A DNA stretch of 64,000 nt, from positions 1 through 64,000 of IMG/VR virus record IMGVR_UViG_3300029288_000092; one strand, given 5' to 3'. How positions within the stretch are numbered: position 1 is the stretch's first letter; each line of letters begins with the position of its first letter. Positions 1-64,000 of the stretch are shown one piece after another. The notes under the pieces are model-generated. The model did no database searches and had not been told where the DNA came from. It worked only from the letters and a program-made list of their open reading frames with translations. Source of the DNA: a virus. Lineage: Duplodnaviria > Caudoviricetes. The translations under genes were made by a program, and so were the position numbers.

Positions 1-1
1 C

Positions 2-217
2 AAATTCTTTCTTAATTTCTTTTATTTTTTCTTGATCAGGAATATCTTTATCATTGGCAGCTTCACGTAAATACTTCTTAACTAATAGGAGGTTATCATA
101 TTTCATAAGAGTTAACATTTTTTTATTTTCTAATATATGTAAATTTGATAATAACAAATCATACTTTATGGATTCTGCCAAAAAGGTTATTTCATTTTTG
201 GTGAAATTTAACTTCAT
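2..217 (-). CDS. Partial (runs off window start) paralog of the 245..1057 / 55054..56100 family; putative internal head protein
   Basis: Not in the ORF track. Manual translation from ATG at 217 (GGAGGT RBS at ~225-231): MKLNFTKNEITFLAESIKYDLLLSNLHILENKKMLTLMKYDNLLLVKKYLREAANDK..., open to the window edge. Its N-terminus aligns with MKLNFNDKQISFLAECIRED (55054..56100). Confidence 0.75.
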   Translation of the reverse strand, partial: MKLNFTKNEITFLAESIKYDLLLSNLHILENKKMLTLMKYDNLLLVKKYLREAANDKDIPDQEKIKEIKKEF

Positions 218-244
218 TATGTCTAACCTCCAAATAATATTTTT

Positions 245-1057
245 TTATTTCTTAGATGCTGATTTTTTTCTAAGAATACTTTTGCTTGCCGAATCAACAC
301 TTTTAACAAATCCTTTAACTTCTCCCTCTTTCTTCTTACTCATCCCACTCATATAGTTTACAACTCTTTTTGCTAATGAAGATATAACTCTAGCCAAAGC
401 CATTCCAGCTTTAGTTAATGCAAAAAGACATAAAACTATAGTGACATTTGCCAATATTCTGGATGATTTAGAAAAAGATCCAGGAGCCATGACACTATCT
501 TTTCCTTTTGTCAAGTATAAACCTTGATATTGAAGAGCAATAGCATCTCTATATTTTCTAATTACTTTCACAGCAATTTCTTTTAATTGATTTAAATAAA
601 CCGCTCTATCTTTAGGAGCTTCAACTTTTAATTTATCTTTAAGTGATGCTAATTCGACCTTATATTTTTGCAATTCACTTTTCATGCTTTCGGATTCACG
701 AGCAATTTTTTCCACTTTCTCAGAATTTTTGCTAATCTTCCCAGCAGTTGTATCTTTACCAGCTGCTAATTTCGCACCTTTCAATACTGTATTTCCGATT
801 AAGACAGTTAAAGCTGAATTAAGAACCATTGATATAAAACTAAATACTGTGAATCCACCGGCCAACATTGCGGCTCCACTAGCTTCTCTTAAAATATATT
901 TATTCACAACAGAAACATCTTTCATTTCAAGTAGTGTTTTGATTTGGGCACATTCCATTAATCCAATGTGTTTCTTTAATAAATCAAAACGAATGCTATC
1001 TGCAAGAAACTTAGCATCTGATTTATTCAAAGTGTGTTTCATTATTTTCTCCTTCAA
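245..1057 (-). CDS. Hypothetical protein with hydrophobic helices; putative internal head/ejection protein
   Basis: 270 aa ORF. Shared N-terminal motif FLADSIRFD...GLME, two hydrophobic segments and a coiled coil. Probable start is the second ATG after AAGGAG. Confidence 0.6.
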   Translation of the reverse strand: MKEKIMKHTLNKSDAKFLADSIRFDLLKKHIGLMECAQIKTLLEMKDVSVVNKYILREASGAAMLAGGFTVFSFISMVLNSALTVLIGNTVLKGAKLAAGKDTTAGKISKNSEKVEKIARESESMKSELQKYKVELASLKDKLKVEAPKDRAVYLNQLKEIAVKVIRKYRDAIALQYQGLYLTKGKDSVMAPGSFSKSSRILANVTIVLCLFALTKAGMALARVISSLAKRVVNYMSGMSKKKEGEVKGFVKSVDSASKSILRKKSASKK

Positions 1058-1107
1058 TTATGGAGAAGGGGATAAATTAATATCCCCTTCTCTTTATCCC
1101 AAAAAAA

Positions 1108-3048
1108 TTACTGGATATAATGTCTCAAGAAAATTTTCTCAGTTGTTCTGGTTGGTTCCAGAATTATATCAACGTTGAAAATCTTTCTCTTTCTTTCTTC
1201 ATCGGTTGCACCAGCTCTCACGGAATAGCTATACAACCCGCGCTGTTTCTTAACAGTTTCCAAGAAACCAGCAGCTGCACTTTCAACCATAGACCAAGTT
1301 TCTTCATCATTCTGCTCATAAATGAAATTTCTGCAGAATTTTCTAAGAGCCCTATCAATATACAGAACAACGCGGACAATGTTAATATCCTGCATTGCAC
1401 TTGGCTTGCTCTGCGATGATAATTGCTGCCAGAAAACAGGGAATCCCTCAAGCCTAACGATATAATTCAGCTGTGATAAATACAAATTATCTCTCTGTGC
1501 CTGTTTAGGATTGAATCTCAAATCCTTAACAAGTTCACACACACCTCTATTGAGACCTGCAAATGCAAACCAAATAAAAGTTTCTTCATCGCTCTGAGGA
1601 ATAATATAACTCAGGTGATAAGTTGGAGAAACCCAAATATATCTTCCACTGTTATTATCATAAACTTTTGTATAGTTTGTCCATAACGATGTATATGCAT
1701 TATTATATGGATGATTCTGGTATCTTGCAGCTATAGCTGTTTCTGGAGTTGTACTATCACCATTATCAAGCAGAGCTATACAATCTTTTCTAAGAATTGA
1801 TGCAAGATAATTGATATTATCCTTAACTGCCGTTGGATAGTTGGCATCAAACACCAAATCAAACAGCACGTTGTCAATATCATAAACACTGTCATCCAGA
1901 TCACCAACATATGCTTTTGATAAGAACTGTGTTGCAATAGTTCCATCCAATTTCCCATTGACATCCCATAATGATCCGTCCGATCCTGACCCTAATTCTT
2001 TCATCGTCAAGTCTCCACCGCCAGCATACACTTCGGCACCAAACTTAAAAATAATATCATGAATCAACGGGTTATAAGGATCAACAATTCCGTCACCATA
2101 ATGAGCATATAATTTATTCTCGACCACACTCTTAATAATATCACCATCAAGAGCTGGAGTTGCAACCCAAGTTAAACCAACAGCATTCCACACAACATAA
2201 TTGCCGTCTAAACCAGCAAATGTTCCCCTGCCACCACGCCTAACAAAATATGTGTCACCAGCTAAAGGAGCAATAGGGGCTTCATAAACCATATCAATGA
2301 CACTAATGACAGCTGCACCTAATTCATTTTCAACTTCGGCTACAAGCTGATCATATGTTTTTCTATCACTGATATAGCATCTGACATATTTACTATTTCT
2401 TTCAAGGACGTCTTCAATAAAAATACTCTGACCAAAATCATCAACAATTCCATCTTTAAATGAAACTTCCCAATATTCAACTAAAAGAAGAGATCCATCA
2501 TCCTTTTCATAATAGATATCAAGAATGAAAGTTTCTTCTTTATTCATGACTTTTGTCAATCTGAATTTGAGTCGGTTGTAATAGACACCTCTTCCAGTGG
2601 CTTCAAAAAGCATAGCCGGATGCCAATAATCTAATGCCGGAGGTTCGGCTTTCCCAAAAAATTGAGAAGCTGCCAATTTTCTATCAGTGAAAATATCCTG
2701 AGTGAAAATGGTTGTTAAAGCTCCACCAGTAGGTTTCTGAATTTGCACTGCTAAGTTAGCAACCTGTGCATCCGTTGGTAACACTCTCATACAATATAAT
2801 GCACCTGAGCTTGTTACATTCTTTTCTGCATTCAACATCCCCTGGCCATAAACCGGACCATATTTAAAATAATTTGGATTACCATATGTTGAAACAAGAC
2901 TTTCTTTATCAACACAGAATACCACTTCATTATCTGGACCTTTATCTGCAAGGAATGCAATGAATCCAATAGAAACGGGAACATTTTGCACATATGCTGT
3001 TAAATCTGTAAAACTTGAATATGCGCCTGGGCTAATAGGAATTGACAT
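1108..3048 (-). CDS. Contractile tail sheath protein
   Basis: N-terminal SPGAY motif, IWFAFAGLNRG, and C-terminal INIVRVVLYI...FIYEQND...W...VDIILEPTRTTEKI typical of myophage sheaths; GGAGG RBS. Confidence 0.9.
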   Translation of the reverse strand: MSIPISPGAYSSFTDLTAYVQNVPVSIGFIAFLADKGPDNEVVFCVDKESLVSTYGNPNYFKYGPVYGQGMLNAEKNVTSSGALYCMRVLPTDAQVANLAVQIQKPTGGALTTIFTQDIFTDRKLAASQFFGKAEPPALDYWHPAMLFEATGRGVYYNRLKFRLTKVMNKEETFILDIYYEKDDGSLLLVEYWEVSFKDGIVDDFGQSIFIEDVLERNSKYVRCYISDRKTYDQLVAEVENELGAAVISVIDMVYEAPIAPLAGDTYFVRRGGRGTFAGLDGNYVVWNAVGLTWVATPALDGDIIKSVVENKLYAHYGDGIVDPYNPLIHDIIFKFGAEVYAGGGDLTMKELGSGSDGSLWDVNGKLDGTIATQFLSKAYVGDLDDSVYDIDNVLFDLVFDANYPTAVKDNINYLASILRKDCIALLDNGDSTTPETAIAARYQNHPYNNAYTSLWTNYTKVYDNNSGRYIWVSPTYHLSYIIPQSDEETFIWFAFAGLNRGVCELVKDLRFNPKQAQRDNLYLSQLNYIVRLEGFPVFWQQLSSQSKPSAMQDINIVRVVLYIDRALRKFCRNFIYEQNDEETWSMVESAAAGFLETVKKQRGLYSYSVRAGATDEERKRKIFNVDIILEPTRTTEKIFLRHYIQ

Positions 3049-3077
3049 ATTATTTTCCTCCTAATTTTATTTCCATC

Positions 3078-3686
3078 TTACATGAAATAATACCATGCTA
3101 AAACTAATTCCAATGTATCATTTTTTGTGATACTTGGGAAGGTAATTCTAGATGCTAAAACAAATCTAGTTGCTAAGGCTGGTGTTGCATTATCTGTAAA
3201 CCATAATCCTGCTTCATTTAAACTTAAACCATTGCATTGTGTTCTTCCAATAACCATTGTTGCCTTAGCAATAAGATTTCTGTTGTTATTGTTCATATCT
3301 TGTAGATATTCAACACTTAAGAATTTTTTCTTTCTTCCGTCCGGAGTGCAGTCTGGGTCAGTCACATCAATAACAATTTCTGTATTTAAACCATGATCTT
3401 CAAGATCTGGATCTAAAGGAAGGTTAGGATCGCCGGGATCTGTTCCACCGGTTCCAACGGACATATATCTAAGGAATAGATCTTTATCTCCGCTACCTAA
3501 AACTCTATCTTCTCCAAATACACGCTGGGCAAAAATTTCTCTACCATCATATACAATTTTGTTGGATTTAAATAGTAATTGTGAATTAGATTTATTATAA
3601 ATTTCTAACCAGCCACTACCAGGACCAAACGCAGAATCTTGTATCTTTTTAAAACGGTAGTCTGCTAAATTTAGATATTTGATCAC
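3078..3686 (-). CDS. Baseplate / tail-collar-fibre-like protein
   Basis: NKIVYDGRE..MSVGTGG..L..E..NEAGLW..ASRITFPSITK pattern resembling P2 gpH/DUF3751-type N-terminal domains; adjacent to the sheath gene. Confidence 0.6.
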   Translation of the reverse strand: MIKYLNLADYRFKKIQDSAFGPGSGWLEIYNKSNSQLLFKSNKIVYDGREIFAQRVFGEDRVLGSGDKDLFLRYMSVGTGGTDPGDPNLPLDPDLEDHGLNTEIVIDVTDPDCTPDGRKKKFLSVEYLQDMNNNNRNLIAKATMVIGRTQCNGLSLNEAGLWFTDNATPALATRFVLASRITFPSITKNDTLELVLAWYYFM

Positions 3687-3741
3687 AATCCTTCCTCCTT
3701 ATATCTTAACACTTTATTTTTGTTCATCTTTTTAATAATAA

Positions 3742-5085
3742 TCATCCTCCTCTGTTTTTTAAATTATCAAATATATCTTTCTGTGATCCAGGAACTCTAT
3801 CTCCTCCACTTTCTAAATCTAATATATCTTGGTGATTTAAATAATTTTCATATTGTCCAGGAGCCCAATTAGTTCCTGGGGCCAAAAGTTCTCTATCATC
3901 TAACATATTTTCCAAATATTCATTCAATGTTGGTGGGCCAGCAAATTCATTTATTAATTTATTTGGAGAAGAATCAGCATTTAATCTATCTTTAAATTGC
4001 TGAAGTGTTGTTGGATTTCCTTGATATGGTGCATTTTCTTGTTCCAACATAATCATAGCTGGATATATAGACTCAAAACTAATTCTAACATCAACCATAT
4101 TTGGGTGCTGTTTAAAAGAAATATCATTAGCATCCCCACCTTTAACAACAGAAATATCCGTTATAGCAGCTTCTTTTATTTTAAATAATCCTGGACAATC
4201 AACTCTGACTATATACGGCCTATCATATAATATTCCATCAGCAGATTTTGGAGTGCATAGCGCCATGAGTGCTATTATTGGATTAACTATTCTGTGTTTA
4301 TACATAGCATAATCATATGGATTAATATTATATAATCGTATCGTGGCAGAATATGATAATCTTGAGCTTGATCCTTGCCATATATTTGGAAGATCTATTC
4401 TTTTACCCTTGGCCAAATTAGCAGCAAGTGATCCCAACCCACCATATGATTTTGTTATATTTGAAACACTTTTATATAGATCTTGTCCAAGAATATCTTT
4501 TGCGTGCTGTTCCAATCCTTTGACTTCTGACATATTTCCTAGTTGTTGAACAAAATCTTGAACTGCCGGATTTGCTCTTGATAATGATATTAATTCCACT
4601 GGCATCACAGAACTAAATAGATTAAAAGCAGATCCCATAAAAGATGGGCCATATGAACTAGAAACTCCATCTGATATTGCTCCCTCCGATAAAATATATA
4701 ATGATAGTTTATTTCTTACCATTTCCATACCAAGAGATCTTAAAGTATTTTTATATTCACTTAAAGCTGGTTTTGAATAAAAAATATGCGGCCCGAAATC
4801 GATGGTTTGTAATCTTGGATAAAGATCCATCCTCAATAAAAATTGTCTTGTATCCTCTGGCGGTTTATCGACGCCACATCCGGACATTACTAAATCTTCA
4901 GGTGGGAATCCTATTCTATCTGGCAATTGTCTATATGGTTCACCTTTAGAATATTCTAATTCATTTAGATTTACCTGTACACCTAAATCTAAATTATTAA
5001 TAAAATTTTGTATGCTCTGCCCATTGATACCTAATTCATTTCCTATATGCTGTAAATTTTCCCAAAAACTAAATCCTCCTGGCAT
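3742..5085 (-). CDS. Putative baseplate tail-tube cap/junction protein (T4 gp48-like)
   Basis: IDLPNIWQGSS..YSATIRLY..PYIVRVDCPG..AAITDISV..P..VDVRISF resembles tube-fold baseplate proteins; directly follows the tape-measure candidate. Confidence 0.45.
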   Translation of the reverse strand: MPGGFSFWENLQHIGNELGINGQSIQNFINNLDLGVQVNLNELEYSKGEPYRQLPDRIGFPPEDLVMSGCGVDKPPEDTRQFLLRMDLYPRLQTIDFGPHIFYSKPALSEYKNTLRSLGMEMVRNKLSLYILSEGAISDGVSSSYGPSFMGSAFNLFSSVMPVELISLSRANPAVQDFVQQLGNMSEVKGLEQHAKDILGQDLYKSVSNITKSYGGLGSLAANLAKGKRIDLPNIWQGSSSRLSYSATIRLYNINPYDYAMYKHRIVNPIIALMALCTPKSADGILYDRPYIVRVDCPGLFKIKEAAITDISVVKGGDANDISFKQHPNMVDVRISFESIYPAMIMLEQENAPYQGNPTTLQQFKDRLNADSSPNKLINEFAGPPTLNEYLENMLDDRELLAPGTNWAPGQYENYLNHQDILDLESGGDRVPGSQKDIFDNLKNRGG

Positions 5086-5086
5086 A

Positions 5087-8000
5087 TTATATTTCCCCCT
5101 GCATTACATATCCTTGGACTTTATTATATTCATTTATCAAATCGCCCATCTGTGAACCTTGATCTCCAGAATTATTAGAAACAACAGTTGAGTTAGAACT
5201 TTTTATTTGATTCATAATTGTTGTTGATTGTGCTTTAATTGCTGTTACCGTATTAGAAACTGCTTCTTTTATTTTTTCTCCACTCTTATATTTAGCTTCT
5301 TCCATTTCTTTAAAAATACTAGATAAATTTTCCTTTGCTCTTTTTGTAAATGTATCTGCTCTATTTGATATCTCAGCAACTATGGGTAACTTCTGTTTTA
5401 TAAATTCTTTTATTTCATCATCTGTAGCTAATTTATTATCTCTTATTTTCTTTAATGCCAATGCCATTCTAGAAACATATTCTGGTTTCGATATTTTTCC
5501 TTCTTTATACATGGATTCTAATTCTAAAAATTTTCGAGAGTTGATTGATATTTCATACAATCTTCCAGAATTTCTGAATGAGTGTCCAAATTTTTTATCA
5601 GATTCAATTTGGTTTTTTAGATTTGAAATATTTTCTATTGCCATTGAATCAGATCTAATCTTTCCTTTCAACTCTTTCACAGGAGCAATTAATTCTTGTT
5701 TTTTGGATTCGATTTTAGATTTAACAAAATCAGCAATATCCTTATTTGTTATATGCCCACGTTTTTTGTATTCTTTAATAAGATTTCCCATTCTAGCAGT
5801 ATACTCAGTCTTGCTCATTTTTCCTTTCTTGAAATCATACTCAATACTCATAAGTCTAGTTGCGGGATCCAATGCTTGTTGATAAATGGGGTATTTGCGG
5901 ATACCACCAAGCCACTTTCCCTCAAGGGATTTTGCTTTTTTATTCAATTCATCAAGTCTATTAATTGCTTTGGTATCTAAATCAATCTTTCCTTTCAACT
6001 CTTTTACAGGAGTAATCAATTCTTGTTTTTTGGATTCAATATCTTTCCCAGCTTGTTTCAATCTTCCTTTTATATTTAATCCTTCAAACTTAGATTTAAC
6101 ATTTTCAAATAGTTGTTTTCCAAACACTTCTCTTTCTTTAAATTTTAATTCTTTTCCACTTATATTTCCCATAGATTTAGCCAAAATATAAGTTAATGAT
6201 TTTTCTAGATCAACATTTTTCATTTTTCCTTTTGATCCATCAAAGAAACTAAAAGATTCGGATAAGAATGATTTTATTTGATTTTTATTTGCGCCCATTG
6301 CTGTCAAATAAGAACCGTATAAAGCAATTGTGTTTTTTAGATCCGGACTTCCTTTTAAACTCCACTGACTTAATGGACCACCAGATTTCATATCAGTTGA
6401 GAATCTCTTAGAAATTTCTTCTATTCCTTTTCTGGTTCCTTTATCAACATCTGTTCCTTTTTTCAATTCTTCGAGTATATCAATGAATATTTTATTGCTT
6501 CCAGTAATATCTATATCTTGACGACTACTCTTTAATTTATTAAATATTGTTGATTGGAGTTCCTTCATAGATTTTGTTGAAGTTTCAGATTTTTCTATCT
6601 CACCCAATATTTCTTTTATTTCTTTATTGTATTTATATCTAAATAAAGTTTTTCCTATTATACCTTTTCTCTTTTCTTCTTTTTCAGATAATAATTCTTT
6701 CAAATTGGTTGTTGTTCTTTCTGACCTAATTCCCGCCTTAGCCGCAATAGAACTTATTTTATATTTTCCTTCCTGTTTTCCAAATTGTTTTAATAATTCT
6801 TGATTAACACCTAAAAGTTTGTTTCTATCTTCGGAATCTTGTTTGGCTCTTTTTATTTCTCTCTCAGCATCTTTTTCTGACTTGTGTTTCATATAATAAG
6901 CTAATCCTGCAACAGATCCACCAACTGCAAGAGCAATCAATGCTGGCCCACTCAACAACACTCCACCAGCAGCACTTATTCCCGATGTCACTGTTGATGC
7001 AATTCCACTCCCAGCGAACAGACCACCGATCCATCCACCAATAGTGGTTAATACTTTTTTACCGATCATTCCGGTTGCTATTGCACCACCAACACCAACT
7101 GCACCTGTTGCAACTAGAGCACCTTTGGATCCCAACAACGGTTTCAGTTTTTCAAATATAAATAGTAAACCACCACCAATAGCACCAATCTGAAGAACAT
7201 TTAAAGCGGCTCCAATATCTTTAGTTGCCAAATAAGCAGCAATGCCCCCACTGATAGTAACCCATGATTTGGCCATTGGTGTATTTCCAAATATACTTTT
7301 CATAGAACCCATTACTTTATAAATTGCATATGCACCAATTCCACCCATAGCAACTCTAGATGCATCTGCTATTCTCTTTGGGAGTGCTTTGGTATTTTCT
7401 TTTATAGCTGTTAATAATTTATCTGCTTTTGATAACTTTTTTCCATCAGTTGTTTTTTCAACAAAATTAAATTTACGTGGTTTTCTTAATTTAAAATTAA
7501 ATAAATTTTTTAATTTGCTTGGAGTGTCTGAAACTAAGGACAATAATTTCTTTGTATGTATTCCTGTCATTATTGCAGTTTCATTATATAGATCATCAAA
7601 AACTTTAAATTCTTTAATCCCTGTAAATTGACCAAGTAATCCCATGGCCCATATACTATTAATTGCAGTATATGCGATTGGATTTAATAAAGATAAACCT
7701 AAAAGAACACTATTTCCCATAACTGTTGGTTTAGAAAACCATTCTTTAGTTCTCTTTAAAACACCAATTTTTATTTTTGCATCTTCAGCTTTTCTCTTTT
7801 CTTCTTCTGTTAATATACTTTTTGTCTTTCTATTTTCATCATATTGAGGAGTGATAGTTCTTGATTTTTGCATAAAAGACACGAGCTTGGAGCTGACTGA
7901 AGCAATAGGAGAAACAACTTTCATTGTTGCAGCACCAAGTCTACTCGGACCTTTTTTAAATTTCAGTGTTTTTTCTTGTTCCAAATATTTTCTAATATCA

Positions 8001-9796
8001 TCATATTCTTCGGGCTTGACTTTTAAACCAGGGATATTTGATTTCACCAATTCTTTTATATGTGAATCTATTGAGGACAAATGCATCAAACTATTATATT
8101 GAATCTGTAATTGTTTATTTCTTACTGATAATTCACTAAACGATTTTGTTCTGGACGTTTCAGATCCAAGAAAAAAACCTTTGATAGATTTAGGAATATT
8201 TCTTATAGAATCTAATAATCCAGATCCTTTTTTCTTTTCTTGTTTTTCACCAAATAAATATTTGGCTATTCCCATCATACCACTCGCAAGTGGAGTTATA
8301 CCAGGAATTCTAGAAAACCATTCTTTATCTCTAATATCTTTTGATTTTTTTGGATACACTCTAGCCATCAAATCATAAAGCATTGATAGTTTATTATATT
8401 GATACATTCCAATGTCAACCAATGTTTCCATTGGTGTTGATTTCATTGATATTTCTTTAGAATATTTTAATCTTTTTCCAGGTAATAATAATTTTATTGG
8501 TGAATATAAAATCTTTCCAACTCTGTTTAATTGTTTAGCAATGGCCATGGAAAAACCGACAATATGATTTAATTGTTTTATAATTGGCAATCTAGCAGAA
8601 ACGGCAATCATAGCAGTCTCATATCCACTTGCTAAATAATCAACAAACATAGGTTCCTTAGCACCAAAGAATTTTCCCATTGCTTTGTTTAACCAATATA
8701 ATTGTTGAACAACTTGTGCAGTTAAGAATCCCTGAAATTCTGATCCAGATATCAATCCATTTTTCGCTCCAGGAATAATTAACCCAGGAGTCATCATTGC
8801 TTTCTTTAAAATAGATTGTCTAACAAACATACCAGACTGAGCTGTTAAATTTGTTCTAGCTGCAGTTGCAACAGCACTGAAATTTTCAGTTTGATCCATT
8901 GATGTTTTCTTTGGTAGTTCATTTATAGCATCATATATTTTATTTAAAGATTCCAACATTTGATTAGATGTTGTAGCTCTTTCTTTATCTATTTTTTTAT
9001 TTACTATTTTATCTTTTGATTTTAATAATATATCTTTAAGATCCGAAAATTTATTTCCAACATCTATAATAGATTCATTTATTTCTCCGAGTTTATTGGC
9101 TATAAAGTCACCAAATGGATATTTATTATTTTTTGCAATTAACCGTTTAAATGAAGTTGGGCCAGATAATTTATTTCTTCTGATTTCAAACATCTCATTT
9201 AAATTAAAAGTTTGAGATTTTTCTATCTTATCCAAACCAGATGTCTCATATCTCTTGACAATTGGTTTTTCTATTTTGAGATTAGTTACAGTTTTTCTTC
9301 TTCCTGGTCTTTTTGTAGATTTGCTTACTTTTAATTCTTCAAATTTATCAGTTAATTTTCCAAGTTTATTTTCAAATTCATCTTGATCTATATCTGACTT
9401 GGAAATGTTATCTAATTCTTTATCATATTCATCTATTTTTTTCTTTTTAAATATATAATCACTAGCTTTCCTTTTTAACATCAAAACAGAATTTTTTAAT
9501 TTTGGTACATATTTCTGTATACCTTTTTCTAGGAAATGTGCAATTAAAGGACTTCCACCAGAAAGAATTGTGGCCGCAATTCTTGCTTCTTCTATTTCAG
9601 CTTCTTCATCTACAGTTTCATAGACATCAGAAATAGCTGCACTTAATTTAGATGTTGCATAAGATATTTTTTTGAACACACCTTTATTCTTGGAATCAAA
9701 AATAATATCATCATTTCCACCGATATCATTGATATTGTTGTTAATATCGATAAAATCTAAATCATCATTGGCCATTGATTTCTCCCTTATAAACAC
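5087..9796 (-). CDS. Putative tape measure protein
   Basis: 1569 aa, Lys-rich and helical, with a central Gly/Ala-rich hydrophobic stretch (GGAIATGMIG..AAGGVLLSGPALIALAVGG) and an internal repeat; lies in the tail gene cluster. Confidence 0.65.
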   Translation of the reverse strand: MFIREKSMANDDLDFIDINNNINDIGGNDDIIFDSKNKGVFKKISYATSKLSAAISDVYETVDEEAEIEEARIAATILSGGSPLIAHFLEKGIQKYVPKLKNSVLMLKRKASDYIFKKKKIDEYDKELDNISKSDIDQDEFENKLGKLTDKFEELKVSKSTKRPGRRKTVTNLKIEKPIVKRYETSGLDKIEKSQTFNLNEMFEIRRNKLSGPTSFKRLIAKNNKYPFGDFIANKLGEINESIIDVGNKFSDLKDILLKSKDKIVNKKIDKERATTSNQMLESLNKIYDAINELPKKTSMDQTENFSAVATAARTNLTAQSGMFVRQSILKKAMMTPGLIIPGAKNGLISGSEFQGFLTAQVVQQLYWLNKAMGKFFGAKEPMFVDYLASGYETAMIAVSARLPIIKQLNHIVGFSMAIAKQLNRVGKILYSPIKLLLPGKRLKYSKEISMKSTPMETLVDIGMYQYNKLSMLYDLMARVYPKKSKDIRDKEWFSRIPGITPLASGMMGIAKYLFGEKQEKKKGSGLLDSIRNIPKSIKGFFLGSETSRTKSFSELSVRNKQLQIQYNSLMHLSSIDSHIKELVKSNIPGLKVKPEEYDDIRKYLEQEKTLKFKKGPSRLGAATMKVVSPIASVSSKLVSFMQKSRTITPQYDENRKTKSILTEEEKRKAEDAKIKIGVLKRTKEWFSKPTVMGNSVLLGLSLLNPIAYTAINSIWAMGLLGQFTGIKEFKVFDDLYNETAIMTGIHTKKLLSLVSDTPSKLKNLFNFKLRKPRKFNFVEKTTDGKKLSKADKLLTAIKENTKALPKRIADASRVAMGGIGAYAIYKVMGSMKSIFGNTPMAKSWVTISGGIAAYLATKDIGAALNVLQIGAIGGGLLFIFEKLKPLLGSKGALVATGAVGVGGAIATGMIGKKVLTTIGGWIGGLFAGSGIASTVTSGISAAGGVLLSGPALIALAVGGSVAGLAYYMKHKSEKDAEREIKRAKQDSEDRNKLLGVNQELLKQFGKQEGKYKISSIAAKAGIRSERTTTNLKELLSEKEEKRKGIIGKTLFRYKYNKEIKEILGEIEKSETSTKSMKELQSTIFNKLKSSRQDIDITGSNKIFIDILEELKKGTDVDKGTRKGIEEISKRFSTDMKSGGPLSQWSLKGSPDLKNTIALYGSYLTAMGANKNQIKSFLSESFSFFDGSKGKMKNVDLEKSLTYILAKSMGNISGKELKFKEREVFGKQLFENVKSKFEGLNIKGRLKQAGKDIESKKQELITPVKELKGKIDLDTKAINRLDELNKKAKSLEGKWLGGIRKYPIYQQALDPATRLMSIEYDFKKGKMSKTEYTARMGNLIKEYKKRGHITNKDIADFVKSKIESKKQELIAPVKELKGKIRSDSMAIENISNLKNQIESDKKFGHSFRNSGRLYEISINSRKFLELESMYKEGKISKPEYVSRMALALKKIRDNKLATDDEIKEFIKQKLPIVAEISNRADTFTKRAKENLSSIFKEMEEAKYKSGEKIKEAVSNTVTAIKAQSTTIMNQIKSSNSTVVSNNSGDQGSQMGDLINEYNKVQGYVMQGEI
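5657..6040. repeat. Internal duplication in the tape-measure gene (327-bp period)
   Basis: Near-identical 57-bp copies at 5657-5713 and 5984-6040 encode IESKKQELI(A/T)PVKELKGKI; the rest of the 109-aa unit is diverged but alignable. Confidence 0.85.
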
Positions 9797-9810
9797 AATT
9801 TAAGCTAGTT

Positions 9811-9824
9811 ATTTGTTTTTGTTC
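9811..9824 (-). promoter_or_regulatory. Putative late promoter motif (GAACAAAAACAAAT) upstream of the tape-measure gene
   Basis: The same motif recurs at 3713-3725, 17167-17180, 23091-23106, 40714-40729, 50841-50856 and 56124-56139, always just upstream of minus-strand genes. Confidence 0.6.
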
Positions 9825-9849
9825 TGTGTTCTTTTTATGAGAAATATAA

Positions 9850-9860
9850 CTACATATATA
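9850..9860 (+). promoter_or_regulatory. Putative early promoter motif CTACATATATA
   Basis: Also at 17513, 56171 and 58972, with variants near 10709 and 50890, each upstream of plus-strand genes. Confidence 0.6.
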
Positions 9861-9929
9861 CTCTATTGAGTTTAAAAGTTATTCTTTTTTAAACTCATAT
9901 TTTTTCAAGTGAAAGGTGGTGAAGAATAA

Positions 9930-10193
9930 ATGAGTTTCAGAGAAACAGCAATAAAGCTGTTGAGTCAGATCCATGGAATCACATTAGATTCCGCAAGGAT
10001 CATGGCTGCGGCAGCCGTGGTTGCTAGTTTAATCAATGTGTTAAGCGTATATGCAACAGGAACACTTGCGTATGCGACAATCGCATTGATCATGTATCTC
10101 CTTTCTCTGTTAATCGATGGTATCAATGCATTGTTATCATCGACAACTGCGGAATCTTTTCCGCAGTTCGAGGAGGAGGCCATGTCAACTTGA
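9930..10193 (+). CDS. Small membrane protein (two predicted TM helices)
   Basis: 87 aa with two hydrophobic segments; AAGGTGG RBS; follows the TACATATATA motif. Confidence 0.65.
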   Translation: MSFRETAIKLLSQIHGITLDSARIMAAAAVVASLINVLSVYATGTLAYATIALIMYLLSLLIDGINALLSSTTAESFPQFEEEAMST

Positions 10194-10520
10194 TATGATC
10201 TAGGATCATATCAACTTCTTTCCAGTTTAATACTGGATGACAAAGAGTGGGAATGGTTATATAACCACTATAAATAAAAATGACCCGTTGTCAGGTGGCG
10301 TTAGCACTGCGAAGAATAAACTTCGTTATCAAATTCGTATGAGCAAACATACGATACCAAAATATGCACTCGTCCGGTAGGGGGTACGAGTTTAAAAAAG
10401 ACCCCCCAACCTTTTGTCCCGTCTTAGTTGACGGGTTGTTGCTTACCCCGAGCAAGCGTAAAACAACAATGGGATTTCGGGAAAGGGAAGTTCCCTACCA
10501 ACTTCCCTTTCCAACCACAC
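10190..10520 (+). ncRNA. Candidate large structured non-coding RNA (family not identified)
   Basis: GC-richer intergenic region with at least 8 hairpins, a long-range stem (~10239-10251 with ~10405-10418), and complementary loops GGTAGGG (10376-10382) / CCCTACC (10493-10499). Strand inferred from the flanking plus-strand genes. Confidence 0.6.
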
Positions 10521-10540
10521 AAAATATCACAGGAGGGAAA

Positions 10541-10675
10541 ATGAAAGAATTCACACTGGTAAATGTACTAAAAGAAATAAAACAAGAAGCGAAATCAAAA
10601 GCTATAGCATTATTGATTGTGGCAGGAGTTGCCACAGTTATCGAATATTTTTTCGGGGATGAAGAAGAATTTTAA
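10541..10675 (+). CDS. Small single-TM protein (44 aa)
   Basis: Likely true start is ATG 10541 after AGGAGGG: MKEFTLVNVLKEIKQEAKSKAIALLIVAGVATVIEYFFGDEEEF. Followed by a hairpin and T-run at ~10661-10697. Confidence 0.7.
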   Translation: MKEFTLVNVLKEIKQEAKSKAIALLIVAGVATVIEYFFGDEEEF

Positions 10676-10765
10676 ATTCTTCTTCTTTCTTTTTTTGTTT
10701 TAAAATAATACATATATTAATTTAATGAAGTCCAATTTTTTATTTTATTTTTTAGGAGGGTTTTT

Positions 10766-11053
10766 ATGGTAGGAGAAAAGGAAACAATCACAAAAGAAGT
10801 TTTTGACCTGTTGAAAGATCCAAAAACCAACAGACTCAAACTCAGCAAAGTGAGAGAAGCCCTGGTGAATATTGCCAGGGAAGACGTGCTAGAAAGATAC
10901 TACTCTTTCAACAACATCGACATTGACAGAGTGAACGGTGTTGCTGAAGAGATTGCAAAGAAGTATCATGAGATGAATCCGGATATTGACCAGATCGAAG
11001 TTGCAAAGAAGATCGTGGATGACTTTTGCAACAATGAGTTTGGTTTGAGTTAA
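10766..11053 (+). CDS. Hypothetical protein
   Basis: 95 aa; GGAGG RBS; upstream TACATATATT motif; downstream terminator. Confidence 0.75.
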   Translation: MVGEKETITKEVFDLLKDPKTNRLKLSKVREALVNIAREDVLERYYSFNNIDIDRVNGVAEEIAKKYHEMNPDIDQIEVAKKIVDDFCNNEFGLS

Positions 11054-11060
11054 AAAAATA

Positions 11061-11084
11061 TATGGGCTTTAAGCCCATTTTTTT
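11061..11084 (+). terminator. Intrinsic terminator
   Basis: ATGGGCT-TTA-AGCCCAT followed by a T-run. Confidence 0.7.
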
Positions 11085-11110
11085 CTAATTTAAAAACAAG
11101 GAGTTAACAA

Positions 11111-11902
11111 ATGGTTGCTGGAAAAAACAAAATTATAGGAAAGCTTAAGAATTTCAAAAGATATTACACCGCAATGTCAATAGATACCAAAATAAATATA
11201 TTGGATAAAATGTTAGATTTAACAATGAAAAGAATAAATGATCATATGAAAAAACAAAATCATGTTTCAAAGCATATTATTTTCTCTGATGATATAGCAT
11301 CAAAAGTAATATTGAAAAAATTAACATTGATTGATGAAAAAATAATGTGCAATATTTTAGGAAAAGGTATTAATAGTCCGGACATAACAAATCCAATCAT
11401 GTATCTAAAAAAACATTTCAGAAATATATGGGGAACATTTGAATATACAATATCAAATTCAGATATTGAAGAATCAGAAAAGTTTTTAAAAGATTCTAAA
11501 TTTGGCGCATCTGGCAGCATACTATCACAATACTATAATATATTCAAAAAAATAAGTGAAAAAAAATATATTCAACATATAATAATTTGTGATTTTTCAA
11601 AAGAATTATTTGGTGGATGTGATTATCATAAAAACAAAAATGCAGAAGTTTATGAAAATATAATAAAAAATAGCATACCGTCATATATAGAATCAATCGA
11701 TTCAGTTTCAACTTATTTTGGATTAACTGTTTGGTTTCCTTATCTTGGAGTTGACGTATTAAGAGAAATTGAAAATTTCACAATGGATCAATTGTTTCAT
11801 GATGGAGTAGGAGAATATCCTATAAGAAGAATTGCAAAAGATATAAATGTTCCAGGTGAAATTAAAATTGAAGAAAAAGAAGTTATTAACTTGGTGTGTT
11901 AA
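11111..11902 (+). CDS. Hypothetical protein
   Basis: 263 aa ORF with AGGAG RBS; no motif recognised. Confidence 0.7.
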   Translation: MVAGKNKIIGKLKNFKRYYTAMSIDTKINILDKMLDLTMKRINDHMKKQNHVSKHIIFSDDIASKVILKKLTLIDEKIMCNILGKGINSPDITNPIMYLKKHFRNIWGTFEYTISNSDIEESEKFLKDSKFGASGSILSQYYNIFKKISEKKYIQHIIICDFSKELFGGCDYHKNKNAEVYENIIKNSIPSYIESIDSVSTYFGLTVWFPYLGVDVLREIENFTMDQLFHDGVGEYPIRRIAKDINVPGEIKIEEKEVINLVC

Positions 11903-11907
11903 GTTTG

Positions 11908-11942
11908 AAAGACCCAGGGGTTATTTGTCCTGGGTCTTTTTT
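11908..11942. terminator. Bidirectional terminator between convergent genes
   Basis: AAAGACCCAGG...CCTGGGTCTTTTT. Confidence 0.7.
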
Positions 11943-12232
11943 ATGTTTAAACTTTCCAATAGTTTTTTTGCAAAAGAAACAAACATATTTTCTTTAATTA
12001 TTTTTTTTGTCTTGGTTTCATGTGGTGTTTCATATACAGCTATCCCACCACCAGAACTTTCCATTCCAATCATTTTTTTAAATATTCCCATGGTGTATGC
12101 ATAGTAAGAATCTTTCTTTAATTTATTTCTTTTTTTATTTGCTTCTTTTTTTGCACGTTCCCAATATTTTTCTGCTTTTTCTTTAGATATTCCAGCTTTT
12201 TTAGCCATCGATATCAAACTTTGTTTAGGCAT
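11921..12232 (-). CDS. Small basic protein, ChaB-like
   Basis: MP...AKKAG.S..KAEKYWERAK..A....YYAYTMGIFKKMIG pattern resembling ChaB-type phage proteins. Confidence 0.5.
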   Translation of the reverse strand: MPKQSLISMAKKAGISKEKAEKYWERAKKEANKKRNKLKKDSYYAYTMGIFKKMIGMESSGGGIAVYETPHETKTKKIIKENMFVSFAKKLLESLNIKKTQDK

Positions 12233-12698
12233 GCATTACCTCCATTTTATCTTTAATTAACAATTCAGAATCAAATAATCTAGCAGGTGAAACTTTGCAA
12301 GGTGCAAAGCCGGGTGTCATAACTATATCAACTTTCCTCAATGCAGCCTCTACAAGCTCCGAACAAAACCATTTGTTTCGTTCATGTATCCTGCCTATCC
12401 AAATAGTATATCCGAATACTCCCCAGTAATCATAGCCTTTTCCTTCTTGCGTTAAAAGCCACTCCCATACTATCTTCGATTGTTGCTCAGTTATTCCTTT
12501 GATAGGAACCACATATGCTGTGTATGGTGTTGGAAAAGTCATCCATGTAATTTCCCTGACTCCTATGAATGGCATAGCTTCTATTTTTGAGTCTCCGAGC
12601 TTAAGAGCAATATGAGTTATAGGGGAAAATGTTCTACTTTTCACCATCCAATCGTATTTGGTTTGACCTTCATATGCAACTACTTGTAAAAATGGCAT
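12225..12698 (-). CDS. Permuted papain-like amidase (YaeF/YiiX, C92 family)
   Basis: N-terminal THIAL His, IEA..G, GKGYDYWG and C-terminal KWFCSELV catalytic Cys. Confidence 0.85.
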   Translation of the reverse strand: MPFLQVVAYEGQTKYDWMVKSRTFSPITHIALKLGDSKIEAMPFIGVREITWMTFPTPYTAYVVPIKGITEQQSKIVWEWLLTQEGKGYDYWGVFGYTIWIGRIHERNKWFCSELVEAALRKVDIVMTPGFAPCKVSPARLFDSELLIKDKMEVMHA

Positions 12699-12702
12699 GG
12701 TG

Positions 12703-15700
12703 TTATCCTTCTAGAGCAGAAAGTCTCTGCTCAAGACAACTAATGCATGCCATCATTTCTTTTATCTTGGCGATATTAAGGACTGACAGCATCTGATAGG
12801 ATACCGTCTCTGCTTGACATTGGTCATCACAAACGACAAACTGTGGATAGTAGCAATTTAATTCTTCGGCGATTAAACCTACTGACTGCTGTTCAGAAAT
12901 ACAGTCGTTAACACAGCCATAATAGGATCGCGGGTTAATACAAGAATAGTTACTTAGATCTAAATTTGCATCTTCTATACATGTTTTATACCGACAGGAT
13001 GATGTAAATCGTTTTAAAGCTCCTCCAGAATACCAATGCACTGGTGTCCCAGATGTGGTAGGTTCAACTCCCATGAAAGGAACACAAAAACTTCCGTCAC
13101 TCTTAACCGCCATAGTATTACACCCGTTGGTGTTATATAATGCAAGTGTACTCGTTGCTGAGTCTATTGACCCAGCTTTAACGTATAGCCCGTACCCACT
13201 AGTATTTGAATTACACATAATTGCCATGTATGCAGCAATATTTTCCAAAACCTCGAATTTATAGGCAGGAGCAGTAGTCCCAATGCCTACACATCCCTTT
13301 CGCACAGTCATGGTAGTATCCATTGCTCCGCAACATAATGAAAGGATTCGAACAGCGCCGTGCTCTGCTCCGGCGGTATTATTCATTATACATGCAGAAA
13401 TCTGCCCATATGTTTGGTCAACAGAACCAGAATCCCTCATAATAAAGTCAATACACTGTGCACTTCCGGCAGAAGTACATTGATTATACATTGCCATACT
13501 GGTTCCGTAGACAGTTAAAGAACCGTATGAACAAGTAGTGCCAACACTAGTATTTCCAGAAGAATTGACAGCGAGGTCCACTGTGGATTCATTCCTAGAA
13601 AATGCAAACTGACTACCGGCTAGATTCATAGGGATATAAGCGCTTGTGAATCTATCATAACTAATAATTGGATATATGCTGGCTGGACTAATCTCAATTC
13701 CCGCATTTCCACCATTTGAGACAACAAACTGTCTAGATGGATTGGTTATGCCAACACCTACTTTTCCATCTTGTAACATTACCATCTGCTGACAAGCAAC
13801 ACTTGTGTTTCCTATAAAATGGAATACTTTATCATCAGCATTAGCATCAGATGTAACTTTAAGAGCAGTCGCTGCAGATCCTACTATTCCACACACGTCA
13901 AGTGTGGCGGCTGGAGACGAGGTGTTAACGCCAACATTTCCACCTTGGCTCACGGTAAGTCTTCTAACCCATCCACCAGTAGCTGTTGACATATGAAGGT
14001 CATGATTAGTAGCATCGACAAACACAGAAGTCCAGGCACTTGCACCATCTCGTAAAAGTATGTGTCCATAATTCACAGAGGGTGCATCGTTTATGTCCAG
14101 TTTTGCAGCAGGAGTTGCCGTCCCGATGCCCACTTTACCAACAGAATCTACTGACATAAATGTTGACCAAGCTGTGCTATTTGTGAATTTGGCTACATTC
14201 CCGCTGGAATACCAACCCCATATAAGTTTTGTTTCTGAATCTCTGTCTTCAAAATAATTTCCCCCGGTCACACCAGAAGATAAGGATGCTCCAATTGTTT
14301 CCAGTATATAACCAGTTCTTGGGGTGGATGTGCCGATTCCAACTTTTCCTATATTATCCACGTATAAATCTGGTGGTCCTTGCGCGCCAAAAACAGCTGC
14401 TCCCGTGGTAATCCCAACACCATCATAGCCGCTCAACAATAATACATTTCCGCCAGTGGTTCCTGTAGATGTCCCTCTCCACGCACCGACATAGGAAGAT
14501 GCTGTCCCCGCGTCTCCAAACGCTATACCACCTGTTGCGGTTGCTTTAATTGCACCATTGACTTCCAAATTTACTCCGGGAGTTGATGTGCCGATGCCGA
14601 CATTGCCATAGTTTGTGAAGTGCATCCTGGTCTGTAGGACTCCATCATTATCAGTTACTCTGATTTGGAACGGATAATTGGCACTACCGGCTCGATATGA
14701 TTTCAAGGCAGCAGTCGTGTAGGTGTTAGCTGTGTCAAAAAGATTATATGCCAACTGTACACCAGTATCATCCGTGGACCCACCAACATTAGTTAAAAGT
14801 AGCGGTGTTGTCGTAGACCCTGCTGATGTATCAACCACCTCAAGTTTCTTTGTAGGGTTTTCCGTCCCGATGCCGACATTGCCATCTGAATCAATCCTTA
14901 CTCTTTCAGCCATAGCCCCTGCACCGTGTGTTCTTGTTGCTAATGCAATCGCTGTTCCATATTCTCCATCTACTGCGTTCTCTTTCAAGAAAGAAATTCC
15001 TGAACCTGTTGTGTATGATCCACCGCTTGTATAGATAAACTTCTGGACAATACCTGATGCAGGATTCGCATTATAAGCATCGGTTGATGTTATGTAAATT
15101 TGTGTTGCTTGCGTAGTTCCCAATATGTCTGCTGCGCCGACAATTTCTAAATTATTTGTGGGCGAATCCGTCCCGATGCCGACATTGCCGCCATTAGGAT
15201 TGATGGCTAGCGTCCTTCCTGATACATTTGCTATTCCGGCCTCGGCTCTAGTCTGCGTCTGCAGTACAATGCCCCCAGCGCCAGTGTTGTGCTCGCTGAT
15301 TTTCAGCTGCTGTGCTGCTGCGATAATTTCGATGGTTGCCAAATGCACATTCCCGGCATCGACATGCAGCGTCCCTTCTGGCGCAGCCGTCCCAATGCCA
15401 ACATTTCCACCCAAAGGCTGGACTATCAAGTCTGCTGTGCCTGAAATTGTTGAGTTAATGCCTTGTATTGTTGGTTTCCCCGTTGTGCCTGACCCGAGTG
15501 ATACATATTCGTTTGACCCGCTTCTAGCCATCACAGCGTAATTTCCAGCTGCCGGAGCAGTAGAACGCAGACCATCACCAACCACGTCTAGAGAATATAC
15601 TGGGGATGATGTTCCAATGCCAACAAAACCGTCGTTATGTAAAACTAGCTGATTTGCATTCGCAGCTGTAGCCGAATAAGTAGACAAAACTAGATTGGTT

Positions 15701-16686
15701 GGAACATAGGTTCCAGTCACACCATCCTGGACCGCGATTATTTCTGCACCATATTGTTCTGCAGGAGTAGCAGTAGCTCCCAAGAATTGGATGTTTCCTA
15801 AAGCTGTTCCATCAGTTGTTTGTGCAAGTGTGCCTATAGTGTTAGATAACGACTTGGACATCATCAAGACAGGAAACTTTGTAGCTGTCGATGTTGAGTA
15901 TCCTCTTATGCCTGCAATTGCCCAGTCGTTACTTTTCGTGATTGTTAAGTTATCTCCGGGGGCTGTCGTCCCTATACCGACATTACCAGAACCAAGCATA
16001 GTAGCAACAACAGAGTTGGCTATAGTTTGTCCAGCTTTGCGTACTCTGAAAGTCATACTTCCAGTTTCAGAACCATCGGTTGTTACTGTTTGATTAGAAT
16101 AGATAGTTCCATATACTTCTTCATTATTCGAAGCGTCTCTTCCAATGAATTCTACTCTTCCAACCTCGCTGGCAGAAGTAGAATTTGATGATAAATTTAA
16201 AATACCTCGTTTATAAGCTACATTGCCGCCCCTGATATCAAGAGTGGCATTATCATTAGTTGAACTAATAAGCCCACTAGAAACCACATGTAAAACAGTT
16301 TCCGGAGCAGAGGTGCCAATACCAACTGAGCAACTGGTACAAATATATCCGCCAGAAATGCCCCACACACTGTTAGGATTAGTTACAGGAACCCAGTTAG
16401 TTCCGTTATAAGAAAGAATACAACCAGAAACTTGACCAGTTGTATCTACATTACCAAGATCATCAAGAACAGATCCAGTTTTGCTAACATCTACCCAAGC
16501 GTGATTATGAGATGCAGCTGCAAAATCAGTTGGATCACACCCACACAATGAATCAGCATCCACATCTGATAAATTAATAATATTTGTCCCATCAGTTATA
16601 CAACTAGAAGGAATAAATAAAATATCAGTATCTATAATTCCAGCAGGTTTACCATCGTTTAAAACTAATGGTTTTTTATTAGCCAT
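12703..16686 (-). CDS. Long fibre protein with GNVGIGT repeats and C-terminal intramolecular chaperone (peptidase S74)
   Basis: About 13 G(N/K)VGIGT-type repeats; C-terminal TSSCRYKTCI...GLIAEE...VSY..L...LEQRL S74 signature; Cys-rich termini. Confidence 0.85.
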   Translation of the reverse strand: MANKKPLVLNDGKPAGIIDTDILFIPSSCITDGTNIINLSDVDADSLCGCDPTDFAAASHNHAWVDVSKTGSVLDDLGNVDTTGQVSGCILSYNGTNWVPVTNPNSVWGISGGYICTSCSVGIGTSAPETVLHVVSSGLISSTNDNATLDIRGGNVAYKRGILNLSSNSTSASEVGRVEFIGRDASNNEEVYGTIYSNQTVTTDGSETGSMTFRVRKAGQTIANSVVATMLGSGNVGIGTTAPGDNLTITKSNDWAIAGIRGYSTSTATKFPVLMMSKSLSNTIGTLAQTTDGTALGNIQFLGATATPAEQYGAEIIAVQDGVTGTYVPTNLVLSTYSATAANANQLVLHNDGFVGIGTSSPVYSLDVVGDGLRSTAPAAGNYAVMARSGSNEYVSLGSGTTGKPTIQGINSTISGTADLIVQPLGGNVGIGTAAPEGTLHVDAGNVHLATIEIIAAAQQLKISEHNTGAGGIVLQTQTRAEAGIANVSGRTLAINPNGGNVGIGTDSPTNNLEIVGAADILGTTQATQIYITSTDAYNANPASGIVQKFIYTSGGSYTTGSGISFLKENAVDGEYGTAIALATRTHGAGAMAERVRIDSDGNVGIGTENPTKKLEVVDTSAGSTTTPLLLTNVGGSTDDTGVQLAYNLFDTANTYTTAALKSYRAGSANYPFQIRVTDNDGVLQTRMHFTNYGNVGIGTSTPGVNLEVNGAIKATATGGIAFGDAGTASSYVGAWRGTSTGTTGGNVLLLSGYDGVGITTGAAVFGAQGPPDLYVDNIGKVGIGTSTPRTGYILETIGASLSSGVTGGNYFEDRDSETKLIWGWYSSGNVAKFTNSTAWSTFMSVDSVGKVGIGTATPAAKLDINDAPSVNYGHILLRDGASAWTSVFVDATNHDLHMSTATGGWVRRLTVSQGGNVGVNTSSPAATLDVCGIVGSAATALKVTSDANADDKVFHFIGNTSVACQQMVMLQDGKVGVGITNPSRQFVVSNGGNAGIEISPASIYPIISYDRFTSAYIPMNLAGSQFAFSRNESTVDLAVNSSGNTSVGTTCSYGSLTVYGTSMAMYNQCTSAGSAQCIDFIMRDSGSVDQTYGQISACIMNNTAGAEHGAVRILSLCCGAMDTTMTVRKGCVGIGTTAPAYKFEVLENIAAYMAIMCNSNTSGYGLYVKAGSIDSATSTLALYNTNGCNTMAVKSDGSFCVPFMGVEPTTSGTPVHWYSGGALKRFTSSCRYKTCIEDANLDLSNYSCINPRSYYGCVNDCISEQQSVGLIAEELNCYYPQFVVCDDQCQAETVSYQMLSVLNIAKIKEMMACISCLEQRLSALEG

Positions 16687-16689
16687 TTA

Positions 16690-17145
16690 TCATTCCCCCT
16701 TTGATTTTCCTTCTGCTTTTGCTTCATCTTCCATTTTCTTTAATCTGGTATAATAATCCCGGATGCCTTCAGTAGGACTCAAATGGTCTCTAGATATCTT
16801 CATGGCCAGCAATGGATTATCAGTATGTTCCATTTCAACTTTAATTCCCATCAATAATTCTTTCATATCAACATCTGATGTTTTTAAATTATCTTTATTT
16901 GAATATCCTTCTTTTAATAAAAAATTAACAAACATAGTTGCTAAAGAATAAACTGTCTTTTCAAATTCTTTAACATCAATATTATTTTTTTCACAATAAT
17001 TATGCAACACATTATCATCTGGATATTGGTTTAATAATAAAAATTTTATTGCTTGTTTTTGAATATCTGTGAATTTAAAATATTTATCTTCGGATTTATT
17101 TTCACTTTCTAATAATAAATTATGAGCTAAATTTCTCAAATCCAT
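16690..17145 (-). CDS. Conserved phage protein, DUF5661-like
   Basis: ELLMGIKVEMEHT...IS.DHL....DYYTRLKKME motif. Confidence 0.7.
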   Translation of the reverse strand: MDLRNLAHNLLLESENKSEDKYFKFTDIQKQAIKFLLLNQYPDDNVLHNYCEKNNIDVKEFEKTVYSLATMFVNFLLKEGYSNKDNLKTSDVDMKELLMGIKVEMEHTDNPLLAMKISRDHLSPTEGIRDYYTRLKKMEDEAKAEGKSKGE

Positions 17146-17189
17146 AATTGTTCACTCCATGAATTCATTTATTTTTGTTCACCAATACA

Positions 17190-17474
17190 TCAGGAATCTA
17201 ATCCATAAGGATATATAAATTTTGTAGATCCAGTTGGAGCATTTCCAGTTGTGAAAGTGACTTTTGTATAGTTTCCTAATATTGAGAGAGTATAATTTGT
17301 ATTAGGTATTTCTATATTATTATTTATTATTTTAATTAAATTATTTAAAACTAATTGTGTCATGGTGAATTCTAATTGTTCACCATCACCTACAAATTCA
17401 TCTAATTTAATATCAATTAAAGTATCTAAATTAACAATTTCTTTTTTACCATTATTTAAAATAACTATTTGCAT
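17190..17474 (-). CDS. Small putative structural protein
   Basis: FVGDG..LEF...NYTL...VTF...AP..G pattern seen in virion beta-sandwich modules; AGGAG RBS. Confidence 0.5.
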   Translation of the reverse strand: MQIVILNNGKKEIVNLDTLIDIKLDEFVGDGEQLEFTMTQLVLNNLIKIINNNIEIPNTNYTLSILGNYTKVTFTTGNAPTGSTKFIYPYGLDS

Positions 17475-17510
17475 TTCTAACTCCTTTTGTTTGATTTTTT
17501 AGGACTTTTA

Positions 17511-17582
17511 ATCTACATATATAATATCTTGGCATCTGAAAATGGATGCCAAAAATTTTAAATTAATTGAGGAGGGAATATG
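17511..17582 (+). promoter_or_regulatory. Expression cassette copy 1 (TACATATAT motif + GGCATC/GATGCC hairpin + RBS)
   Basis: Near-identical over ~72 bp to 56169-56241. Confidence 0.8.
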
Positions 17583-17807
17583 AAAAAATGGAAAAATATT
17601 TTAATTTTTCTAGTGTGGATGTGGTTTCTCTATTATGTGTGTGCTGGAACCGTGACAGTTCCAGTAAATTGGAAAATAGATACAATTGAAACAATAAATA
17701 ATAAAATATTTATTGAATCATGGAAGGCAATAGCAATAAGGTGCTTTATTGTTATTGTTATTGCAATAACAATAAATTCAATTTATAAAAGACTCAGCAA
17801 CCACTGA
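17580..17807 (+). CDS. Small two-TM membrane protein (moron-like)
   Basis: 75 aa; GAGGAGG RBS; own promoter cassette and terminator AGACTCAG..CTGAGTCT-T7 at ~17790-17818. Confidence 0.75.
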   Translation: MKKWKNILIFLVWMWFLYYVCAGTVTVPVNWKIDTIETINNKIFIESWKAIAIRCFIVIVIAITINSIYKRLSNH

Positions 17808-17815
17808 GTCTTTTT

Positions 17816-19684
17816 TTATGGCAATCTAAATGATCTAGTATATCCCGTTAATAAATAATTAGACCATACATAATCCCCAGATTTAGAGATAGCTTTTATA
17901 CGAAGATCATTTGTATCGAGAGGGTTGAACCCACCTGGAATGATTGGGGATGCATCAAATATAATTGGAATATTTGGTGATGATGTAGTTTTAATGAGAG
18001 ATTCTCGATAATATAATTCATATATATCAACCTTATCATCAAAATTACATTTTATTTTAGATTTGTGTGTCGAGACCGCCGTATCATATTTATAAGATAA
18101 ATTAAATCGAGATGTAATAGTGCCTTCTTCTTTACTACTCGTGCTAATCCTAACAGGATCTGGAATTATTGCCATTATTAAATTATGTAAATCAGAATAT
18201 TGCCCAGCCCCACCTTCATTTGCTGCTCTTATTTTTAAAAGCCAATCCCCTATTATGGAACCATAATTCATATTATATTTATTATCTCGTGTTTGATGCG
18301 TTATCATGGTTATATTATGATTATCTGTCAATAAAATTTCGTAATATGTTGAATTTTCAACAGCATCCCATGTTATTTCAAATTTCTGATCAACCACATT
18401 TCTAAATATTTCCACATTTTCAACTTTAGCTGGCAAAGTTCTAAGAAAAACAGGAGCACTTCTTGGGGATTCTGTTCCATCTTCATATATAACACTGCAA
18501 CTTGATATATATGATTGTCCAGGTATTAAATTTTCCACATGATATATAAAAGAACTCCAATCATTTGAGGTTATGTTTATTGGTAATTCATTATCCAAAT
18601 AAAACATAATATAAGATATATCTCCAGCAGTAATAATTGAATCAAATAATATCCACACACTGGATTCATCAGCACCAATTACTTTAAAAAATGGAGTAGA
18701 TGAATATGTAACAATATAAATTTTAACACGTTTGCTAACTTCTCCTCCACCTTTAAATTCAAATTCAAATAAATATGGAGTATTTGGTTCCAGTCCCAAT
18801 ATTTGGGTTTCTAATAAATTAGGATCTTCCATTTTTATTAATTCGGAATTTATATAAATGTTTAAAAATTCGGTATCTAAACAAAGTGAAGGTTTCCATT
18901 TTATTAATGCACTAACAGATAGTGGTATTACTTCTACTTGTGGAGTATCTAATAAAAATTCAAGGTTAGCTTCAGATTCGTCACTATCGTCATCGCCCTC
19001 TTTATATTCTTTAATTTTATTTTTTTTCTTGTCATCATTATTTTTAAGATCCTCGACATCCACAAAAATAGTATTTCCAGTATTAGAACTTGCAACCCAA
19101 TTATTATTCAAATAATAGTCATAATTTTCGTATAAATCTCCCCACGGTCTTGGTATTATTTCATATATCAAATTGTCGTTGAAAGTAACATCAATTGGTT
19201 CGCCGGGTCCACTTACATGGAGTGTCTGCAAATCTCCTGTCCAAAAATAATAGGAATAATTTCCAGGCAATAAGTAGTATCCACTCCATGTCGCAACACC
19301 ATATTCACTACTACTTAACCCAAATACTGTCCAATTTCCAAATATGTTGATAGTTAAAGAACCAACTTGATTTGGTGGGAGTCCCGATTTAGTTATAGTA
19401 ACTGATTCGTGTCCCCATATAAAACTTCCTTCTGAAACAGGAACAGTACTTATACAATCTCCCCAATCTATGGTTTTTAAAAGCCTAGTTGCCCATACTC
19501 CATCAATTAATTCTTGTTTCCATATTTGGGGAGCAGTCAATTTTACAATATAATCTGTATCGCTCAATTTAATCCAATTTTTGTAATCTGGATGTAATCG
19601 ATCATACTCATAAACTCTAATTTTTCCATATACGGCCATTTTATTCCACCTATATAAAATTATTGGTATATTCATTAGGGACAA
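17816..19684 (-). CDS. Fibronectin type III domain virion protein
   Basis: FN3 signatures (GLEPNTPY, NLIPGQSY, WDAVENSTYY, IRAANEGGAGQYS). Probable start is the internal MAVYG ATG (~19639) after AGGTGG. Confidence 0.75.
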   Translation of the reverse strand: MSLMNIPIILYRWNKMAVYGKIRVYEYDRLHPDYKNWIKLSDTDYIVKLTAPQIWKQELIDGVWATRLLKTIDWGDCISTVPVSEGSFIWGHESVTITKSGLPPNQVGSLTINIFGNWTVFGLSSSEYGVATWSGYYLLPGNYSYYFWTGDLQTLHVSGPGEPIDVTFNDNLIYEIIPRPWGDLYENYDYYLNNNWVASSNTGNTIFVDVEDLKNNDDKKKNKIKEYKEGDDDSDESEANLEFLLDTPQVEVIPLSVSALIKWKPSLCLDTEFLNIYINSELIKMEDPNLLETQILGLEPNTPYLFEFEFKGGGEVSKRVKIYIVTYSSTPFFKVIGADESSVWILFDSIITAGDISYIMFYLDNELPINITSNDWSSFIYHVENLIPGQSYISSCSVIYEDGTESPRSAPVFLRTLPAKVENVEIFRNVVDQKFEITWDAVENSTYYEILLTDNHNITMITHQTRDNKYNMNYGSIIGDWLLKIRAANEGGAGQYSDLHNLIMAIIPDPVRISTSSKEEGTITSRFNLSYKYDTAVSTHKSKIKCNFDDKVDIYELYYRESLIKTTSSPNIPIIFDASPIIPGGFNPLDTNDLRIKAISKSGDYVWSNYLLTGYTRSFRLP

Positions 19685-22538
19685 TTACAGTCCCTTCATA
19701 TATACTAACATAACCAAGATCATATTCTGAAGTAATTGGTTTACACATAATTTCTATAAAATATTCCCCAGGTGGGAGATTATAAATAAAAAATTTTCCA
19801 CTATATATTGCAACATCTGAATCCTTTTTTATTCCATTAATAAATATATCAAAAGTATACGTATTTTGCAATATCGGATCAACAGCAATATGTACATATT
19901 TTCTCGTGGCCTCTACCACATCTAATTCATAATTTTTATTAGCACCTTTTACATATATATATTGTGATATACTGTTGGTAGAAAACCAACCAGGAGTTTT
20001 TGGATTTCCAGGATCCACAAATCTAACATAAAAATTTTTTGTTGTAAATATTTCAGACAAATAAGCATTATCTCGTAGTATTGTATTGGTTCCGTAAACA
20101 TAACCAAGGGAAGTCTGAAATCCGGTGTCTAAGTTATATCCCTCAGTTTCCCATGTTGCTTCAACATACCCTTGATGTGTGGGATTTTGTTTTATCTCCA
20201 AATTAATAAATCTTGGGTTTGTGGTTACCAGCTGTGTCTTTATTTCACTCCAGTTCGAATCTGATGTAGATTCCTTTACTGATATTCCAACTTCATATTC
20301 TATTCCACCCTGCAATAAATTTTCATAATAATATGTTGCTGGAGATACACTGTGGCTTGTTTCGGAATATAATTTTTGATTTAAATACCATCGGACATTA
20401 TAATTGCTATATGTACTACTAACGGAACATAAAATATCATTTTCATATGGTACCGCACTTTGAATGGAAAATAATGTTGGCTTACTCTGAGGCAATATGT
20501 CTGTGACAGATCTAACTATAATTTTGTTTCCATTATCTTCATAATATTCATCTATTTGATATTCTCCATATTTGTTGACATCAAATATTAATCTAGGCGA
20601 ACCATCTGTAAAATATTCGGTTGAATCTATGGTTATATCATATTTATAACTGTTATTTTCTTCGCCCCATACCAAATATCTATATTCTCCATCATCATAT
20701 AGTATAATCTCATCGTCTCCTAATAATTTCAATGTTTTTGTTGTTACGATATTACTCCATGGGCTATACACATCACCAGATAAATTAATTGATCTTACTT
20801 TGATAACATATTCAGTATTTAGATCTACAGTCAATTCATACCCAACATCATCACTATATGCCACACTTCCATTATAATTTATTTCATATCGATAAACATT
20901 TGTAGGACTATTCCATGAAAGAAGAATATTTGTTGAGGATACTCCTCTGACATCTAAATTTGTAGGAGTCCCATATATTGTGAATTCTTTGTATTCACTA
21001 AACGAACTTGATGATTCACTATTGTTTGTTGCAGTTATCATTACATTATAAAATTTATTTCTATCTAAATTTTCCAGTGCATATGTATTATTTTCTGTTT
21101 CATATGTATCTGTAATCCCATCATAAATAATTTTTAAAATATATTTTGTTGCGCCAGAAACAACATCCCAATTAAATTCCACAAAATTATCTATACCATC
21201 ATCTGACACATCAACAGTAAATCCAGTTATATTGTTAAGTGATGTTGTGATAGAAATATTAATACTATCATCACCTTCCCCACTTAAATTTACACCTTTA
21301 ACTTTTAATAAATAATCAGTATTTCCAATTAAATTTGTTATTGTATAATAATTATTTTCTATTTCGTCGGGATACCAACTATCGTTTAACGCAACCTTAT
21401 AATGCGTTGCAGTCTTCAATGGATCCCACCCAAGAATTAAATAATCATTACCTATTTCGGATACCTCAACATTCAATGGAGCTTCCATTAAAGTAGAAAC
21501 AGTTATAAAAGATTTCAGAGTTTCACTATCATTTTTATTACTATTTACCTCTACAGTATAAAATTCATCCGGTAATAAATCAGATATAGATATCCCCAAA
21601 TCAGTTATTTTATAAGCATATAAATTTCCATTTAAATAAACACTGTAACTATCAACATTTAAATCTTCATCCCATGATATATCCATACTATTTTTTGTTG
21701 TATTGGAAGCAACTAAATTTGTTGGAGAAGAATGGGAATACACAAATAAACTGAGTGAATAAAAACTTTCATAATTAGAATCTAAACTGGTGACCTTTAT
21801 TTCATTAAATGTGCCTTCGACCAATACTAACTCTGCACTGTTGGTATTCACTTGAATAGGACCATCTTCATTTAAGTATATTTTATAATATGGAACCCCC
21901 ATATCTGCCCATTCAATTTCGATAGATGTTGGAGTAAATGATTTTATTTTTAATTGTAATGGGGGGTTTGGTCTATTCCAATTTGTTTTAATTATTTTGC
22001 ACAATGTAGAATCCCCAGAATCGTTAACTGCAACAACATAAATAATACTTAAAGAATTATAATTTCTACCATCAATATCTATAGTTAAATTTGAAGTTGT
22101 TCCTAACAATTGAGAATCTGAATATATTTTATAAGATGAGGCACCGTTAACAGCACTCCACTCAATATGCATTATGTTATTTATAAAATATTTTTCTATA
22201 TTTTCTGTTGCTTCTGGAATTGTTAATTGATTTATATTAGCCCAATCACTTTCTCCAAATCCATTGAATGCTTTGACATAAAAATCATATTCATTTCCAC
22301 CACCCAATCCCAATATTTCTATTTCTGTTTCTGGAGTTGCGGTATATTCAACATCATCGATTTTTATTTTATATCCCCATGGTCTTCCATTGGATGGATC
22401 CCATTGTATATTACTATTATATGGCTCCGTTGAATCTGAAATTAAATTTCCAGGTATATTTGGAATTGGTTCGTTTCCGCCAAAACTTATAGGAAGTGGT
22501 AATTTTGAACCATTTACAAATGCAATTAAATTTTTCAT
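19650..22538 (-). CDS. Multi-fibronectin type III repeat virion protein
   Basis: Tandem P.NL...W......Y.I....L.....Y...V.A.N..G.S repeats. Confidence 0.85.
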   Translation of the reverse strand: MKNLIAFVNGSKLPLPISFGGNEPIPNIPGNLISDSTEPYNSNIQWDPSNGRPWGYKIKIDDVEYTATPETEIEILGLGGGNEYDFYVKAFNGFGESDWANINQLTIPEATENIEKYFINNIMHIEWSAVNGASSYKIYSDSQLLGTTSNLTIDIDGRNYNSLSIIYVVAVNDSGDSTLCKIIKTNWNRPNPPLQLKIKSFTPTSIEIEWADMGVPYYKIYLNEDGPIQVNTNSAELVLVEGTFNEIKVTSLDSNYESFYSLSLFVYSHSSPTNLVASNTTKNSMDISWDEDLNVDSYSVYLNGNLYAYKITDLGISISDLLPDEFYTVEVNSNKNDSETLKSFITVSTLMEAPLNVEVSEIGNDYLILGWDPLKTATHYKVALNDSWYPDEIENNYYTITNLIGNTDYLLKVKGVNLSGEGDDSINISITTSLNNITGFTVDVSDDGIDNFVEFNWDVVSGATKYILKIIYDGITDTYETENNTYALENLDRNKFYNVMITATNNSESSSSFSEYKEFTIYGTPTNLDVRGVSSTNILLSWNSPTNVYRYEINYNGSVAYSDDVGYELTVDLNTEYVIKVRSINLSGDVYSPWSNIVTTKTLKLLGDDEIILYDDGEYRYLVWGEENNSYKYDITIDSTEYFTDGSPRLIFDVNKYGEYQIDEYYEDNGNKIIVRSVTDILPQSKPTLFSIQSAVPYENDILCSVSSTYSNYNVRWYLNQKLYSETSHSVSPATYYYENLLQGGIEYEVGISVKESTSDSNWSEIKTQLVTTNPRFINLEIKQNPTHQGYVEATWETEGYNLDTGFQTSLGYVYGTNTILRDNAYLSEIFTTKNFYVRFVDPGNPKTPGWFSTNSISQYIYVKGANKNYELDVVEATRKYVHIAVDPILQNTYTFDIFINGIKKDSDVAIYSGKFFIYNLPPGEYFIEIMCKPITSEYDLGYVSIYEGTVIVPNEYTNNFI

Positions 22539-22551
22539 TTATATATCATCC

Positions 22552-23055
22552 TCAACTTATAAAATATGGTTCGCCAATATTCAAATGTATTCTGCTATTG
22601 ACATTAGTAGTGAAACCCAAATATAAACTTACCTTCCCAGAACTAGTTGGTGCTATATCGGTTATATCCCCAGAATCACTAAGATAAATAATTTTATTAC
22701 ATCCCAGTGCATGTATAATATCTATTGATCCGCAACTTATAATTTTTATTTCATCTGTTCCGTTTCCTGTTATACCATCCCCAATATACATCCCAATGAC
22801 ATTATATTTATTATCCACTGTGGTATTGCTTGCCTTAACAGCATACCCATTATTATCTATAGATATTAAATTATATTGACTTATAGTTTCACCAGATTTG
22901 AGAACATACCCTGGAACAATTCTATTTAAATCCAAAATCAACCCGGAGTTTCCTAATGCATCAATCAATGATCCATTCGGAATCATCAAAACATCAGTTG
23001 ATTTTAACTCTTCAAATTCTCCACCATATAGAATTAACGGTTTTTTATCGGCCAT
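22552..23055 (-). CDS. Putative fibre adaptor: MADKKPL N-module plus capsid-cement-like C-domain
   Basis: N-terminus matches 12703..16686 and 36907..40689. C-terminal SGETIS..AVKA..VIG..YLSDSG.IT..APT..LG matches the C-termini of 30330, 45937 and 50324. Confidence 0.65.
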   Translation of the reverse strand: MADKKPLILYGGEFEELKSTDVLMIPNGSLIDALGNSGLILDLNRIVPGYVLKSGETISQYNLISIDNNGYAVKASNTTVDNKYNVIGMYIGDGITGNGTDEIKIISCGSIDIIHALGCNKIIYLSDSGDITDIAPTSSGKVSLYLGFTTNVNSRIHLNIGEPYFIS

Positions 23056-23179
23056 TTATTCCTCCAGAATATAAACACAAAATATTCTTGTTATTTATTT
23101 TTGTTCAAAAAAAAATAATAAATGAAATTGATGAAAAAGGGATAGATCAAATATTAATCTATCCCGTATATGAAAGAAA

Positions 23180-24193
23180 TTAATCTAAGAGTTGAAGAGT
23201 TGATTTGAGAAGCTGTCTACAATTCTTATTTCCTATTGCAACAGCAGCAATTTCAGATGGAATATATAATTCCTGGAATGTGAAACTTCTATCAGAATAT
23301 TGTGAACCGACATTCATTTTATCATATGTATTTGCCATTGTTTGAATAGTATCCCTAACCTGTGGATATTGAATGAGGCTATATAATTTATTTGAATTTG
23401 TAAATGCATTGTATACAATAGTATAAAGAACATCAAAGCATAATTCAAGTTTATCTTCCATGGACGAATTATTATCGGATAAAAATCTATATAACGCTGT
23501 TTTATGTTTTGTTGAATACATTTTCAGCACCGAGGTATATACTGTATTTATTTCCTTGGGTGTTATTAATTTTTTATCAACTTCTTTTAATGTCTTTAAA
23601 TAATATTTTATAATAACGTTTTTAATATCAACTTTGTTTTGTGGTGTTAATGTTTTCCCAGTGAATAATTTATATTGATTTTCAAAGAATTTGCCATAAA
23701 AATCAACAAAGAAATTTCCCCAAACTTTATAAAAATCATTTAATTCATTTGCAGCTGCGTAATGCATCAATTCATGAAAAACTGTATATGCCATATTCTC
23801 ATCTTTTATCCAGCTAAAAATATTGGCTTCGTTTGTTAAAATTAAATAAACTTTATTATCTGTGGACATATAATATGCAAAAACAAATCTCTTCTCTGCA
23901 TCAGTCTTTATCATCAATTCATCCAAGATAAAATAATAAACTTTTGATAATGCAGCTCTAAAAAATCCTTTATTTAAAACAACCGGAATAATAACATTTT
24001 CATTTAATAATTTTTCTGCTAATGGAGAAACACTTTTAAATGAAGACACGTTAATTGCTTTAAGAATAAATTTTTTCAATTTATCAGAAGTATATCCTTC
24101 TAATTCTCCTTGAAATAATTTAACTGGTTGAAGATCACCATAATTAAAAAGGAAACTTTCCCTTAAAACTGGGGTTCCAAAAAAATCTTCCAT
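23180..24193 (-). CDS. Putative zinc metallopeptidase
   Basis: HEXXH motif TVFHELMHY and a distal QELYIPSE candidate third ligand; GGAGG RBS. Confidence 0.6.
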   Translation of the reverse strand: MEDFFGTPVLRESFLFNYGDLQPVKLFQGELEGYTSDKLKKFILKAINVSSFKSVSPLAEKLLNENVIIPVVLNKGFFRAALSKVYYFILDELMIKTDAEKRFVFAYYMSTDNKVYLILTNEANIFSWIKDENMAYTVFHELMHYAAANELNDFYKVWGNFFVDFYGKFFENQYKLFTGKTLTPQNKVDIKNVIIKYYLKTLKEVDKKLITPKEINTVYTSVLKMYSTKHKTALYRFLSDNNSSMEDKLELCFDVLYTIVYNAFTNSNKLYSLIQYPQVRDTIQTMANTYDKMNVGSQYSDRSFTFQELYIPSEIAAVAIGNKNCRQLLKSTLQLLD

Positions 24194-24205
24194 TAAAATC
24201 CTCCA

Positions 24206-25840
24206 CTATTTAAACAGTTTATCGATTGTATCTATATCTATATTATCTGGATCATCTTCTGTATTGACTTCCGTATTATTTATTGTTTCAATATCAGCTT
24301 CACCATTGGCAAACATTTTATTCATGAACTGTATTTCTTCTATTGTTAAATTTGCATCCTCAAGTAGATTGAAACAATAAACATAACAACCCAAACCAAG
24401 TGCCATAACCAAATCATCCAAAGTCCTATTTCCATGTTTTATTTTATCATTAGAATTAGATCTAACCAAACCTAATAATTGCAATCCCAATTCCTGACAT
24501 CTAATTTCTTTATATTTATCTTTCACATATGAGAGCATAGAATCAATAATTAATGGTCTGGTAAAAGGAGTTGTGGCTATACCAGCTCTTTTGGTTTCTT
24601 TATTTTTGTTATCCTTTGTATAATAAATCTTTTTTTCATACTTTGGAATAATGGTCAATTCTTCTATAACATGGTCACCATAGCTATTATTTTCAATAAT
24701 TAAATATGATGTCAAATAAATATCTGATAATTTTTTAACCAATTCAGCAAGAAACTGAACTCTTAAATTTCCAGTATAAGAAGCACATATTTTTAAAGAA
24801 AACCTATCCAATACTAATATTGCTGATTTACATGCCCCTGCTTCGGATGCAGTATCAACACATATCATATATTTTTTTATCGGGTTAAAATCTTCAAATA
24901 TTTTTACTTCAACTTCTAGTTTGGGAATTAAAACATCTTCTTCCCTTTTCAATTCTAATTCTATTTTTCTTAAATCATATTTTGGGAAATTTTTATCATC
25001 TTGTAACCACATCTGAATATCTTTATTAAATATTGAATCTGATGATGAAATAAATTTCATCTCAAGTTCTTGATCTATTTTATCCTGATCCCAATTTGCC
25101 AATTCACATTGGTGTTGATACCATTCGTTGTTTAATCCTTCTATATCTCTCCAGTAAATCTCAACAAGTTTATATGCATTTTTTCCAACCTTAGAGTTGG
25201 AATACATATCGAAATACCATTTTCCAATTCCAACTGTTTTATTTGGAGTTGATATGATAAAAATTCCATATGGAATTCCATTTGCTTTAGCAACTTGTTG
25301 ATTTTTTGAAACAGCTGGAATCATCCCAGTATATGCATCATTTATATAGTCAATAAATGCAGCTTCATCTATAACCAAAATTGTTATAGATTTTCCTCTC
25401 AAGCACGCGGTTGGTTTATGAGCATTGACACATGATGCAACAACTCTAGATCCATTCGTTAATTGAATATCCTGTTCCAATTGTTTCTTGAATTTTGGTC
25501 TTATCCATTCTGGGAGATTAGCTATCATTTCTTTTATTTTTTTAACAAAATCAGTCGCTTCTGGTCCATCCTTAGATATGACACCCACAGTGACATTTGA
25601 ATACAGTACTATACAGGAAACTATGATTGCCTGAACAATTGTTGAAATTCCAATTTGTCTAGATTTTATAAATAAAAGATTGTGTAAATTTGTAAAATCA
25701 TCTATAACTTCGAACTGTCTTTTGTATGGTTGAAATTTGACAGCACCACCTGGCAATTCTAGATATATATTATCAGATATAAATTTTTTTAAATCTTGTC
25801 TATATTCAAATATCTTTTTTATCTTTTCATTGTTTGTCAT
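24206..25840 (-). CDS. terL: Terminase large subunit (T4 gp17-like)
   Basis: Q-motif (PYKRQ), Walker A KSRQIGIST, Walker B ILVIDEAAF, coupling motif ISTPN, nuclease motifs CVDTA / IENN / DDLVMA. Confidence 0.95.
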   Translation of the reverse strand: MTNNEKIKKIFEYRQDLKKFISDNIYLELPGGAVKFQPYKRQFEVIDDFTNLHNLLFIKSRQIGISTIVQAIIVSCIVLYSNVTVGVISKDGPEATDFVKKIKEMIANLPEWIRPKFKKQLEQDIQLTNGSRVVASCVNAHKPTACLRGKSITILVIDEAAFIDYINDAYTGMIPAVSKNQQVAKANGIPYGIFIISTPNKTVGIGKWYFDMYSNSKVGKNAYKLVEIYWRDIEGLNNEWYQHQCELANWDQDKIDQELEMKFISSSDSIFNKDIQMWLQDDKNFPKYDLRKIELELKREEDVLIPKLEVEVKIFEDFNPIKKYMICVDTASEAGACKSAILVLDRFSLKICASYTGNLRVQFLAELVKKLSDIYLTSYLIIENNSYGDHVIEELTIIPKYEKKIYYTKDNKNKETKRAGIATTPFTRPLIIDSMLSYVKDKYKEIRCQELGLQLLGLVRSNSNDKIKHGNRTLDDLVMALGLGCYVYCFNLLEDANLTIEEIQFMNKMFANGEADIETINNTEVNTEDDPDNIDIDTIDKLFK

Positions 25841-27129
25841 CCTGTTTGTGTTGTCCCTTTCTCTTTATAATTTACGTTTGCTCTGTGCAATTTCATTATA
25901 TTTCTCTGATACCATCCTTCGGTATTTAATTTTCCAACCATAGAAACAAATGATTCTAATAAATACATCCCAATTAATTCTTGTTTTTGGGCATTATCAT
26001 CTGTCGGATTCCAATATACAACATATCCAGGAATTAATTTATCCCAATCTATGTATCCATGGTGATCAAATAATAATTCATTATTCTTTTTGAATTGTTT
26101 AAAAAACCAATTCTTGGTGTAATAATCTGTTTGATCAAATCCAGTGTGCTCGATATATAAATTAAATCTATCTGCTTTTTTAAATAAAGCAGGAACTGGA
26201 ATTTTTGCAATCTTATCCTCAAAACAAGCATCTTCAATTAATTTATCTAAATTATTATCAAAAACTTTATAAATATCATCAGTTGGTTTACTCACGAAAT
26301 GATAATGATATGGATTTATTAACGAATAAGCCATTCTATCATCTCTAAATCCAAGGTCAGTAAACCCATAAAATTTATTATCCACATTTGCATCTGCATT
26401 CCATGATATGATATCCTGCCCATTGCTGCTATCAATATTGCTCTGTCTATGGGTGACTGTTGAAATTCTGATATGTTCTTTATTGAATTTAGAAGGACAA
26501 AATATTTTACATTTAGAATCTTTATCATCGGTGAACCAGCAATATGCAGCAGATTCTTTATATATTGAAAAATAATAATCTAAATATCTGATTGACCTAT
26601 AAAAACTCATTGGTGGAATTATAACTTGTTTAATTTTTTCAGAATTAATTGTTCCATTTCCTTCAAATTCAACATTTGATTTTTCACCAATATCCTTAAT
26701 AATTTCATTAATTTTTTTTTCTTCAAATATTCTGTTGAGTGGCATAGTGGAATTATAATATGCCTTTAGGGGAATTGCATAAATAACATATGGGAGCATA
26801 TATCTTGAAGAAGCTTTATCTCCCTCAAGTGCAACTGCTTTTGACATAGACTTAGAATCTAATGTTATCAATTTCATTTCTTTTTGTTTTCTAGAATTTT
26901 GTTTGCTAGAAAAATAATATTCTAATTTTATATCAAATATTGGTCTAGTTCTAAATTCTTCTTGAAATAATTTAACAACTTCATGAAGAATATCAAAATG
27001 TAATTTATAAATAGTATACGGAGCACTTGGGTTTCTAAATATAGTTATATCGGTGAGATATTTTCCATAATCTATTTTATCAACTATACACTCAATATCT
27101 ATTCCAAATGCGCCTTTAATATCCTGCAT
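25837..27129 (-). CDS. Hypothetical virion protein (possibly baseplate hub-like)
   Basis: 430 aa, translationally coupled to terL; only weak resemblance to hub proteins (QVIIPPM...IRYL). Confidence 0.4.
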   Translation of the reverse strand: MQDIKGAFGIDIECIVDKIDYGKYLTDITIFRNPSAPYTIYKLHFDILHEVVKLFQEEFRTRPIFDIKLEYYFSSKQNSRKQKEMKLITLDSKSMSKAVALEGDKASSRYMLPYVIYAIPLKAYYNSTMPLNRIFEEKKINEIIKDIGEKSNVEFEGNGTINSEKIKQVIIPPMSFYRSIRYLDYYFSIYKESAAYCWFTDDKDSKCKIFCPSKFNKEHIRISTVTHRQSNIDSSNGQDIISWNADANVDNKFYGFTDLGFRDDRMAYSLINPYHYHFVSKPTDDIYKVFDNNLDKLIEDACFEDKIAKIPVPALFKKADRFNLYIEHTGFDQTDYYTKNWFFKQFKKNNELLFDHHGYIDWDKLIPGYVVYWNPTDDNAQKQELIGMYLLESFVSMVGKLNTEGWYQRNIMKLHRANVNYKEKGTTQTG

Positions 27130-27138
27130 TGTATCTCC

Positions 27139-27903
27139 TTAAATAGTTTCCATCATTAGTCCCTGATAAAAGCCTTCCAGATGATTCTTAAAATAAAAAG
27201 ATCTATTTATATCCATTGTCTTGAAATTTATTTTATCTGGTTGTTTAATTTTAATTTTGTCAGTATTCAATATAAATAAATATGATTCATCATCCTGTGG
27301 TATAGCAAATAATTTCCAGTTATCACAATTAAAATAATCTTTTCTCATAATATTTAATGTTTTTGATATCACATTCAATTTTAAAGTTAATATTTTTTTA
27401 GAATATTTACCAACAAATTCTTCTAACCCAATTGTTTTTTGTGGTATTCCTTTTATAATAACTTTATTATCAACGAACATCATGTAGGCTTGCTTTCTAG
27501 TATATGATCTTATAATGACATCGAATTTTTCTCTCAATTCTGGTTGGAATTCTAGATTATCTTTTTCTATAAATTTTTTTATTGCAAGACCATCTCTCTC
27601 CACCATTATAATATCATCAATCAATATATTATTTAAATTGACAAAATTGGTTATTATTTTTTTAGTGAATGACTGACAAAGGGTTAATAAATTTCTATCT
27701 TTAAATATTTCTCTTCCAATATACATGTTTCTTTCTAATTTGTTAGAAAAGGCCGGAACCTGGATTCCAACCTTTTCCAATATTCTTGGATAACATTCTT
27801 TTACATCATAAAAAAATATATCTCTTGTTATGAACGGTTGATTTTCATTATAAAAAAAATCACCAAAATTCATATTATATTTACTCCTTGGAAGTTTCCT
27901 CAA
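27139..27903 (-). CDS. Family B DNA polymerase-like polypeptide (split-polymerase piece)
   Basis: YDVKECYP (motif A-like), ERDG (motif C-like) and IIKG in only 254 aa; split PolBs are known in jumbo phages. Start is GTG after AGGAG or an internal ATG. Confidence 0.55.
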   Translation of the reverse strand: MRKLPRSKYNMNFGDFFYNENQPFITRDIFFYDVKECYPRILEKVGIQVPAFSNKLERNMYIGREIFKDRNLLTLCQSFTKKIITNFVNLNNILIDDIIMVERDGLAIKKFIEKDNLEFQPELREKFDVIIRSYTRKQAYMMFVDNKVIIKGIPQKTIGLEEFVGKYSKKILTLKLNVISKTLNIMRKDYFNCDNWKLFAIPQDDESYLFILNTDKIKIKQPDKINFKTMDINRSFYFKNHLEGFYQGLMMETI

Positions 27904-28933
27904 TAGTATTTAATTCTATTTCTTCTGATTTCAATTCAACACTTTTAGATTCCAATGTTTTGTTTTCTTCATTTTGAATTTGTGCTGGATCAATTTTATT
28001 AAGATTAAAATGTTCACATATTTTTTCAGTTAATTTTTCTACATTAAAAGCCTTCATACATTTATAATTATATTTGCATTTCCATCCCGGAATAGGTGCA
28101 TTTATAATTCCATTGCATGGGGATTCATCACATTCTGAATTTCTAACATGTAAAACTCCAGGATACTGATACCCAAGAGCATTAGCATCAGTCCTACCCC
28201 ATACAACAAAAGCAGGTTTTCTGAATGCAGCTGCCATATGATGTCCGCAACTATCAATTCCTAAAAATCCATCTGCCATTGCTATAGTTGCCATCCAATA
28301 TCTAAAATGCAATTGTTCTTTTGTTAATAGAGTATTCTTTTGAACATTAACCACTGGCTGATCTGCATCTTTCATAATTAGCATTACGCATTTATCACTA
28401 ATTTTATTCATCAATTCATTAAATAATAAAATATTTTCTCTTCCACTTGGAAGAAAAACAGAACTACTTTCTTCTTTTTGCATTCTGCCAACATATTGAA
28501 CAATTAATATTGGTAGTCCATTGGTTTGAGTTTTAATATCCAATAATTTCTTGTGCGCAACAGAAATCAATTCATCATCCAAATATATTTCTGGAAAATA
28601 ATTTCCATCAAATTCTATTTGCCATGCTTCACAAAATGATTCTGTTAAATGTTTTCCATCGTGTCTATATGAATCAAGATGATATGGATTTTCAATTAAC
28701 AGTGTTGATTTTTTTGCATAATCTTCATACATATGTCTGTATTCATTAAATCTCAATGTCCTATAGACATGTGGATTTAAATCATAAACTTCTGGCCATC
28801 CGGATAAAACTATTATTTTTTTATCTGGATATGCTTTCTTTAAACATCTAACTGCTGCTGTCGAGGCAATAACCTTACCTAAACCACCGTCAATACTAAC
28901 AATTAAATATTCAGTATTTTTAGAAATATTCAT
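27881..28933 (-). CDS. Glycosyltransferase family 9 (heptosyltransferase-like)
   Basis: GGLGKVIAST..R.LKK.YP..KI, NPHV, and ADGFLGIDSC.HHMAAAF.KP..VVWG motifs; C-terminal C..C....C...C cluster. Confidence 0.85.
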   Translation of the reverse strand: MNISKNTEYLIVSIDGGLGKVIASTAAVRCLKKAYPDKKIIVLSGWPEVYDLNPHVYRTLRFNEYRHMYEDYAKKSTLLIENPYHLDSYRHDGKHLTESFCEAWQIEFDGNYFPEIYLDDELISVAHKKLLDIKTQTNGLPILIVQYVGRMQKEESSSVFLPSGRENILLFNELMNKISDKCVMLIMKDADQPVVNVQKNTLLTKEQLHFRYWMATIAMADGFLGIDSCGHHMAAAFRKPAFVVWGRTDANALGYQYPGVLHVRNSECDESPCNGIINAPIPGWKCKYNYKCMKAFNVEKLTEKICEHFNLNKIDPAQIQNEENKTLESKSVELKSEEIELNTIEETSKE

Positions 28934-28976
28934 TTAAAATCTCCTCCTATTTTTTGTTTGTTGAACCTCCCCACGG

Positions 28977-30029
28977 CTAAAGCCGGGGGATTCCTGTAGA
29001 GAGGCTCGTTCCGAGCCCAAGTTTAAGAACCTGCTTGGCGGAGTTTATATCTCTGTCATGCTGTGCCCCACAAGCACTGCAGTTCCAAACTCTTACCGCA
29101 AGCCCACTCAATCCGGTGGGTCCGGTTAAGGATCCGCAGGATGAACAGGTCATGGTGGTTTGAAATGAGCTAACTGGAACTACCATTCTACCGCAGTTAC
29201 TGCCCTTGTAGGTGATAAAATCAATTAGTTGTTTTAAACCAGCTTCGGCGACTGACTTTCCGAATTTAGCAGCCATTCCTTTGAAGTTGTCGTCAGAATA
29301 GTATATGGTTGCATAGTTTTCTATAATCCATCGAGAAATCTTATGATTTCTATCTTTCCGTCTATTTGCTTGTCGTTCCTGTAATCTAGCAGCCAATTTC
29401 TTTCTTTTTCCTTTCTGCGCCTGGGCTAACCCGTGCGCGCCTTTCCGAAGTTCTCTCGGATTTTCTATCTTAGTGCCATCCGAAAGAGTTAGCAAAGTAG
29501 AGAATCCAGGATCAATTCCAATTGCGTTGGATGTCTTCTTAACAGGGAATGTATGGTTCGTATCCAGCCATAAACATAGATACCAACCAGATGATTTCTT
29601 AATGATTCTTCCACATTTAATATCAGCGGGTGGCAATTCTTGTTTATGATATCTAATTTTTCCCAATCCAAGAATACTAATTTTGTTAGCAACTGGGGCT
29701 TTGAATTTGTCCGGAAACGGAATAGAATTAAGTTTATTCCTCATTCCTTTAAGATGAGGCTTCTTAGCAATCTTTTTGAAACATCTGGTCCAAGCATTAT
29801 GAACCTGCACCAGAATTCCTTGTATAATATGTGATGGAATTCCAATCTTTTTCCCATGACCGGCAAGCAGGTTCTGGAATGACATTTTGGAAAAGAATAT
29901 TTTGTTCTGGGCATTGCATTCAATTTTTCGTAAACCCCAATTATATACCCCAGTTAGGATATTGAGCCAATCCAGGAGTTGTGCTTCCTGTTTTTTAGTT
30001 GGTTTGAGTTTAAGTGTACGAACTATCAT
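28977..30029 (-). CDS. tnpB: TnpB RNA-guided nuclease homolog, RuvC-II Glu apparently absent
   Basis: N-terminal LKLKPTKKQ, RuvC-I GIDPG, Zn ribbon CSSC/CSAC, RuvC-III HDRDINSA. YYSDDNF stands where the canonical protein has IIEDLNV. Confidence 0.9.
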   Translation of the reverse strand: MIVRTLKLKPTKKQEAQLLDWLNILTGVYNWGLRKIECNAQNKIFFSKMSFQNLLAGHGKKIGIPSHIIQGILVQVHNAWTRCFKKIAKKPHLKGMRNKLNSIPFPDKFKAPVANKISILGLGKIRYHKQELPPADIKCGRIIKKSSGWYLCLWLDTNHTFPVKKTSNAIGIDPGFSTLLTLSDGTKIENPRELRKGAHGLAQAQKGKRKKLAARLQERQANRRKDRNHKISRWIIENYATIYYSDDNFKGMAAKFGKSVAEAGLKQLIDFITYKGSNCGRMVVPVSSFQTTMTCSSCGSLTGPTGLSGLAVRVWNCSACGAQHDRDINSAKQVLKLGLGTSLSTGIPRL

Positions 30030-30045
30030 TTATTTCTCTGTTATT

Positions 30046-30153
30046 TCACGTATTGATTAATGATGAGGAATGGATAACTTCTAGACTCAGATTTTCCAAT
30101 TTCCTCCACTGAAATTTATTGGGATATATTCTATATTTGAATGTTTTTATCAT
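30046..30153 (-). pseudogene. 35-aa N-terminal stub of a second TnpB
   Basis: Manual translation MIKTFKYRIYPNKFQWRKLENL... with AAGGAG RBS; FKYRIYP..Q is the canonical TnpB/OrfB N-terminus. Confidence 0.75.
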
Positions 30154-30280
30154 TGTAAAATAAAAATCTCCTTTTTAATATTCAAATTTGTATTTGTTTA
30201 TTGAAAAACAAATGTATGTTTTTTCATCAGTTCATCCACGGACTCACGTCCGTGGTTTTCCCGATTGGTTTATAAATGAA

Positions 30281-30313
30281 AAAAAAGAGCAGAAGAAATT
30301 ATCTCCTGCTCTT
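30281..30313 (-). terminator. Intrinsic terminator after the 1548-aa fibre gene
   Basis: AAGAGCAG...CTGCTCTT hairpin with T-run on the minus strand. Confidence 0.7.
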
Positions 30314-30329
30314 AAACAATAATATAAAA

Positions 30330-33300
30330 TTAGTTAAGAATTGTAGGACCAAATGAAACGATTAAATCATTATCGCTCAATTTAATACCAACTCGTTTAA
30401 CAACGGTTGAAGCATCTGTCGGTTCTGTTGCGGTATATGCCCCAGCGGTTGTATCGGATACATATATTACATCACCAACTGAACCAATACTCGTTAATAA
30501 ACCTGTCTTAGTAAATACTCTATCAAATTTAACATAAACTGTTTCATCTGCACCTGTAGCTGCACTGGTTGCAATACCTAAAGTTTCATAATAATAAGAT
30601 GTATTTGCTCTGCTCTTAACAATTTTTCCTGATGTATTGAGAGCTATAAGATCTCCAATAGCTAATGCTTCGCCTGATGTTAAAGCCATCAAGCCATCAC
30701 GAGAAATTTGTTGTGCCGACCAAACATCAGCAGATCCAGTTCCTGAATCATTAAATTTAACTGTTAACTGGCTAGATACGTTTTCTTCAATGGTGCTATC
30801 ATCAACTTTTATACCAACACCATTTGTTGCATCGACATTAATTGATCTTGCTATATTAGATCCGCCCACCGAATCAACAGCAAGATCTATTGTTATGGTA
30901 TCAGTTTCAGCATCAGTTGTAATTGTAATTGCATTTCCGGCTGCAAATGTTAAAGTATCATCTGCAGCATCCGCAACCACACTGCTTTGACCAGATACCG
31001 AAATTGTCTTAAATGCATACGAAGCAAATGTTCCTATAACTTCAAGTTCACCAGACAAATTGACTTGAATTGTAGTATCATCAGTCTTTGCTGATAATAT
31101 TCCACCAGTTAATCCCAGACCACCACCTGCAACACTTGAAGACAAAATAATATTAACTGTTTCCGGTGTGTCTGCTACAGTAATAGACATCGAATTATCA
31201 GTAGAAATGAATGTTAAAGTATCAGCATCTGAGTCTGCCACTGTAGTATTTGTTCCATCACTTATGGTCTTAAAAGAATATACTGTAGGAATTAATCCTT
31301 CAATTTCTTCTAATGCATCTTGAACGTTAAGTGCCGAACCACCATATGTCCCACCTGTGTCCAAAGGTAAACTGGTTGCATCAACTAAATTGGTTCCAGT
31401 GCCCCAATCAATTTCTGCTTCACCAACAGCATCGGCTGCAAGTTCACTGGTATCAATACCATTGGCAGTGACCTTAAGACCTGATGACCCAACTGTTAGA
31501 GTAGAACCATCAAGTTTTACTTCTAATCCCTTATTAGTTGAATCGAATGCAATACCACCATCTGATTCTAAATTAATTCTGATTTTATTTGTATCTTCTG
31601 TTAAACCATAATTTGTATCAATTGTATCCGTTACATCGACTTGAATATTACCAGAACCATCAAAATCCAGGCCGCCGTCAGTTGTTAATTTAACTTCTAT
31701 TGCGTTTGATGTTTCACCAAGACCTTTATTCGTGTTAATTATATTTGTAGAATCAACCTCAATTTCATTTGATGCATTAATAACAATAGTGCTTCCGTCA
31801 ACATTAACTCCAATAACACCACTAACAACATCCAATGCACCATCAGTATCAATCTTGGCTTTACCCCAGTCAGTAGTGCTGGCATAAGGAATGGATGATG
31901 CTCCAGTTTGCTGCCACACTTGAGAATCAGCATCCCAAGAAAATTGACTATCACATACACGACAATAATGTGTTTCATGTAATTCTAAAGAAGCATATTC
32001 TCTGGAGAATCCAAAATTTGTAGCTTCTGGTTGTGTTGTTGGTAATGCCACCATATCCGATGACAATGCTTCATAAACATTTGTAAGAGTTGGATTTGCA
32101 ATAAGTGATCTTGTAGCTGCTCCAGCATTACCATAAATTCTAGTAGATTCTCCGATTGTGTCTTGCCATAGAATCAAAACATCATTTGTAGCATCAACTG
32201 AATCCAATAATGTTGTAGTGGTAGATATTGCTATATTACTATCAGCCACAATTTCTGCGCTAATATTTGCTAATGTTGCGTTAATATCTGCACCAATTGA
32301 AAAATCAGTTCCAGCAATAAAACTTTCTGTGTTAGTTCCATCATATAGTGAAATAGTATCGCCAGTTTCCAAATTAGCAGATAACTTCAACACCTGTGCA
32401 GCATAAATACCACCAGATGCTCCATCAACTAATTGATCACTAATAAGTAAAATTTCTTTCCATAATTTACTAACAGCAGCAACTGCTTGAAGCTGACCAT
32501 AATTAACAGCATCACCCGGATTTGCACCATCTGCTAAATTGGTTATGCTATTGGAATCCATATCAATGTCACCAGACATGGTTCCACCAGCAAGCGGCAG
32601 ATAATCTCCGGTCATCGAATCATATATTTCAGCTAATACCGCTTCAACATTTTCTCCAGTAAATCTAGTACCAGAATCAACCACGGGAACATCATCTGCT
32701 GCAACTTGGTTTCCGGTAGTTCCCCAATCAATTTCTGCAGAACCAACTGCATCTGCAGCAATTTGATCAGTATCAACTGCAGAATTGGCAATTCCGAGTG
32801 AAAGTGTTTTAGTTGAAGCACTTCCGGTGATAGTTAAATGTGTTGAAGTTATACTCATTGTATCGGATCCAGATGCTGTCAAATTATCGCCGATATCAAC
32901 ATTAAATGTTTTCCAAGCATCTACAACTACGGAACCAATACTATCTCTTAATTCTTCTAAGGCACCATCAACATCAGTTGCAGTCCCTTCCCATGCAGTG
33001 CCAACAGGGACATCATCTGCTGCAACTTGAAACACATCAGTTCCCCAATTTATCTGAGTATCTTTAATTCCATCTGCTTTAACTGTGACTTGGCCAGTGG
33101 AAAATTCCATAGTGGTACTATCTATACTAACATATAAACTTCCATCTGTATATTGCAAAAGACCATTTCCAGCTCTAACAACATCCGCATTTAATTTAGC
33201 AGCGGTAACATTATCATCTATTATTTTAATGGTGCTTACAGAATTTGATCCCAACTTACTTTGTGTTATTCCAGAATCTTTAATACGAATAGATGCTGGC

Positions 33301-34976
33301 GTAGCAGAACTCGGAACATAACTTGGTTCCACAATATTATCAATTGCGCCACCCAGTGTTGCAGTTCCCCATTTGCCCATATAATTTGAACTAATCTCTA
33401 TTTTTAACGCTTCAAGTGATGCGTTGCTACTTGTCCAGGATGCATCACTTATCACTTCTACACTATCAACTGTTACATCTGCTAACTTATTTGTATAGTC
33501 TAATGTTACACCAATTGATAACCCGGATGCTGCTTCAGCAATAGTTGCAACAGCTGCAGCAGAACCTATTACTCCTTCATCTCCTTCTTTTTTGCCTTCA
33601 TCCATTTTTGACAAATACAAATTGACGTTTCCGCTTCCATCTGCTGATAAACTCAATCTGAATTCTGCTGTTGTCCCTGCAACATCAGTCCAAATTATAT
33701 AAGCGGTTGGATTTTCATATACATTATTAGATTCCAAAAATAAATCTGCAGAAAAAGAGTAAGTCCCAGTTGAAAATGGATCAATTTTTGATATAATAAT
33801 TCTATCAAAAGCAGAATCTGTTACTCTATATCCTGCACTAAGACCAGTTTCACCAGTTTTATAATCATCGTTATATAGTAATGAAGAATAACCAGATACT
33901 AATCTCCAATCATATTCTGTATCCGATCCATCGCCAACCCAACTCGTGGATGAAACTGCATTACCATCAACTCCGTCATCAAAATCATCCCAATCTGGAG
34001 GTTGCTGCGCATCGACCCACTCAATTGTTGAATCATCAACTTCATTTTCCAGAATAAAATTTCCAGATGTATCAAAATTATTACTTACAATCTTGGCACC
34101 ACTGACGAATGTCAAAGAAGTGTTTCCAATATTGGTAATATCGTTGCCATTCATATTGATGTCGCCCGACATTGTTCCACCGGCAAGTGGTAGATAATTA
34201 CCAACTGAGTCTCTTAATTCTTCTAAGGCACCATCAACATCAGTTGCAGTTCCTTCCCATGCAGTGCCAGTCGGAACGGATGCAGCATTAATTTGATTGG
34301 TACTGGTTCCCCAATCAATTTCTGCAGAACCAACTGCATCATCAGCAAGATGTTCTGTGTCAATTGCATTATCGGCAATCTGTGATGAACCAATACCATC
34401 GGCCTTAACTGCTACTTGATTTGAGCCATTAATTTCAATAGTAGTGTCATCAACTTTAACATCGAGCACTCCGGTTGTTAATCCAAGACCATCTCCAGCA
34501 AATGTGGCAGCAATATGAAAATCTGCACCAGCTGGTAAATATGACGTAATACTTAAAGAATTATCACTAGACGTGAATGCTAAATCGCCACCATTATCGG
34601 TTGCTGATACCTGAGATAAATCCGGAAAAGTAATTGTTTCAAAAAAATCACCAGAACCAATAGCACTATCAACATAAGATTTGGTAACCAGATCGGTGTC
34701 ACTAAATGTTTCTGCGGTTGTTGAAATAGTATAAGCCCCTATGCTCCAATCAGCACTTAGACTTCTGGTTCCATCAACTAATACAAAATCACTTTCACTT
34801 TTACTACCAACTTTATCAGCATTTAAATTTGTAATAACTCCAGTGTATGATATTGTAATAGGTGCAGCAACAGAATCATTTAAAGTAACACTCTTGACTT
34901 GAATAGAGTCATTAGTTTGATCATGCTTTTGAAATTCGCCATTTGCATTTAGCTTGATAAATTTTACATCAGCCAT
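30330..34976 (-). CDS. Large acidic fibre protein (probable head fibre) with C-terminal cement-like domain
   Basis: Repeats YLPLAGGTMSGDI, VDDSTIE, GTAWEGTATDVDGALEELRDS (x2), AVGSAEIDWGT; C-terminal SGEALAIGD..YVSDTTAG domain. Confidence 0.75.
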   Translation of the reverse strand: MADVKFIKLNANGEFQKHDQTNDSIQVKSVTLNDSVAAPITISYTGVITNLNADKVGSKSESDFVLVDGTRSLSADWSIGAYTISTTAETFSDTDLVTKSYVDSAIGSGDFFETITFPDLSQVSATDNGGDLAFTSSDNSLSITSYLPAGADFHIAATFAGDGLGLTTGVLDVKVDDTTIEINGSNQVAVKADGIGSSQIADNAIDTEHLADDAVGSAEIDWGTSTNQINAASVPTGTAWEGTATDVDGALEELRDSVGNYLPLAGGTMSGDINMNGNDITNIGNTSLTFVSGAKIVSNNFDTSGNFILENEVDDSTIEWVDAQQPPDWDDFDDGVDGNAVSSTSWVGDGSDTEYDWRLVSGYSSLLYNDDYKTGETGLSAGYRVTDSAFDRIIISKIDPFSTGTYSFSADLFLESNNVYENPTAYIIWTDVAGTTAEFRLSLSADGSGNVNLYLSKMDEGKKEGDEGVIGSAAAVATIAEAASGLSIGVTLDYTNKLADVTVDSVEVISDASWTSSNASLEALKIEISSNYMGKWGTATLGGAIDNIVEPSYVPSSATPASIRIKDSGITQSKLGSNSVSTIKIIDDNVTAAKLNADVVRAGNGLLQYTDGSLYVSIDSTTMEFSTGQVTVKADGIKDTQINWGTDVFQVAADDVPVGTAWEGTATDVDGALEELRDSIGSVVVDAWKTFNVDIGDNLTASGSDTMSITSTHLTITGSASTKTLSLGIANSAVDTDQIAADAVGSAEIDWGTTGNQVAADDVPVVDSGTRFTGENVEAVLAEIYDSMTGDYLPLAGGTMSGDIDMDSNSITNLADGANPGDAVNYGQLQAVAAVSKLWKEILLISDQLVDGASGGIYAAQVLKLSANLETGDTISLYDGTNTESFIAGTDFSIGADINATLANISAEIVADSNIAISTTTTLLDSVDATNDVLILWQDTIGESTRIYGNAGAATRSLIANPTLTNVYEALSSDMVALPTTQPEATNFGFSREYASLELHETHYCRVCDSQFSWDADSQVWQQTGASSIPYASTTDWGKAKIDTDGALDVVSGVIGVNVDGSTIVINASNEIEVDSTNIINTNKGLGETSNAIEVKLTTDGGLDFDGSGNIQVDVTDTIDTNYGLTEDTNKIRINLESDGGIAFDSTNKGLEVKLDGSTLTVGSSGLKVTANGIDTSELAADAVGEAEIDWGTGTNLVDATSLPLDTGGTYGGSALNVQDALEEIEGLIPTVYSFKTISDGTNTTVADSDADTLTFISTDNSMSITVADTPETVNIILSSSVAGGGLGLTGGILSAKTDDTTIQVNLSGELEVIGTFASYAFKTISVSGQSSVVADAADDTLTFAAGNAITITTDAETDTITIDLAVDSVGGSNIARSINVDATNGVGIKVDDSTIEENVSSQLTVKFNDSGTGSADVWSAQQISRDGLMALTSGEALAIGDLIALNTSGKIVKSRANTSYYYETLGIATSAATGADETVYVKFDRVFTKTGLLTSIGSVGDVIYVSDTTAGAYTATEPTDASTVVKRVGIKLSDNDLIVSFGPTILN
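32944..34269. repeat. ~60-bp near-identical direct repeat pair in the fibre gene
   Basis: 32944-33004 and 34210-34269 (TCTCTTAATTCTTCTAAGGCACCATCAACATCAGTTGCAGT...). A second shorter pair lies near 32721 and 34310. Confidence 0.85.
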
Positions 34977-35008
34977 TTAAAATACCTCCAATTTTTTTTA
35001 GAAAAAAA

Positions 35009-35569
35009 CTACGAAATTTCCAAAGGTTCATTTTTTATAAATTCGATAGATTCAATAACATTATCCATAATTCTTAATATATTTTTTCTATTTTTTATTT
35101 TTTCATAATATTGAATATATTTATTTTTAGATTCTTCTATTGTATTTTCTAACAATATTTTATCAACATTATTTGCATTTTCATTTTTTAATATATATCC
35201 AGAACATAATTCATCATTTATTTTTTCAGATATTCCACCTCCACAATTATATAACAATTTTAAAGAAGGATAATTAAAAGATTTAACAATGTATTTTATT
35301 TTGTTTACATTAATTAAATTAAATAATAATTCAATAGATTTTTTTCCAATACCCTTTCCAGAATATTTTGGAAAAACACATATACACAAGGAATCATTAT
35401 TACGGATATATTCTATAAAACCAGCAATATTTTTATTTGACATTATAGTAAAAGAATAAGAAAGAGGAACTTTCTTTCCAGTTCCTATGAATGGATAATA
35501 ATATCTAGCAGCGATTTGCATAAGAATATCATCAACTCCAGCTTTTAAAGATACATTTATATTTTGCAT
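35009..35569 (-). CDS. GNAT family N-acetyltransferase
   Basis: Acetyl-CoA loop KYSGKGIGK and N.PS.KL...GG motif B. Confidence 0.7.
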   Translation of the reverse strand: MQNINVSLKAGVDDILMQIAARYYYPFIGTGKKVPLSYSFTIMSNKNIAGFIEYIRNNDSLCICVFPKYSGKGIGKKSIELLFNLINVNKIKYIVKSFNYPSLKLLYNCGGGISEKINDELCSGYILKNENANNVDKILLENTIEESKNKYIQYYEKIKNRKNILRIMDNVIESIEFIKNEPLEIS

Positions 35570-35576
35570 ATGAAAA

Positions 35577-35879
35577 TTATTTACTTTCTACTATTTTCAG
35601 ACCCATATTTTTTACACTATTCATTGCACTATCAAATGATTTAAATCCTTCATTCTCAGATATTATTTTTCCAGATTTATCATAAAATATAATACTATAA
35701 TGTTGAGTTCCTTCTTCAGTAACACCTCCTTTAATAACTGATATAGACCCAATATTACTATAAGGAATAAAAATTGCTTCATCTCCATAATTTTTAGAAA
35801 GAATTAAAAAATTTTCACACATATTTATACTCTCCTTAATCCTTAGATGCCCAAATATATCTTTCACCGCTGGCGCCAT
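35577..35879 (-). CDS. Hypothetical protein
   Basis: Short ORF; probable start MCENF (ATG ~35823) after AAGGAG. Confidence 0.55.
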   Translation of the reverse strand: MAPAVKDIFGHLRIKESINMCENFLILSKNYGDEAIFIPYSNIGSISVIKGGVTEEGTQHYSIIFYDKSGKIISENEGFKSFDSAMNSVKNMGLKIVESK

Positions 35880-36897
35880 TTATCACAGCTGCCTGAATAT
35901 TTCCTGTTGAGGTCATAGAAACACTTGACCAATTTCTACCACCATCAGATATGAAGTTAGTTAAATTTATCCAAGTTGCTCCATAATTTGATGACCCCCA
36001 TATATTCCCATTAGTTCCGGATGTTCCACTAGAGACCGCAGTTTGATATTTACCATCTGATGATACGGATATACCCCTCCAAACATAATAAAGACTTGGT
36101 ATAGCTGACCAAGTTGAGCCATAATTTGAAGAAACATATATATAATCATTAACTGCAACTGCAGTCTGATATTGCCCATCAGCAGACATGGAAACACTTG
36201 ACCAAGACCGTGTAGCATCTGATGTTAATTGTGACCAACTAGCTCCATAATCAGAAGATCCCCATATATAATTTCCAGAAGCAACTGCGGTCATATATTG
36301 CCCATCAGCAGACATAGCAGTTCCATTCCAGTTTCTATTTGTACTTGTTAGTTTTCCAGTCCAACTGGTGCCACTATCTGATGATATATAAACTCCAGGC
36401 CCTCCATAATTTCCTATTAACATATATGTTCCATTAGAAGAAATAGATGGACCTTTCCAACTATAAGGTGTAGCACTACCTTCAGGATCAACAGATGACC
36501 ATGACACTCCATAATTTGATGATATCCAAGTTCTTCCACTTTCTGCACCTGCTAATTGATATGCTCCATCAGACGACATGGCAACTCCTAACCAGGATCG
36601 TGTGGAATCTGATGTTAATTGTCCCCAGTTAACTCCATAATCTGATGAGCCATATATATATCCACCATAAACAACCGATGTCATATATGCTCCGTCACTT
36701 GAAATTGATATTCCATTCCACCACCTGGCGGTATTATGTATTACCTGCCAATCTAAACCATATATAGCAGGAAATGTTTGCTTCCAAGCAGATCCAGTGT
36801 ATACATACACTTCGGCATCTTTCCAATTGGTTCCATCATATATTTTAACTTCGTCCGAAGATTTCCAATTGCTTCCATCATATATATTAATAACCAT
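35836..36897 (-). CDS. Asp-box/BNR beta-propeller protein, putative receptor-binding adhesin
   Basis: Seven W..(I/V)SMS.DG.Y..A......I..SS(D/N)YG.(S/T)W repeats; N-terminal YDGSNWK repeats. Confidence 0.8.
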   Translation of the reverse strand: MVINIYDGSNWKSSDEVKIYDGTNWKDAEVYVYTGSAWKQTFPAIYGLDWQVIHNTARWWNGISISSDGAYMTSVVYGGYIYGSSDYGVNWGQLTSDSTRSWLGVAMSSDGAYQLAGAESGRTWISSNYGVSWSSVDPEGSATPYSWKGPSISSNGTYMLIGNYGGPGVYISSDSGTSWTGKLTSTNRNWNGTAMSADGQYMTAVASGNYIWGSSDYGASWSQLTSDATRSWSSVSMSADGQYQTAVAVNDYIYVSSNYGSTWSAIPSLYYVWRGISVSSDGKYQTAVSSGTSGTNGNIWGSSNYGATWINLTNFISDGGRNWSSVSMTSTGNIQAAVINGASGERYIWASKD

Positions 36898-36906
36898 AAC
36901 TTCCCC

Positions 36907-39900
36907 TTACGCTGTATATTTGAAATAGACATCTCCAGCTACCATTCCACTGGAAGGAGGATCACTAGTTCCATATGTAAATCTACCATCTCTAGCATAA
37001 TAAGATGCAGTTTGACTATTCAAACATGTAGCATTTACATTTCCTGATGTATCAAATGCAGTGGATGACACTATAGAACCATCTGCAAATTTTAAAGAAG
37101 AATTATTAATATTACAAATTGAAAAATTACACATATCTAAATTACAGCAAATTTCAACAGCACCTGATGCTGGAATATTTATTTTAGTAACACCTGTTGT
37201 TTCTAAACCTAATCCATATGCATCATTATTTCCCAATGTTCTATTTGCTCCTGCAGTATCTCCACCATCACTAAAATCACCACCAGTTGGAAGAGTCATA
37301 TATGAAATTCCGTCTGCAGTAGAACATAATATACATCCATTGCAATAATTACTTGGTGTATCACATAAACTAATAAATGTTGTGCATGCTATATTGGTCA
37401 ACGAAACCCACCCAGTTCCTTTATATCCTTCAAAATCAGAACCAGACCATCTTATCATTCCACTTATATCACACCCAGAATTTCCTAATTGTATTCCACC
37501 CGTTACACATATATTTCCTTCCGCTTTTATAGAATAACTATCAACATTCCCTCTAGCGCATACACCAACTTCACCCCAGGCACAAACGCCAACAGTACCA
37601 GCACACATTTCTAAAGCAACATCATCATATATACCTATTCCAAAAACACCAATATCACCGCAAAGATAAGCGCTGACTGCTCCACTTCCACCAGTTGCAT
37701 ATGTTTCTAAAGCATACCCACCAACAGATGTTTTAACAAGATTTGCTACTGACCCAGATCCACTTTGTGTTGCTTGTATTATTGGATCAGCACAAAATAC
37801 ATTTAAATCGAGCATTGTGATATTTGCAACTGTTAGTCCCGTTCCAGATGGATTGACAACTACAAATTTATCTCCTTGACCGGTATAAGATGACATCCCA
37901 GTTCCACCCCTTGAAACACCTAAAGTTCCAGATGTTATGCATGATGTATCATGTGTATGAGATGCCAAAGCAGGGGTTGTAACAAATTCTAATGCATTAC
38001 CATCTCCATTCACTTTTAACCAACAATTAGCGGTATATGAACTTGGTGTATCAGTCAAATCAGTAAATTCTAAAGAACTTGCCGGAAGATTAGTTAATGC
38101 AGAACCATCACCATCGAAACTAGTTGCCTTTACTTGACCGTCAACTTCTAAAGTTTGTGTGGGAGTTAAACATCCTATGCCAACTTTACCGCCCATGATT
38201 GCCATGGTACTGCCTTGCGACAGCGTGTGCAAATTACCATCAAGTCCTATACCGAAGGAGTAAACCCCACTCGCCGTTGTATTTACTCCCATGGCTGTGC
38301 TGCTGGATCCCGTTGCGTGGTTTCCAAAACCAATAGCTACAGAATTATCGCAAGTGGCAGTAGCACCATTACCAATAGCAAAGGAGTAAACCCCACTCGC
38401 CGTTGTATTTACTCCCATGGCTGTGCTGCTGGATCCCGTTGCGTGGTTTCCAAAACCAATAGCTACAGAATTATCGCAAGTGGCAGTAGCACCATCACCA
38501 ATAGCAAAAGATTTGATACCGCTGGCAGTAGCACCAGCACCAGTAATGTTTCCCATCACACCTAAATTACAACATACACAGATGTCTCCGCCGCATTCTA
38601 TGCAAAGTCTAGTCTGATTGTCTGTTATGAATTCTAAAGAATAAAAATCGGTATTCCCTAGAACTCTGTTATAGCCTCGACACTCCCCCCCATTATTAAA
38701 TTCACTGGGAGGCGATGACACGATCCACTTATTAACCGAAGAAGTATAAACTAAAACATCTCCATCAGTCGGTGGCATATAAATAACATCATTCAAGTCT
38801 CGAACATTCCCACTAAAGTTAAGAGCAACCGAATCATTCATTCCAGGAAGTTCTACATTATCTATGGTCACAATTGGTTGATTTACATCACTAACAAATT
38901 GAATATGAATAGAGCCTAATGCATTTGGTGTCGTTCCAGCACTGTATGATGCCCCATTAAAGCCAGATAACGGAATCATTCCTCCACCCTGATCGACACT
39001 AATTGTTACTAAATTATTTGTTAGGTCTACATCCACTTGAATATCAAATTTATTAACAGTTACTGATGTATCTGGTGGAATTGATAACAATCCCCCGGAG
39101 TCAGTGGCTGAAATAGTCACATTGGTAGCACCCCACGTAGCAGATATCATTAATAAAAAAGTTCCCATTACTGTTTTATAATCTTGTAGAAACAACATAA
39201 TAGTTGCAGACTCATCAGGATGAAAATTGCTTTCCAACGTAGCCTTAGCTGTCCAGACACCCGATGATGTTGATTTATTAGCATTACTGGTCATCATGGA
39301 ACTACCCACTGGAACAACCAATGTTAGATCATCACCAACGCGGAATAAATTAGAACCCCCATCTGCGACATAAACAGGACTGTTTGCTACCGTGGTCCAT
39401 GCAAAATCATCCAATCCAATCCAAGGATTAATAATTGTTGTAAGAGGTTGTCCTGCAGTTTTGGAGGGGTCATCAAAATCTCCCCAATATAATGGGGCTC
39501 CCAAACAAGAAAATTGAATAGTTCTGTCATCAACTTCACCAGATAAATTTAGGCATCCGGTGGACTTAAATTTGTCCGAATGAATCTCTGCACTATCCAC
39601 AAACTTTAAAGATGAGTTTCCAATATTGCAGATATCACAACTACACATATCCAAATGTCCATTAGAAATAATACCCTGAGAAATTATGCAACCATCCACT
39701 GATAATTTATGGGATGGAGTTAAACACCCAACACCAGTATAATCCGCACCAATATATATTGTATTTCCTTGGGAGAGAACCGGTTTAGTCACAACATAAC
39801 TTTGTATTCCTAATGAACAATTTCCAGTTACACATATACTTCCAATTCCAATTGATTTATCAGCGCAAACAACAGTTCCATCACCAATAGCTACACTATT

Positions 39901-40689
39901 GCTCCCAAATAAAACCATTGCTTGATATCCAAGTGCTGCTGAATAAGGCACAGAAACAAATGAATTATTTCCCAGTGAAATAGAATCATTTGCGTTTGTT
40001 CCTGTTCCTGCTCCAGAACCATATGAAACAGATCTAAGTCCATTTGAGCATGCACCAGATCCAATAGCTGACGAATAATTACCATTAGCACAACTGGCTC
40101 CAGAAGCATATATGGAATCCGTTCCTGTTCCTTTTTTAACTGTTGGTGTCATCCATGTCAAACAAGATCCATTTGAACATAATTGACATCCATATATATG
40201 AGTTGATGGTGTATCTGTTAATTCTATAAATGAACTAACTCCACTTGGTAAATCTATTGCTTCCCAACATGAATTTGATTGGTCATAGCTTAATACTTTT
40301 CCATCTAGAAAAGATCCAGAATTTACATCATTTAATTCGTTTAAACCCAATGTTGAATTTTTCCAAGTTCCATCAATATTATATTTCAAAATCTGATCAG
40401 ATGTTATTGACGTTATTGAAACATCTTCAATATCATTTATAGATGATCCGGTAAAATCATTTATGTCTGTCCAATTATGATTGTGTATTGTAGAAGCCTT
40501 TCCATCCAAATCATCTTGTAAATTAGAAACATCTGATATTGAATGGCCATGTCCTTCAATTGATAATTCGGAAATAGTTCTAGTTTCGGCACCATCACTT
40601 AACACACCAGATGGTATATTTAAACAATCGATGGATTTTAATTCTTTTAATTCACCATCATCTATAATTAAAGGACGCTTATTAGCCAT
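36907..40689 (-). CDS. Cys-rich fibre protein with YadA-head-like repeats
   Basis: S.AIG..A.A repeats, LNELNDV and F..LTDTP repeats, about 45 Cys by manual count, C-terminal P....GDVYFKY. Confidence 0.8.
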   Translation of the reverse strand: MANKRPLIIDDGELKELKSIDCLNIPSGVLSDGAETRTISELSIEGHGHSISDVSNLQDDLDGKASTIHNHNWTDINDFTGSSINDIEDVSITSITSDQILKYNIDGTWKNSTLGLNELNDVNSGSFLDGKVLSYDQSNSCWEAIDLPSGVSSFIELTDTPSTHIYGCQLCSNGSCLTWMTPTVKKGTGTDSIYASGASCANGNYSSAIGSGACSNGLRSVSYGSGAGTGTNANDSISLGNNSFVSVPYSAALGYQAMVLFGSNSVAIGDGTVVCADKSIGIGSICVTGNCSLGIQSYVVTKPVLSQGNTIYIGADYTGVGCLTPSHKLSVDGCIISQGIISNGHLDMCSCDICNIGNSSLKFVDSAEIHSDKFKSTGCLNLSGEVDDRTIQFSCLGAPLYWGDFDDPSKTAGQPLTTIINPWIGLDDFAWTTVANSPVYVADGGSNLFRVGDDLTLVVPVGSSMMTSNANKSTSSGVWTAKATLESNFHPDESATIMLFLQDYKTVMGTFLLMISATWGATNVTISATDSGGLLSIPPDTSVTVNKFDIQVDVDLTNNLVTISVDQGGGMIPLSGFNGASYSAGTTPNALGSIHIQFVSDVNQPIVTIDNVELPGMNDSVALNFSGNVRDLNDVIYMPPTDGDVLVYTSSVNKWIVSSPPSEFNNGGECRGYNRVLGNTDFYSLEFITDNQTRLCIECGGDICVCCNLGVMGNITGAGATASGIKSFAIGDGATATCDNSVAIGFGNHATGSSSTAMGVNTTASGVYSFAIGNGATATCDNSVAIGFGNHATGSSSTAMGVNTTASGVYSFGIGLDGNLHTLSQGSTMAIMGGKVGIGCLTPTQTLEVDGQVKATSFDGDGSALTNLPASSLEFTDLTDTPSSYTANCWLKVNGDGNALEFVTTPALASHTHDTSCITSGTLGVSRGGTGMSSYTGQGDKFVVVNPSGTGLTVANITMLDLNVFCADPIIQATQSGSGSVANLVKTSVGGYALETYATGGSGAVSAYLCGDIGVFGIGIYDDVALEMCAGTVGVCAWGEVGVCARGNVDSYSIKAEGNICVTGGIQLGNSGCDISGMIRWSGSDFEGYKGTGWVSLTNIACTTFISLCDTPSNYCNGCILCSTADGISYMTLPTGGDFSDGGDTAGANRTLGNNDAYGLGLETTGVTKINIPASGAVEICCNLDMCNFSICNINNSSLKFADGSIVSSTAFDTSGNVNATCLNSQTASYYARDGRFTYGTSDPPSSGMVAGDVYFKYTA
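38255..38508. repeat. 126-bp tandem duplication (one mismatch) in the fibre gene
   Basis: Copies start at 38255 and 38381 and encode SFAIG(D/N)GATATCDNSVAIGFGNHATGSSSTAMGVNTTASGVY. Confidence 0.95.
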
Positions 40690-40738
40690 TTAATTATCCT
40701 CCCAAATATAAATTTGTTTTATTTTGTTCTATGATTTG

Positions 40739-41350
40739 TTACACTCTATCATCGACTATAGCTAAAACAGCTTCGACCGTTTCACATGCTTTAACAGATA
40801 GTATTAAGGCTGCAGACGTGTTAAAGACATATGCTTGTCTTACAGTGCCATAGTAAAAGAAGCCTTGTAATGCTGTGCTATCTACCAGCTCATAAGTATC
40901 ATTAGCTGTATTCCTGATCACCTGGGGAAACGTCAGTGCTCCTGCCTGAAAAGCAACAAACATAGCAACCCAAGTGTCCCTTGAATACTCATCAAGTGAA
41001 AAATACTGTTCACTAGTAGGAGGAAATTCAAACCCAGTTGGTTCTAAAACATTCTTATTTTTGTTGATGATGTCATCAATTTTATTGTTTTTAGCAACAC
41101 TAAGCAATCTAACATAATAAGATGTTTTATATGTCAAAACTATTTCATCAAGAGTTAGTTTGTCTCCTGCTGTCAATTCAATATCCGTAATGATTGATAA
41201 TACAGTACCGGTTGCTTCAATTCTGACAGCAATTCCAGGAAGTAAATTTAATATTGTACGTATTAATGTTAAATCATTTGGATTTATTTGATCGGTGTCA
41301 TAAAAATTATAATTTGTGTCTAGAGATCTCGTATATACATATGAAGCCAT
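40739..41350 (-). CDS. DUF4376-like fibre-associated protein
   Basis: C-terminal AKNNKI..I....GFEF..F.LD..S...W...A.TVEAV.AI.D.R pattern. Confidence 0.6.
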   Translation of the reverse strand: MASYVYTRSLDTNYNFYDTDQINPNDLTLIRTILNLLPGIAVRIEATGTVLSIITDIELTAGDKLTLDEIVLTYKTSYYVRLLSVAKNNKIDDIINKNKNVLEPTGFEFPPTSEQYFSLDEYSRDTWVAMFVAFQAGALTFPQVIRNTANDTYELVDSTALQGFFYYGTVRQAYVFNTSAALILSVKACETVEAVLAIVDDRV

Positions 41351-41362
41351 GATTATTCCTCC

Positions 41363-43492
41363 TTATATAGTCTTATAATATATAAATACAAATCCGAGAA
41401 TATTGAGAACGACATCCATATTAAAATCAATTGTTATACCTGCAATATCATTTGCTGCTAGATCGGTGAAATATGGAGCCATATCAAATTCAGTTACTAT
41501 CCCGGAGGTCACAGAAAATGAAATTCCGGAAACTGACTGGGTATGATTTGTTGAACTTTCCCCAACGGTTGCATAACTCGAATCAATAGTTGCGGTTGTT
41601 GTTGAGTTATCTACAGCTGGAATGAACATAAGTTTTATAGATATCATACTATAAAAATCGGGAGGGGTAACAAAAGAAAACCTAATTGGATCTTTTGCAT
41701 TTTTTTCCATAATCTGATAATTTCCATAATTCTTATTATATGTAACAGGAATAAATAATTCTTGTACCTTAAAAGGAAATGATTTTGTGCATAGAATCCA
41801 CTGAGTTCCATCATCCAAATATAATCCACCAGTATCACTTGCATGGAAATATCTTCCAGGTGTCCCAAATGCTGGCATGTTGGCAAATGTATTTATCAGA
41901 GTTTTTCCTATGAAATGTTTATTGGAACCATCACCTATAAATACTTCTTTGGTATCAGTTGCAAACGCAACTTCTCCTAAACTGAGACTCCCAGAATCTA
42001 TTTCTGAACGAGTTCCACTCATTAATTTAATTTCAACATCTGGGCTCGTGATAGTTGCAGCATCTATAGATGTTATCCAATCATTCAAATTCCCAGATGA
42101 ATTACTCTTAGGAATTAAATTAGCACCAGGACTTGAAGTTGAAATTTCATCTAGCCCACCATCCTGATGAGAAGTTGCATGTGTTGTTGGATATCTATCA
42201 TCTGTCATTCTAGCATCAGAATTTGTTACATATTTATTTGTAGATGAAGGTGTTCCATCGGTACCATCCAAAGCATCTTTTTGATCATTGGTTGGTAAAT
42301 ATCCATGATCAGTTGAAGACATTAATCCATTCAATGAATCTGTTGAATATTGTGTTGCTTCGGTATGTTCATTGGCATCCAGATGATAATACTCATTGGT
42401 ATCCCCACCTTGTAAACCTGTTAACATATCGTGATGAGTGACACTTGCTCTCGGTAACCAATCACCACTGAGAACATACACATATTCGGTTTCATCATCC
42501 TTATTTAAAATTGCAAATCCAACATCGGGAATAATTTCAAACCACCCTGCCGTTTTATATTGGTATACATAACTCTCAGTCCATCCATTTCCAGACACAT
42601 CACATACATATCTATCATCAATAGCTGGACTTATTGGTAAACCAACTGAAGCATCCCAAAATGATATAATTGATTTCTGCCATGCTAAACCATCTATAGC
42701 AGAATCAATATTATCGTTGATTTTATAGGAAGACCATAATTTTGTGTGACTAGTATCGGCATCATCCAATTCACTATGAATTGATGTATCGTCAATATGA
42801 TCTCTAGCTTCTTCTGCATCAACCACATGCATAGAATCATTTATTTGTGTCACATAGCCAGTGGAAAGTTCAGATAATTTTACTTTCCCATATGTGGTTC
42901 CATCTGCAACATCATCTATGCTACCAGTCAAATCAGATAGTGCATATACACTAATTTTATTCCATGCAGTACCATCATCCACCCATGTTTCTTTTGTATC
43001 TGTTGCATAAAACAATCTCCCATTATTTCCGGCCAATGGTCTATTTATAAACAAATCAATCAATACTTTCCCATCTGGATTATTTGTTAGATTGTCCCAA
43101 TGAACACTAGATAATCCACTCGTTTGTAGTTGTGTTTGAGTGTAATATCTAATATCTCCTCTGGAATCTGTCAAATATTGTGTATGATCATCGGCATCCA
43201 GATTTAATAAAACAGAATGACTTATTGATGACGCAGCAGATGATGCTTGTTCCCAATAATAATCACCAGAAACATTTTTAAGACATACATATAAAATAGT
43301 CTGGTCTCCAATACCAGGAGCTATCCAAAATTTAGCATAATATTCTTCTGCTGGGGTTGGTAAAACACCAACCCCAATCACAGGCATATCAAATTCTGAA
43401 TTTAATATTAGTTTTTTTGAATCATCATATTCGACATGTCTAATAAACAATCCGGAATATTGCCCAACTAAACCATATTGTTTTTCTATCAT
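41363..43492 (-). CDS. Fibre protein (His-motif repeats, DUF2793-like and Mtd-N/hyaluronidase-N-like modules)
   Basis: DDHTQY, HATSHQDGG.D, GLQGG..EYYHL, WQKSI..P..DDRY, GEVAFATDTKEVFIGDG. Confidence 0.7.
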   Translation of the reverse strand: MIEKQYGLVGQYSGLFIRHVEYDDSKKLILNSEFDMPVIGVGVLPTPAEEYYAKFWIAPGIGDQTILYVCLKNVSGDYYWEQASSAASSISHSVLLNLDADDHTQYLTDSRGDIRYYTQTQLQTSGLSSVHWDNLTNNPDGKVLIDLFINRPLAGNNGRLFYATDTKETWVDDGTAWNKISVYALSDLTGSIDDVADGTTYGKVKLSELSTGYVTQINDSMHVVDAEEARDHIDDTSIHSELDDADTSHTKLWSSYKINDNIDSAIDGLAWQKSIISFWDASVGLPISPAIDDRYVCDVSGNGWTESYVYQYKTAGWFEIIPDVGFAILNKDDETEYVYVLSGDWLPRASVTHHDMLTGLQGGDTNEYYHLDANEHTEATQYSTDSLNGLMSSTDHGYLPTNDQKDALDGTDGTPSSTNKYVTNSDARMTDDRYPTTHATSHQDGGLDEISTSSPGANLIPKSNSSGNLNDWITSIDAATITSPDVEIKLMSGTRSEIDSGSLSLGEVAFATDTKEVFIGDGSNKHFIGKTLINTFANMPAFGTPGRYFHASDTGGLYLDDGTQWILCTKSFPFKVQELFIPVTYNKNYGNYQIMEKNAKDPIRFSFVTPPDFYSMISIKLMFIPAVDNSTTTATIDSSYATVGESSTNHTQSVSGISFSVTSGIVTEFDMAPYFTDLAANDIAGITIDFNMDVVLNILGFVFIYYKTI

Positions 43493-43517
43493 TAGTTAAT
43501 CTCCAATCAAATTTTAT

Positions 43518-44211
43518 GTGAACTACCCAGACCACAATGATCTGAGCTTCCTACTTCATCGCTCTCGTTGTATGAGTAGCTCTGTAGGCTCTACGGCCAG
43601 TCCCTGGCCTATAAAATTCTGATTCTGTAACCCCATATTCTTAATGTTCTTCGCTGCGTTTACATCTCTGTCATGTGTGGTGTTACACATAGAACAAGTC
43701 CATAATCTATCGCCAAGAGTTAAGTATTGATTGATAGCTCCGCAGCTGCTACACATCTTAGAAGATGGTTCGAATCTACCTATTCGGAGCAAGTTCTTTC
43801 CATACCAGTCACATTTGTAGGTTAGATACTCGTTGAACTTACTCCAACTCACATCAGCTATGCTTCTTGCTAAGCAGTGATTCTTTAACATTCCTGCCAC
43901 GTTTAAGTCTTCTATTATAAGCGCACTCACTTGGTTCTCATGAGTCAACTGGTATGTCAGCTTGTGTAAGAAATCTTTTCTTGTGTTAGCTATCTTTTCG
44001 TGTAGCAAAGCTACACTAAAGTTAGCTTTCTTTCTGTTTTCACTCCCTTTCATCTTTCTAGAAGCACGTCTCTGTAAGACTTGCAATTTCTTAAGACCCC
44101 TCTTAAGAGGCTTGAGATTATCAATCTTAGTCCCATCTGAAAAGGTAGCAAAGTGTTTGATTCCTAAGTCAATCCCAAGAGTAGTCGCTTCCGTCACTAC
44201 TGACAAGACTT
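43518..44211 (-). mobile_element. 5'-truncated IS200/IS605 element (right end retained)
   Basis: Right end on minus strand GAAG-CTCAGATCA-TTG-TGGTCTGGG-TAGTTCAC (GAAG/TCAC pairing rule). No canonical left end; the fragment begins right after TTTAA, which contains the upstream stop codon. Confidence 0.8.
43556..44206 (-). pseudogene. tnpB: TnpB C-terminal half (RuvC + Zn ribbon), N-terminal domains missing
   Basis: GIDLG, IIEDLNV, RFEPSSKMCSSC and HDRDVNAA intact, but only 216 aa and no RBS. Confidence 0.85.
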
Positions 44212-45900
44212 TTAAATTGATATTCCAAGATGTGATGTTAGAGCGATAACTATTCTGTCAACAGATTCCTGTAAATTAATAGGATCTGCCACATTCCATG
44301 GATTCAAAATTGTTGATGTTCCTGTTTCAGGTCCACCAGAGAATGCATGTACAAATGAATATGAATTATCTGTTAATTTTGTTATAACATATGTTCCATC
44401 AAAATTTGTGGTTCCAGATATTGTAACAGTTTGATTATCAATCAATCCATGATTAGTATGTGTTACAACTGCATTTGATCCATCTCCGGTTATATTTACA
44501 GATCCACCGGAAACTGAAAATGTTTTAGAATAATTGAAGTTAACCAATAAATTATTTAAAGCATCTTTAACAGTCACACCCGAAACACTCGAATCATTAG
44601 CAACCATGCTCGCTGGTTCATATATAAATGCTGTTCCAGACAATGCTCCACCATTAACAAATAAACCTGAAACATATGTCACTGCAGATCCGGCGGAAAC
44701 TCCACCCCATGTTATAACACCATCTAAAGCATTTGATAACCCGACCACAGCACCATTATTTATATCTATTGCAGAACCACCACCAAGATTTGAAACAAAA
44801 GAACTGGTTGCCATAAAAACACCAGCAATTGATTTGACAACAGGTTCGGCTGGACTATTTGCAAACAATTGCATCTGATCAACAGAAATTCTTCCACCAA
44901 TCTGTTTCACTGCATATTTATTAATTGTATTTGCTTTTAAAGTTCCATTTGTTAGACTGATCAATCCTGAATTAGCTGTTAAAACATCATTCAGCAAAGA
45001 TTGAACAGTAACATTAAATCCTGTTAAATCTGCGTTTGTTGTTATTTGTCCATCAATTGAATATAAATTTAATGCATTAGTCGCACCATTAATTGATAAA
45101 ATTCCTTCAAATTTAAAATTACCAAGATCACATGTTCCGACGCCTGTTGCCAAATTTCCAGACACTGTTGTCCTATGTAATCCCGAACCAAAAAGACTGA
45201 CATTATCAGGCAAATTTGTAGAAGCATATGTTCCTGGAGCCAATAGAATTAAATCACCGGAAGAAGCAACACTAGTTGCAGCAGCCATAGTTAAGAAAGG
45301 ATTTCCTTCCGTTCCGTCTCCGTTTAAATCATCTCCATTCATAGAAACATGAATAACCTTACTAACCCCATGACCAACAAACGATAATTTTTCTTCTGAT
45401 CCAACAAATCCAGCCATCCATGAATCAGATGCTTCATCAAAATAAAGTCTAGTGTCTGTTAAAGTTCCCCTCTTTACAATAAATCCAGAAAAACCAGCAG
45501 TTACACCAGCACCAGTTTCTCCATCATTTAAAATAATTTCATTATCTTCTGTTTTGACTTGTGTAGTTTCAAGTGATGTAATATTCTGAGTAACAAAACT
45601 TCCCTGAACCGTAACATCACCAGAAAAAATTTTATTTCCACCAATGGTTTCATTTCCAACAACATGAACATAATCACTTTCAATAAAATCAGTAACATCT
45701 GCTTTTAAATGTGTATGACCACCTGGAAGCATAAATGCTGCAACATCATCAATATCAACTACATTATTAACGGATTCAATTTTTCCAGAAGGTATAAATG
45801 CTTTATCGTCATTATCTAAAGGTTCACCTAACGCCCTTGAATTTGGTTTCCTAGAAATCAAAACTGCTCTATTAAGATCTGCCATTTCTTTTTCCTCCAA
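44212..45900 (-). CDS. Fibre/spike protein with DUF1565-type motif and beta-helix-like region
   Basis: HVSMNGDDLNGDGTEGNPFLT, GDLILLAPGTY, EDNEIILN..E.G.G. Probable start MADLN after GGAG. Confidence 0.7.
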   Translation of the reverse strand: MEEKEMADLNRAVLISRKPNSRALGEPLDNDDKAFIPSGKIESVNNVVDIDDVAAFMLPGGHTHLKADVTDFIESDYVHVVGNETIGGNKIFSGDVTVQGSFVTQNITSLETTQVKTEDNEIILNDGETGAGVTAGFSGFIVKRGTLTDTRLYFDEASDSWMAGFVGSEEKLSFVGHGVSKVIHVSMNGDDLNGDGTEGNPFLTMAAATSVASSGDLILLAPGTYASTNLPDNVSLFGSGLHRTTVSGNLATGVGTCDLGNFKFEGILSINGATNALNLYSIDGQITTNADLTGFNVTVQSLLNDVLTANSGLISLTNGTLKANTINKYAVKQIGGRISVDQMQLFANSPAEPVVKSIAGVFMATSSFVSNLGGGSAIDINNGAVVGLSNALDGVITWGGVSAGSAVTYVSGLFVNGGALSGTAFIYEPASMVANDSSVSGVTVKDALNNLLVNFNYSKTFSVSGGSVNITGDGSNAVVTHTNHGLIDNQTVTISGTTNFDGTYVITKLTDNSYSFVHAFSGGPETGTSTILNPWNVADPINLQESVDRIVIALTSHLGISI

Positions 45901-45936
45901 TTTTATAAATTAAAAGAGAGAGATTTTGTCTCTCTC

Positions 45937-48870
45937 TTAGCTACCAACGATAGCATAATCAGAAATTCTAAATTCCATTTCTGTGGAACTTACAGAAAAT
46001 CCCAATTTTAAAACAATTTGTCCGGATCCACTTGGCGCAGTTTCAGTCATAGATCCTGCTGTAGATGCTGATAAATAAATATTTTTATTAGATCCAGTAA
46101 AAGATAATCCACTTAATTTTCCAAATTTTCTAACTGTTAATTCATCACCATCTATAGATTCAACTATACCCAAGACTCTGAAATAATCCGATTCACTTCC
46201 AGCCCTTGCCTTTGTTGCTTTATTACTATCATTTATTGCAACAACTTGACCAAGAGTTATAGTTTCACCACTATCTTTTTCATATACACTAAATAAATCA
46301 GATTCAATATCATTTAGAATACTTATATTTACGCCCGAATCTTGTAAATTTCCACTTACATCAAATTCTGCAAAATTTCCGTCTGTAAATGAAACTGTTT
46401 CAGTTTTATCATCAAGATCAGATTTCAAAGTATCTAACGCATCAGAAATTGTAGTTCCTGCTATAGTTGTATCATTATCAAAATCATCTGATCCCTGCCT
46501 AAAAAGCACGCCTAAACCATTTAATACCCCAACAAGAAAATGTAAATTATCAACAATAACAGAAGAATTGTTTATCACATCTCCATATAACATAACATCA
46601 ACCAATATATGTGGAATTGGAGCGGAGTTATCTAAAAGAATAGAACTTCCTCCTCCAACATTTATAGATGTTCCAGATGTTACCATCAATCTACCACCTG
46701 AAACATGAATCAATGGATCTATAGAAACATTTCCTCTGACATCCACTGAAGATAAATTTAGCGTTGCATTTGATTGTTGTATAGCTTTTTGGCCATCTGG
46801 TGCATGCACTGAAGAATTCATAAATGACACCACGGCATTTGGATCAGTATTTCCGACATATAATGGAACACCAGAAACTGACCTGATTGTGAAGTCATTA
46901 GATGTTAAATCACCAGCAGCTATAACAACATTACCAGTTGAATATACTGCATAAACACTTAAAGTCGCATTAGATGTTATTGTTCCACCTGAATGATTTA
47001 TATCCCTAAAAACTCCAGTACCACCAGAGAAAGAAATATTTCCCATAATATGTGTTCTATGCAATCCAGATCCTTGCAAAGATACATTGGAAGGAATAAC
47101 AATCCCGGACATTGTTTCATCATATACTCCGGGACCAAGATATATTATTTCACCTGCTGATGCTATGGATGCAGCAAATGCCAACGATTTATAAGGCATT
47201 GCGATTGATCCATTTTCTCCAACATGTGAACTATTTACATCGACGTATATTATTTTATTAAATCCAACTGACAACTGAAGATCACCAATGTTAGATGCAA
47301 CCCAATTTCCAGAACCAACATCAAACCTCAAAACATCATATGGGTTCGGAGAAGCAGCATCAACATCATTTAAACCGTCCAATGCCAAATCCACATACAA
47401 ATGATTTCCAATATCATATTTAATTGTATCTGCATCTACTTTACTAGCTAAATATCCAGCTGTATCTCCACTGTGCATTTTGACCAATTCATCAGTTCCA
47501 GATACAGTTCCAAATTCCAAACCCGATTCATCAACTTTAACAACTACGGATTTTCCTGATTGCCCAACATAATTACTAGGAACATCATTTAAGTCAATAA
47601 AATCATGAGTATGGGTGGTATCAGATTTCCCGGATAAGAAACTGTCAATTTCACTTTCTTGATAATATATATCATCGTGATTGTGTGCGTCAGGAGGAAA
47701 TGTGGATGGTTTATTATCAACATTATCCCAATGAACAGAACCACCACCACCAGAAGTATTTAATTCAGTTTTTGTATAATAAAGCGTATTGTGGTCATGT
47801 GATGCTGGAGCAAATACACCAGGTATAACTTCCATGACGTGCAGAGTCCCATCAATTCTTAAAGTAACACCATCAACTTTATCAACTAATCTTCCAGGAG
47901 ATGCATCCGTATAGTCAGCAAGAACATTTATATCTGACATGGCAGTAAAAATAAGACCGTCACCAGCTGGATTAACAACTACCGATTCTCCAGGAAATCC
48001 ATATCCAATCGGAGTATCTGTTAAATCAATAAATCTATGGGTATGAACCGTATTTGCTTTCCCGGATAAAGAACTATCAACTTGAGATTTAGTGTAATAC
48101 AAACTACCATGATTATGAAGACTGCTTGCATCTAACCCACCAGTTAATGAATTATGTTGTGTAGATGTAAGATGATAATATTCAACAAGAGGAACACTTC
48201 CACCCTGTAAATTTTCCAATAGTGAATGATCGACTTTAGTGGTTCCTACCGATAATAATGCCTTCAGTGTATTTAAGTGTTCGGTTGCTGTTAAATGCCA
48301 ATGCCCACTCGGAACATCTCCACCTAATAATCCACCCAACGCTTCGTGATTTCCAACACCAGGAAGATTAACCCAAGCAGCTCCATTATATAAATAAATT
48401 CTATCTTGATCCTCAACATAGGATGCATATCCTTTGTTTGGCATAGTATAAGACCAAGCTGGAATATTTGCATTATATTGAGCAACCTGATTTGTTTTTC
48501 CGGCCCAAGCTCCCGTAGCACCAGCAGGAATTATATACCTATCTCTATTTGCTGGTGTTGGAGGTGGTGTAATTGTAGTTGAACTTAAAACTGATTGTTG
48601 CCAATCAATCTGATTCACAATATCAATCACAAAATCATATATCTGCTGTGAAGACCACATAACAGCATTGCTCGGTCCACCAATATCATTTAACTGAGCA
48701 CCATCTAAAAATTGAACATTTAAATTATTAACAAGAGCGGTGCTATTTACGACAAATGGTGCAGCTACAGTTTCTGATAGTGCAAGAGTCTTTAATGACG
48801 CACCATGTATACTTGGATCAATAACTGCAGGATCATTTGTCGTAGTATCGAATCTTAATAAAACTTCCAT
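45937..48870 (-). CDS. Fibre protein: DUF2793-like domain, His repeats, beta-helix-like region, C-terminal cement-like domain
   Basis: DRYIIPAGATGAWAG, H.H...YY.K repeats, NGSIAMPYKSL..IYLGPGVY, SGETITLGQVV..IYLSASTAG. Confidence 0.75.
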   Translation of the reverse strand: MEVLLRFDTTTNDPAVIDPSIHGASLKTLALSETVAAPFVVNSTALVNNLNVQFLDGAQLNDIGGPSNAVMWSSQQIYDFVIDIVNQIDWQQSVLSSTTITPPPTPANRDRYIIPAGATGAWAGKTNQVAQYNANIPAWSYTMPNKGYASYVEDQDRIYLYNGAAWVNLPGVGNHEALGGLLGGDVPSGHWHLTATEHLNTLKALLSVGTTKVDHSLLENLQGGSVPLVEYYHLTSTQHNSLTGGLDASSLHNHGSLYYTKSQVDSSLSGKANTVHTHRFIDLTDTPIGYGFPGESVVVNPAGDGLIFTAMSDINVLADYTDASPGRLVDKVDGVTLRIDGTLHVMEVIPGVFAPASHDHNTLYYTKTELNTSGGGGSVHWDNVDNKPSTFPPDAHNHDDIYYQESEIDSFLSGKSDTTHTHDFIDLNDVPSNYVGQSGKSVVVKVDESGLEFGTVSGTDELVKMHSGDTAGYLASKVDADTIKYDIGNHLYVDLALDGLNDVDAASPNPYDVLRFDVGSGNWVASNIGDLQLSVGFNKIIYVDVNSSHVGENGSIAMPYKSLAFAASIASAGEIIYLGPGVYDETMSGIVIPSNVSLQGSGLHRTHIMGNISFSGGTGVFRDINHSGGTITSNATLSVYAVYSTGNVVIAAGDLTSNDFTIRSVSGVPLYVGNTDPNAVVSFMNSSVHAPDGQKAIQQSNATLNLSSVDVRGNVSIDPLIHVSGGRLMVTSGTSINVGGGSSILLDNSAPIPHILVDVMLYGDVINNSSVIVDNLHFLVGVLNGLGVLFRQGSDDFDNDTTIAGTTISDALDTLKSDLDDKTETVSFTDGNFAEFDVSGNLQDSGVNISILNDIESDLFSVYEKDSGETITLGQVVAINDSNKATKARAGSESDYFRVLGIVESIDGDELTVRKFGKLSGLSFTGSNKNIYLSASTAGSMTETAPSGSGQIVLKLGFSVSSTEMEFRISDYAIVGS

Positions 48871-48894
48871 TAGTTTATCCTCCCTAATAGATAT

Positions 48895-49488
48895 TTAGGA
48901 AACTCTATTGTTAAATTTTAGTCTTTTCCAAACAATTTTTTCTTTTCTATATGTATCATCGCCCATTATATAATATGTTCTTGCAAATAGGGCAATGGAT
49001 AATGCATCGTATAAGTCAAAGCCAGTATAATCTTCTGACCATGGAATCTTTTTAATATTTTCCAAACATACTTTTTTTGTTTCTTCCTTTTTAGCAAAAC
49101 CATTTCCAGTTACACATTTTTTAACGGCACATGGTGGAAAAATTTCATATTTAAACCCACCAGCTAATAACATCAGTTTTATATATCCACCAAGTTCTGC
49201 TAGTTTGGTGGTGCTATTAGATTTGGAATTATATGAATATCCCTCAACCCCAACAAAAGAATCTTTATATTTGTTTAGAATGTTGAATAAATTAATACTT
49301 ACAAAATTTATTTTCATTGTTAAATTAATATGCTGTTTATCGTGAAAATGTTTTGGAAGAATTATTTTGTTATGTTGAGGAGTTACTGTATCTCGAAAAT
49401 ATAAATAATCTATTATTTTTTTCTTCTCATCAATTACAACCATCCCAGTATTATTAACAGATAAATCTAAGCCTATAAAATTCATCAT
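48895..49488 (-). CDS. ruvC: RuvC-like Holliday junction resolvase
   Basis: IGLDLS..NTG, VEGYSY, LAELGG, P..VKK.VTG.G.A.KE, DLYDA. Confidence 0.9.
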   Translation of the reverse strand: MMNFIGLDLSVNNTGMVVIDEKKKIIDYLYFRDTVTPQHNKIILPKHFHDKQHINLTMKINFVSINLFNILNKYKDSFVGVEGYSYNSKSNSTTKLAELGGYIKLMLLAGGFKYEIFPPCAVKKCVTGNGFAKKEETKKVCLENIKKIPWSEDYTGFDLYDALSIALFARTYYIMGDDTYRKEKIVWKRLKFNNRVS

Positions 49489-49793
49489 ATTCCTTCTTTT
49501 CCGAAAACAAAGACATACCGATCCATGTCCATATTAAATTTCTTATTTAAATTATCAAAATGTTTCTTAAAATTATTATTCATTTTATCTTTGATTAATA
49601 TTTCATATTTATTATTTTTTTCATTATAGTTGATTGAAAACTTATTACAATCATGTTTATATTTTAAAATATCCAGTAATTCTTGTAGAATTTTTTTGCC
49701 ATTATCATTTACTGTTTCTAACATCAAAGAAACCATTCTTTGTTTATATTTTGGAAATTTGGATTGGATTTTAGATGTTAAATCCGTTCCCAT
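49485..49793 (-). CDS. Hypothetical protein
   Basis: 102 aa; GGGGGT RBS; coupled to ruvC. Confidence 0.65.
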   Translation of the reverse strand: MGTDLTSKIQSKFPKYKQRMVSLMLETVNDNGKKILQELLDILKYKHDCNKFSINYNEKNNKYEILIKDKMNNNFKKHFDNLNKKFNMDMDRYVFVFGKEGI

Positions 49794-49814
49794 ATTTGAG
49801 CACCCCCGTTTTAT

Positions 49815-49928
49815 TTATTTCTGCAATACAATTTCTTCTTTTTCCAGATTATCCATCCATTCTTTAAATTTTTTTATTTCTGTGGATAATTCAGAAATAC
49901 ACTTATGTAGCTTTTCTTTTGTTGTCAT
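49815..49928 (-). CDS. Small coiled-coil peptide (37 aa)
   Basis: Manual: MTTKEKLHKCISELSTEIKKFKEWMDNLEKEEIVLQK after GGGGGA; fills the operon gap. Confidence 0.55.
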   Translation of the reverse strand: MTTKEKLHKCISELSTEIKKFKEWMDNLEKEEIVLQK

Positions 49929-49939
49929 ATTTTCCCCCA

Positions 49940-50314
49940 TCACTTATTCTGTATATAGCTTTTAAAATATATTAGAAGTTCTTTTATTAAACTAGTTAAA
50001 GCCATTATTTCTTTCACTAAATAATCATACTGCTCAAATTCTTTTTCATGGAGATCATATAATTCACTTTCTAATTTATCATTTCTATTTATGATTTCAT
50101 TGAGTTTTTCTCTAACATATTCATGATGACTTTCTAAATTTTCTTTAGTTGCATATCCATTGGTTCCTTTACCAAAATTTACTTTTTTGATGACTATTAT
50201 TAAAACATAACCAAGAATAAATAGAGCAATGGCAGCCAAAGAATAATTTCCGAGTTTTGTGATGTCTATTGATGTCAAATTCATTATGTCTCCTTTAGCA
50301 ATATTTTTAGTCAA
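49940..50314 (-). CDS. Single-TM coiled-coil protein (holin-like candidate)
   Basis: One TM helix then a coiled coil; probable start MNLTS after AAGGAG. Confidence 0.5.
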   Translation of the reverse strand: MTKNIAKGDIMNLTSIDITKLGNYSLAAIALFILGYVLIIVIKKVNFGKGTNGYATKENLESHHEYVREKLNEIINRNDKLESELYDLHEKEFEQYDYLVKEIMALTSLIKELLIYFKSYIQNK

Positions 50315-50323
50315 AAAAATAGT

Positions 50324-50833
50324 TTAGTTAATATTAATTCTCGATAATGCTTGAATTATAAATTTTTTCGATTCATATAAATATCCAATTTTTAAAGAAA
50401 CCCCGGTTGTTGGTTTGAGAGATGTTGCTGTTCCATTCGTTCCCATATAAATCGGACCGACAGCTCCCAAAACTCTAGTGGATTCAAACACACCAGTTGT
50501 TTGAAATTTAACTTGAGCACCAGCAACATAATTATCTGTTGAAATTCCTATAAAATTAACTTTTGCTGGGTTATCTTTATCAGCTTTAACTAACTGACCA
50601 GCAGGATTTAAAGCCAACATATCACCCTGTAATATTGTTTCAGCTGCAACGGCTACTCCAAATAACATTGCTATTTCCTCCTCTACCAATCTAGATCTTT
50701 CGTCTTCAGTTATATCTCTTCCAAAAATATCAGTTGTTGCATATTGGGATTCAAGATGTGCCCGAGTCATATCTATGATTTCACTATATGTATCTTGGGC
50801 ATAATGTATTCTCATTAAAATCCTCCATATCAC
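50324..50833 (-). CDS. Capsid-cement-like domain protein
   Basis: AAETILQGD..GQLVKAD..FIGI..IYMG..G....KPT..KIG, paralogous to the 22552/30330/45937 C-domains. Confidence 0.6.
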   Translation of the reverse strand: MIWRILMRIHYAQDTYSEIIDMTRAHLESQYATTDIFGRDITEDERSRLVEEEIAMLFGVAVAAETILQGDMLALNPAGQLVKADKDNPAKVNFIGISTDNYVAGAQVKFQTTGVFESTRVLGAVGPIYMGTNGTATSLKPTTGVSLKIGYLYESKKFIIQALSRININ

Positions 50834-50962
50834 ATTATATTTATTTATTTTTGTTCACCGTTAATATATTTTTTTATACATTGAAAAAGTAAATATATTA
50901 TTTTATTGTAGAGGAGTAGTTTATTTATTTTTTTCAATTGGTTATGCGGAGGTGTATTGGTT

Positions 50963-51028
50963 GTGTTAGAAGGTTTATTAATTTTGGTTATCGTTGCAAC
51001 ATTAGCAAGAATTGCAAATATAAAATAA
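50963..51028 (+). CDS. Putative 21-aa hydrophobic micropeptide
   Basis: GGAGGTG RBS then GTG: MLEGLLILVIVATLARIANIK. Confidence 0.4.
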   Translation: MLEGLLILVIVATLARIANIK

Positions 51029-51053
51029 AAATAAAATTTACGAGGTGGAATAA

Positions 51054-51203
51054 ATGTTGATCTGGTTATTATTAAAAATATCATTGGCCTCTTTGTTTTT
51101 ATTATTGATAGCAAAAACATATACAAAATTTTTCAATATACCAATTATGAATTTTGACAAAACATATTTTGTTGATTCTAGATTGGTAGAAATAGCTGGA
51201 TAA
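51054..51203 (+). CDS. Small membrane peptide (49 aa)
   Basis: GAGGTGG RBS; MLIWLLLKISLASLFLLLIAKTYTK...; followed by hairpin AGCTGGA..TCCAGC and a T-run. Confidence 0.55.
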   Translation: MLIWLLLKISLASLFLLLIAKTYTKFFNIPIMNFDKTYFVDSRLVEIAG

Positions 51204-51250
51204 CTCCAGCTTTTTATTTTTAACATATAAAGGAGGAAGTATAAAGTGTA

Positions 51251-52072
51251 ATGAAAAAAAAGAAATACTTTATAGGATGTGATCCAGAAATAAGATTTAA
51301 CTACGACAAATATGAAATTGAATATCATTTATCAGGAAAACACATAGGGCACGATCATTGTAATAAAATAATTGAATTTAGACCTGATGCGGGGAAACCA
51401 ATTCAAGTCACTTCAAATATGGCATATCTTGTTATGTTATTCAAAAAATTTGTTAAAAAAGAAAATTATGATTTATTTTTGACCGGCGGAACCGGATCAC
51501 CATCCACCGGTGGCCATGTTCATTTTGATTATGGAAGTGAAGAAATTATAAACAGAACAATAAATATTATGGCTAAATGGAGCAACAAATTTAATTTATT
51601 AAGAACTGAACCTGGAAGAGATTCTAGGGAAAAACAAGGGTATGGAAATTATTTAGATAAAAGAATAAATGCTCCAACCAGTTTTGAATGGAGAGCACCT
51701 TCATCTTGGTTGAGTGATCCAAGGTGGACGTATTGTATGTTAACAATTGGTTGGGTGGCAGAAAAAAATCTGGATACTTTTGAAAAATCATTAGATTCGT
51801 GGAAAAAACACATAAGACACATAAAACAATATTTAACGGCAAAAGAATGGAAAATGTTTTATCCATACTATAATATGTGGTATTCATACGCAAATAAAAA
51901 CAAATATCTTCCAAATTTTATAAATATCGATAAATGGGAAGAATGGTTGAAAATAGTTCCAGCTAAAATAAAATTTATTTCTAAAAAGGCATTAGAACAA
52001 AATGAATTTGAAATAACGTATTTAATAAATAGAGAAACTGGAAAGTCTGTTCTTGTAAAAAGCAAAAAATGA
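51251..52072 (+). CDS. phiEco32-like COOH-NH2 ligase type 2 (amidoligase)
   Basis: IGCDPE, IEFRP, GGHVHF, R..QGYG, FEWRAPSSWL motifs; AGGAGG RBS. Confidence 0.85.
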   Translation: MKKKKYFIGCDPEIRFNYDKYEIEYHLSGKHIGHDHCNKIIEFRPDAGKPIQVTSNMAYLVMLFKKFVKKENYDLFLTGGTGSPSTGGHVHFDYGSEEIINRTINIMAKWSNKFNLLRTEPGRDSREKQGYGNYLDKRINAPTSFEWRAPSSWLSDPRWTYCMLTIGWVAEKNLDTFEKSLDSWKKHIRHIKQYLTAKEWKMFYPYYNMWYSYANKNKYLPNFINIDKWEEWLKIVPAKIKFISKKALEQNEFEITYLINRETGKSVLVKSKK

Positions 52073-52094
52073 TTTGTGAATCAGATTGGAGGAA

Positions 52095-52556
52095 AAAATC
52101 TCTAAAATCCAAGATTTTTTTCTCAGTGTATGAAGGGAGAAATTATATGACACGACCGTAGTTAAGTTAATTTGTGTTTATTTATTAAGATTTTATAGAG
52201 ATTATTTATTTGCTATGTCCTAACATAGCTATTTCAATTGCTTATTTTTACGGACTCATATCCTTTTAAGTAGTGTCTATGGGTTTTGTAAAAATAAGTT
52301 GTTATGACGACCGAAGGTCATAATAATATCCTGAAAATTGAAATAGGCCCGTTCCAGCCGAGACAAATGGAATACAATCATGTGAGTTTTAGACGAGGTA
52401 CTTATCACATGAATATACACTATTGGGTTTTAAGTGTATATGGTTGCACCTTGTAAGTGATGTTTTATTGGTTAATATTAGAGTACAAAATGACACTTGC
52501 CGTTATTCATGGATGCATTTATATTAGCTACCCATGAAGATTTATAATGGTGCAAG
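52095..52556 (+). ncRNA. Candidate large structured non-coding RNA (family not identified)
   Basis: Nested stems: 52097-109/52189-203, 52212-229, 52229-239/52336-346, 52240-260/52278-299, 52302-323, 52378-385/52405-412, 52413-421/52433-441, 52444-450/52549-555, 52506-512/52532-538. No ORF of 60 aa or more. Confidence 0.6.
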
Positions 52557-52609
52557 GAGAAATTTTCCAAAATATGTATTTAATTTTAAATTGATTGACA
52601 GGAGTTTTA

Positions 52610-53395
52610 ATGTGTAGAATTTTATTGATTAAAGATCTACAAAATTGGTCAATAGATAACCAATTATTGGAAGATCTCGATTACACCCAAGGAGGGGATG
52701 GAATAGGAATGGGGTGGTTTGAAAATGGAACACCAAAGAAAGTTGTAATTCCTATTTCTTCAACAAAACATATGGTCAATGCTGCAGTTAAACACTTGAC
52801 CAAATTAAAAGAAAATGGAATACAACAAATTTTATATCATACAAGAATGACATCAAGAGGTGCAAAAAACTTAGATAATATTCATCCATTTTTAATTAAT
52901 CTTGGTCCTCCAATGAATAAAAAGGCATGGTTCTGTCATAACGGAACCATTTCATCCGTTGGAAAAATAAAGGACAAAGAAGGTGAATGGAGTGACACAC
53001 GAACATTTGCAAAAATGTTAAATAGTCTTCCATGGGAAATAATTAAAATGAATCTGGAAGATAACCCAAACGAAACATTTGTGCTGTTAAACCAGGACGG
53101 GGAATTCATGAAGTTTCAAGAAAGAGTATATGATGGAAAAAGAATAGTAGATACTGAAGGACCAATAGAACATTCCCCAACCAGAATAGTTAATAATTCA
53201 AATATATCATATGGTTATAATAGCAGCGTGTGTGACCACTACAGAGATGACTATTATAAAAATGGAAGAAATATTTTTCCATACTCATCATCAAACAACA
53301 GTGGGAAAAAAGAAAATACAAATATAAATCATTCCAATGTAAATAACAAAAATGGAATTGATGATGATTATAATTGGCATGATGCATTATATTGA
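52610..53395 (+). CDS. Class II (Ntn) glutamine amidotransferase
   Basis: True start MCRI (ATG 52610 after AGGAG) gives the N-terminal Cys; DGIG, HTRMTSRG, NIHPF, HNGTI and SDT motifs. Confidence 0.9.
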   Translation: MCRILLIKDLQNWSIDNQLLEDLDYTQGGDGIGMGWFENGTPKKVVIPISSTKHMVNAAVKHLTKLKENGIQQILYHTRMTSRGAKNLDNIHPFLINLGPPMNKKAWFCHNGTISSVGKIKDKEGEWSDTRTFAKMLNSLPWEIIKMNLEDNPNETFVLLNQDGEFMKFQERVYDGKRIVDTEGPIEHSPTRIVNNSNISYGYNSSVCDHYRDDYYKNGRNIFPYSSSNNSGKKENTNINHSNVNNKNGIDDDYNWHDALY

Positions 53396-53435
53396 ACAAA
53401 TTTTCAATGAATACTAAAAATTAACGGAGGTTTGT

Positions 53436-53840
53436 TTGTTTATTGCATTTGCCGATCAATCAAAAAATTCATTCCAAGACATAACTAAAATTTGCAATAT
53501 TGCAAAAATGAATCTAGAAAGAAATGGAGTATTATCCGATTTCTCGTTGGTGAAAGAAAATAATTTTATAAAACTCGAATTCTTATGTTTCAATCCCAAT
53601 ACATCTGAGGAAGAAACAAGTCTTTTGTTTTTAACAGAAATAAATCTTCTTGGGTTAATTGATGATAAAAAACATAAAGAAATCGTCTTATCTTTATCAA
53701 ACAGAGATAAAAAATATGAACTAAGAAACTTGAAGGAAATAGAAAATAAATTAAATGATTTTTTCAATTTTCACATAAACATAAATAAATTTTTATTGGA
53801 GAACACCATAACAGAAGAAATTGAAAATTACGCATATTGA
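53436..53840 (+). CDS. Hypothetical protein
   Basis: GGAGGT RBS before TTG; terminator GAGTGAGAA..TTCTCACTC-T8 at ~53886-53913. Confidence 0.65.
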   Translation: MFIAFADQSKNSFQDITKICNIAKMNLERNGVLSDFSLVKENNFIKLEFLCFNPNTSEEETSLLFLTEINLLGLIDDKKHKEIVLSLSNRDKKYELRNLKEIENKLNDFFNFHININKFLLENTITEEIENYAY

Positions 53841-53924
53841 TTTCGTATATTTTTGCGGTTGCGTGTGATAAGCGCTACGTTATTTGAGTGAGAAAATTCT
53901 CACTCTTTTTTTTGTCCAGATTTT

Positions 53925-54413
53925 TCATCCATCCAAATTCTTTATTTTCTTAAATTCAGAAATTATTTCATAAACAACATTTATTCCAAGTTTTCTGAAA
54001 ACATCAGCATATTCAGTGTAATATATATCTCCGGGACTTGCCATCTGAGATATGTCCCTATGAAGAAATTTTACAAAATTTAATACATTTACTTTTACCA
54101 TATGAATGCTCAAATCCATAAAAGGCTGACCTAATAATTCGAACAAACCAATATCAAATTTTTCTTTAAATTGTTTATCTAAATATTCAAAAAAATCATT
54201 TCCAACATTAACAAGAGCATCATCCTTTGGAGATATCCATAAAAAATAAGGGGTGAATGTATATTTCAAACAATCATATAATTCTTTTTTATCAAAGTAT
54301 TCTTTTATTTTTTCTTCAGTCGATATTCCTCTTTCCTCAATTTCCTCGTATACTGGAATTGGAAAAACATCATCATAATCAGAATAGTCCCTGTAATTAT
54401 ATATTGATAGCAT
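53925..54413 (-). CDS. Hypothetical protein
   Basis: 162 aa, coupled to thyX. Confidence 0.7.
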   Translation of the reverse strand: MLSIYNYRDYSDYDDVFPIPVYEEIEERGISTEEKIKEYFDKKELYDCLKYTFTPYFLWISPKDDALVNVGNDFFEYLDKQFKEKFDIGLFELLGQPFMDLSIHMVKVNVLNFVKFLHRDISQMASPGDIYYTEYADVFRKLGINVVYEIISEFKKIKNLDG

Positions 54414-55039
54414 TATTTATTTTCCTCCATTAGATCCTCAAAGAAAATAGAATATTCGGTTTTGGATAAAGTTCTTAACATCTTTTCAGCCAACTCTCTA
54501 ATTTCATAATGTGCTGCCTTTGTATTTCTCAATTTAATGAAATGCCTAAGACTTCTAATATTAAATGTTGCCATAAGATTTAATTTATAAACCCTAGGAA
54601 TAAATTGATTTATAATATCTTTATTTATATCCGGATTTCTTTGATAAAAATCTCTAATTTTAGATAAATATTCCACTGCCATTTTATTTAATTCTTCTGA
54701 TGAAGTGTTAACAATAAAATTTTCTATGCCCTCATCATTTTTTAAAAATGATTTTATAAATGTATATCTGGTGCTCTGAACCGAATAGGAAACACCAATT
54801 CTATGTCTAATCAAATGAACATGAGCATATTCAGAAATATCATTTATTTCCCAAGTAAAAGAGCAATGTTCAGAAACAGATTCATGCCCCTTTTCCAATA
54901 TAACTTTTCTTATAAGATCTTTATCTTTTTCACCCAAAGAATATAAATCACTATCCATTTTATCAAAAGAATCATGGCACATTCTAATTGCTTTTACAAC
55001 AACATCTGGAGGTGTTGCATGCATTAAAGAAACTATCAT
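54413..55039 (-). CDS. thyX: FAD-dependent thymidylate synthase
   Basis: GHESVSEH, ThyX motif RHRIGVSYSVQSTRY, NIRSLRHFIKLR, AHYEIR. Confidence 0.95.
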   Translation of the reverse strand: MIVSLMHATPPDVVVKAIRMCHDSFDKMDSDLYSLGEKDKDLIRKVILEKGHESVSEHCSFTWEINDISEYAHVHLIRHRIGVSYSVQSTRYTFIKSFLKNDEGIENFIVNTSSEELNKMAVEYLSKIRDFYQRNPDINKDIINQFIPRVYKLNLMATFNIRSLRHFIKLRNTKAAHYEIRELAEKMLRTLSKTEYSIFFEDLMEENK

Positions 55040-55053
55040 TTTTAACTCCTTAT

Positions 55054-56100
55054 CTATTTCCTTGAATATTTTCTTCTCAACCTATTTGACATATATTGAA
55101 TTGTTTCCATTGATTCACTTGTTAATCGTTTTGCACTATTGACATGCTTAATAATATTTTTCCCCTGTCTTAAAATTGTTTTCTTTCTAGGTAATGCCAT
55201 TTTTAGTTTACCCATTAAACTATATAAGACAGACACCCCACTACTAATAATTCCCATCAGTGCAGATATCGGTGTTGATAACAGATCAATAATATTTTTC
55301 ATTATCTTTTTGATTATAACATAAATTAATTTAATGACAGCCAATGATGCAGCAGCAAATAAAAAACCAACCAATATAATAATAATATTATATATTGCAT
55401 GTGCTAATTCAGAATATCCACCCATATATCTAGTCAATGCAGCTTGAGATTCACCAGCACCATCAAATCCTGTTAATTTTTTTCTAGCTGCAATAATCAC
55501 AGTATCAATCATTCTAATTGTCCTATATTTATTCGCATGAAGATATGTTTTAACATTGGATCCTGTTTTTTTCCAATTTAAATCTTCAATGGCACCAAAA
55601 ATTTCACTTGCAAGATATTTAAAATCTCTTCTGGATTCCAATCTCTGTTCCATTGCATCTTTGTATGCTTCAGGAACTTGTCTTAGTGAGAATCTCCATT
55701 TTAATGGCCAGCCCTTCCTCATTGGTTCAACACTTTTCATTGGGACTCTAACCTGAATAGGAAAAAATGGAATATAACTTTGTATTCTGGCCAATGTCCT
55801 TATAATAAAATCATTTATTTTTCTTTCAGTTAAAATAACTGTTTTTTCATAAGATGTATATCCACTTCTAACAACATAATTGGATACCTCTTTATATATT
55901 TGTTTTTTTGCTTCTTGATCTCCAGATTGTTCTATTAATACATTTTCATTCATAAAATGTTCAAATACAAAATTATCTGATTTTTCTATATGTTTTGCAA
56001 CATCCACACTTTCCATTAATCCCATATTATTTTCTATATAGTCTTCACGTATACATTCAGCTAAAAAAGAAATCTGTTTATCATTAAAATTAAGTTTCAT
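55054..56100 (-). CDS. Hypothetical protein with hydrophobic C-terminal helices; paralog of the 245..1057 family
   Basis: N-terminal FLAECIRED...GLMES; late-type promoter motif at 56124-56139. Confidence 0.65.
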   Translation of the reverse strand: MKLNFNDKQISFLAECIREDYIENNMGLMESVDVAKHIEKSDNFVFEHFMNENVLIEQSGDQEAKKQIYKEVSNYVVRSGYTSYEKTVILTERKINDFIIRTLARIQSYIPFFPIQVRVPMKSVEPMRKGWPLKWRFSLRQVPEAYKDAMEQRLESRRDFKYLASEIFGAIEDLNWKKTGSNVKTYLHANKYRTIRMIDTVIIAARKKLTGFDGAGESQAALTRYMGGYSELAHAIYNIIIILVGFLFAAASLAVIKLIYVIIKKIMKNIIDLLSTPISALMGIISSGVSVLYSLMGKLKMALPRKKTILRQGKNIIKHVNSAKRLTSESMETIQYMSNRLRRKYSRK

Positions 56101-56168
56101 TTATCCTCCGAGTCACAACAGAGTTATTTATTTTTGTTCGTTATATTTGATGTTTTTATAGTAACAGT

Positions 56169-56241
56169 ATCTACATATATAATATCTTGGCATCCGGAAA
56201 TGGATGCCGTAAATTTTGAAATTAATTGAGGAGGAAATATG
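56169..56241 (+). promoter_or_regulatory. Expression cassette copy 2 (TACATATAT motif + hairpin + RBS)
   Basis: Near-identical to 17511-17582. Confidence 0.8.
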
Positions 56242-56466
56242 ATTCAAATATTAAAAGAAATCTGTCTGTCAATCTTTATCGTTGCAATAACCTTTGCTGT
56301 CGGGGTCTGGTTTCTAGACCCTACTGGCCGCGAGATTTTGAACAACTGGATGGATAACTATTTCACTACTGGGTCCGAGCATGTGGCTCGGGCACAGGAC
56401 GAAAGAATATTTAAAAATATATATGGGTCTGGAACGACCCAAGAATACGAATGGGAAAATAATTAA
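56239..56466 (+). CDS. Small N-terminal TM protein
   Basis: 75 aa; GAGGAGG RBS. Confidence 0.7.
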   Translation: MIQILKEICLSIFIVAITFAVGVWFLDPTGREILNNWMDNYFTTGSEHVARAQDERIFKNIYGSGTTQEYEWENN

Positions 56467-56476
56467 GGAGGAAAAT

Positions 56477-56671
56477 ATGGAGAAAATCAAGAACTTTCTC
56501 AGCGATGCAACGATGTTCATCGGACCCGTGGTAGTGTATCACGGGATGTTCACCGCATACCATGGATTACTTCTCACATCTGTGGTAGAAACGACAGCAG
56601 GAATTGTCCTTTGCATGGGTGTTGAAAAGGCACACATGCTATACAAAAGAATGAGAGGAGAAAAATCATGA
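56477..56671 (+). CDS. Small hydrophobic protein (64 aa)
   Basis: True start MEKIKNF at ATG 56477 after AAGGAGG. Confidence 0.7.
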   Translation: MEKIKNFLSDATMFIGPVVVYHGMFTAYHGLLLTSVVETTAGIVLCMGVEKAHMLYKRMRGEKS

Positions 56672-56940
56672 GCATGAAAGAAAAATCTCAAAAGCAGTAT
56701 GAAACTGAAGAAAGAAAGATGAGAGAAATGACAACAGAAGAACTCCTGGTAATCGCCAGGAGGCAACACTGCAAACATTCAGGATCCTGCCGAGAATCTG
56801 ATTTGCACGGAGAGAGGTGCAAAAACCAGTGCGAATTCAGAGAGCCATATGATATTTATTGCCCCCATTGCGGTGCATACTTGGGGAACGGGTATGATCT
56901 CGTCCCCGCCCTGGAGTGTGATTGTGAAGGTGAAGGCTAG
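56668..56940 (+). CDS. Small Cys-rich zinc-binding protein
   Basis: C...C...C...C plus CPHC...CDC; terminator GGCTAGC-GAAA-GCTAGCC at ~56935-56964. Confidence 0.7.
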   Translation: MSMKEKSQKQYETEERKMREMTTEELLVIARRQHCKHSGSCRESDLHGERCKNQCEFREPYDIYCPHCGAYLGNGYDLVPALECDCEGEG

Positions 56941-56964
56941 CGAAAGCTAGCCTCTTTCTTTTCT

Positions 56965-57270
56965 TTATTTTTTCAAAGTTATTTCATAAGAACATTGATT
57001 AACTATCAATGGTTTTTTCAATTTGGCACTATGCTTTTTATATAAATTCATGATATCATTAATATCTTTATAAAACCCTTCTGCTATTTTTTTGTCCCAA
57101 AATTTCAATATAAGTTTATGTTGTGTATCACCACTCAATTCAAAACAATGTTTATCTTTTTTTGTATATATTTTGCTTATTTTATCAACAGAATATATTT
57201 TAAAATCAACTAAAGAATTGACCTTTAGGTCTATAATAGATCTTCCTTTAGCTTTCGAATTAATCATCAA
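56965..57270 (-). CDS. Hypothetical protein
   Basis: 101 aa basic ORF at the operon end. Confidence 0.6.
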   Translation of the reverse strand: MMINSKAKGRSIIDLKVNSLVDFKIYSVDKISKIYTKKDKHCFELSGDTQHKLILKFWDKKIAEGFYKDINDIMNLYKKHSAKLKKPLIVNQCSYEITLKK

Positions 57271-57430
57271 TCACATCCTTAAGTTTACAATTTAGACATT
57301 CTTCTACGGGGACAATTTTTTCCTCTGTATGATATGTGCATACAATATATTCATATTCTTCTTCATCTATACTCATAGTTTTGATATTCAATTTACTCTT
57401 AAATATTTTACAAAATTTACAAACACCCAT
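57260..57430 (-). CDS. Small zinc-binding protein (56 aa)
   Basis: Manual: MGVCKFCK...VCTYH...ECLNCK..., with GGGGGAG RBS. Confidence 0.65.
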   Translation of the reverse strand: MGVCKFCKIFKSKLNIKTMSIDEEEYEYIVCTYHTEEKIVPVEECLNCKLKDVIDD

Positions 57431-57553
57431 GACATACTCCCCCTTATCTACAATATTCTTCTAGCCCTTTGGGTTTGAAAAGTATATCCTTTGTGTTTGT
57501 TCTCCATGTTTTTGAAAGAGGAGAATCTATTTAGATTCTCCTCTCCAATAACG

Positions 57554-57769
57554 TTATTCAGCTTTCTTTCTTTTTTGAATAGTTTTACATTCGGCGACAC
57601 TTTCTTTTCTATATTTAGCCAGAAGTTTTCCAACTTTACTGGAAACTTTCCTAGCCTTAGCAGCAGCTGATTTGTTTTTCTTTTCTACAAATTTTTCATT
57701 TGCATTCTTAAACTCTTCCCACGATGCGAAAAGTTCGGCTAACAGTTCAGTCATTTTATAGTCCTCCAT
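57554..57769 (-). CDS. Histone H1-like nucleoid protein (Hc1-like)
   Basis: F.EKKNKSAAAKARK.S..V.KL...YRKESV pattern; followed by hairpin AGAGGAGAATCTA..TAGATTCTCCTCT. Confidence 0.75.
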   Translation of the reverse strand: MEDYKMTELLAELFASWEEFKNANEKFVEKKNKSAAAKARKVSSKVGKLLAKYRKESVAECKTIQKRKKAE

Positions 57770-57793
57770 TTTTTAATTATATTTTAAAAATCG

Positions 57794-58369
57794 TCAACCT
57801 CTATCTTCTGAAATTGAACACTGATTAATCAAAAGTTCTTTCTTATCTTTTAAATCGTTGATATATTCAATAATATTACAAATATTAATTGGTTTATAAT
57901 TTAATTGTTCCACTGACACATTGAACCATACCATATCCTTTTCTTTTTTAATAAAGTAATAATTATTATGTATATGCCCATGGATATTGACTTTTATATC
58001 GTTATCCACAAGAATGTTTGAATTTAATGGGACATGACTCAATGCTATTTTCACATCATCAACATTTATAATATAAAATTTGTTTTTTATTAATTCAATA
58101 TTTAAATTGTTTTTAAACCAACTAACACCGGATCTTTCATGATTGCCTTTTATTAATATAATATTTCCGGTTATAAATTCTTTTAAATAATTTATTTTGT
58201 GATCTATTTTTCCAAACATAAAATCACCAAGGTGATATACAGTATCATCATTCTTAATAATATTTTTCCAATTATTTAAAATTCTATCTTGCCAATCATC
58301 CGGCCTATCACAATATTGTTTAATTTTTTCATGAAAAAAATGTGTATCTGAAATTAACCAAGTGTTCAA
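57794..58369 (-). CDS. Calcineurin-like metallophosphoesterase
   Basis: SDTHF, HLGD, GNHE, SH.P, HGHIH motifs. Confidence 0.95.
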   Translation of the reverse strand: MNTWLISDTHFFHEKIKQYCDRPDDWQDRILNNWKNIIKNDDTVYHLGDFMFGKIDHKINYLKEFITGNIILIKGNHERSGVSWFKNNLNIELIKNKFYIINVDDVKIALSHVPLNSNILVDNDIKVNIHGHIHNNYYFIKKEKDMVWFNVSVEQLNYKPINICNIIEYINDLKDKKELLINQCSISEDRG

Positions 58370-58386
58370 AATTCAAATATCCTCGC

Positions 58387-58872
58387 TTATTCTACGATTT
58401 CTCCATCTGCAACTTCGGGAGTTATATTAAGGCTCTCAGAAATAATACCACATTCTTCTGCTTCAACAGTTTCTATTTTTGTTACTTCTTCCTTTACATC
58501 TTCAACTGCTACTTCTTCTTCTGGTTTCTGTTCTTGATATATTGGAATTAGAAGATTTTCTTTTTCTCCAAGTTTCTTGACAAAATGATATTGTTTTCCT
58601 TCGATTTCATATCTAAGTTTAGACGCTACAAAAACAGATGATAATTCTCTCATGATACTAACCTTGTATGCATTTGCAAGATTTTTAATATGTTCCGTGA
58701 CATCATCATCCTTTAATAAAACGATAAAATCAATTAGTGCATATCCTTCATTTTTTTCATCCATTCGATAAGTAACTTTAGCTTTTACAATGGGATGTTT
58801 ATCACCCTCGTTTTCACTTTCAGACATAGCAACCATTGCAATTCCGGGTTCATCAATAAAACCAATAAGCAT
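58387..58872 (-). CDS. Hypothetical protein with acidic tail
   Basis: 161 aa; GGAGGT RBS. Confidence 0.7.
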   Translation of the reverse strand: MLIGFIDEPGIAMVAMSESENEGDKHPIVKAKVTYRMDEKNEGYALIDFIVLLKDDDVTEHIKNLANAYKVSIMRELSSVFVASKLRYEIEGKQYHFVKKLGEKENLLIPIYQEQKPEEEVAVEDVKEEVTKIETVEAEECGIISESLNITPEVADGEIVE

Positions 58873-59040
58873 TTCATAACCTCCATTTTTAATTAATTAT
58901 GGTTTCCCATTTTTATTTTGTTTATCTTTTGACAAACATCAAAAAAACATATGTTTTTTAATTATTATTTACTACATATATAAATTAAATGTGTATATTT
59001 CTTTTTTCAAAAACAAAAAAAAGAATGAGAGGGGGCCATC

Positions 59041-59541
59041 ATGATCAACGTGTATTTCTTTTCTCTCGGTATGAAAATTGGAGTTCCAGTATGGGGATAT
59101 CTTACATATCGTGGGTATGAAAGATACCACCCAACCCACATAAGACTGGCAAAAGAAAAAATCAAAAATATTAAACCCTATGTCATACAATTAGGAAATA
59201 AGATGAAAAATCGATGGAAAAAATATATCGGCAGTTTCAACAAGAACAGCAAAATCACATTTTTACTAAACACTGATGACGACAGGTTTACTTGTGAAAT
59301 TGTCGGGGACATATTCATATGCAATATCAATAAGAACAATGAAATTGACACATCAGAATTGAAATACACTTGTCTTCTTCCAACGGAAGAAAAGTATGAT
59401 AAACTGGTGTGGAACTTCGAAGCAATAAGAGACAGCATACATTTTGCTTTGGAGATGGTTTGTGATATTGATAAAGCATATGAGGTTATAAATGAAATGG
59501 GAAATACGATGAGAGAGGAGTTGAAAGTGTGGAAAGGTTAA
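59041..59541 (+). CDS. Hypothetical (early-type) protein
   Basis: GAGGGG RBS; CTACATATATA motif at 58972. Confidence 0.7.
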   Translation: MINVYFFSLGMKIGVPVWGYLTYRGYERYHPTHIRLAKEKIKNIKPYVIQLGNKMKNRWKKYIGSFNKNSKITFLLNTDDDRFTCEIVGDIFICNINKNNEIDTSELKYTCLLPTEEKYDKLVWNFEAIRDSIHFALEMVCDIDKAYEVINEMGNTMREELKVWKG

Positions 59542-59894
59542 AGGTAAAGTTATGCCTGATGCATATACAAAATATATGCAATCAGGTTTCTAAAAATTAT
59601 GGAATTCCAAACTTAGTAATAAAAGACGCTAAGTTTGAATTCTTTAATATTTTAAATAAAATATACATAAGAAGTTTATTAATTCAAGTCATAACTGATC
59701 GTGCGTTCAGCACTGTCAAATATGAAAACGAATTAAAAAAACTTTTTAAAGGTAGGTTATTTGTAGATATTCATTTTGATATCCGTCCGAGAAGGGATGT
59801 AATCAAAATTGGACATGAAACAAAAACCTACTATTTTAGTTTTTTAAAAAGTAGGAATTTTCTAAGTGTTCCTATCTTAGAAAAAATTAAATAG
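59529..59894 (+). CDS. Hypothetical protein
   Basis: GAGGAG RBS; terminator AATAGGTGTGG..CCACACCTATTTTTT at ~59890-59921. Confidence 0.65.
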   Translation: MERLKVKLCLMHIQNICNQVSKNYGIPNLVIKDAKFEFFNILNKIYIRSLLIQVITDRAFSTVKYENELKKLFKGRLFVDIHFDIRPRRDVIKIGHETKTYYFSFLKSRNFLSVPILEKIK

Positions 59895-59924
59895 GTGTGG
59901 GGTCGCCACACCTATTTTTTTGAT

Positions 59925-62900
59925 TTAAATATCAAGTTCTTCCAACCCAACAATTCTCATGTAATCCTCTGTTAATTCTAATGCTGGATTTATTTTTCTT
60001 TGCTCTGGTAAATTAGCATGCCCACTTATTAATATATCGGACAACATTTTTCTTTTCAATGCCATATCATCACTTGCTGGACCAAACAGTTCTCTTATAA
60101 TTTTATTTGCACCATATGCAGATAATACCCAGCTGTCCAGTTCTCCAACAGTTTGACCTTTCTCTTTATTTGCAGCAGACGGTTGTTTTGTTTTCTGCGA
60201 ATATGAACCTATAGATCTGACTGTTAATTTTTTTTCTGCCATATGTTCCAGTTTATGAATAAACATATATCCAACCGGAACTTCTCCATTTGTTTTCATA
60301 TCATATTCTGGAAGGAACAATTTATATTTTGTTTTCAATCCAAGAATTTTCATTGCTTCCATTATATCTCTGACTTTTGGTGCATCAAATGGTGGAACTA
60401 TTATTGGAAAGAATCTTTCATTCCTCATTTCTTGAAATTCTATTTCTGACATGCCGATTAAAGATGCCATCATTTCTTTTCTTATTCTCTTGTCAGCAGT
60501 ATTATCAAGATGAGCCATGACTTTGAATAATAATTTTGTAAAAGCGGACTTGCTAAGATTCTTTGCTTCATCTGATAATTTTTTTGATATTAACCCACAA
60601 TAAACTTCAAAAACTTGTCCCATGTTAATACGACTATAAATACCAAATGGGTTTAGAATAATATCTATTTTCTCTCCCCATGGTGTTACTGGCATTTTAT
60701 CATCATCTTCCATAAGAGTAATAACACCTTTATTTCCATATCTATTTGAAAGTTTATCTCCGTCCTTAATATCTTTTTCTGTTTCCACATAAACTTTTAT
60801 AAGTGTTCCATCAATTTTCTCACCACGAATAGTATATTGTCCTACCCTTTTTGGATCACCAAATTTATCAACCAATTTTGTCATTGTCGGATTTATACTC
60901 TTGTGATTACAGTATAATTCAACAGAATAAATTATTCCCTTATTGGATTTCAATGTTATTGTTTTTTCAGTGGTGATATCTAAATCTCCAAAATCTTCCA
61001 TCTCACCAAGCAATGGAACTATATTTTCTGGAACAAATTCAACAAGCACATGTCTATCTTCTATGTGTTTATCAATATCAATATCAAAATTGACCAATTC
61101 ATCTTTCTGGGACAAAAATATTTCAAATACCATTGAGTGTCTACTTGTCAACGCTTTTTCACTATACAACCCTTTTCTTATAACAACTCCATCTTCAAAA
61201 TTAGAACCCTTCCATTGCATAAAAGCACATAACAAATTTCTTCCAAGTGCAAGCTGACCATTTTTAAATAAATGATTAGATACTATAACCTGCCCAGATT
61301 TAACCTTATCTCCAAGTGCAACATCAGATTTTAATTCACTAACGCTATGAAAACTTTGTCCACTTCTAAGAACAACTCTTCCTATTTCAATTTCTTCTGT
61401 TTCCCCATTCTTATATTGAACCTTTATACTATTCTCATTTATCTCCACTATCTTGCCATCATCTTGAGCAGTGACTATAAATTCACCAGAACTATAATTT
61501 GCTATTAAAGATTCATATCCAGTCTGGACTGCAGGAACTTCATTATTTATAATCGGAAGAGATTGTTTCATCTGATTGGAAGCCATAATACATCTTGTTG
61601 GCTCATTGTTTTCTATAAATGGAATAAGAGATGTCGTCGGACTTAACATTCCAGTTTTTAAATTATCATCTATTTTTTTTATTACTAAATGTCCATATTT
61701 TGTTCTATAGTTTGCAGAATTTGTCAGCTGTTGAACCATACCAATTGCATCTGACTGTGGAGTATCAATTGGATCTATATTCCCAAAATATGTGGGGTGA
61801 ACTCCTCTCATTTCAAGCAATTCAGCATTAGCATCTATTCCACCAACTCCTCTGTATGTTACGCGAGTTATTGATGAGATTTGCTCCAGGGGATTAACAT
61901 ATTCCGCAGTCTGTGTCAATGATGATGTTAAAATGTCAGTCATGATTTTATTCTGATCAATTTCAAGTTTAACCGATTTATTCCTTAATTTTGTTTCCCC
62001 ATTATATCTGGAATATGCCAAATCAAAAACATTCTTAATAGCCATTGGAATAATTTCAGTACTTCTAACACGCATTTTACTGATATCATTTCTTGCTTGG
62101 AAATATCCTTCAATTAATTTTGGGATAACATATTTATAAATATCAATAATATTTGTTGGTTCATTATTTGACAAAAGAATTTCCTTTGTTTGTTTATCAA
62201 TAATATTTGCATGGACGGTTTGAATATTATATTTTGCATTCTTATTTCCAGTCAAAGCGGAAATGACATTATTCCATAAATACTTTCCATCTGAGAATTT
62301 GGAAGTATAATCCTTTAAACGTTTGAAATCATTTTTTAATACTTCCCATTCTGGTTTATTAAATATGATATTAATCGTAGTATCTTTTGTTTTTAATTTA
62401 ACTAATGAATTCTCGACATTATCTCGCGTTATCTGAATCCCAAAAACTTTATATAATCCTTCTTCACCGAATGCAGCTAAAAACCCAAGGATAAATGGCA
62501 TTTTCATTCCAGAACAAAACATACTAAAATATGGCTCTTTAAATGTTTTAAATTCTATCCTTATAGGAGCATATATTGAATGAATATAAACTGTGTGCGG
62601 CTTTGGAAAATAAATTGGATTAGCAACCAATTGATTGATCAAAACCTTTTTCATTCCATTAACATATATATAATTATTTTCAATAATGGCCGGAACTTTA
62701 AATTTGACAATCTGCAACTGACCATTTGCCAATTTTAATTTTGCAGTATACTGGACAAAAACACTTTTAAAAACTTCAGTTGGCGCACTGGTAATAACCT
62801 CTTTCTTTATATCCATCAGTTTAACCGGGATATCATTATCCTTATATGAATTTAAAATTTCAGTTATATATTCATCCTGAAGTTGCGTCACTTCATTTAT

Positions 62901-63998
62901 TCTTTTAACCATCACGTTATTTAATAACTGATTATTGTGTATTTTTTTAATATCCATATTTTTGACAAGTGGATGCTTGGATCTATTTTTTATATCCATA
63001 GATGGCAATATAAATTCTTTTGTTTTTTCTATAACTTTCTTAGCTCCATGTTTAGAAATAGCTTTTTTATTTGTAGAATCATCAGTATTGAAAACATGCT
63101 TCAACACTTCAGCAGCTAATTCTTCATCAGTCTCAATATGTTTAAATTCTTCTTTTGTTTTACCACTTGTAATATTTGATCTGATAACTTCTTTTGCGGT
63201 GGAAATATCCAATTTATCATCTTTTCTAAAATTTTCATTACTCTTATTAACATTCCCATCTGTTTTTGATGTTTCTGCTTTAACTTCAATTTCACTTGTA
63301 GTTGGTGTCATTTCTGTTTCTTTCTGATCTGGCAACTCTTTGTTAACTTCCTCAGCTGGTTTTTCAGCAGCAATTTCTTCTTCAAATTTCATGTTTCTTA
63401 AATATGCCATTAATTTTCCAAGATTAAATCTTTTGTCACCTTTCCTATAAATCATTCTATATGTGACCGTATCATATTCTTCATTAAGCAAAAACATATC
63501 ATCAAAATAATTTGATCCCATTTGAATTTGTTTTAATAAAGGATATATTCTCCGTTTAAAAATATTTTTATCAAATGGCAATTTATTATTGAAATGATAA
63601 AAGATAGTAACTTTATATCCTTGATTTTTAAATTCTTTTGCAAAATCATTTAGAATATTGCTCAGCATCATAAATGGAACTTTCTGCCTCAGATCAGGAT
63701 ATTTATTTTGCAATATTTCCATCCATGGATTAAAATCGAAATAAAACGGTCTGTTCAATCCTAATATTTTTTCCTTTGTCATAAATGGAAATAATTTATA
63801 TGCTGCCCTAATATTTTGTAAATCACTGCCTTTTGGAAACATTCTTATAAATTTATATACAAATCTTGGTAATAATAAATTTCTTACGAACATTACCGGA
63901 ATATTTATTTTTGGAAATACATCCAAAAATGATTTGTTATTTTCAGATATATATATTATCGCAATCTTATCTCTTGGTGTGATATAAACCTTTTTATC
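59925..63998 (-). CDS. rpoB: Phage multisubunit RNA polymerase beta subunit with N-terminal extension (5'-partial)
   Basis: RGVHPTYFG.IDP.DTP, MASNQMKQ, LALGRNL, NFEDG, GDKLSNRYGNKGVI, ILNP.G..SR.N.GQ, KLEHM..K...RS.G.YS..T.QP, GQ.VGE. The frame stays open from 63926 to the window end. Confidence 0.95.
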   Translation of the reverse strand, partial: DKKVYITPRDKIAIIYISENNKSFLDVFPKINIPVMFVRNLLLPRFVYKFIRMFPKGSDLQNIRAAYKLFPFMTKEKILGLNRPFYFDFNPWMEILQNKYPDLRQKVPFMMLSNILNDFAKEFKNQGYKVTIFYHFNNKLPFDKNIFKRRIYPLLKQIQMGSNYFDDMFLLNEEYDTVTYRMIYRKGDKRFNLGKLMAYLRNMKFEEEIAAEKPAEEVNKELPDQKETEMTPTTSEIEVKAETSKTDGNVNKSNENFRKDDKLDISTAKEVIRSNITSGKTKEEFKHIETDEELAAEVLKHVFNTDDSTNKKAISKHGAKKVIEKTKEFILPSMDIKNRSKHPLVKNMDIKKIHNNQLLNNVMVKRINEVTQLQDEYITEILNSYKDNDIPVKLMDIKKEVITSAPTEVFKSVFVQYTAKLKLANGQLQIVKFKVPAIIENNYIYVNGMKKVLINQLVANPIYFPKPHTVYIHSIYAPIRIEFKTFKEPYFSMFCSGMKMPFILGFLAAFGEEGLYKVFGIQITRDNVENSLVKLKTKDTTINIIFNKPEWEVLKNDFKRLKDYTSKFSDGKYLWNNVISALTGNKNAKYNIQTVHANIIDKQTKEILLSNNEPTNIIDIYKYVIPKLIEGYFQARNDISKMRVRSTEIIPMAIKNVFDLAYSRYNGETKLRNKSVKLEIDQNKIMTDILTSSLTQTAEYVNPLEQISSITRVTYRGVGGIDANAELLEMRGVHPTYFGNIDPIDTPQSDAIGMVQQLTNSANYRTKYGHLVIKKIDDNLKTGMLSPTTSLIPFIENNEPTRCIMASNQMKQSLPIINNEVPAVQTGYESLIANYSSGEFIVTAQDDGKIVEINENSIKVQYKNGETEEIEIGRVVLRSGQSFHSVSELKSDVALGDKVKSGQVIVSNHLFKNGQLALGRNLLCAFMQWKGSNFEDGVVIRKGLYSEKALTSRHSMVFEIFLSQKDELVNFDIDIDKHIEDRHVLVEFVPENIVPLLGEMEDFGDLDITTEKTITLKSNKGIIYSVELYCNHKSINPTMTKLVDKFGDPKRVGQYTIRGEKIDGTLIKVYVETEKDIKDGDKLSNRYGNKGVITLMEDDDKMPVTPWGEKIDIILNPFGIYSRINMGQVFEVYCGLISKKLSDEAKNLSKSAFTKLLFKVMAHLDNTADKRIRKEMMASLIGMSEIEFQEMRNERFFPIIVPPFDAPKVRDIMEAMKILGLKTKYKLFLPEYDMKTNGEVPVGYMFIHKLEHMAEKKLTVRSIGSYSQKTKQPSAANKEKGQTVGELDSWVLSAYGANKIIRELFGPASDDMALKRKMLSDILISGHANLPEQRKINPALELTEDYMRIVGLEELDI

Positions 63999-64000
63999 TG

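Follow-up and report, generated by a model that had tools for sequence, protein, structure and literature searches.

The question raised by this locus is what a 347-nt stretch, rich in hairpins and free of open reading frames, represents between two small genes of a giant phage. An earlier note on this DNA had proposed a tertiary-folded RNA (ribozyme, scaffold or decoy), expressed early between two small membrane-protein genes. We find that the non-coding character, the dense structure, the gene context and a recurrent promoter-like motif upstream are all supported, and that the discreteness of the RNA is not.

Setting of the locus

The window, that is the whole stretch of DNA analysed (64,000 nt), covers the first 64 kb of an IMG/VR virus record of 119,310 nt with a CheckV completeness of 38%. 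The genome is low in GC (about 0.26-0.40 across most 2-kb windows, genome about 0.32); values up to 0.46 are seen at 14001-16000, within a 1327-aa ORF (12703-16686). A plus-strand island (9930-11902) is surrounded by minus-strand structural genes, with a tape-measure-like gene (TMP, 1569 aa) on the opposite strand directly upstream, and contains orf87, the 347-nt gap, orf44, orf95 and orf263. The features that frame the question are the following:

9930-10193, plus strand: orf87, 87 aa, a small membrane protein, truly coding
10194-10540, plus strand: structured non-coding spacer, 347 nt in the window and 345 nt in the L003 strain, GC 0.42
10531-10537, plus strand: Shine-Dalgarno sequence AGGAGGG of orf44, properly spaced from the ATG and predicted to pair with the pyrimidine stretch 10215-10220 or with 9900-9906
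10541-10675, plus strand: orf44, 44 aa, predicted small single-pass membrane protein with one hydrophobic segment, a hot spot of strain divergence (13%)

Searches of Pfam and PHROGs placed none of the island genes (orf87, orf44, orf95, orf263) in a family, and orf87, orf44 and orf95 were orphans in searches of 5.8 billion proteins and 1.84 billion representatives. Strain differences in orf87 fall at third codon positions in 8/8 cases (seven in a strain unitig, one in L003), and the two genes flanking the gap read as real small membrane-protein genes. The strong Shine-Dalgarno sequence with a three-codon reading frame (ATG-TCA-ACT-TGA), which had been placed directly before the RNA, proved to be the in-frame C-terminus of orf87 (...EEEAMST, then stop).

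Three other assemblies carry the locus or its neighbourhood: L003, a contig of an NCBI MAG that is 98.4% identical and has the same layout; a Logan contig with the same gene order, a gap of 345 nt and an orf44 identical to that of L003; and L002/L004, a distant relative in which the tape-measure protein is 47% identical and the island is replaced by unrelated small genes. Since the layout and the gap length (347, 345 and 345 nt in the three assemblies) recur in two other assemblies, the locus is not an assembly artefact. Near-identical DNA was also present in three landfill/groundwater metagenomes, in short contigs none of which spanned the gap; the sequencing runs listed with this DNA included no RNA run, a result that has no bearing on expression.

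The gap is non-coding and folds strongly

Stop codons occur in all six frames of the gap, with 5-6 in each plus-strand frame, and two separate 1-nt deletions in L003 shift every frame; the gap is non-coding in both known strains. Coding through an alternative genetic code was rejected, as TAA, TAG and TGA are mixed in every plus-strand frame.

The structured region has a minimum free energy of -108.8 kcal/mol against -75.2 +/- 5.3 for 100 dinucleotide shuffles (z -6.4), and the exact gap gives z -7.6, so the fold is significant. The minus strand of the structured region is equally foldable (z -6.2), and over the gap it folds slightly better than the plus strand (-110 vs -106 kcal/mol). When fold energy was regressed on GC over 702 strand-windows of 340 nt covering the 119-kb genome, the minus strand of the structured region ranked 9th and the plus strand 25th, placing both in the top 1-3%. 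Within the gap, local 150-nt z-scores range from -0.4 to -3.2 and are weaker than in orf87. The GC of the gap is close to that of the flanking island genes (0.41-0.43), unlike that of true spacers (0.23-0.27), and is the highest among the long gaps of the genome, a point that would also suit a stand-alone RNA.

Gene-like GC and weak local z-scores would agree with a gap that has no specific function and is a relic, for instance former coding sequence that has decayed or a junction at which promoter/stem-loop gene cassettes were shuffled. Such a relic would have the GC and the hairpin habit of the island genes around it, and only its terminator or stabiliser hairpins would work. The replacement of the island by unrelated genes in the nearest relative and the orphan status of the whole island point the same way. 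We nevertheless judge this reading rather unlikely: all stems are perfect despite the many stops in each plus-strand frame, and the length of the gap is kept across the three assemblies.

Other long ORF-free gaps are found in the window (52073-52594) and farther along the genome (102409-102863, 103677-104315 and 117952-118408). Most of these are structured too (z -2 to -6, 25 shuffles), with sequences unlike that of the 10194-10540 gap, and part of the fold signal described here may therefore be a genome-wide habit and not a specific device.

Helices of the gap

The hairpins listed in the earlier note were all found in place, both by direct reading and with hairpin and fold tools, and the long-range stem said to close a multiloop is present in the minimum-energy fold. 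The helices are:

10190-10214, plus strand: hairpin 1, 11-bp stem with a 3-nt loop, overlapping the orf87 stop; terminator-like, with a weak U-tail (CUUCUUUCC)
10221-10237, plus strand: hairpin TCCAGT/ACTGGA
10254-10267, plus strand: palindrome
10284-10473, plus strand: multiloop domain closed by CCCGUUGU (10284-10291) and ACAAUGGG (10466-10473), enclosing the hairpins 10309-10326, 10335-10354, 10368-10411, 10418-10435 and 10436-10467
10310-10325, plus strand: hairpin CGAAG/CTTCG
10335-10354, plus strand: hairpin TCGTATG/CATACGA
10368-10391, plus strand: hairpin ACTCGT/ACGAGT
10368-10411, plus strand: G-run GGUAGGGGG with competing partners, lying in the loop of ACUCGU/ACGAGU or paired with CCCCCCAACC (10402-10411)
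10418-10435, plus strand: hairpin CCCGTC/GACGGG, with the only compensatory change (C-G to U-A, 10420/10433) and a loop change at 10426
In the gap, plus strand: hairpin TTGTT/AACAA
10480-10512, plus strand: 13-bp perfect hairpin with a 7-nt loop CCCUACC (10493-10499) and no U-tail, 29 nt before the orf44 start

The multiloop architecture is identical in both strains, in the minimum-energy fold as in the RNAalifold consensus. A terminator scan flagged 10190-10214 and 10418-10435 as terminator-like with weak tails, and hairpin 1 is built like the terminator at 10661-10685 (11 bp, 3-nt loop). Pairing of the G-run with CCCCCCAACC gives a further terminator-like hairpin (10376-10411) with UUUU directly after it; in L003 this U-tract shrinks from 4 to 3 U, a point against the cis-acting reading given below.

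As a minor observation, the segment 10480-10517 (13-bp helix, 7-nt loop, then AACCA) is loosely like a tRNA acceptor/T-arm minihelix. Set against the minihelix that is a minimal RNase P substrate (12 bp, 7-nt loop, NCCA), it is offset by one nucleotide and departs from the T-loop consensus, and the likeness does no more than hint at a possible processing site.

Comparison of the two strains

The gap of L003 differs from that of the window at 8 places: 10282 G>A, one C lost from a C6 run, one T lost from a T4 run, 10420 C>T, 10433 G>A, 10426 A>G, 10519 A>G and 10528 C>T. The double change at 10420/10433 turns a C-G pair of CCCGUC/GACGGG into U-A, and thus supports this hairpin over the alternative pairing with 10283-10288. 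The suggestion that GACCCGT (about 10282) serves as an alternative partner of ACGGGTT is contradicted accordingly, as in L003 the 10433 G>A change is compensated at 10420, in the local hairpin, and not at 10285. The five remaining single changes all lie at positions unpaired in the spacer-only fold, in which 55% of positions are paired. RNAalifold on the window and L003 gave 96 pairs, of which 0 were broken and 1 was compensatory, and the two gaps have the same architecture and the same fold energy, so that the structure is kept in both strains. The comparative support comes from this single 98%-identical strain, the only variant that the searches described below brought to light.

Divergence along the locus is mosaic, with 0-0.7% in the tape-measure gene, orf87 and orf95 and 13% in orf44, where the substitutions are conservative. 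The gap stands at 2.3% against 0-0.4% in orf87 and orf95, and this faster change is a further point for a relic. In the divergent tract 10402-10683, the limits of which were inferred from the same data and are uncertain, 7/140 nt of the spacer have changed as against 10/45 third positions of orf44 (Fisher p=0.0015). The block 10434-10518, which takes in the 13-bp hairpin and the 3' side of the closing stem, has 0/85 changes (p=1e-5), although, given the uncertain tract limits, it could be a recombination mosaic. Divergence significantly below that of adjacent synonymous sites, a compensatory change and the absence of any broken stem in L003 all weigh against a relic; the conservation of the 3' domain relative to neighbouring synonymous sites would equally be expected of a stand-alone RNA. 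Overall, these limited comparative data appear to fit selection on the structure of the gap.

Over 10541-10675 and 11111-11902, the comparison with L003 gives 13% for orf44 and 5% for orf263, with 0% in orf95, orf102 and the intergenic spacers. Such a mosaic suggests that particular genes of the island have recombined or undergone diversifying change.

Loop-loop complementarity

The loop CCCTACC (10493-10499) of the 13-bp hairpin is, as had been noticed, the exact reverse complement of GGTAGGG (10376-10382). The further claim that GGTAGGG is displayed in the loop of the 10368-10391 hairpin holds only in part: the complementary sequence is there, but in the minimum-energy fold it is paired with the C-run 10402-10411, this local pairing having P about 0.5-0.75. 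Releasing the G-run from its local partner costs +7.8 kcal/mol, against -11.4 kcal/mol gained from the 7-bp loop-loop duplex; the predicted kissing loop is, in this energy model, plausible. If both G-run stems formed together, they would make an H-type pseudoknot. Both kissing-loop partners are invariant in the one available variant.

A full-loop complement within 150 nt was found for 7/97 genomic hairpins with 7-nt loops, the other six loops being AT-rich, and the empirical chance of a loop match is p roughly 0.01-0.07. The G-run has several C-rich partners available (CCCCCCAACC, UUACCCC and CCCUACC), which makes the 7-nt match less surprising.

These data bear directly on the idea of a stand-alone tertiary-folded non-coding RNA. 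It would consist of the 10284-10291/10466-10473 domain and the 13-bp hairpin, held by the 7-bp loop-loop contact or the pseudoknot; it would arise by cleavage of the early transcript or from a promoter that went unrecognised, and its role in trans would be that of a scaffold, decoy or ribozyme. The closed multi-helix architecture with paired 5' and 3' ends and the exact complementarity of CCCUACC to GGUAGGG, with its gain exceeding its cost, argue for such an RNA, and giant Pseudomonas phages are reported to produce small RNAs from intergenic regions and 5' UTRs (PMC11512511). The local partner of the G-run, its further C-rich partners and the empirical chance of the match argue against it, and we consider a stand-alone RNA unlikely, if a serious alternative. 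Its most specific form, in which 10284-10515 would be a discrete, trans-acting RNA of a new family released from a hairpin-dense transcript, seems to us doubtful; the same doubt attaches to its details, namely a ColE1-like 7-bp contact or H-type pseudoknot and a role as decoy or scaffold directed at a host factor that binds or senses RNA.

Searches for families and homologues

A search of the whole window against Rfam gave 0 matches at gathering thresholds and thus no known family for the gap. A permissive scan of both strands of 9800-10800 (4227 models, E up to 10) gave a best E of 1.1, with scores far below gathering; the Rfam 15 models scanned included ROOL, GOLLD, OLE, HEARO, riboswitches, ribozymes, C4/CI RNA, 6S and T-box. 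ARAGORN found no tRNA or tmRNA gene in the window.

A group I intron was rejected, as there was no Intron_gpI match, no R/S-type core sequences (AGACUA/UAGUC) could be seen by eye, and there are no exons to join, orf87 ending at its own stop and orf44 having its own AGGAGGG and ATG. An omega RNA of TnpB/IscB was likewise rejected: the candidate tnpB ORFs (two adjacent, 350 aa, 27881-30029) lie about 17 kb away, and HEARO gave no match.

No second copy of the gap, or similarity to it, was found elsewhere in the 119-kb genome, and blastn against GenBank phages gave no match. Scans of IMG/VR with orf87, orf263 and TMP returned nothing, alignment of TMP yielding only the distant relative L002/L004, and the whole 30.9-kb record of the relative gave chance matches only. 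Scans of JGI metagenomes (with a 21-mer of the terminal hairpin and with orf95) and of GTDB genomes (with TMP) also returned nothing. A pattern scan of IMG/VR with GGTAGGGGG..TTCCCTACCAA had one match, L005, which was rejected as a chance match in unrelated coding sequence. On these searches, the predicted RNA of the gap belongs to no described family and is an orphan among the structured non-coding segments of phage transcripts. The lack of a homologue in the collections searched and of an Rfam match is a further point against a stand-alone RNA.

Candidate transcription signals and the unit 9867-10695

Three features outside the gap delimit a candidate transcription unit:

9848-9860 (at 9851), plus strand: candidate early-type promoter motif (A/C)TACATATAT(A/T), recurrent, with a T-run upstream
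9867-9897, plus strand: 5' stem-loop with an 11-bp perfect stem, at the predicted transcript start
10661-10695, plus strand: intrinsic-terminator-like hairpin (11 bp, 3-nt loop, T-run) that closes the unit

The motif (A/C)TACATATAT(A/T) with its upstream T-run (about 12 nt apart) is also found at 10709, 17514, 56172 and 58973, and precedes plus-strand small-gene islands, often with a stem-loop immediately after it. Near the unit it occurs at 9851 and next only at 10709, before orf95. The same motif is present at genome positions 71458 (minus strand), 102662 and 116231. L002 has two copies on its minus strand (about 655 and 125), one of them in the homologous place. We regard the motif as a candidate early promoter of this phage lineage. 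Minus-strand operons are headed by another, late-type motif, GAACAAAAATAAA, a copy of which stands at 9812-9824 in front of the tape-measure gene. Neither of these promoter-like motifs occurs in the gap or on its minus strand, and no terminator follows the 13-bp hairpin 10480-10512. A T4-type late promoter at TATAAATA (10269) was rejected, this motif not being enriched in the genome (42 seen vs 46 expected).

The unit is enriched in hairpins: 5/24 of the perfect hairpins of the genome with stems of at least 10 bp sit in 9867-10685, that is in 0.7% of its length. The stop codons of both ORFs lie inside 11-bp, 3-nt-loop hairpins, and a long hairpin is placed about 30 nt before each start (9867-9897 for orf87, 10480-10512 for orf44). 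From these signals we infer that 9867-10695 is transcribed from the plus strand as one RNA, with respect to strand, ends and co-transcription alike. The want of a promoter motif in the gap and of a terminator after the 13-bp hairpin speaks against a stand-alone RNA.

The minus strand of the gap carries a sigma-70-like hexamer pair (10294-10267) and a terminator-like site (10296-10283), although promoter-like and terminator-like consensus matches occur at chance frequency (8 found, 7.1 expected). These sites would agree with a type I toxin-antitoxin-like or antisense system, in which heavy mRNA folding, together with an RNA transcribed from the opposite strand of the gap, would keep orf44 or orf87 silent. 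That this strand folds at least as well as the plus strand, and that orf44 and orf87 are both predicted membrane ORFs, small and hydrophobic as a type I toxin would be, would also agree with such a system. The chance frequency of the sites, the absence of a phage promoter motif on this strand, the lack of a known family or relative for orf87 and orf44 (Pfam, PHROGs, large protein databases) and the length of orf87 (87 aa), long for a type I toxin, would not, and we hold it to be very improbable.

Farther along the genome, beyond the window, a 13-bp hairpin arm AAAAAGATCTAGG occurs twice (98687-98716 and 107502-107531), with a T-run after each copy, and these hairpins look like a repeated terminator module. 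The windows spanning 106761-107440 likewise rank with the most strongly structured in this genome.

Structure extends into orf87

Among 340-nt windows of the 119-kb genome, 9861-10200, comprising the 5' leader and orf87, is the most structured (z -9.1; 4.6 sd below the genome trend after adjustment for GC). Its energy is -125 kcal/mol on the plus strand vs -94.5 on the minus strand, with 13 G-U pairs against 3, and both differences point to structure at the RNA level, on the plus strand. Helices of 10-17 bp lie inside orf87. Seven synonymous-site SNPs shift the energy of the orf87 window to -130.1 kcal/mol, a value reached by 1.1% of random sets of seven third-position transitions (-118.6 +/- 5.2). 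From this modelling, RNA-level selection seems to reach into the coding region of orf87.

Discreteness is thus the part of the original proposal that lacks support: the gap contains no phage promoter motif, and strong structure runs on through orf87, which is the more structured of the two, so that the gap is not a bounded island. Both ribosome-binding sites (orf87 and orf44) are predicted to be paired in the folded mRNA, that of orf44 with P about 0.9 in the fold model; an extremely folded mRNA with both sites paired would again agree with a toxin-antitoxin system. The fold-back of the 5' leader on the Shine-Dalgarno sequence was rejected as a distinctive feature, as it ranks 838/39,760 among genomic sites, about 2% of which are as good.

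A proposed cis-acting structure within a hairpin-rich mRNA

Our favoured reading, held tentatively, is that the gap may be a cis-acting intercistronic RNA structure, concerned with stability, processing or control of orf44, within one plus-strand unit of about 820 nt. The spacer is probably part of a longer, hairpin-rich mRNA and not a stand-alone ribozyme. We regard the feature in the gap as real and as probably under selection, and the unit as unusually dense in hairpins.

In the mechanism that we propose for this cis-acting structure, the unit (9867-10695) would be ordered as candidate promoter, 5' stem-loop, orf87, spacer, orf44 and terminator, and the whole of it would be selected to fold into many long helices. 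The helices of the spacer would make the transcript compact and nuclease-resistant; partial termination or pausing could occur at hairpin 1 and at the G-run/C-run hairpin with its U-tract; the 13-bp hairpin might, after processing or cleavage, become a protective 5'-proximal stem-loop of orf44; and the long-range pairing might gate access to the orf44 ribosome-binding site.

Likeness to known systems and significance

By analogy, the closest counterparts of the gap element would be the stabiliser hairpins found between cistrons and at the 5' and 3' ends of phage early mRNAs; the fold-back mRNAs of small membrane toxins would resemble it to a lesser degree. With the processing and stabiliser hairpins of phage early mRNAs (T7 RNase III sites, 5'/3' protective stem-loops) and the promoter-early-stem-loop cassettes of T4 type it shares the placing of hairpins between small early-type cistrons, a stem-loop about 30 nt before each start, a hairpin over each stop, and a cassette-like unit bounded by a promoter motif and a terminator. 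It differs from early-mRNA processing hairpins in having about 10 helices in a closed multiloop of roughly 330 nt, and not a single hairpin, and no long irregular duplex of RNase III type was identified in the gap region.

The type I mRNAs of the hok/sok kind are alike in their small hydrophobic ORF(s), in an mRNA folded throughout, coding region included, and in predicted long-range 5'-3' pairing over the ribosome-binding sites, which here is not statistically distinctive; they are unlike in that the locus yielded no antisense RNA gene and is unrelated to them in sequence. Fully paired 7-nt loops occur in ColE1 RNA I/RNA II. The likeness lies in a 7-nt hairpin loop fully complementary to another loop, with plausible energetics, whereas the contact here would be intramolecular and the partner loop is found only in a suboptimal conformer. 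ROOL and GOLLD are alike as multi-helix non-coding RNAs, here a candidate in a phage genome; the present element, at about 330 nt, is smaller, is limited to a single phage lineage and has no match to them or to other Rfam families.

If functional, the gap would be a structured RNA element of orphan status in an uncultured giant phage of landfill/groundwater, whose genome appears to have several long structured gaps; since the basis is two near-identical strains and their sequence, it remains a candidate. More unusual is that a whole early-type unit of 820 nt, its coding part included, seems to be selected for RNA helices, and this is relevant to the question of how the early transcripts of giant phages are stabilised, processed or hidden.

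A last observation concerns the distant relative. At L002 1-160 (minus strand), a second TACATATATA motif is followed by at least 110 nt of GC-richer, ORF-free sequence up to the contig end, with an 11-bp hairpin GTTGAGGAAGG/CCTTCCTCAAC just before that end; the island genes upstream are unrelated ones of 50 aa and 98 aa. This ORF-free stretch may be an analogous non-coding RNA.

What the first reader, a model, noticed from the sequence alone, without database searches (positions are those of the whole stretch)
12703..40689. Cys-substituted fibres alongside a GT9: candidate thiol-directed virion modification system
Seen: by manual count 36907..40689 has ~45 Cys and 12703..16686 has ~28, versus about 2 in the 1548-aa fibre and 0-3 in the other fibres. 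Cys replaces small polar residues in otherwise conserved modules: DMCSCDICNIGN versus NMNGNDITNIGN (30330), FISLCDTP versus FIDLTDTP, GCVGIGT and VGIGCLTP versus GNVGIGT(T/S).P. Even the S74 chaperone is affected (SSCRYKTCI, MACISCLE). Spacing is irregular and not CxxC-like. The same late block encodes a GT9 (27881..28933), a GNAT and a C92 amidase. Known: heptosyltransferases can glycosylate adhesins, and some phage virions are glycosylated. Inference: the surface Cys are acceptors for S-glycosylation or another modification. Alternatives are inter-chain disulfides in the trimer or metal/mineral binding.
Basis: partly seen in the sequence, partly recalled or inferred. Interest (0 to 1): 0.8.

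Follow-up and report, generated by a model that had tools for sequence, protein, structure and literature searches.

The report
Cysteine-studded phage fibres with GT9-like transferase
A fragment of an uncultured jumbo phage encodes three tail fibres with 10 to 40 times the cysteine of its other fibres plus a divergent heptosyltransferase-like enzyme; this pairing recurs in many unrelated water phages, so the enzyme probably decorates the fibres, perhaps on cysteine itself, though that is untested.

Summary
The fibre at 36907-40689 has 45 Cys in 1260 aa and the one at 12703-16686 has 28 in 1327. A third fibre outside the window (genome 114279-116138) has 36 in 617. Eight other large fibre-like or structural proteins total 13 Cys in 7302 aa.

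The gene at 27881-28933 is a divergent GT9-like GT-B enzyme. It keeps the donor motif, but a Lys/Arg sits where GT9 enzymes have the catalytic Asp.

- In cultured phages (P-SSM2, S-SSM7, S-CAM1, Aeromonas HJ05, pelagiphage HTVC112P) the enzyme's homolog lies directly beside proteins with 1.9-11.6% Cys.
- In 14 of 29 dereplicated IMG/VR lineages a Cys-rich fibre or tip protein lies within 1.5 kb.
- In a sister phage the enzyme gene lies among six Cys-rich fibres.

Cys positions are poorly conserved, Cys counts show no even-number bias, and Cys sit at variable repeat positions. This argues against an all-disulfide scaffold.

S-glycosylation itself is unproven. In this window the enzyme gene is 8 kb from the nearest Cys-rich fibre, and the cleaved S74-like chaperone part is Cys-rich too.

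This scan has reported the same pairing on several other genomes. I found no paper describing it.

The parts
36907..40689 (-). Cys-rich tail fibre F1 (1260 aa, 45 Cys). It has a PTR-like N-terminus with HxH motifs, YadA-head-like repeats and a Cys-free central module (residues 396-669).
   Evidence: A 97%-identical allele (P0004) differs by only two substitutions, both at Cys (C200/S, C214/Y), plus a 42-aa repeat indel.
12703..16686 (-). Cys-rich tail fibre F2 (1327 aa, 28 Cys). Cys occur only in residues 1-120 and 930-1327. The central GNVGIGT-repeat part is Cys-free and GC-rich. The C-terminus is S74-like.
27881..28933 (-). Divergent GT9-like GT-B glycosyltransferase (350 aa). It has an invariant GGLGK motif, the donor motif IDSCGHHMAAAF, and a four-Cys cluster near the C-terminus.
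   Evidence: Pfam GT9 E 1e-3, below the cut-off. PHROG 8954, E 5e-24. NCBIfam heptosyltransferases, local matches. AF2 pLDDT 83, with best Foldseek matches 3TOV, 1PSW, 2H1H and TibC 4RAP. hhalign to WaaC and WaaF covers the donor motif only. Alignment A1.
30330..34976 (-). Cys-poor 1548-aa fibre (2 Cys), an internal contrast. It shares a module with F1 residues 330-566.
28977..30029 (-). TnpB (IS605 OrfB) insertion between the 1548-aa fibre gene and the GT gene. It is not part of the system.
   Evidence: Pfam Cas12f1-like_TNB, OrfB_IS605 and HTH_OrfB.
35009..35569 (-). Weak GNAT-like ORF (186 aa). Whether it belongs to the system is unsupported.
   Evidence: Pfam GNAT families at E 4e-4 to 5e-3, all below their cut-offs. 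No homolog found in the GT loci.
12225..12698 (-). YaeF/C92-like permuted papain ORF directly downstream of F2. A 50%-identical homolog lies directly upstream of a Cys-rich fibre in a related contig (L089).
38246..38511 (-). Recent 126-nt tandem duplication inside F1 (YadA-head repeats, each copy with one Cys). It is absent from the allele in L001.

Best explanation
The Cys-rich fibres and the GT9-like enzyme form one functional module, in which a phage-encoded late enzyme modifies the phage's own receptor-binding proteins.

The enzyme is a divergent relative of ADP-heptose-dependent GT9 transferases. It keeps the nucleotide-sugar binding motif but has Lys/Arg where GT9 enzymes have their general-base Asp. 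I propose that in the infected cell's cytoplasm it transfers a sugar onto the distal, Cys-studded parts of fibres F1, F2 and F3. The many exposed, positionally unconserved Cys thiols are the most likely acceptors, giving S-linked glycans. The result would be a dense, hydrolysis-resistant coat that also keeps the thiols from oxidising.

Shown:
- The Cys enrichment.
- The GT9-like fold and donor motif.
- The genomic association across unrelated phages.
- The poor positional conservation of Cys.

Inferred:
- That the enzyme acts on the fibres.
- That the donor is ADP-heptose. This rests on the ADP-heptose pathway genes next to the homolog in cyanophages.
- That the acceptor atom is the sulfur of Cys.
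For: (1) Association in cultured phages.
- The homolog lies directly downstream of proteins with 8-11.6% Cys in P-SSM2, S-SSM7 and S-CAM1.
- It follows a 559-aa protein with 4.1% Cys in Aeromonas phage HJ05.
- It follows the S74 tail fibre (1.85% Cys) in pelagiphage HTVC112P. Other structural proteins there have 0-0.8%.

(2) Association in IMG/VR. There are 527 homologs. Among the 80 fetched (29 clusters at 70% identity), 14 clusters have an ORF of 300 aa or more with at least 2.5% Cys within 1.5 kb. Near ORFs exceed far ORFs (Mann-Whitney P 2e-5). The partner is often the ORF immediately upstream on the same strand.

(3) The partners come from several unrelated families: GpJ-like tip proteins with about 12-14% Cys confined to the C-terminal 500 aa, S74 fibres, and Gly_rich_2 adhesins. 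The trait is therefore convergent and not simply inherited.

(4) Phyletic nesting. Homologs of the two cyanophage Cys-rich proteins occur in 22 of 50,697 phage records. Twenty-one of these are among the 27 GT-bearing records, and the other is a second contig of a GT-bearing single-cell virus.

(5) In the sister phage contig L092 the GT homolog (42% identity) lies between Cys-rich fibres, and six such fibres are present.

(6) Baseline. 118 YadA-head fibre homologs have a median of 0.09% Cys, and 150 homologs of fibre F3 have a median of 0.25%.

(7) Within one phage, Cys-rich and Cys-free fibres coexist. The trait therefore belongs to particular fibres, not to the habitat.

(8) The Cys do not behave like a disulfide scaffold.
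- Only 6 of 144 Cys columns are invariant among six homologous tips, and 72 are singletons.
- Cys is less conserved than W, G, Y and P in that family, and below average in the F3 family.
- Cys counts are even in 16 proteins and odd in 15.
- In the 17-residue repeats of HTVC112P, Cys sit only at the variable polar positions.

(9) The only two amino-acid differences across about 17 kb shared with a near-identical strain are Cys/Ser and Cys/Tyr in F1.

(10) Cyanophage homologs lie next to GmhA, HldE-like and HldD genes and a carbamoyltransferase. In 11 of 29 IMG/VR clusters the neighbour is a sulfotransferase. These are sugar-making and sugar-decorating enzymes.

(11) A basic residue (K or R) occupies the position of the GT9 catalytic Asp throughout the family. 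This fits an acceptor that needs no general base, such as a thiolate.
Against: - There is no biochemical evidence for any acceptor, and no S-linked heptose is known in nature. To my knowledge the known S-glycosyltransferases (SunS, ThuS, GccA) are GT2 enzymes with a GT-A fold.
- In this window the GT gene is 8 kb from F1 and 11 kb from F2, and its nearest fibre is Cys-poor.
- The S74-like chaperone part of F2 has 11 Cys in its last ~100 residues, although this part is normally cleaved off.
- About half of the dereplicated GT lineages have no neighbour with at least 2.5% Cys within 1.5 kb, and a few have none in 20 kb.
- The Asp-to-Lys assignment rests on a 5.9-bit alignment plus secondary-structure register.
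- Neither ADP-heptose genes nor a sulfotransferase were found in this 38%-complete genome fragment.
- Disulfide-bonded fibres are documented in the freshwater cyanophage Pam3 (PMC9942802).
Confidence: 0.4

Rival explanations
1. The Cys form disulfide or metal-mediated cross-links, within or between fibre chains or to the baseplate, that harden the distal fibres once the virion is outside the cell. The GT9-like enzyme either O-glycosylates Ser/Thr of the same fibres, as TibC and AAH do on adhesins, or works on something else.
For: - Pam3 cyanophage fibres are covalently tied to the baseplate by disulfides, and reduction detaches them (PMC9942802).
- Many carriers live in oxic water (cyanophages, pelagiphages).
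- TibC heptosylates Ser, not Cys (PMC4358343).
- A subset of Cys columns is conserved in the GpJ-like tips: 16 of 144 columns have Cys in at least 5 of 6 sequences.
- F1 shows a modest excess of CxxC and CxxxxC spacings.
- Cys at the same position in consecutive 17-residue coils, as at HTVC112P residues 311 and 328, could pair.
Against: - Half of the Cys columns are singletons, and Cys is not the best-conserved residue.
- Cys counts show no bias toward even numbers.
- No sulfhydryl oxidase, thioredoxin or glutaredoxin was found in the available genome fragment, which is only 38% complete.
- The idea does not by itself explain why Cys-rich proteins from unrelated families sit next to this one enzyme family.
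- The Cys-rich S74-like part would be gone before any extracellular oxidation.
Confidence: 0.3
2. The GT9-like enzyme modifies the host envelope, for example the LPS core, to exclude superinfection or change receptors. It lies near fibres only because both sit in the hypervariable host-recognition cluster. The Cys enrichment is an unrelated property of some receptor-binding domains.
For: - This is the published reading of glycosyltransferases in the fibre clusters of pelagimyophages and cyanomyophages (PMC7029224).
- The closest solved folds include the LPS heptosyltransferases WaaC and WaaF.
- Cyanophages carry a full ADP-heptose pathway next to the gene.
- In this window the gene is not adjacent to a Cys-rich fibre.
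Against: - The association is with Cys-rich partners specifically, not with fibres in general. Cys-poor fibres in the same phages lie farther away.
- The phyletic nesting is complete apart from one record, a second contig of a GT-bearing virus.
- The gene lies on the same strand inside late structural operons, here between fibre genes and the terminase.
- The GT9 general-base Asp used on LPS acceptors appears to be replaced.
Confidence: 0.15
3. The Cys enrichment has no specific function. Fast-evolving, G/S/T/N-rich fibre genes under relaxed selection against Cys drift toward the neutral codon expectation.
For: - Base composition alone predicts 3.3-4.1% Cys for these three genes, close to F1's 3.6%.
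- Cys is one mutation from Ser, Gly and Tyr codons.
- The two polymorphisms in F1 are Cys/Ser and Cys/Tyr.
- The chaperone part is affected too.
Against: - The distal part of F3 (8.1%), the GpJ-like tips (12-14%) and the cyanophage proteins (8-11.6%) far exceed the neutral expectation.
- Equally fast-evolving fibres in the same genome have 0-0.4% Cys.
- The idea does not explain the link to one enzyme family.
Confidence: 0.1

Closest known systems
Bacterial autotransporter heptosyltransferases (BAHT: TibC, AAH) with their adhesins TibA and AIDA-I (PMC4358343; PDB 4RAP, 4RB4)
   Same: - A GT-B enzyme related to GT9 that uses ADP-heptose to decorate a repetitive beta-solenoid adhesin at many sites in the cytoplasm.
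- TibC is among the best structural matches (TM about 0.58).
- This phage's subclade has a four-Cys cluster inserted in the C-lobe, reminiscent of the TibC iron finger.
- The enzyme gene travels with the gene of its presumed substrate.
   Different: - There is no N-terminal beta-barrel: the model starts with the Rossmann beta1 strand at residue 9.
- Lys/Arg sits at the position of the GT9 general base, whereas TibC uses Asp110.
- The four-Cys cluster is absent from most of the family.
- No sequence match to TibC at E up to 1.
- TibC modifies Ser. Here the conspicuous feature of the partners is Cys.
- Phage context.
LPS heptosyltransferases WaaC and WaaF and CAZy family GT9 (PDB 2H1H, 1PSW, 3TOV)
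   Same: - Best fold matches.
- The conserved donor motif D-S/T-x-x-x-H...AAA...P..V..G.T aligns.
- Cyanophage homologs lie next to ADP-heptose pathway genes.
   Different: - The Pfam GT9 score is below the gathering cut-off.
- The N-lobe cannot be aligned by sequence.
- The catalytic Asp appears to be replaced by an invariant Lys/Arg.
- The gene lies in late structural operons of phages, next to receptor-binding proteins, not in LPS core clusters.
S-glycosylated bacteriocins (sublancin/SunS, glycocin F/GccA, thurandacin/ThuS); from my own knowledge, not checked here
   Same: A sugar on the sulfur of Cys is the chemistry proposed for the fibres.
   Different: Those enzymes are GT2 (GT-A fold) and modify one or two defined Cys in small peptides. 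Here the enzyme is GT-B, the proteins are large virion proteins with tens of Cys, and no adduct has been shown.
Disulfide-tethered tail fibres of cyanophage Pam3 (PMC9942802)
   Same: An aquatic phage whose tail fibres use Cys chemistry.
   Different: Pam3 uses one Cys per fibre chain and small Cys-rich patches on the wedge. Here Cys reach 3.6-8% over hundreds of residues of the distal fibre, with unconserved positions.
O-glycosylated virions of mycobacteriophages; from my own knowledge, not checked here
   Same: Phage-encoded glycosyltransferases that decorate the phage's own virion proteins.
   Different: A different enzyme family, with capsid and tail-tube targets and Ser/Thr acceptors.

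Membership tests
CAZy GT9 / Pfam PF01075 (heptosyltransferases) | Sequence score above the curated family threshold | tested here: not met
   Pfam 18.9 bits against a cut-off of 22. NCBIfam heptosyltransferase models give only local matches far below their cut-offs. Five of 16 homologs carry a precomputed PF01075 hit.
CAZy GT9 / Pfam PF01075 (heptosyltransferases) | GT-B fold closest to solved GT9 structures | tested here: met
   AF2 pLDDT 83 and pTM 0.82. Foldseek top matches are 3TOV, 1PSW, 2H1H, 2GT1 and 4RAP, at E 3e-11 to 1e-7 and TM 0.5-0.6.
CAZy GT9 / Pfam PF01075 (heptosyltransferases) | C-lobe nucleotide-sugar motif (D-S/T-G-x-x-H-x-AAA ... G-x-T) | tested here: met
   IDSCGHHMAAAF...VVWGRT aligns to VDTGLSHLTAAL...VYGPT of WaaC and to the same motif in WaaF. 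D227, S228, H232 and T248 are invariant in A1. DSxxxH is present in all 80 IMG/VR homologs.
CAZy GT9 / Pfam PF01075 (heptosyltransferases) | General-base Asp in the beta1-alpha1 loop (WaaC Asp13, motif GD) | tested here: not met
   The loop reads GGLGK, with K20 invariant in A1. It is K in the IMG/VR homologs where the motif was found (68 of 80) and R in the cyanophage and HJ05 homologs. The only alignment of this loop, to 3TOV 'HLGD', scores 5.9 bits, so the register is supported mainly by the predicted strand-loop-helix.
BAHT (TibC/AAH) | N-terminal flattened beta-barrel of about 97 residues before the catalytic domain (PMC4358343) | tested here: not met
   The model begins with Rossmann strand E9-14 followed by helix 18-34, and the protein has 350 aa in all.
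BAHT (TibC/AAH) | Four-Cys iron finger inserted in the C-lobe | tested here: inconclusive
   Four Cys follow the WGRT motif (pattern C-x5-C ... C-x5-C) and are conserved in 14 of 16 sequences of A1. They are absent from most IMG/VR homologs. Metal binding cannot be tested here.
BAHT (TibC/AAH) | Heptosylates a repetitive adhesin encoded nearby | not testable with these tools
   Only gene neighbourhood is available.
Known S-glycosyltransferases (SunS/ThuS/GccA type) | GT2, GT-A fold | tested here: not met
   The fold is GT-B. There is no GT2 match in Pfam or in the listed Foldseek matches.
Peptidase_S74 intramolecular chaperone (C-terminus of 12703-16686) | Match to the family profile and a conserved Ser...Lys dyad | tested here: inconclusive
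   No Pfam hit even at E up to 5. A pairwise alignment to the Pfam-verified S74 domain of the HTVC112P fibre gives 31% over 98 aa, E 3e-5, with TSSCRYKT aligned to TSDLRDKT.
Diversity-generating retroelement target | Template/variable repeat pair, adenine-specific differences and a reverse transcriptase | tested here: not met
   The genome self-comparison finds no repeat covering the polymorphic codons 200 and 214 of F1. The Mtd_N hit belongs to a different fibre.

The most novel reading that the evidence does not exclude
Tailed phages of water habitats carry a widespread, undescribed system for modifying their own virions. A GT9-derived enzyme whose catalytic Asp has become Lys/Arg attaches heptose, sometimes further sulfated or carbamoylated, through S-glycosidic bonds to dozens of positionally unconserved Cys on receptor-binding proteins. 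This would be the first S-glycosylated virion and the first S-heptosylation.
Probability: 0.25. Interest if true: 0.9.

Novelty: new variant of a known kind. Interest (0 to 1): 0.65.

Why it matters
Receptor-binding proteins decide which hosts a phage can infect. A dedicated enzyme that chemically coats them would add a layer to phage-host recognition that sequence-based host prediction and fibre engineering ignore.

If the sugar is on sulfur, this would be a new protein modification for viruses and a new activity for the GT9 fold.

It would also change how a gene in marine cyanophages and pelagiphages is read. That gene has been taken as a host LPS-modifying auxiliary gene.

The idea can be tested directly, because cultured carriers exist: P-SSM2, S-SSM7, S-CAM1, HTVC112P and Aeromonas phage HJ05.

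Tried and rejected
- **DGR-driven Cys gain.** Both SNPs in F1 involve an adenine in the other strain and a neighbouring fibre has an Mtd_N domain, but no template repeat exists.
- **Alternative genetic code.** Not relevant, because TGY is Cys in every code and the ORFs are open under table 11.
- **P0115 as an independent Cys-rich relative.** Its contig (L002) carries a giant-virus-type major capsid protein, by my reading of the sequence, so it was set aside.
- **Relaxed selection in an anoxic habitat.** The sister contig has NrdD/NrdG, but to my knowledge T4 has these too, and the same pairing occurs in surface-ocean phages.
- **AlphaFold model of fibre F3 to judge Cys exposure.** pLDDT was below 50 across the Cys-rich part.
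- **ESM Atlas look-alikes of F3.** Only generic fibre clusters, with scores below 0.9.
- **tblastn of F1 against the phage collection.** No match.
- **Polarising the two Cys polymorphisms with a third strain.** The only extra contig (L099) holds just the last 63 residues of F1.
- **Converse test on moderately Cys-enriched fibres** (P0010 at 1.4%, P0073 at 1.2%). No GT nearby, but these are below the Cys-rich range and one is bacterial.
- **Sequence context around Cys.** No sequon, only a mild enrichment of Trp at position -1.
- **Sulfotransferase, GmhA, HldE-type, Erv1, thioredoxin and glutaredoxin genes in the genome fragment.** None found.
- **Literature.** Five searches found no report linking Cys-rich fibres with a GT9-like enzyme or describing S-glycosylated virions.

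Full report
**What the window is**

The window is the first 64 kb of a 119,310-bp IMG/VR virus record that CheckV rates 38% complete. It is a fragment of a low-GC (about 0.30) jumbo tailed phage. It has a distant T4-type terminase (23-25% identity to known phages). Earlier notes of this scan and a near-identical contig show a multisubunit RNA polymerase. Positions 12 to 50 kb form one minus-strand late block holding at least seven fibre-like genes, the terminase and a few enzymes.

**Observation**

The Cys counts are exact:
- 45 of 1260 residues for 36907-40689 (F1).
- 28 of 1327 for 12703-16686 (F2).
- 2 of 1548 for the fibre at 30330-34976, and 0-3 in the other fibres.
- A third Cys-rich fibre, F3, lies outside the window at genome 114279-116138. 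It has 36 Cys in 617 residues, all of them after residue 176.

Against all the other ORFs of the genome (0.94% Cys) and against eight other large fibre-like or structural proteins (0.18%), the excess is highly significant.

The enrichment is regional. F2 has Cys only in residues 1-120 and 930-1327. F1 has a Cys-free module at 396-669, which overlaps the part homologous to the Cys-poor 1548-aa fibre.

The quoted motif pairs are real. Spacing is near random.

The C-terminus of F2 is S74-like by pairwise alignment to a Pfam-verified S74 domain, and its Ser...Lys pair is kept. Pfam itself does not detect it.

Among 118 database homologs that share F1's YadA-head repeats, the median Cys content is 0.09%. 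Among 150 homologs of F3 it is 0.25%.

**The enzyme**

The gene at 27881-28933 scores below the Pfam GT9 cut-off. It belongs to PHROG 8954, of unknown function (E 5e-24).

An AlphaFold model built from 16 homologs is confident (pLDDT 83). Its best matches are GT9 structures: 3TOV, WaaF 1PSW, WaaC 2H1H, and the adhesin heptosyltransferase TibC 4RAP.

Profile comparison aligns only the donor-binding motif, IDSCGHHMAAAF...WGRT.

In the beta1-alpha1 loop GT9 enzymes have the general base in a 'GD' motif. This family instead has an invariant 'GK', or 'GR' in the cyanophage and HJ05 homologs. The alignment of that loop is weak, so I treat the substitution as probable, not proven.

I file the protein as GT9-like, not as a canonical GT9 or BAHT member. 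It lacks the N-terminal barrel of TibC (PMC4358343).

*Cultured phages.* tblastn finds the enzyme in only 27 of 50,697 phage records: cyanomyoviruses, pelagiphages HTVC111P and HTVC112P, Aeromonas phage HJ05, and marine single-cell viruses.
- In HJ05 the ORF directly upstream has 23 Cys in 559 aa.
- In HTVC112P the S74 tail fibre directly upstream has 14 in 756.
- In P-SSM2, S-SSM7 and S-CAM1 two or three ORFs just upstream have 8.4-11.6% Cys, while the other neighbours have 0-0.9%.

Homologs of these cyanophage Cys-rich proteins occur in 22 records. Twenty-one are GT-bearing records, and the last is a second contig of a GT-bearing single-cell virus.

*IMG/VR.* There are 527 homologs. The 80 fetched loci collapse to 29 clusters at 70% enzyme identity.
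- In 14 clusters an ORF of at least 300 aa with at least 2.5% Cys lies within 1.5 kb, typically the next gene upstream on the same strand.
- Several further clusters have giant neighbours with 1.8-2.3% Cys, that is 40-66 Cys.
- Near ORFs exceed far ORFs (Mann-Whitney P 2e-5; Fisher P 0.002).

*Nature of the partners.* They fall into several families that BLAST does not connect. Examples are GpJ-like tip proteins whose Cys are confined to the last ~500 residues at up to 9 per 50, S74 fibres, and Gly_rich_2 adhesins.

*Sister phage.* In a contig that shares F3's N-terminal domain, the enzyme (42% identity) sits between Cys-rich fibres, and six such fibres are present.

*Other neighbours.* Next to the enzyme there is a sulfotransferase in 11 of 29 clusters. 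In cyanophages the neighbours are GmhA, HldE-like and HldD genes and a carbamoyltransferase.

**What the Cys are doing**

Several results argue against a fixed disulfide scaffold:
- Among six homologous GpJ-like tips (23-44% identity), only 6 of 144 Cys-containing columns are invariant and 72 are singletons. The residues opposite Cys are mostly T, S, A, V, Y, N and G.
- Cys is conserved less than W, G, Y and P in that family, and below average in the F3 family.
- Cys counts are even in 16 and odd in 15 of the Cys-rich partners.
- In the 17-residue repeats of the HTVC112P fibre, Cys occur only at the variable polar positions and never at the conserved N-T-A-x-G core.
- Across about 17 kb shared with a near-identical strain there are four point differences, and the only two that change an amino acid are Cys/Ser and Cys/Tyr in F1. 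The direction of change is unknown.

Density is thus maintained while positions drift, as in mucin-type acceptor regions or in cross-linking matrix proteins.

Base composition alone predicts 3.3-4.1% Cys, so F1 sits at the neutral level. F3's distal part (8.1%) and the partners elsewhere (8-14%) lie well above it.

**Weighing the explanations**

I take the functional coupling of the enzyme family with Cys-rich receptor-binding proteins as well supported. I rate the combined claim, that the enzyme acts on the fibres with Cys as the likely acceptor, at 0.4. The S-linkage specifically I put at about 0.25.

The main rival is that the Cys form disulfide or metal cross-links, with the enzyme O-glycosylating the fibres or acting elsewhere. 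Pam3 shows that aquatic phage fibres can be disulfide-tethered (PMC9942802), and TibC modifies Ser (PMC4358343).

The published reading of such glycosyltransferases as host LPS modifiers (PMC7029224) does not explain the specificity for Cys-rich neighbours.

Three points count against the proposal in this window:
- The enzyme gene lies 8 kb from F1, and its nearest fibre is Cys-poor.
- A TnpB element sits between that fibre and the enzyme gene.
- The S74-like part of F2, normally cleaved from mature fibres, is also Cys-rich.

The structural test could not be done.

**Novelty**

Five literature searches found nothing on this pairing.

This scan has reported the same pairing, including the Asp-to-Lys point and the sulfotransferase, on at least seven other genomes. 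Those notes are not independent evidence. The tests above were run here before I read them.

New from this window:
- A jumbo-phage lineage with three to six Cys-rich fibres per genome.
- Cys enrichment reaching into an S74-like chaperone.
- A strain pair whose only protein differences in this region are Cys changes.

Noticed in passing
window 43556-44206 and 28977-30029; L001:6637-7134: There are two TnpB (IS605 OrfB) genes, one of them truncated. In the near-identical strain (L001), the DNA upstream of the truncated copy encodes RNA polymerase subunits instead of the two fibre genes at 44212-48870. Identity also drops from 99.99% to 98.6% there. The fibre cassette therefore seems to have been rearranged at the TnpB remnant.
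   Followed up: partly
window 38246-38511: A 126-nt tandem duplication inside F1 (96% identical copies) adds 42 residues of YadA-head repeat and one Cys. It is absent from the otherwise near-identical strain.
   Followed up: yes
window 40048-40092 (F1 codons 200 and 214): The only two amino-acid differences in about 17 kb shared with strain L001 are TGT/AGT (Cys/Ser) and TGT/TAT (Cys/Tyr). The direction of change could not be polarised.
   Followed up: partly
window 17511-17583 and 56169-56242: A 74-nt direct repeat (92% identity) in two intergenic regions 38 kb apart. It may be a shared regulatory element.
   Followed up: no
window 12225-12698; L089:1-423: The YaeF/C92-like papain ORF directly downstream of F2 has a 50%-identical homolog directly upstream of another Cys-rich fibre (67 Cys in 1047 aa) in a related contig. 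It could be a second accessory gene that recurs with Cys-rich fibres in this lineage.
   Followed up: partly
L011:10897-11724, L043:10879-11718 and 9 further GT clusters: A sulfotransferase gene (PF00685/PF13469) lies beside the GT9-like gene, usually just downstream, in 11 of 29 dereplicated IMG/VR clusters. None is found in this genome fragment.
   Followed up: yes
L006:13098-17498, L007:13223-22788, L008:13131-17333: In the cyanomyoviruses the GT9-like gene is followed by a carbamoyltransferase and ADP-heptose pathway genes (GmhA, kinase and nucleotidyltransferase, epimerase). This points to heptose as the donor sugar.
   Followed up: partly
L092:1-2631; L093:1603-4586: The sister phage contig encodes anaerobic ribonucleotide reductase NrdD with its activase, and a 7-deazaguanine (queuosine precursor) pathway: PTPS, QueE-like radical SAM, GTP cyclohydrolase I, QueC and QueF. 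This suggests modified DNA in the lineage.
   Followed up: no
L002:2586-14911: A giant-virus contig encodes very large collagen-like and YadA-like repeat proteins with 1.5-2.6% Cys, next to a 4.9%-Cys protein whose N-terminus looks like a double-jelly-roll major capsid protein. It is unrelated to the phage system.
   Followed up: no
window 27139-27903: The 254-aa ORF directly downstream of the GT9-like gene has no match in Pfam, PHROGs or NCBIfam, and none in the sister contig. It could be a lineage-specific partner of the enzyme.
   Followed up: partly

Follow-up and report, generated by a model that had tools for sequence, protein, structure and literature searches.

What fills the 537 nt (52073-52609) that separate a COOH-NH2 ligase (amidoligase) gene from a class-II glutamine amidotransferase (GATase) gene in an uncultured phage, and how might it serve the enzymes on either side? 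We explored this question in a window of 64,000 nt, the opening 64 kb of an IMG/VR virus record of 119 kb (31% GC, CheckV completeness 38%; the full record is labelled G000). The genes of this pair, cassette A, lie in a short plus-strand island with minus-strand genes on either side, closed by an intrinsic-terminator-like hairpin (Table 1). Another terminator-like hairpin with a T-run (51194-51211, +) lies shortly 5' of the ligase start, after a small plus-strand ORF (51054-51203), so that the ligase may have its own promoter. An initial annotation had placed a large structured RNA in the gap, at 52095-52556, and had proposed that it was either ROOL/GOLLD-like or new.

Results

The gap is non-coding and matches no Rfam family

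With translation table 11, the gap contained no ORF of at least 60 aa, and no plus-strand frame crossed it entirely when TAG was read as glutamine or TGA as tryptophan, the sole long TGA=W frame (52457-53488) being the GATase frame read upstream. Frames that crossed the gap with TAA read as glutamine lay on the minus strand only, carried 7-14 recoded stops and ran into the flanking plus-strand genes, and were rejected as spurious. The initial annotation had named a decayed ORF among the outcomes that would refute it; none of the four codes gave a reading frame.

Neither a tRNA nor a tmRNA was present at the gap, and ARAGORN found no tRNA anywhere in the 64-kb window. Scanning of the window with Rfam covariance models (cmscan) gave no match at the gathering score; at E ≤ 10 only noise was seen in the window or its homologs (snoRNA and miRNA models of 10-19 bits at positions 51900-52800), and at E ≤ 1 the homologs and the type-B gap described below gave no match. 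ROOL and GOLLD RNAs often lie beside tRNA genes in phages or prophages. With neither a covariance-model match even at E ≤ 10 nor neighbouring tRNA genes, membership of ROOL (RF03087) or GOLLD (RF01998) was rejected; that half of the initial proposal falls, and the other half, a new RNA, agrees with the absence of any Rfam family. A group I intron (RF00028) was rejected as well, with no model match at E ≤ 10 and no interrupted gene. There are no exons to join, because the ORF on either side is intact and has a stop, Shine-Dalgarno sequence (SD) and start of its own, in line with the earlier remark that tRNA and intron hallmarks were lacking. The glutamine riboswitch (glnA RNA, RF01739; Downstream-peptide RNA, RF01704) gave no aptamer-model match at E ≤ 10. 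Since a large structured phage RNA stands here beside glutamine-using enzymes, a diverged group I intron, ROOL, GOLLD, glutamine riboswitch or T-box could be imagined; given the Rfam results, the complete flanking ORFs and the lack of tRNA genes nearby, we regard such a descent as highly improbable.

Mimicry of rRNA was discarded on the lack of similarity to E. coli genomes, and a second copy or DGR-like template was discarded too, the element being single-copy in the 119-kb record. Iterons and tandem repeats were absent from the region, and complements of the conserved loops were absent from the rest of the genome. Elsewhere in the window, 30030-30329 and 57271-57553 are further stretches of at least 250 nt without ORFs of at least 70 aa; one of them may be the other RNA candidate of the initial annotation, and in relatives the region of 57271-57553 holds small called genes (51-65 aa), one of them Hc1-like.

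The gap is kept in a few related phages

Protein searches with both flanking genes recovered very few relatives. Two lineages, one represented by loci L002, L003 and L004 (gap 551 nt) and the other by L006 and L020 (gap 541 nt), had the same synteny, and a third, L018, was covered over the first 334 nt of the gap. The ligases of L002, L020 and L018 were 64-69% identical to that of the window, with an equivalent gap after each; the GATase orthologs were 70% identical to the window copy, and in L002, L003, L004 and L006 the element was followed by the GATase gene. With the window, the known family thus comprises four metagenomic lineages, three of them informative for the 3' domain. The linkage that the initial annotation had suggested looking for in other phages was found for both the ligase and the GATase genes in the L002 and L006 lineages and for the ligase in L018; phiEco32 has no such gaps.

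Wider searches added little. A blastn search of 50,697 phage records gave no match; tblastn with the ligase gave none either, and tblastn with the GATase returned weak, unrelated GATases only, while a HMMER search of 1.84 billion proteins with the GATase found close relatives in just one further cluster. When the two most conserved loop motifs, those of P4 and P5, were scanned for in IMG/VR, JGI metagenomes and GTDB genomes, no further true members emerged, and the extra motif matches (L009-L017, L021-L040, L045-L051) failed nhmmer or our covariance model R1. Ten unrelated IMG/VR contigs among them (L021, L024, L026, L027, L029, L031, L032, L034-L036) carry an identical 29-nt P5-loop match and nothing else of the model, which is probably a gene common to these contigs that overlaps the P5 motif by chance. 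Within these searches, the element occurs once per genome, always between a cassette-A amidoligase and a GATase, and is confined to a single clade of uncultured jumbo phages.

Two observations concern the GATase side of the locus. A 3.8-kb contig in a public MAG bin (L007; NCBI GCA_023228325.1, JALOBK010000026.1) bears the GATase-to-ThyX segment of the phage, the protein sequence of its GATase part is identical to that of the window, and the bin is a possible hint at the sample or the host. In an ENA contig of the L006 lineage, a gene for pyrimidine-dimer excision that resembles T4 endoV (PF03013) has been inserted directly behind the GATase; this insertion is present neither in the window nor in L002.

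Covariation and G-U pairs support a plus-strand RNA

The plus strand of the gap folded to an MFE of -131.2 kcal/mol; dinucleotide shuffles averaged -109.1 ± 6.8, which gives a z of -3.24, and none of 100 reached the observed energy. The folding z was about -3 in three lineages. The minus strand also beat its own shuffles (z -5.19); since both strands fold better than shuffles, folding energy alone can tell neither the strand nor RNA from DNA.

Covariation carried the decision. Independent MFE folds of the four lineages gave the same 5' domain. A MAFFT-based consensus of the 3' domain was discarded because the window was mis-aligned, and stems were extended outward from the invariant loops in each lineage (loop-anchored stems) instead, which gave perfect stems. 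A model-based alignment that covered P4, P5 and part of P6 had a standard pair in every one of its 90 cells, and 15 of the 19 pairs had changed on both sides, compared with 4.7 ± 1.6 in shuffles (none of 500 reached this value) and 0-4 when partners were slid. RNAalifold found compensatory change in 29 of 67 pairs over the whole gap. Nucleotide identity was 52-61% in the stems and 3' domain, 65-79% in the flanking coding DNA and 69-85% in the P4-P5 core; variable stems with a conserved P4-P5 core are the pattern expected of a folded RNA and not of a decayed gene.

The strand was read from the conserved helices. Of about 100 loop-anchored pairs, 9 were G-U on the plus strand and none was an A-C mismatch; examples are the base pair of P4, which is G-U in three lineages, and three U-G pairs in P3 of L002, and P2 of L006 holds three further G-U pairs. 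Read on the other strand, these anchored G-U pairs would be A-C mismatches, which argues for a plus-strand RNA. This reading is supported by the G-U pairs and by the plus orientation of both flanking genes. The G-U argument made in the initial annotation therefore holds on the conserved helices, but folding energy by itself would not have justified the choice of strand.

Taken together, covariation in four lineages shows that the gap holds a conserved multi-domain structure of plus-strand RNA. A DNA-level element (replication origin, packaging site or protein-binding palindromes) could account for the AT-rich composition, the many inverted repeats and the better-than-shuffled folding of both strands; it would sit poorly with stems that vary in sequence but remain paired, next to invariant single-stranded loops, the signature of a folded single strand, with G-U pairs tolerated on the plus strand only, with the lack of iterons or tandem repeats and with a site inside a co-oriented operon, and we consider it very unlikely. 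Hardly credible, for its part, is a decayed gene or chance folding of an AT-rich spacer. Low-GC genomes do yield many chance hairpins, and one stem of the window (TTGCACC/GGTGCAA, see below) looks like one, but the substitutions are pair-preserving rather than codon-like, the gap has no reading frame, and its length is kept at 64-70% protein identity.

Architecture of the element

The conserved structured part spans approximately 52212-52568, slightly offset from the 52095-52556 first put forward, and consists of a junction domain (H0, P1, P2 and P3), three hairpins (P4, P5 and P6) and a 3' domain (P9 and P10) (Table 1). Four apical loops, those of P2, P3, P4 and P5, are near-invariant.

Table 1. 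Positions of the cassette-A genes, of the elements of the folded gap and of the type-B gap (window coordinates, except in the last row).
Feature	Position	Strand	Remarks
COOH-NH2 ligase (amidoligase, cassette A)	51251..52072	+	Pfam PF14395, E 1.2e-08; own stop codon 52070-52072
11-mer AAATCCAAGAT	52105..52115	+	two copies only in the 119-kb record (52105, 103692)
SD-like GGGAG and mini-ORF (ATG ACA CGA CCG TAG)	52135..52161	+	read from the sequence
H0 hairpin	52212..52229	+	7 bp, loop CCTA; from the fold; L002, L006 and L018 have a hairpin of other sequence here
P1 long-range helix	52229-52239 with 52336-52346 (span 52229..52346)	+	perfect 11 bp; closes the junction holding P2 and P3
P2 long hairpin	52240..52299	+	G-U pairs, perfect 11-bp base; apical loop with conserved YCCUUWAA
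P3 hairpin	52300..52326	+	conserved 8-nt loop RWCCGAAG (52309-52316)
P4 hairpin	52351..52373	+	6 bp; conserved loop RCCGAGACAA(A)
P5 hairpin	52378..52412	+	8 bp; conserved 19-nt loop GUUUUAGRCGAGGWAYUUA
P6 hairpin	52413..52441	+	9 bp, inverted repeat; L002 and L006 have 11-12-bp hairpins of other sequence here
TTGCACC/GGTGCAA stem	52444-52450 with 52549-52555 (span 52444..52555)	+	window-specific
P7 (tentative)	52498-52505 with 52545-52552 (span 52498..52552)	+	candidate arms, stacked under P9
P9 hairpin	52506..52538	+	7-bp stem around AUGCA...GCUAC; anchored stems
P10 small hairpin	52556..52568	+	GGA/UCC pairs; SD-like AGGAG
GATase SD (AGGAG) and start codon	52600..52612	+	read from the sequence; (C/U)AGGAG in L002 and L006
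Class-II glutamine amidotransferase (GATase)	52610..53395	+	Pfam PF13230, E 1.7e-06; Met-Cys start
Intrinsic-terminator-like hairpin closing the plus-strand island	53886..53905	+	8-bp stem, then T8
Type-B gap	G000 103677-104315 (L041:2305-2943), outside the window		639 nt, no ORF; between amidoligase B and the putative ATP-grasp-like gene

The 11-bp long-range stem and the long G-U-containing hairpin inside it, both pointed out in the initial annotation, are present as P1 and P2. The window arms of P1 (CTATTTCAATT/AATTGAAATAG) form a perfect inverted repeat, whose inner 7 bp (AUUUCAA/UUGAAAU) are replaced by compensatory changes in L002 (AGATCTG/CAGATCT), L006 (AGATTTG/CAAATCT) and L018 (AGATCTT/AAGATCT). 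P2 is the same long interrupted hairpin in all four lineages with differing stem sequences, the three G-U pairs of L006 falling in one 8-bp segment. The anchored P3 stems measure 11, 6, 6 and 3 bp by lineage, all canonical or G-U, and the junction of L002 has one extra small hairpin. P4 keeps 6 bp in each lineage, and each of the 6 pairs has been substituted in both partners; P5 keeps 8, 8, 8 and 7 bp, with such double substitutions in 7 of 8 pairs.

In the 3' domain, P9 has a 7-bp stem in each of the window, L002 and L006. Both partners have been substituted at 4 of its 7 positions, and the L002 and L006 versions of the loop enclose an additional hairpin. The GGA/UCC pairs of P10 are invariant in three lineages and hence show no covariation. 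The candidate arms of P7 are UGCCGUUA/UAAUGGUG in the window, UCCGAA/UUCGGA in L006 and UCCG/CGGA in L002, with an alternative register in the latter two lineages. The TTGCACC/GGTGCAA pairing, read initially as the stem closing a multiloop, exists in the window, but it overlaps the P7 candidate and no equivalent pairing was found in L002 or L006; the conserved 3' architecture consists of the P9 and P10 hairpins instead. Candidate kissing loops or pseudoknots (P2-P5, P4-P5 and P3-P4) were favourable in some lineages and showed no consistent covariation.

Upstream of the structured part, an SD and an ATG followed by 2-8 codons occur at the equivalent site in the window, L002, L006/L020 and L018; the peptide is not conserved, and the mini-ORF may be functional.

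A second amidoligase is followed by its own folded gap

A profile search of the same record with the ligases revealed a paralog, amidoligase B (G000 102873-103673; 39-42% identity), which is followed by a gap of its own (type B, Table 1) with a folding z of -4.09. The next gene encodes no GATase but a protein of 249 aa; its look-alikes according to a protein language model are viral RimK-like ATP-grasp proteins, which we take as a lead only. Orthologous B cassettes were found at L043/L053 (gap 595 nt) and L019, loci recovered from the samples that also yielded L002 and L006, and this shared origin indicates that each of three lineages has both cassettes, that is, all three with enough sequence.

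Type-B gaps align with one another, and 27 of 60 pairs covary. Their 3' end is a covarying terminator-like hairpin (GGAGGTGAC/GTCACCTCC; in L043, GGATGTGA/TCACATCC), placed before the SD of the putative ATP-grasp-like gene. Homology between the two types was not detected, as model R1 does not match type B and Smith-Waterman scores were not above those of shuffles. The common features are two short ones. The 11-mer AAATCCAAGAT stands 19-33 nt past a ligase stop codon in each of its copies and is kept in the type-B lineages, but not in the other type-A lineages; the second is a P9-type hairpin (~103912-103945; 7-bp stem, loop GAUGC-N9-GCUAC), an instance of a module (7-bp stem, loop RUGC...GCUAC) with only about 2 other matches in 239 kb, both strands counted. 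The linkage of RNA and enzyme genes, conserved across lineages, is thus mirrored at the second amidoligase cassette, and a second folded gap behind the other amidoligase suggests that these RNAs work with the enzyme cassettes.

The gap 5' of amidoligase B measures approximately 435-455 nt (G000 102409-102863, or L044:2409-2875; L043:7567-8000; L019:629-1060) and holds a block of about 30 nt (AAAAAGTACATATATTA...TTGATAGG) that hardly differs among three lineages. Its core, TACATATATT, occurs 7 times in the record, including window positions 141 (-) and 10709 (+), mostly in A-rich intergenic DNA, and may be a phage promoter consensus.

Discussion

Is the element a control device of its own operon or an RNA with a task elsewhere? 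We give a probability of about 0.45, slightly below even, to a cis-acting intercistronic regulator of the downstream partner enzyme. The RNA would be transcribed as part of the ligase-GATase message and would set, in cis, the amount of that enzyme made; binding of a pathway metabolite or of one of the enzymes might be the trigger, and a rearrangement of SD-like and anti-SD-like segments might be the switch. Consistently with such control, the element lies directly upstream of the GATase SD on the same strand, the linkage is conserved, and gap size and synteny are kept in L002/L003/L004, the L006 lineage and, as far as its partial sequence reaches, L018. An SD with a 2-8-codon mini-ORF near the 5' end recurs in all four lineages, and the element contains several SD-like segments (the mini-ORF SD, GAGGAA in the P5 loop and AGGAG in P10) and one anti-SD-like loop (UUCCUU in P2). 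The paralogous cassette B supplies a further argument, since a covarying terminator-like hairpin just before the next ribosome-binding site fits an attenuator-type leader. Cis control is harder to reconcile with the dimensions of the element, as ~360-470 nt with four conserved loops is far above the size of known attenuators and riboswitches, and with the absence from cassette A of a conserved terminator or SD-sequestering helix: an unstructured A/U-rich stretch surrounds the GATase SD, and CUGYA forms only a weak 5-bp pairing with the start region.

Size also speaks for a stand-alone large "ornate" ncRNA that would act in trans, excised from the operon transcript or separately transcribed within the operon, and serve as scaffold, cofactor, decoy or substrate for amidoligase-type enzymes or a host target; in that case co-inheritance and co-expression, and not cis control, would explain why it sits in the operon. 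The multi-domain architecture and the long invariant loops (8, 10-11 and 19 nt) are nearer to large ncRNAs and ribozymes than to leaders. Each paralogous cassette keeps its own large RNA in the three lineages with enough sequence, the otherwise rare RUGC...GCUAC hairpin module is common to both RNAs, and the type-B terminator-like hairpin could define a discrete 3' end. Moreover, the archetypal cassette of phiEco32 works without such a gap; its gene spacings of at most 80 nt imply that the RNA is a component added in the jumbo clade and is not required for operon expression. Against action in trans, no promoter or defined ends were identified, the RNA is single-copy and confined to one rare phage clade, the loops show no consistent loop-loop complementarity suggestive of oligomerisation, and the genome holds no complements of the conserved loops elsewhere. 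On balance, we see an RNA acting in trans as the main and a serious rival, somewhat less probable than cis control. A more specific proposal, that the RNA is a dedicated partner of the amidoligase (scaffold, specificity guide or even substrate) and that each cassette is an RNP modification system with a cognate RNA, is in our view doubtful. To our knowledge, the pairing of an RNA with COOH-NH2 ligases has never been described.

Amidoligase/GATase/ATP-grasp cassettes are widespread in phages, and here a rare jumbo clade keeps a large RNA fold, maintained by selection, after each of two amidoligases. Were the regulator that we favour to be confirmed, it would represent unusually elaborate intercistronic control and could reveal a metabolite or protein sensed by the pathway; an enzyme partner would instead amount to a new kind of RNA-protein system and offer a handle on the enzyme targets. 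On either reading, the few known large structured RNAs of phages gain one more family, in which well-defined helices can be mutated and invariant loops probed.

Comparison with known systems

Judged by its sequence and covariation, the element represents a new family of RNA, and its link to enzyme genes is an unusual setting. A large structured-RNA screen of IMG/VR reported motifs of 29-151 nt and required at least three IMG/VR regions (PMC10690425); it will probably have missed the element, of which IMG/VR contains no other copy.

ROOL and GOLLD are phage-associated, multi-domain RNAs of several hundred nucleotides and unknown function that were recognised by covariation (Weinberg et al. 2017, PMC5737381; Kretsch et al. 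2025, PMC12286853). The element likewise measures several hundred nucleotides, is multi-domain and was recognised by covariation, but it is smaller (core ~360 nt), lies between two enzyme genes of one operon, and shows no sequence or structure match to them, no adjacent tRNA genes and no evidence of self-assembly. It shares its size and its site inside a phage gene cluster with phage group I introns (RF00028), yet it interrupts no gene and does not match their model. With leaders and riboswitches such as the glutamine riboswitch and the T-box, it has in common its position on the same strand and directly 5' of an enzyme gene, SD-like and anti-SD-like segments, a leader mini-ORF and, in type B, a terminator-like end. 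In contrast to the glutamine riboswitch, it is at least 5 times larger and has no Rfam match, and in contrast to leaders it is placed between cistrons rather than at the operon 5' end, with no conserved expression platform found in cassette A.

Known counterparts of the enzyme genes are the amidoligase/GATase/ATP-grasp cassettes of the phiEco32 type (Pfam PF14395), reportedly described by Iyer and colleagues in 2009. Both have a COOH-NH2 ligase, a class-II GATase and a RimK-like ATP-grasp protein as neighbours, if the language-model lead for the type-B neighbour is right. The genes of phiEco32, however, are no more than 80 nt apart, whereas the phages studied here have two cassettes and a structured gap of 540-640 nt after each ligase.
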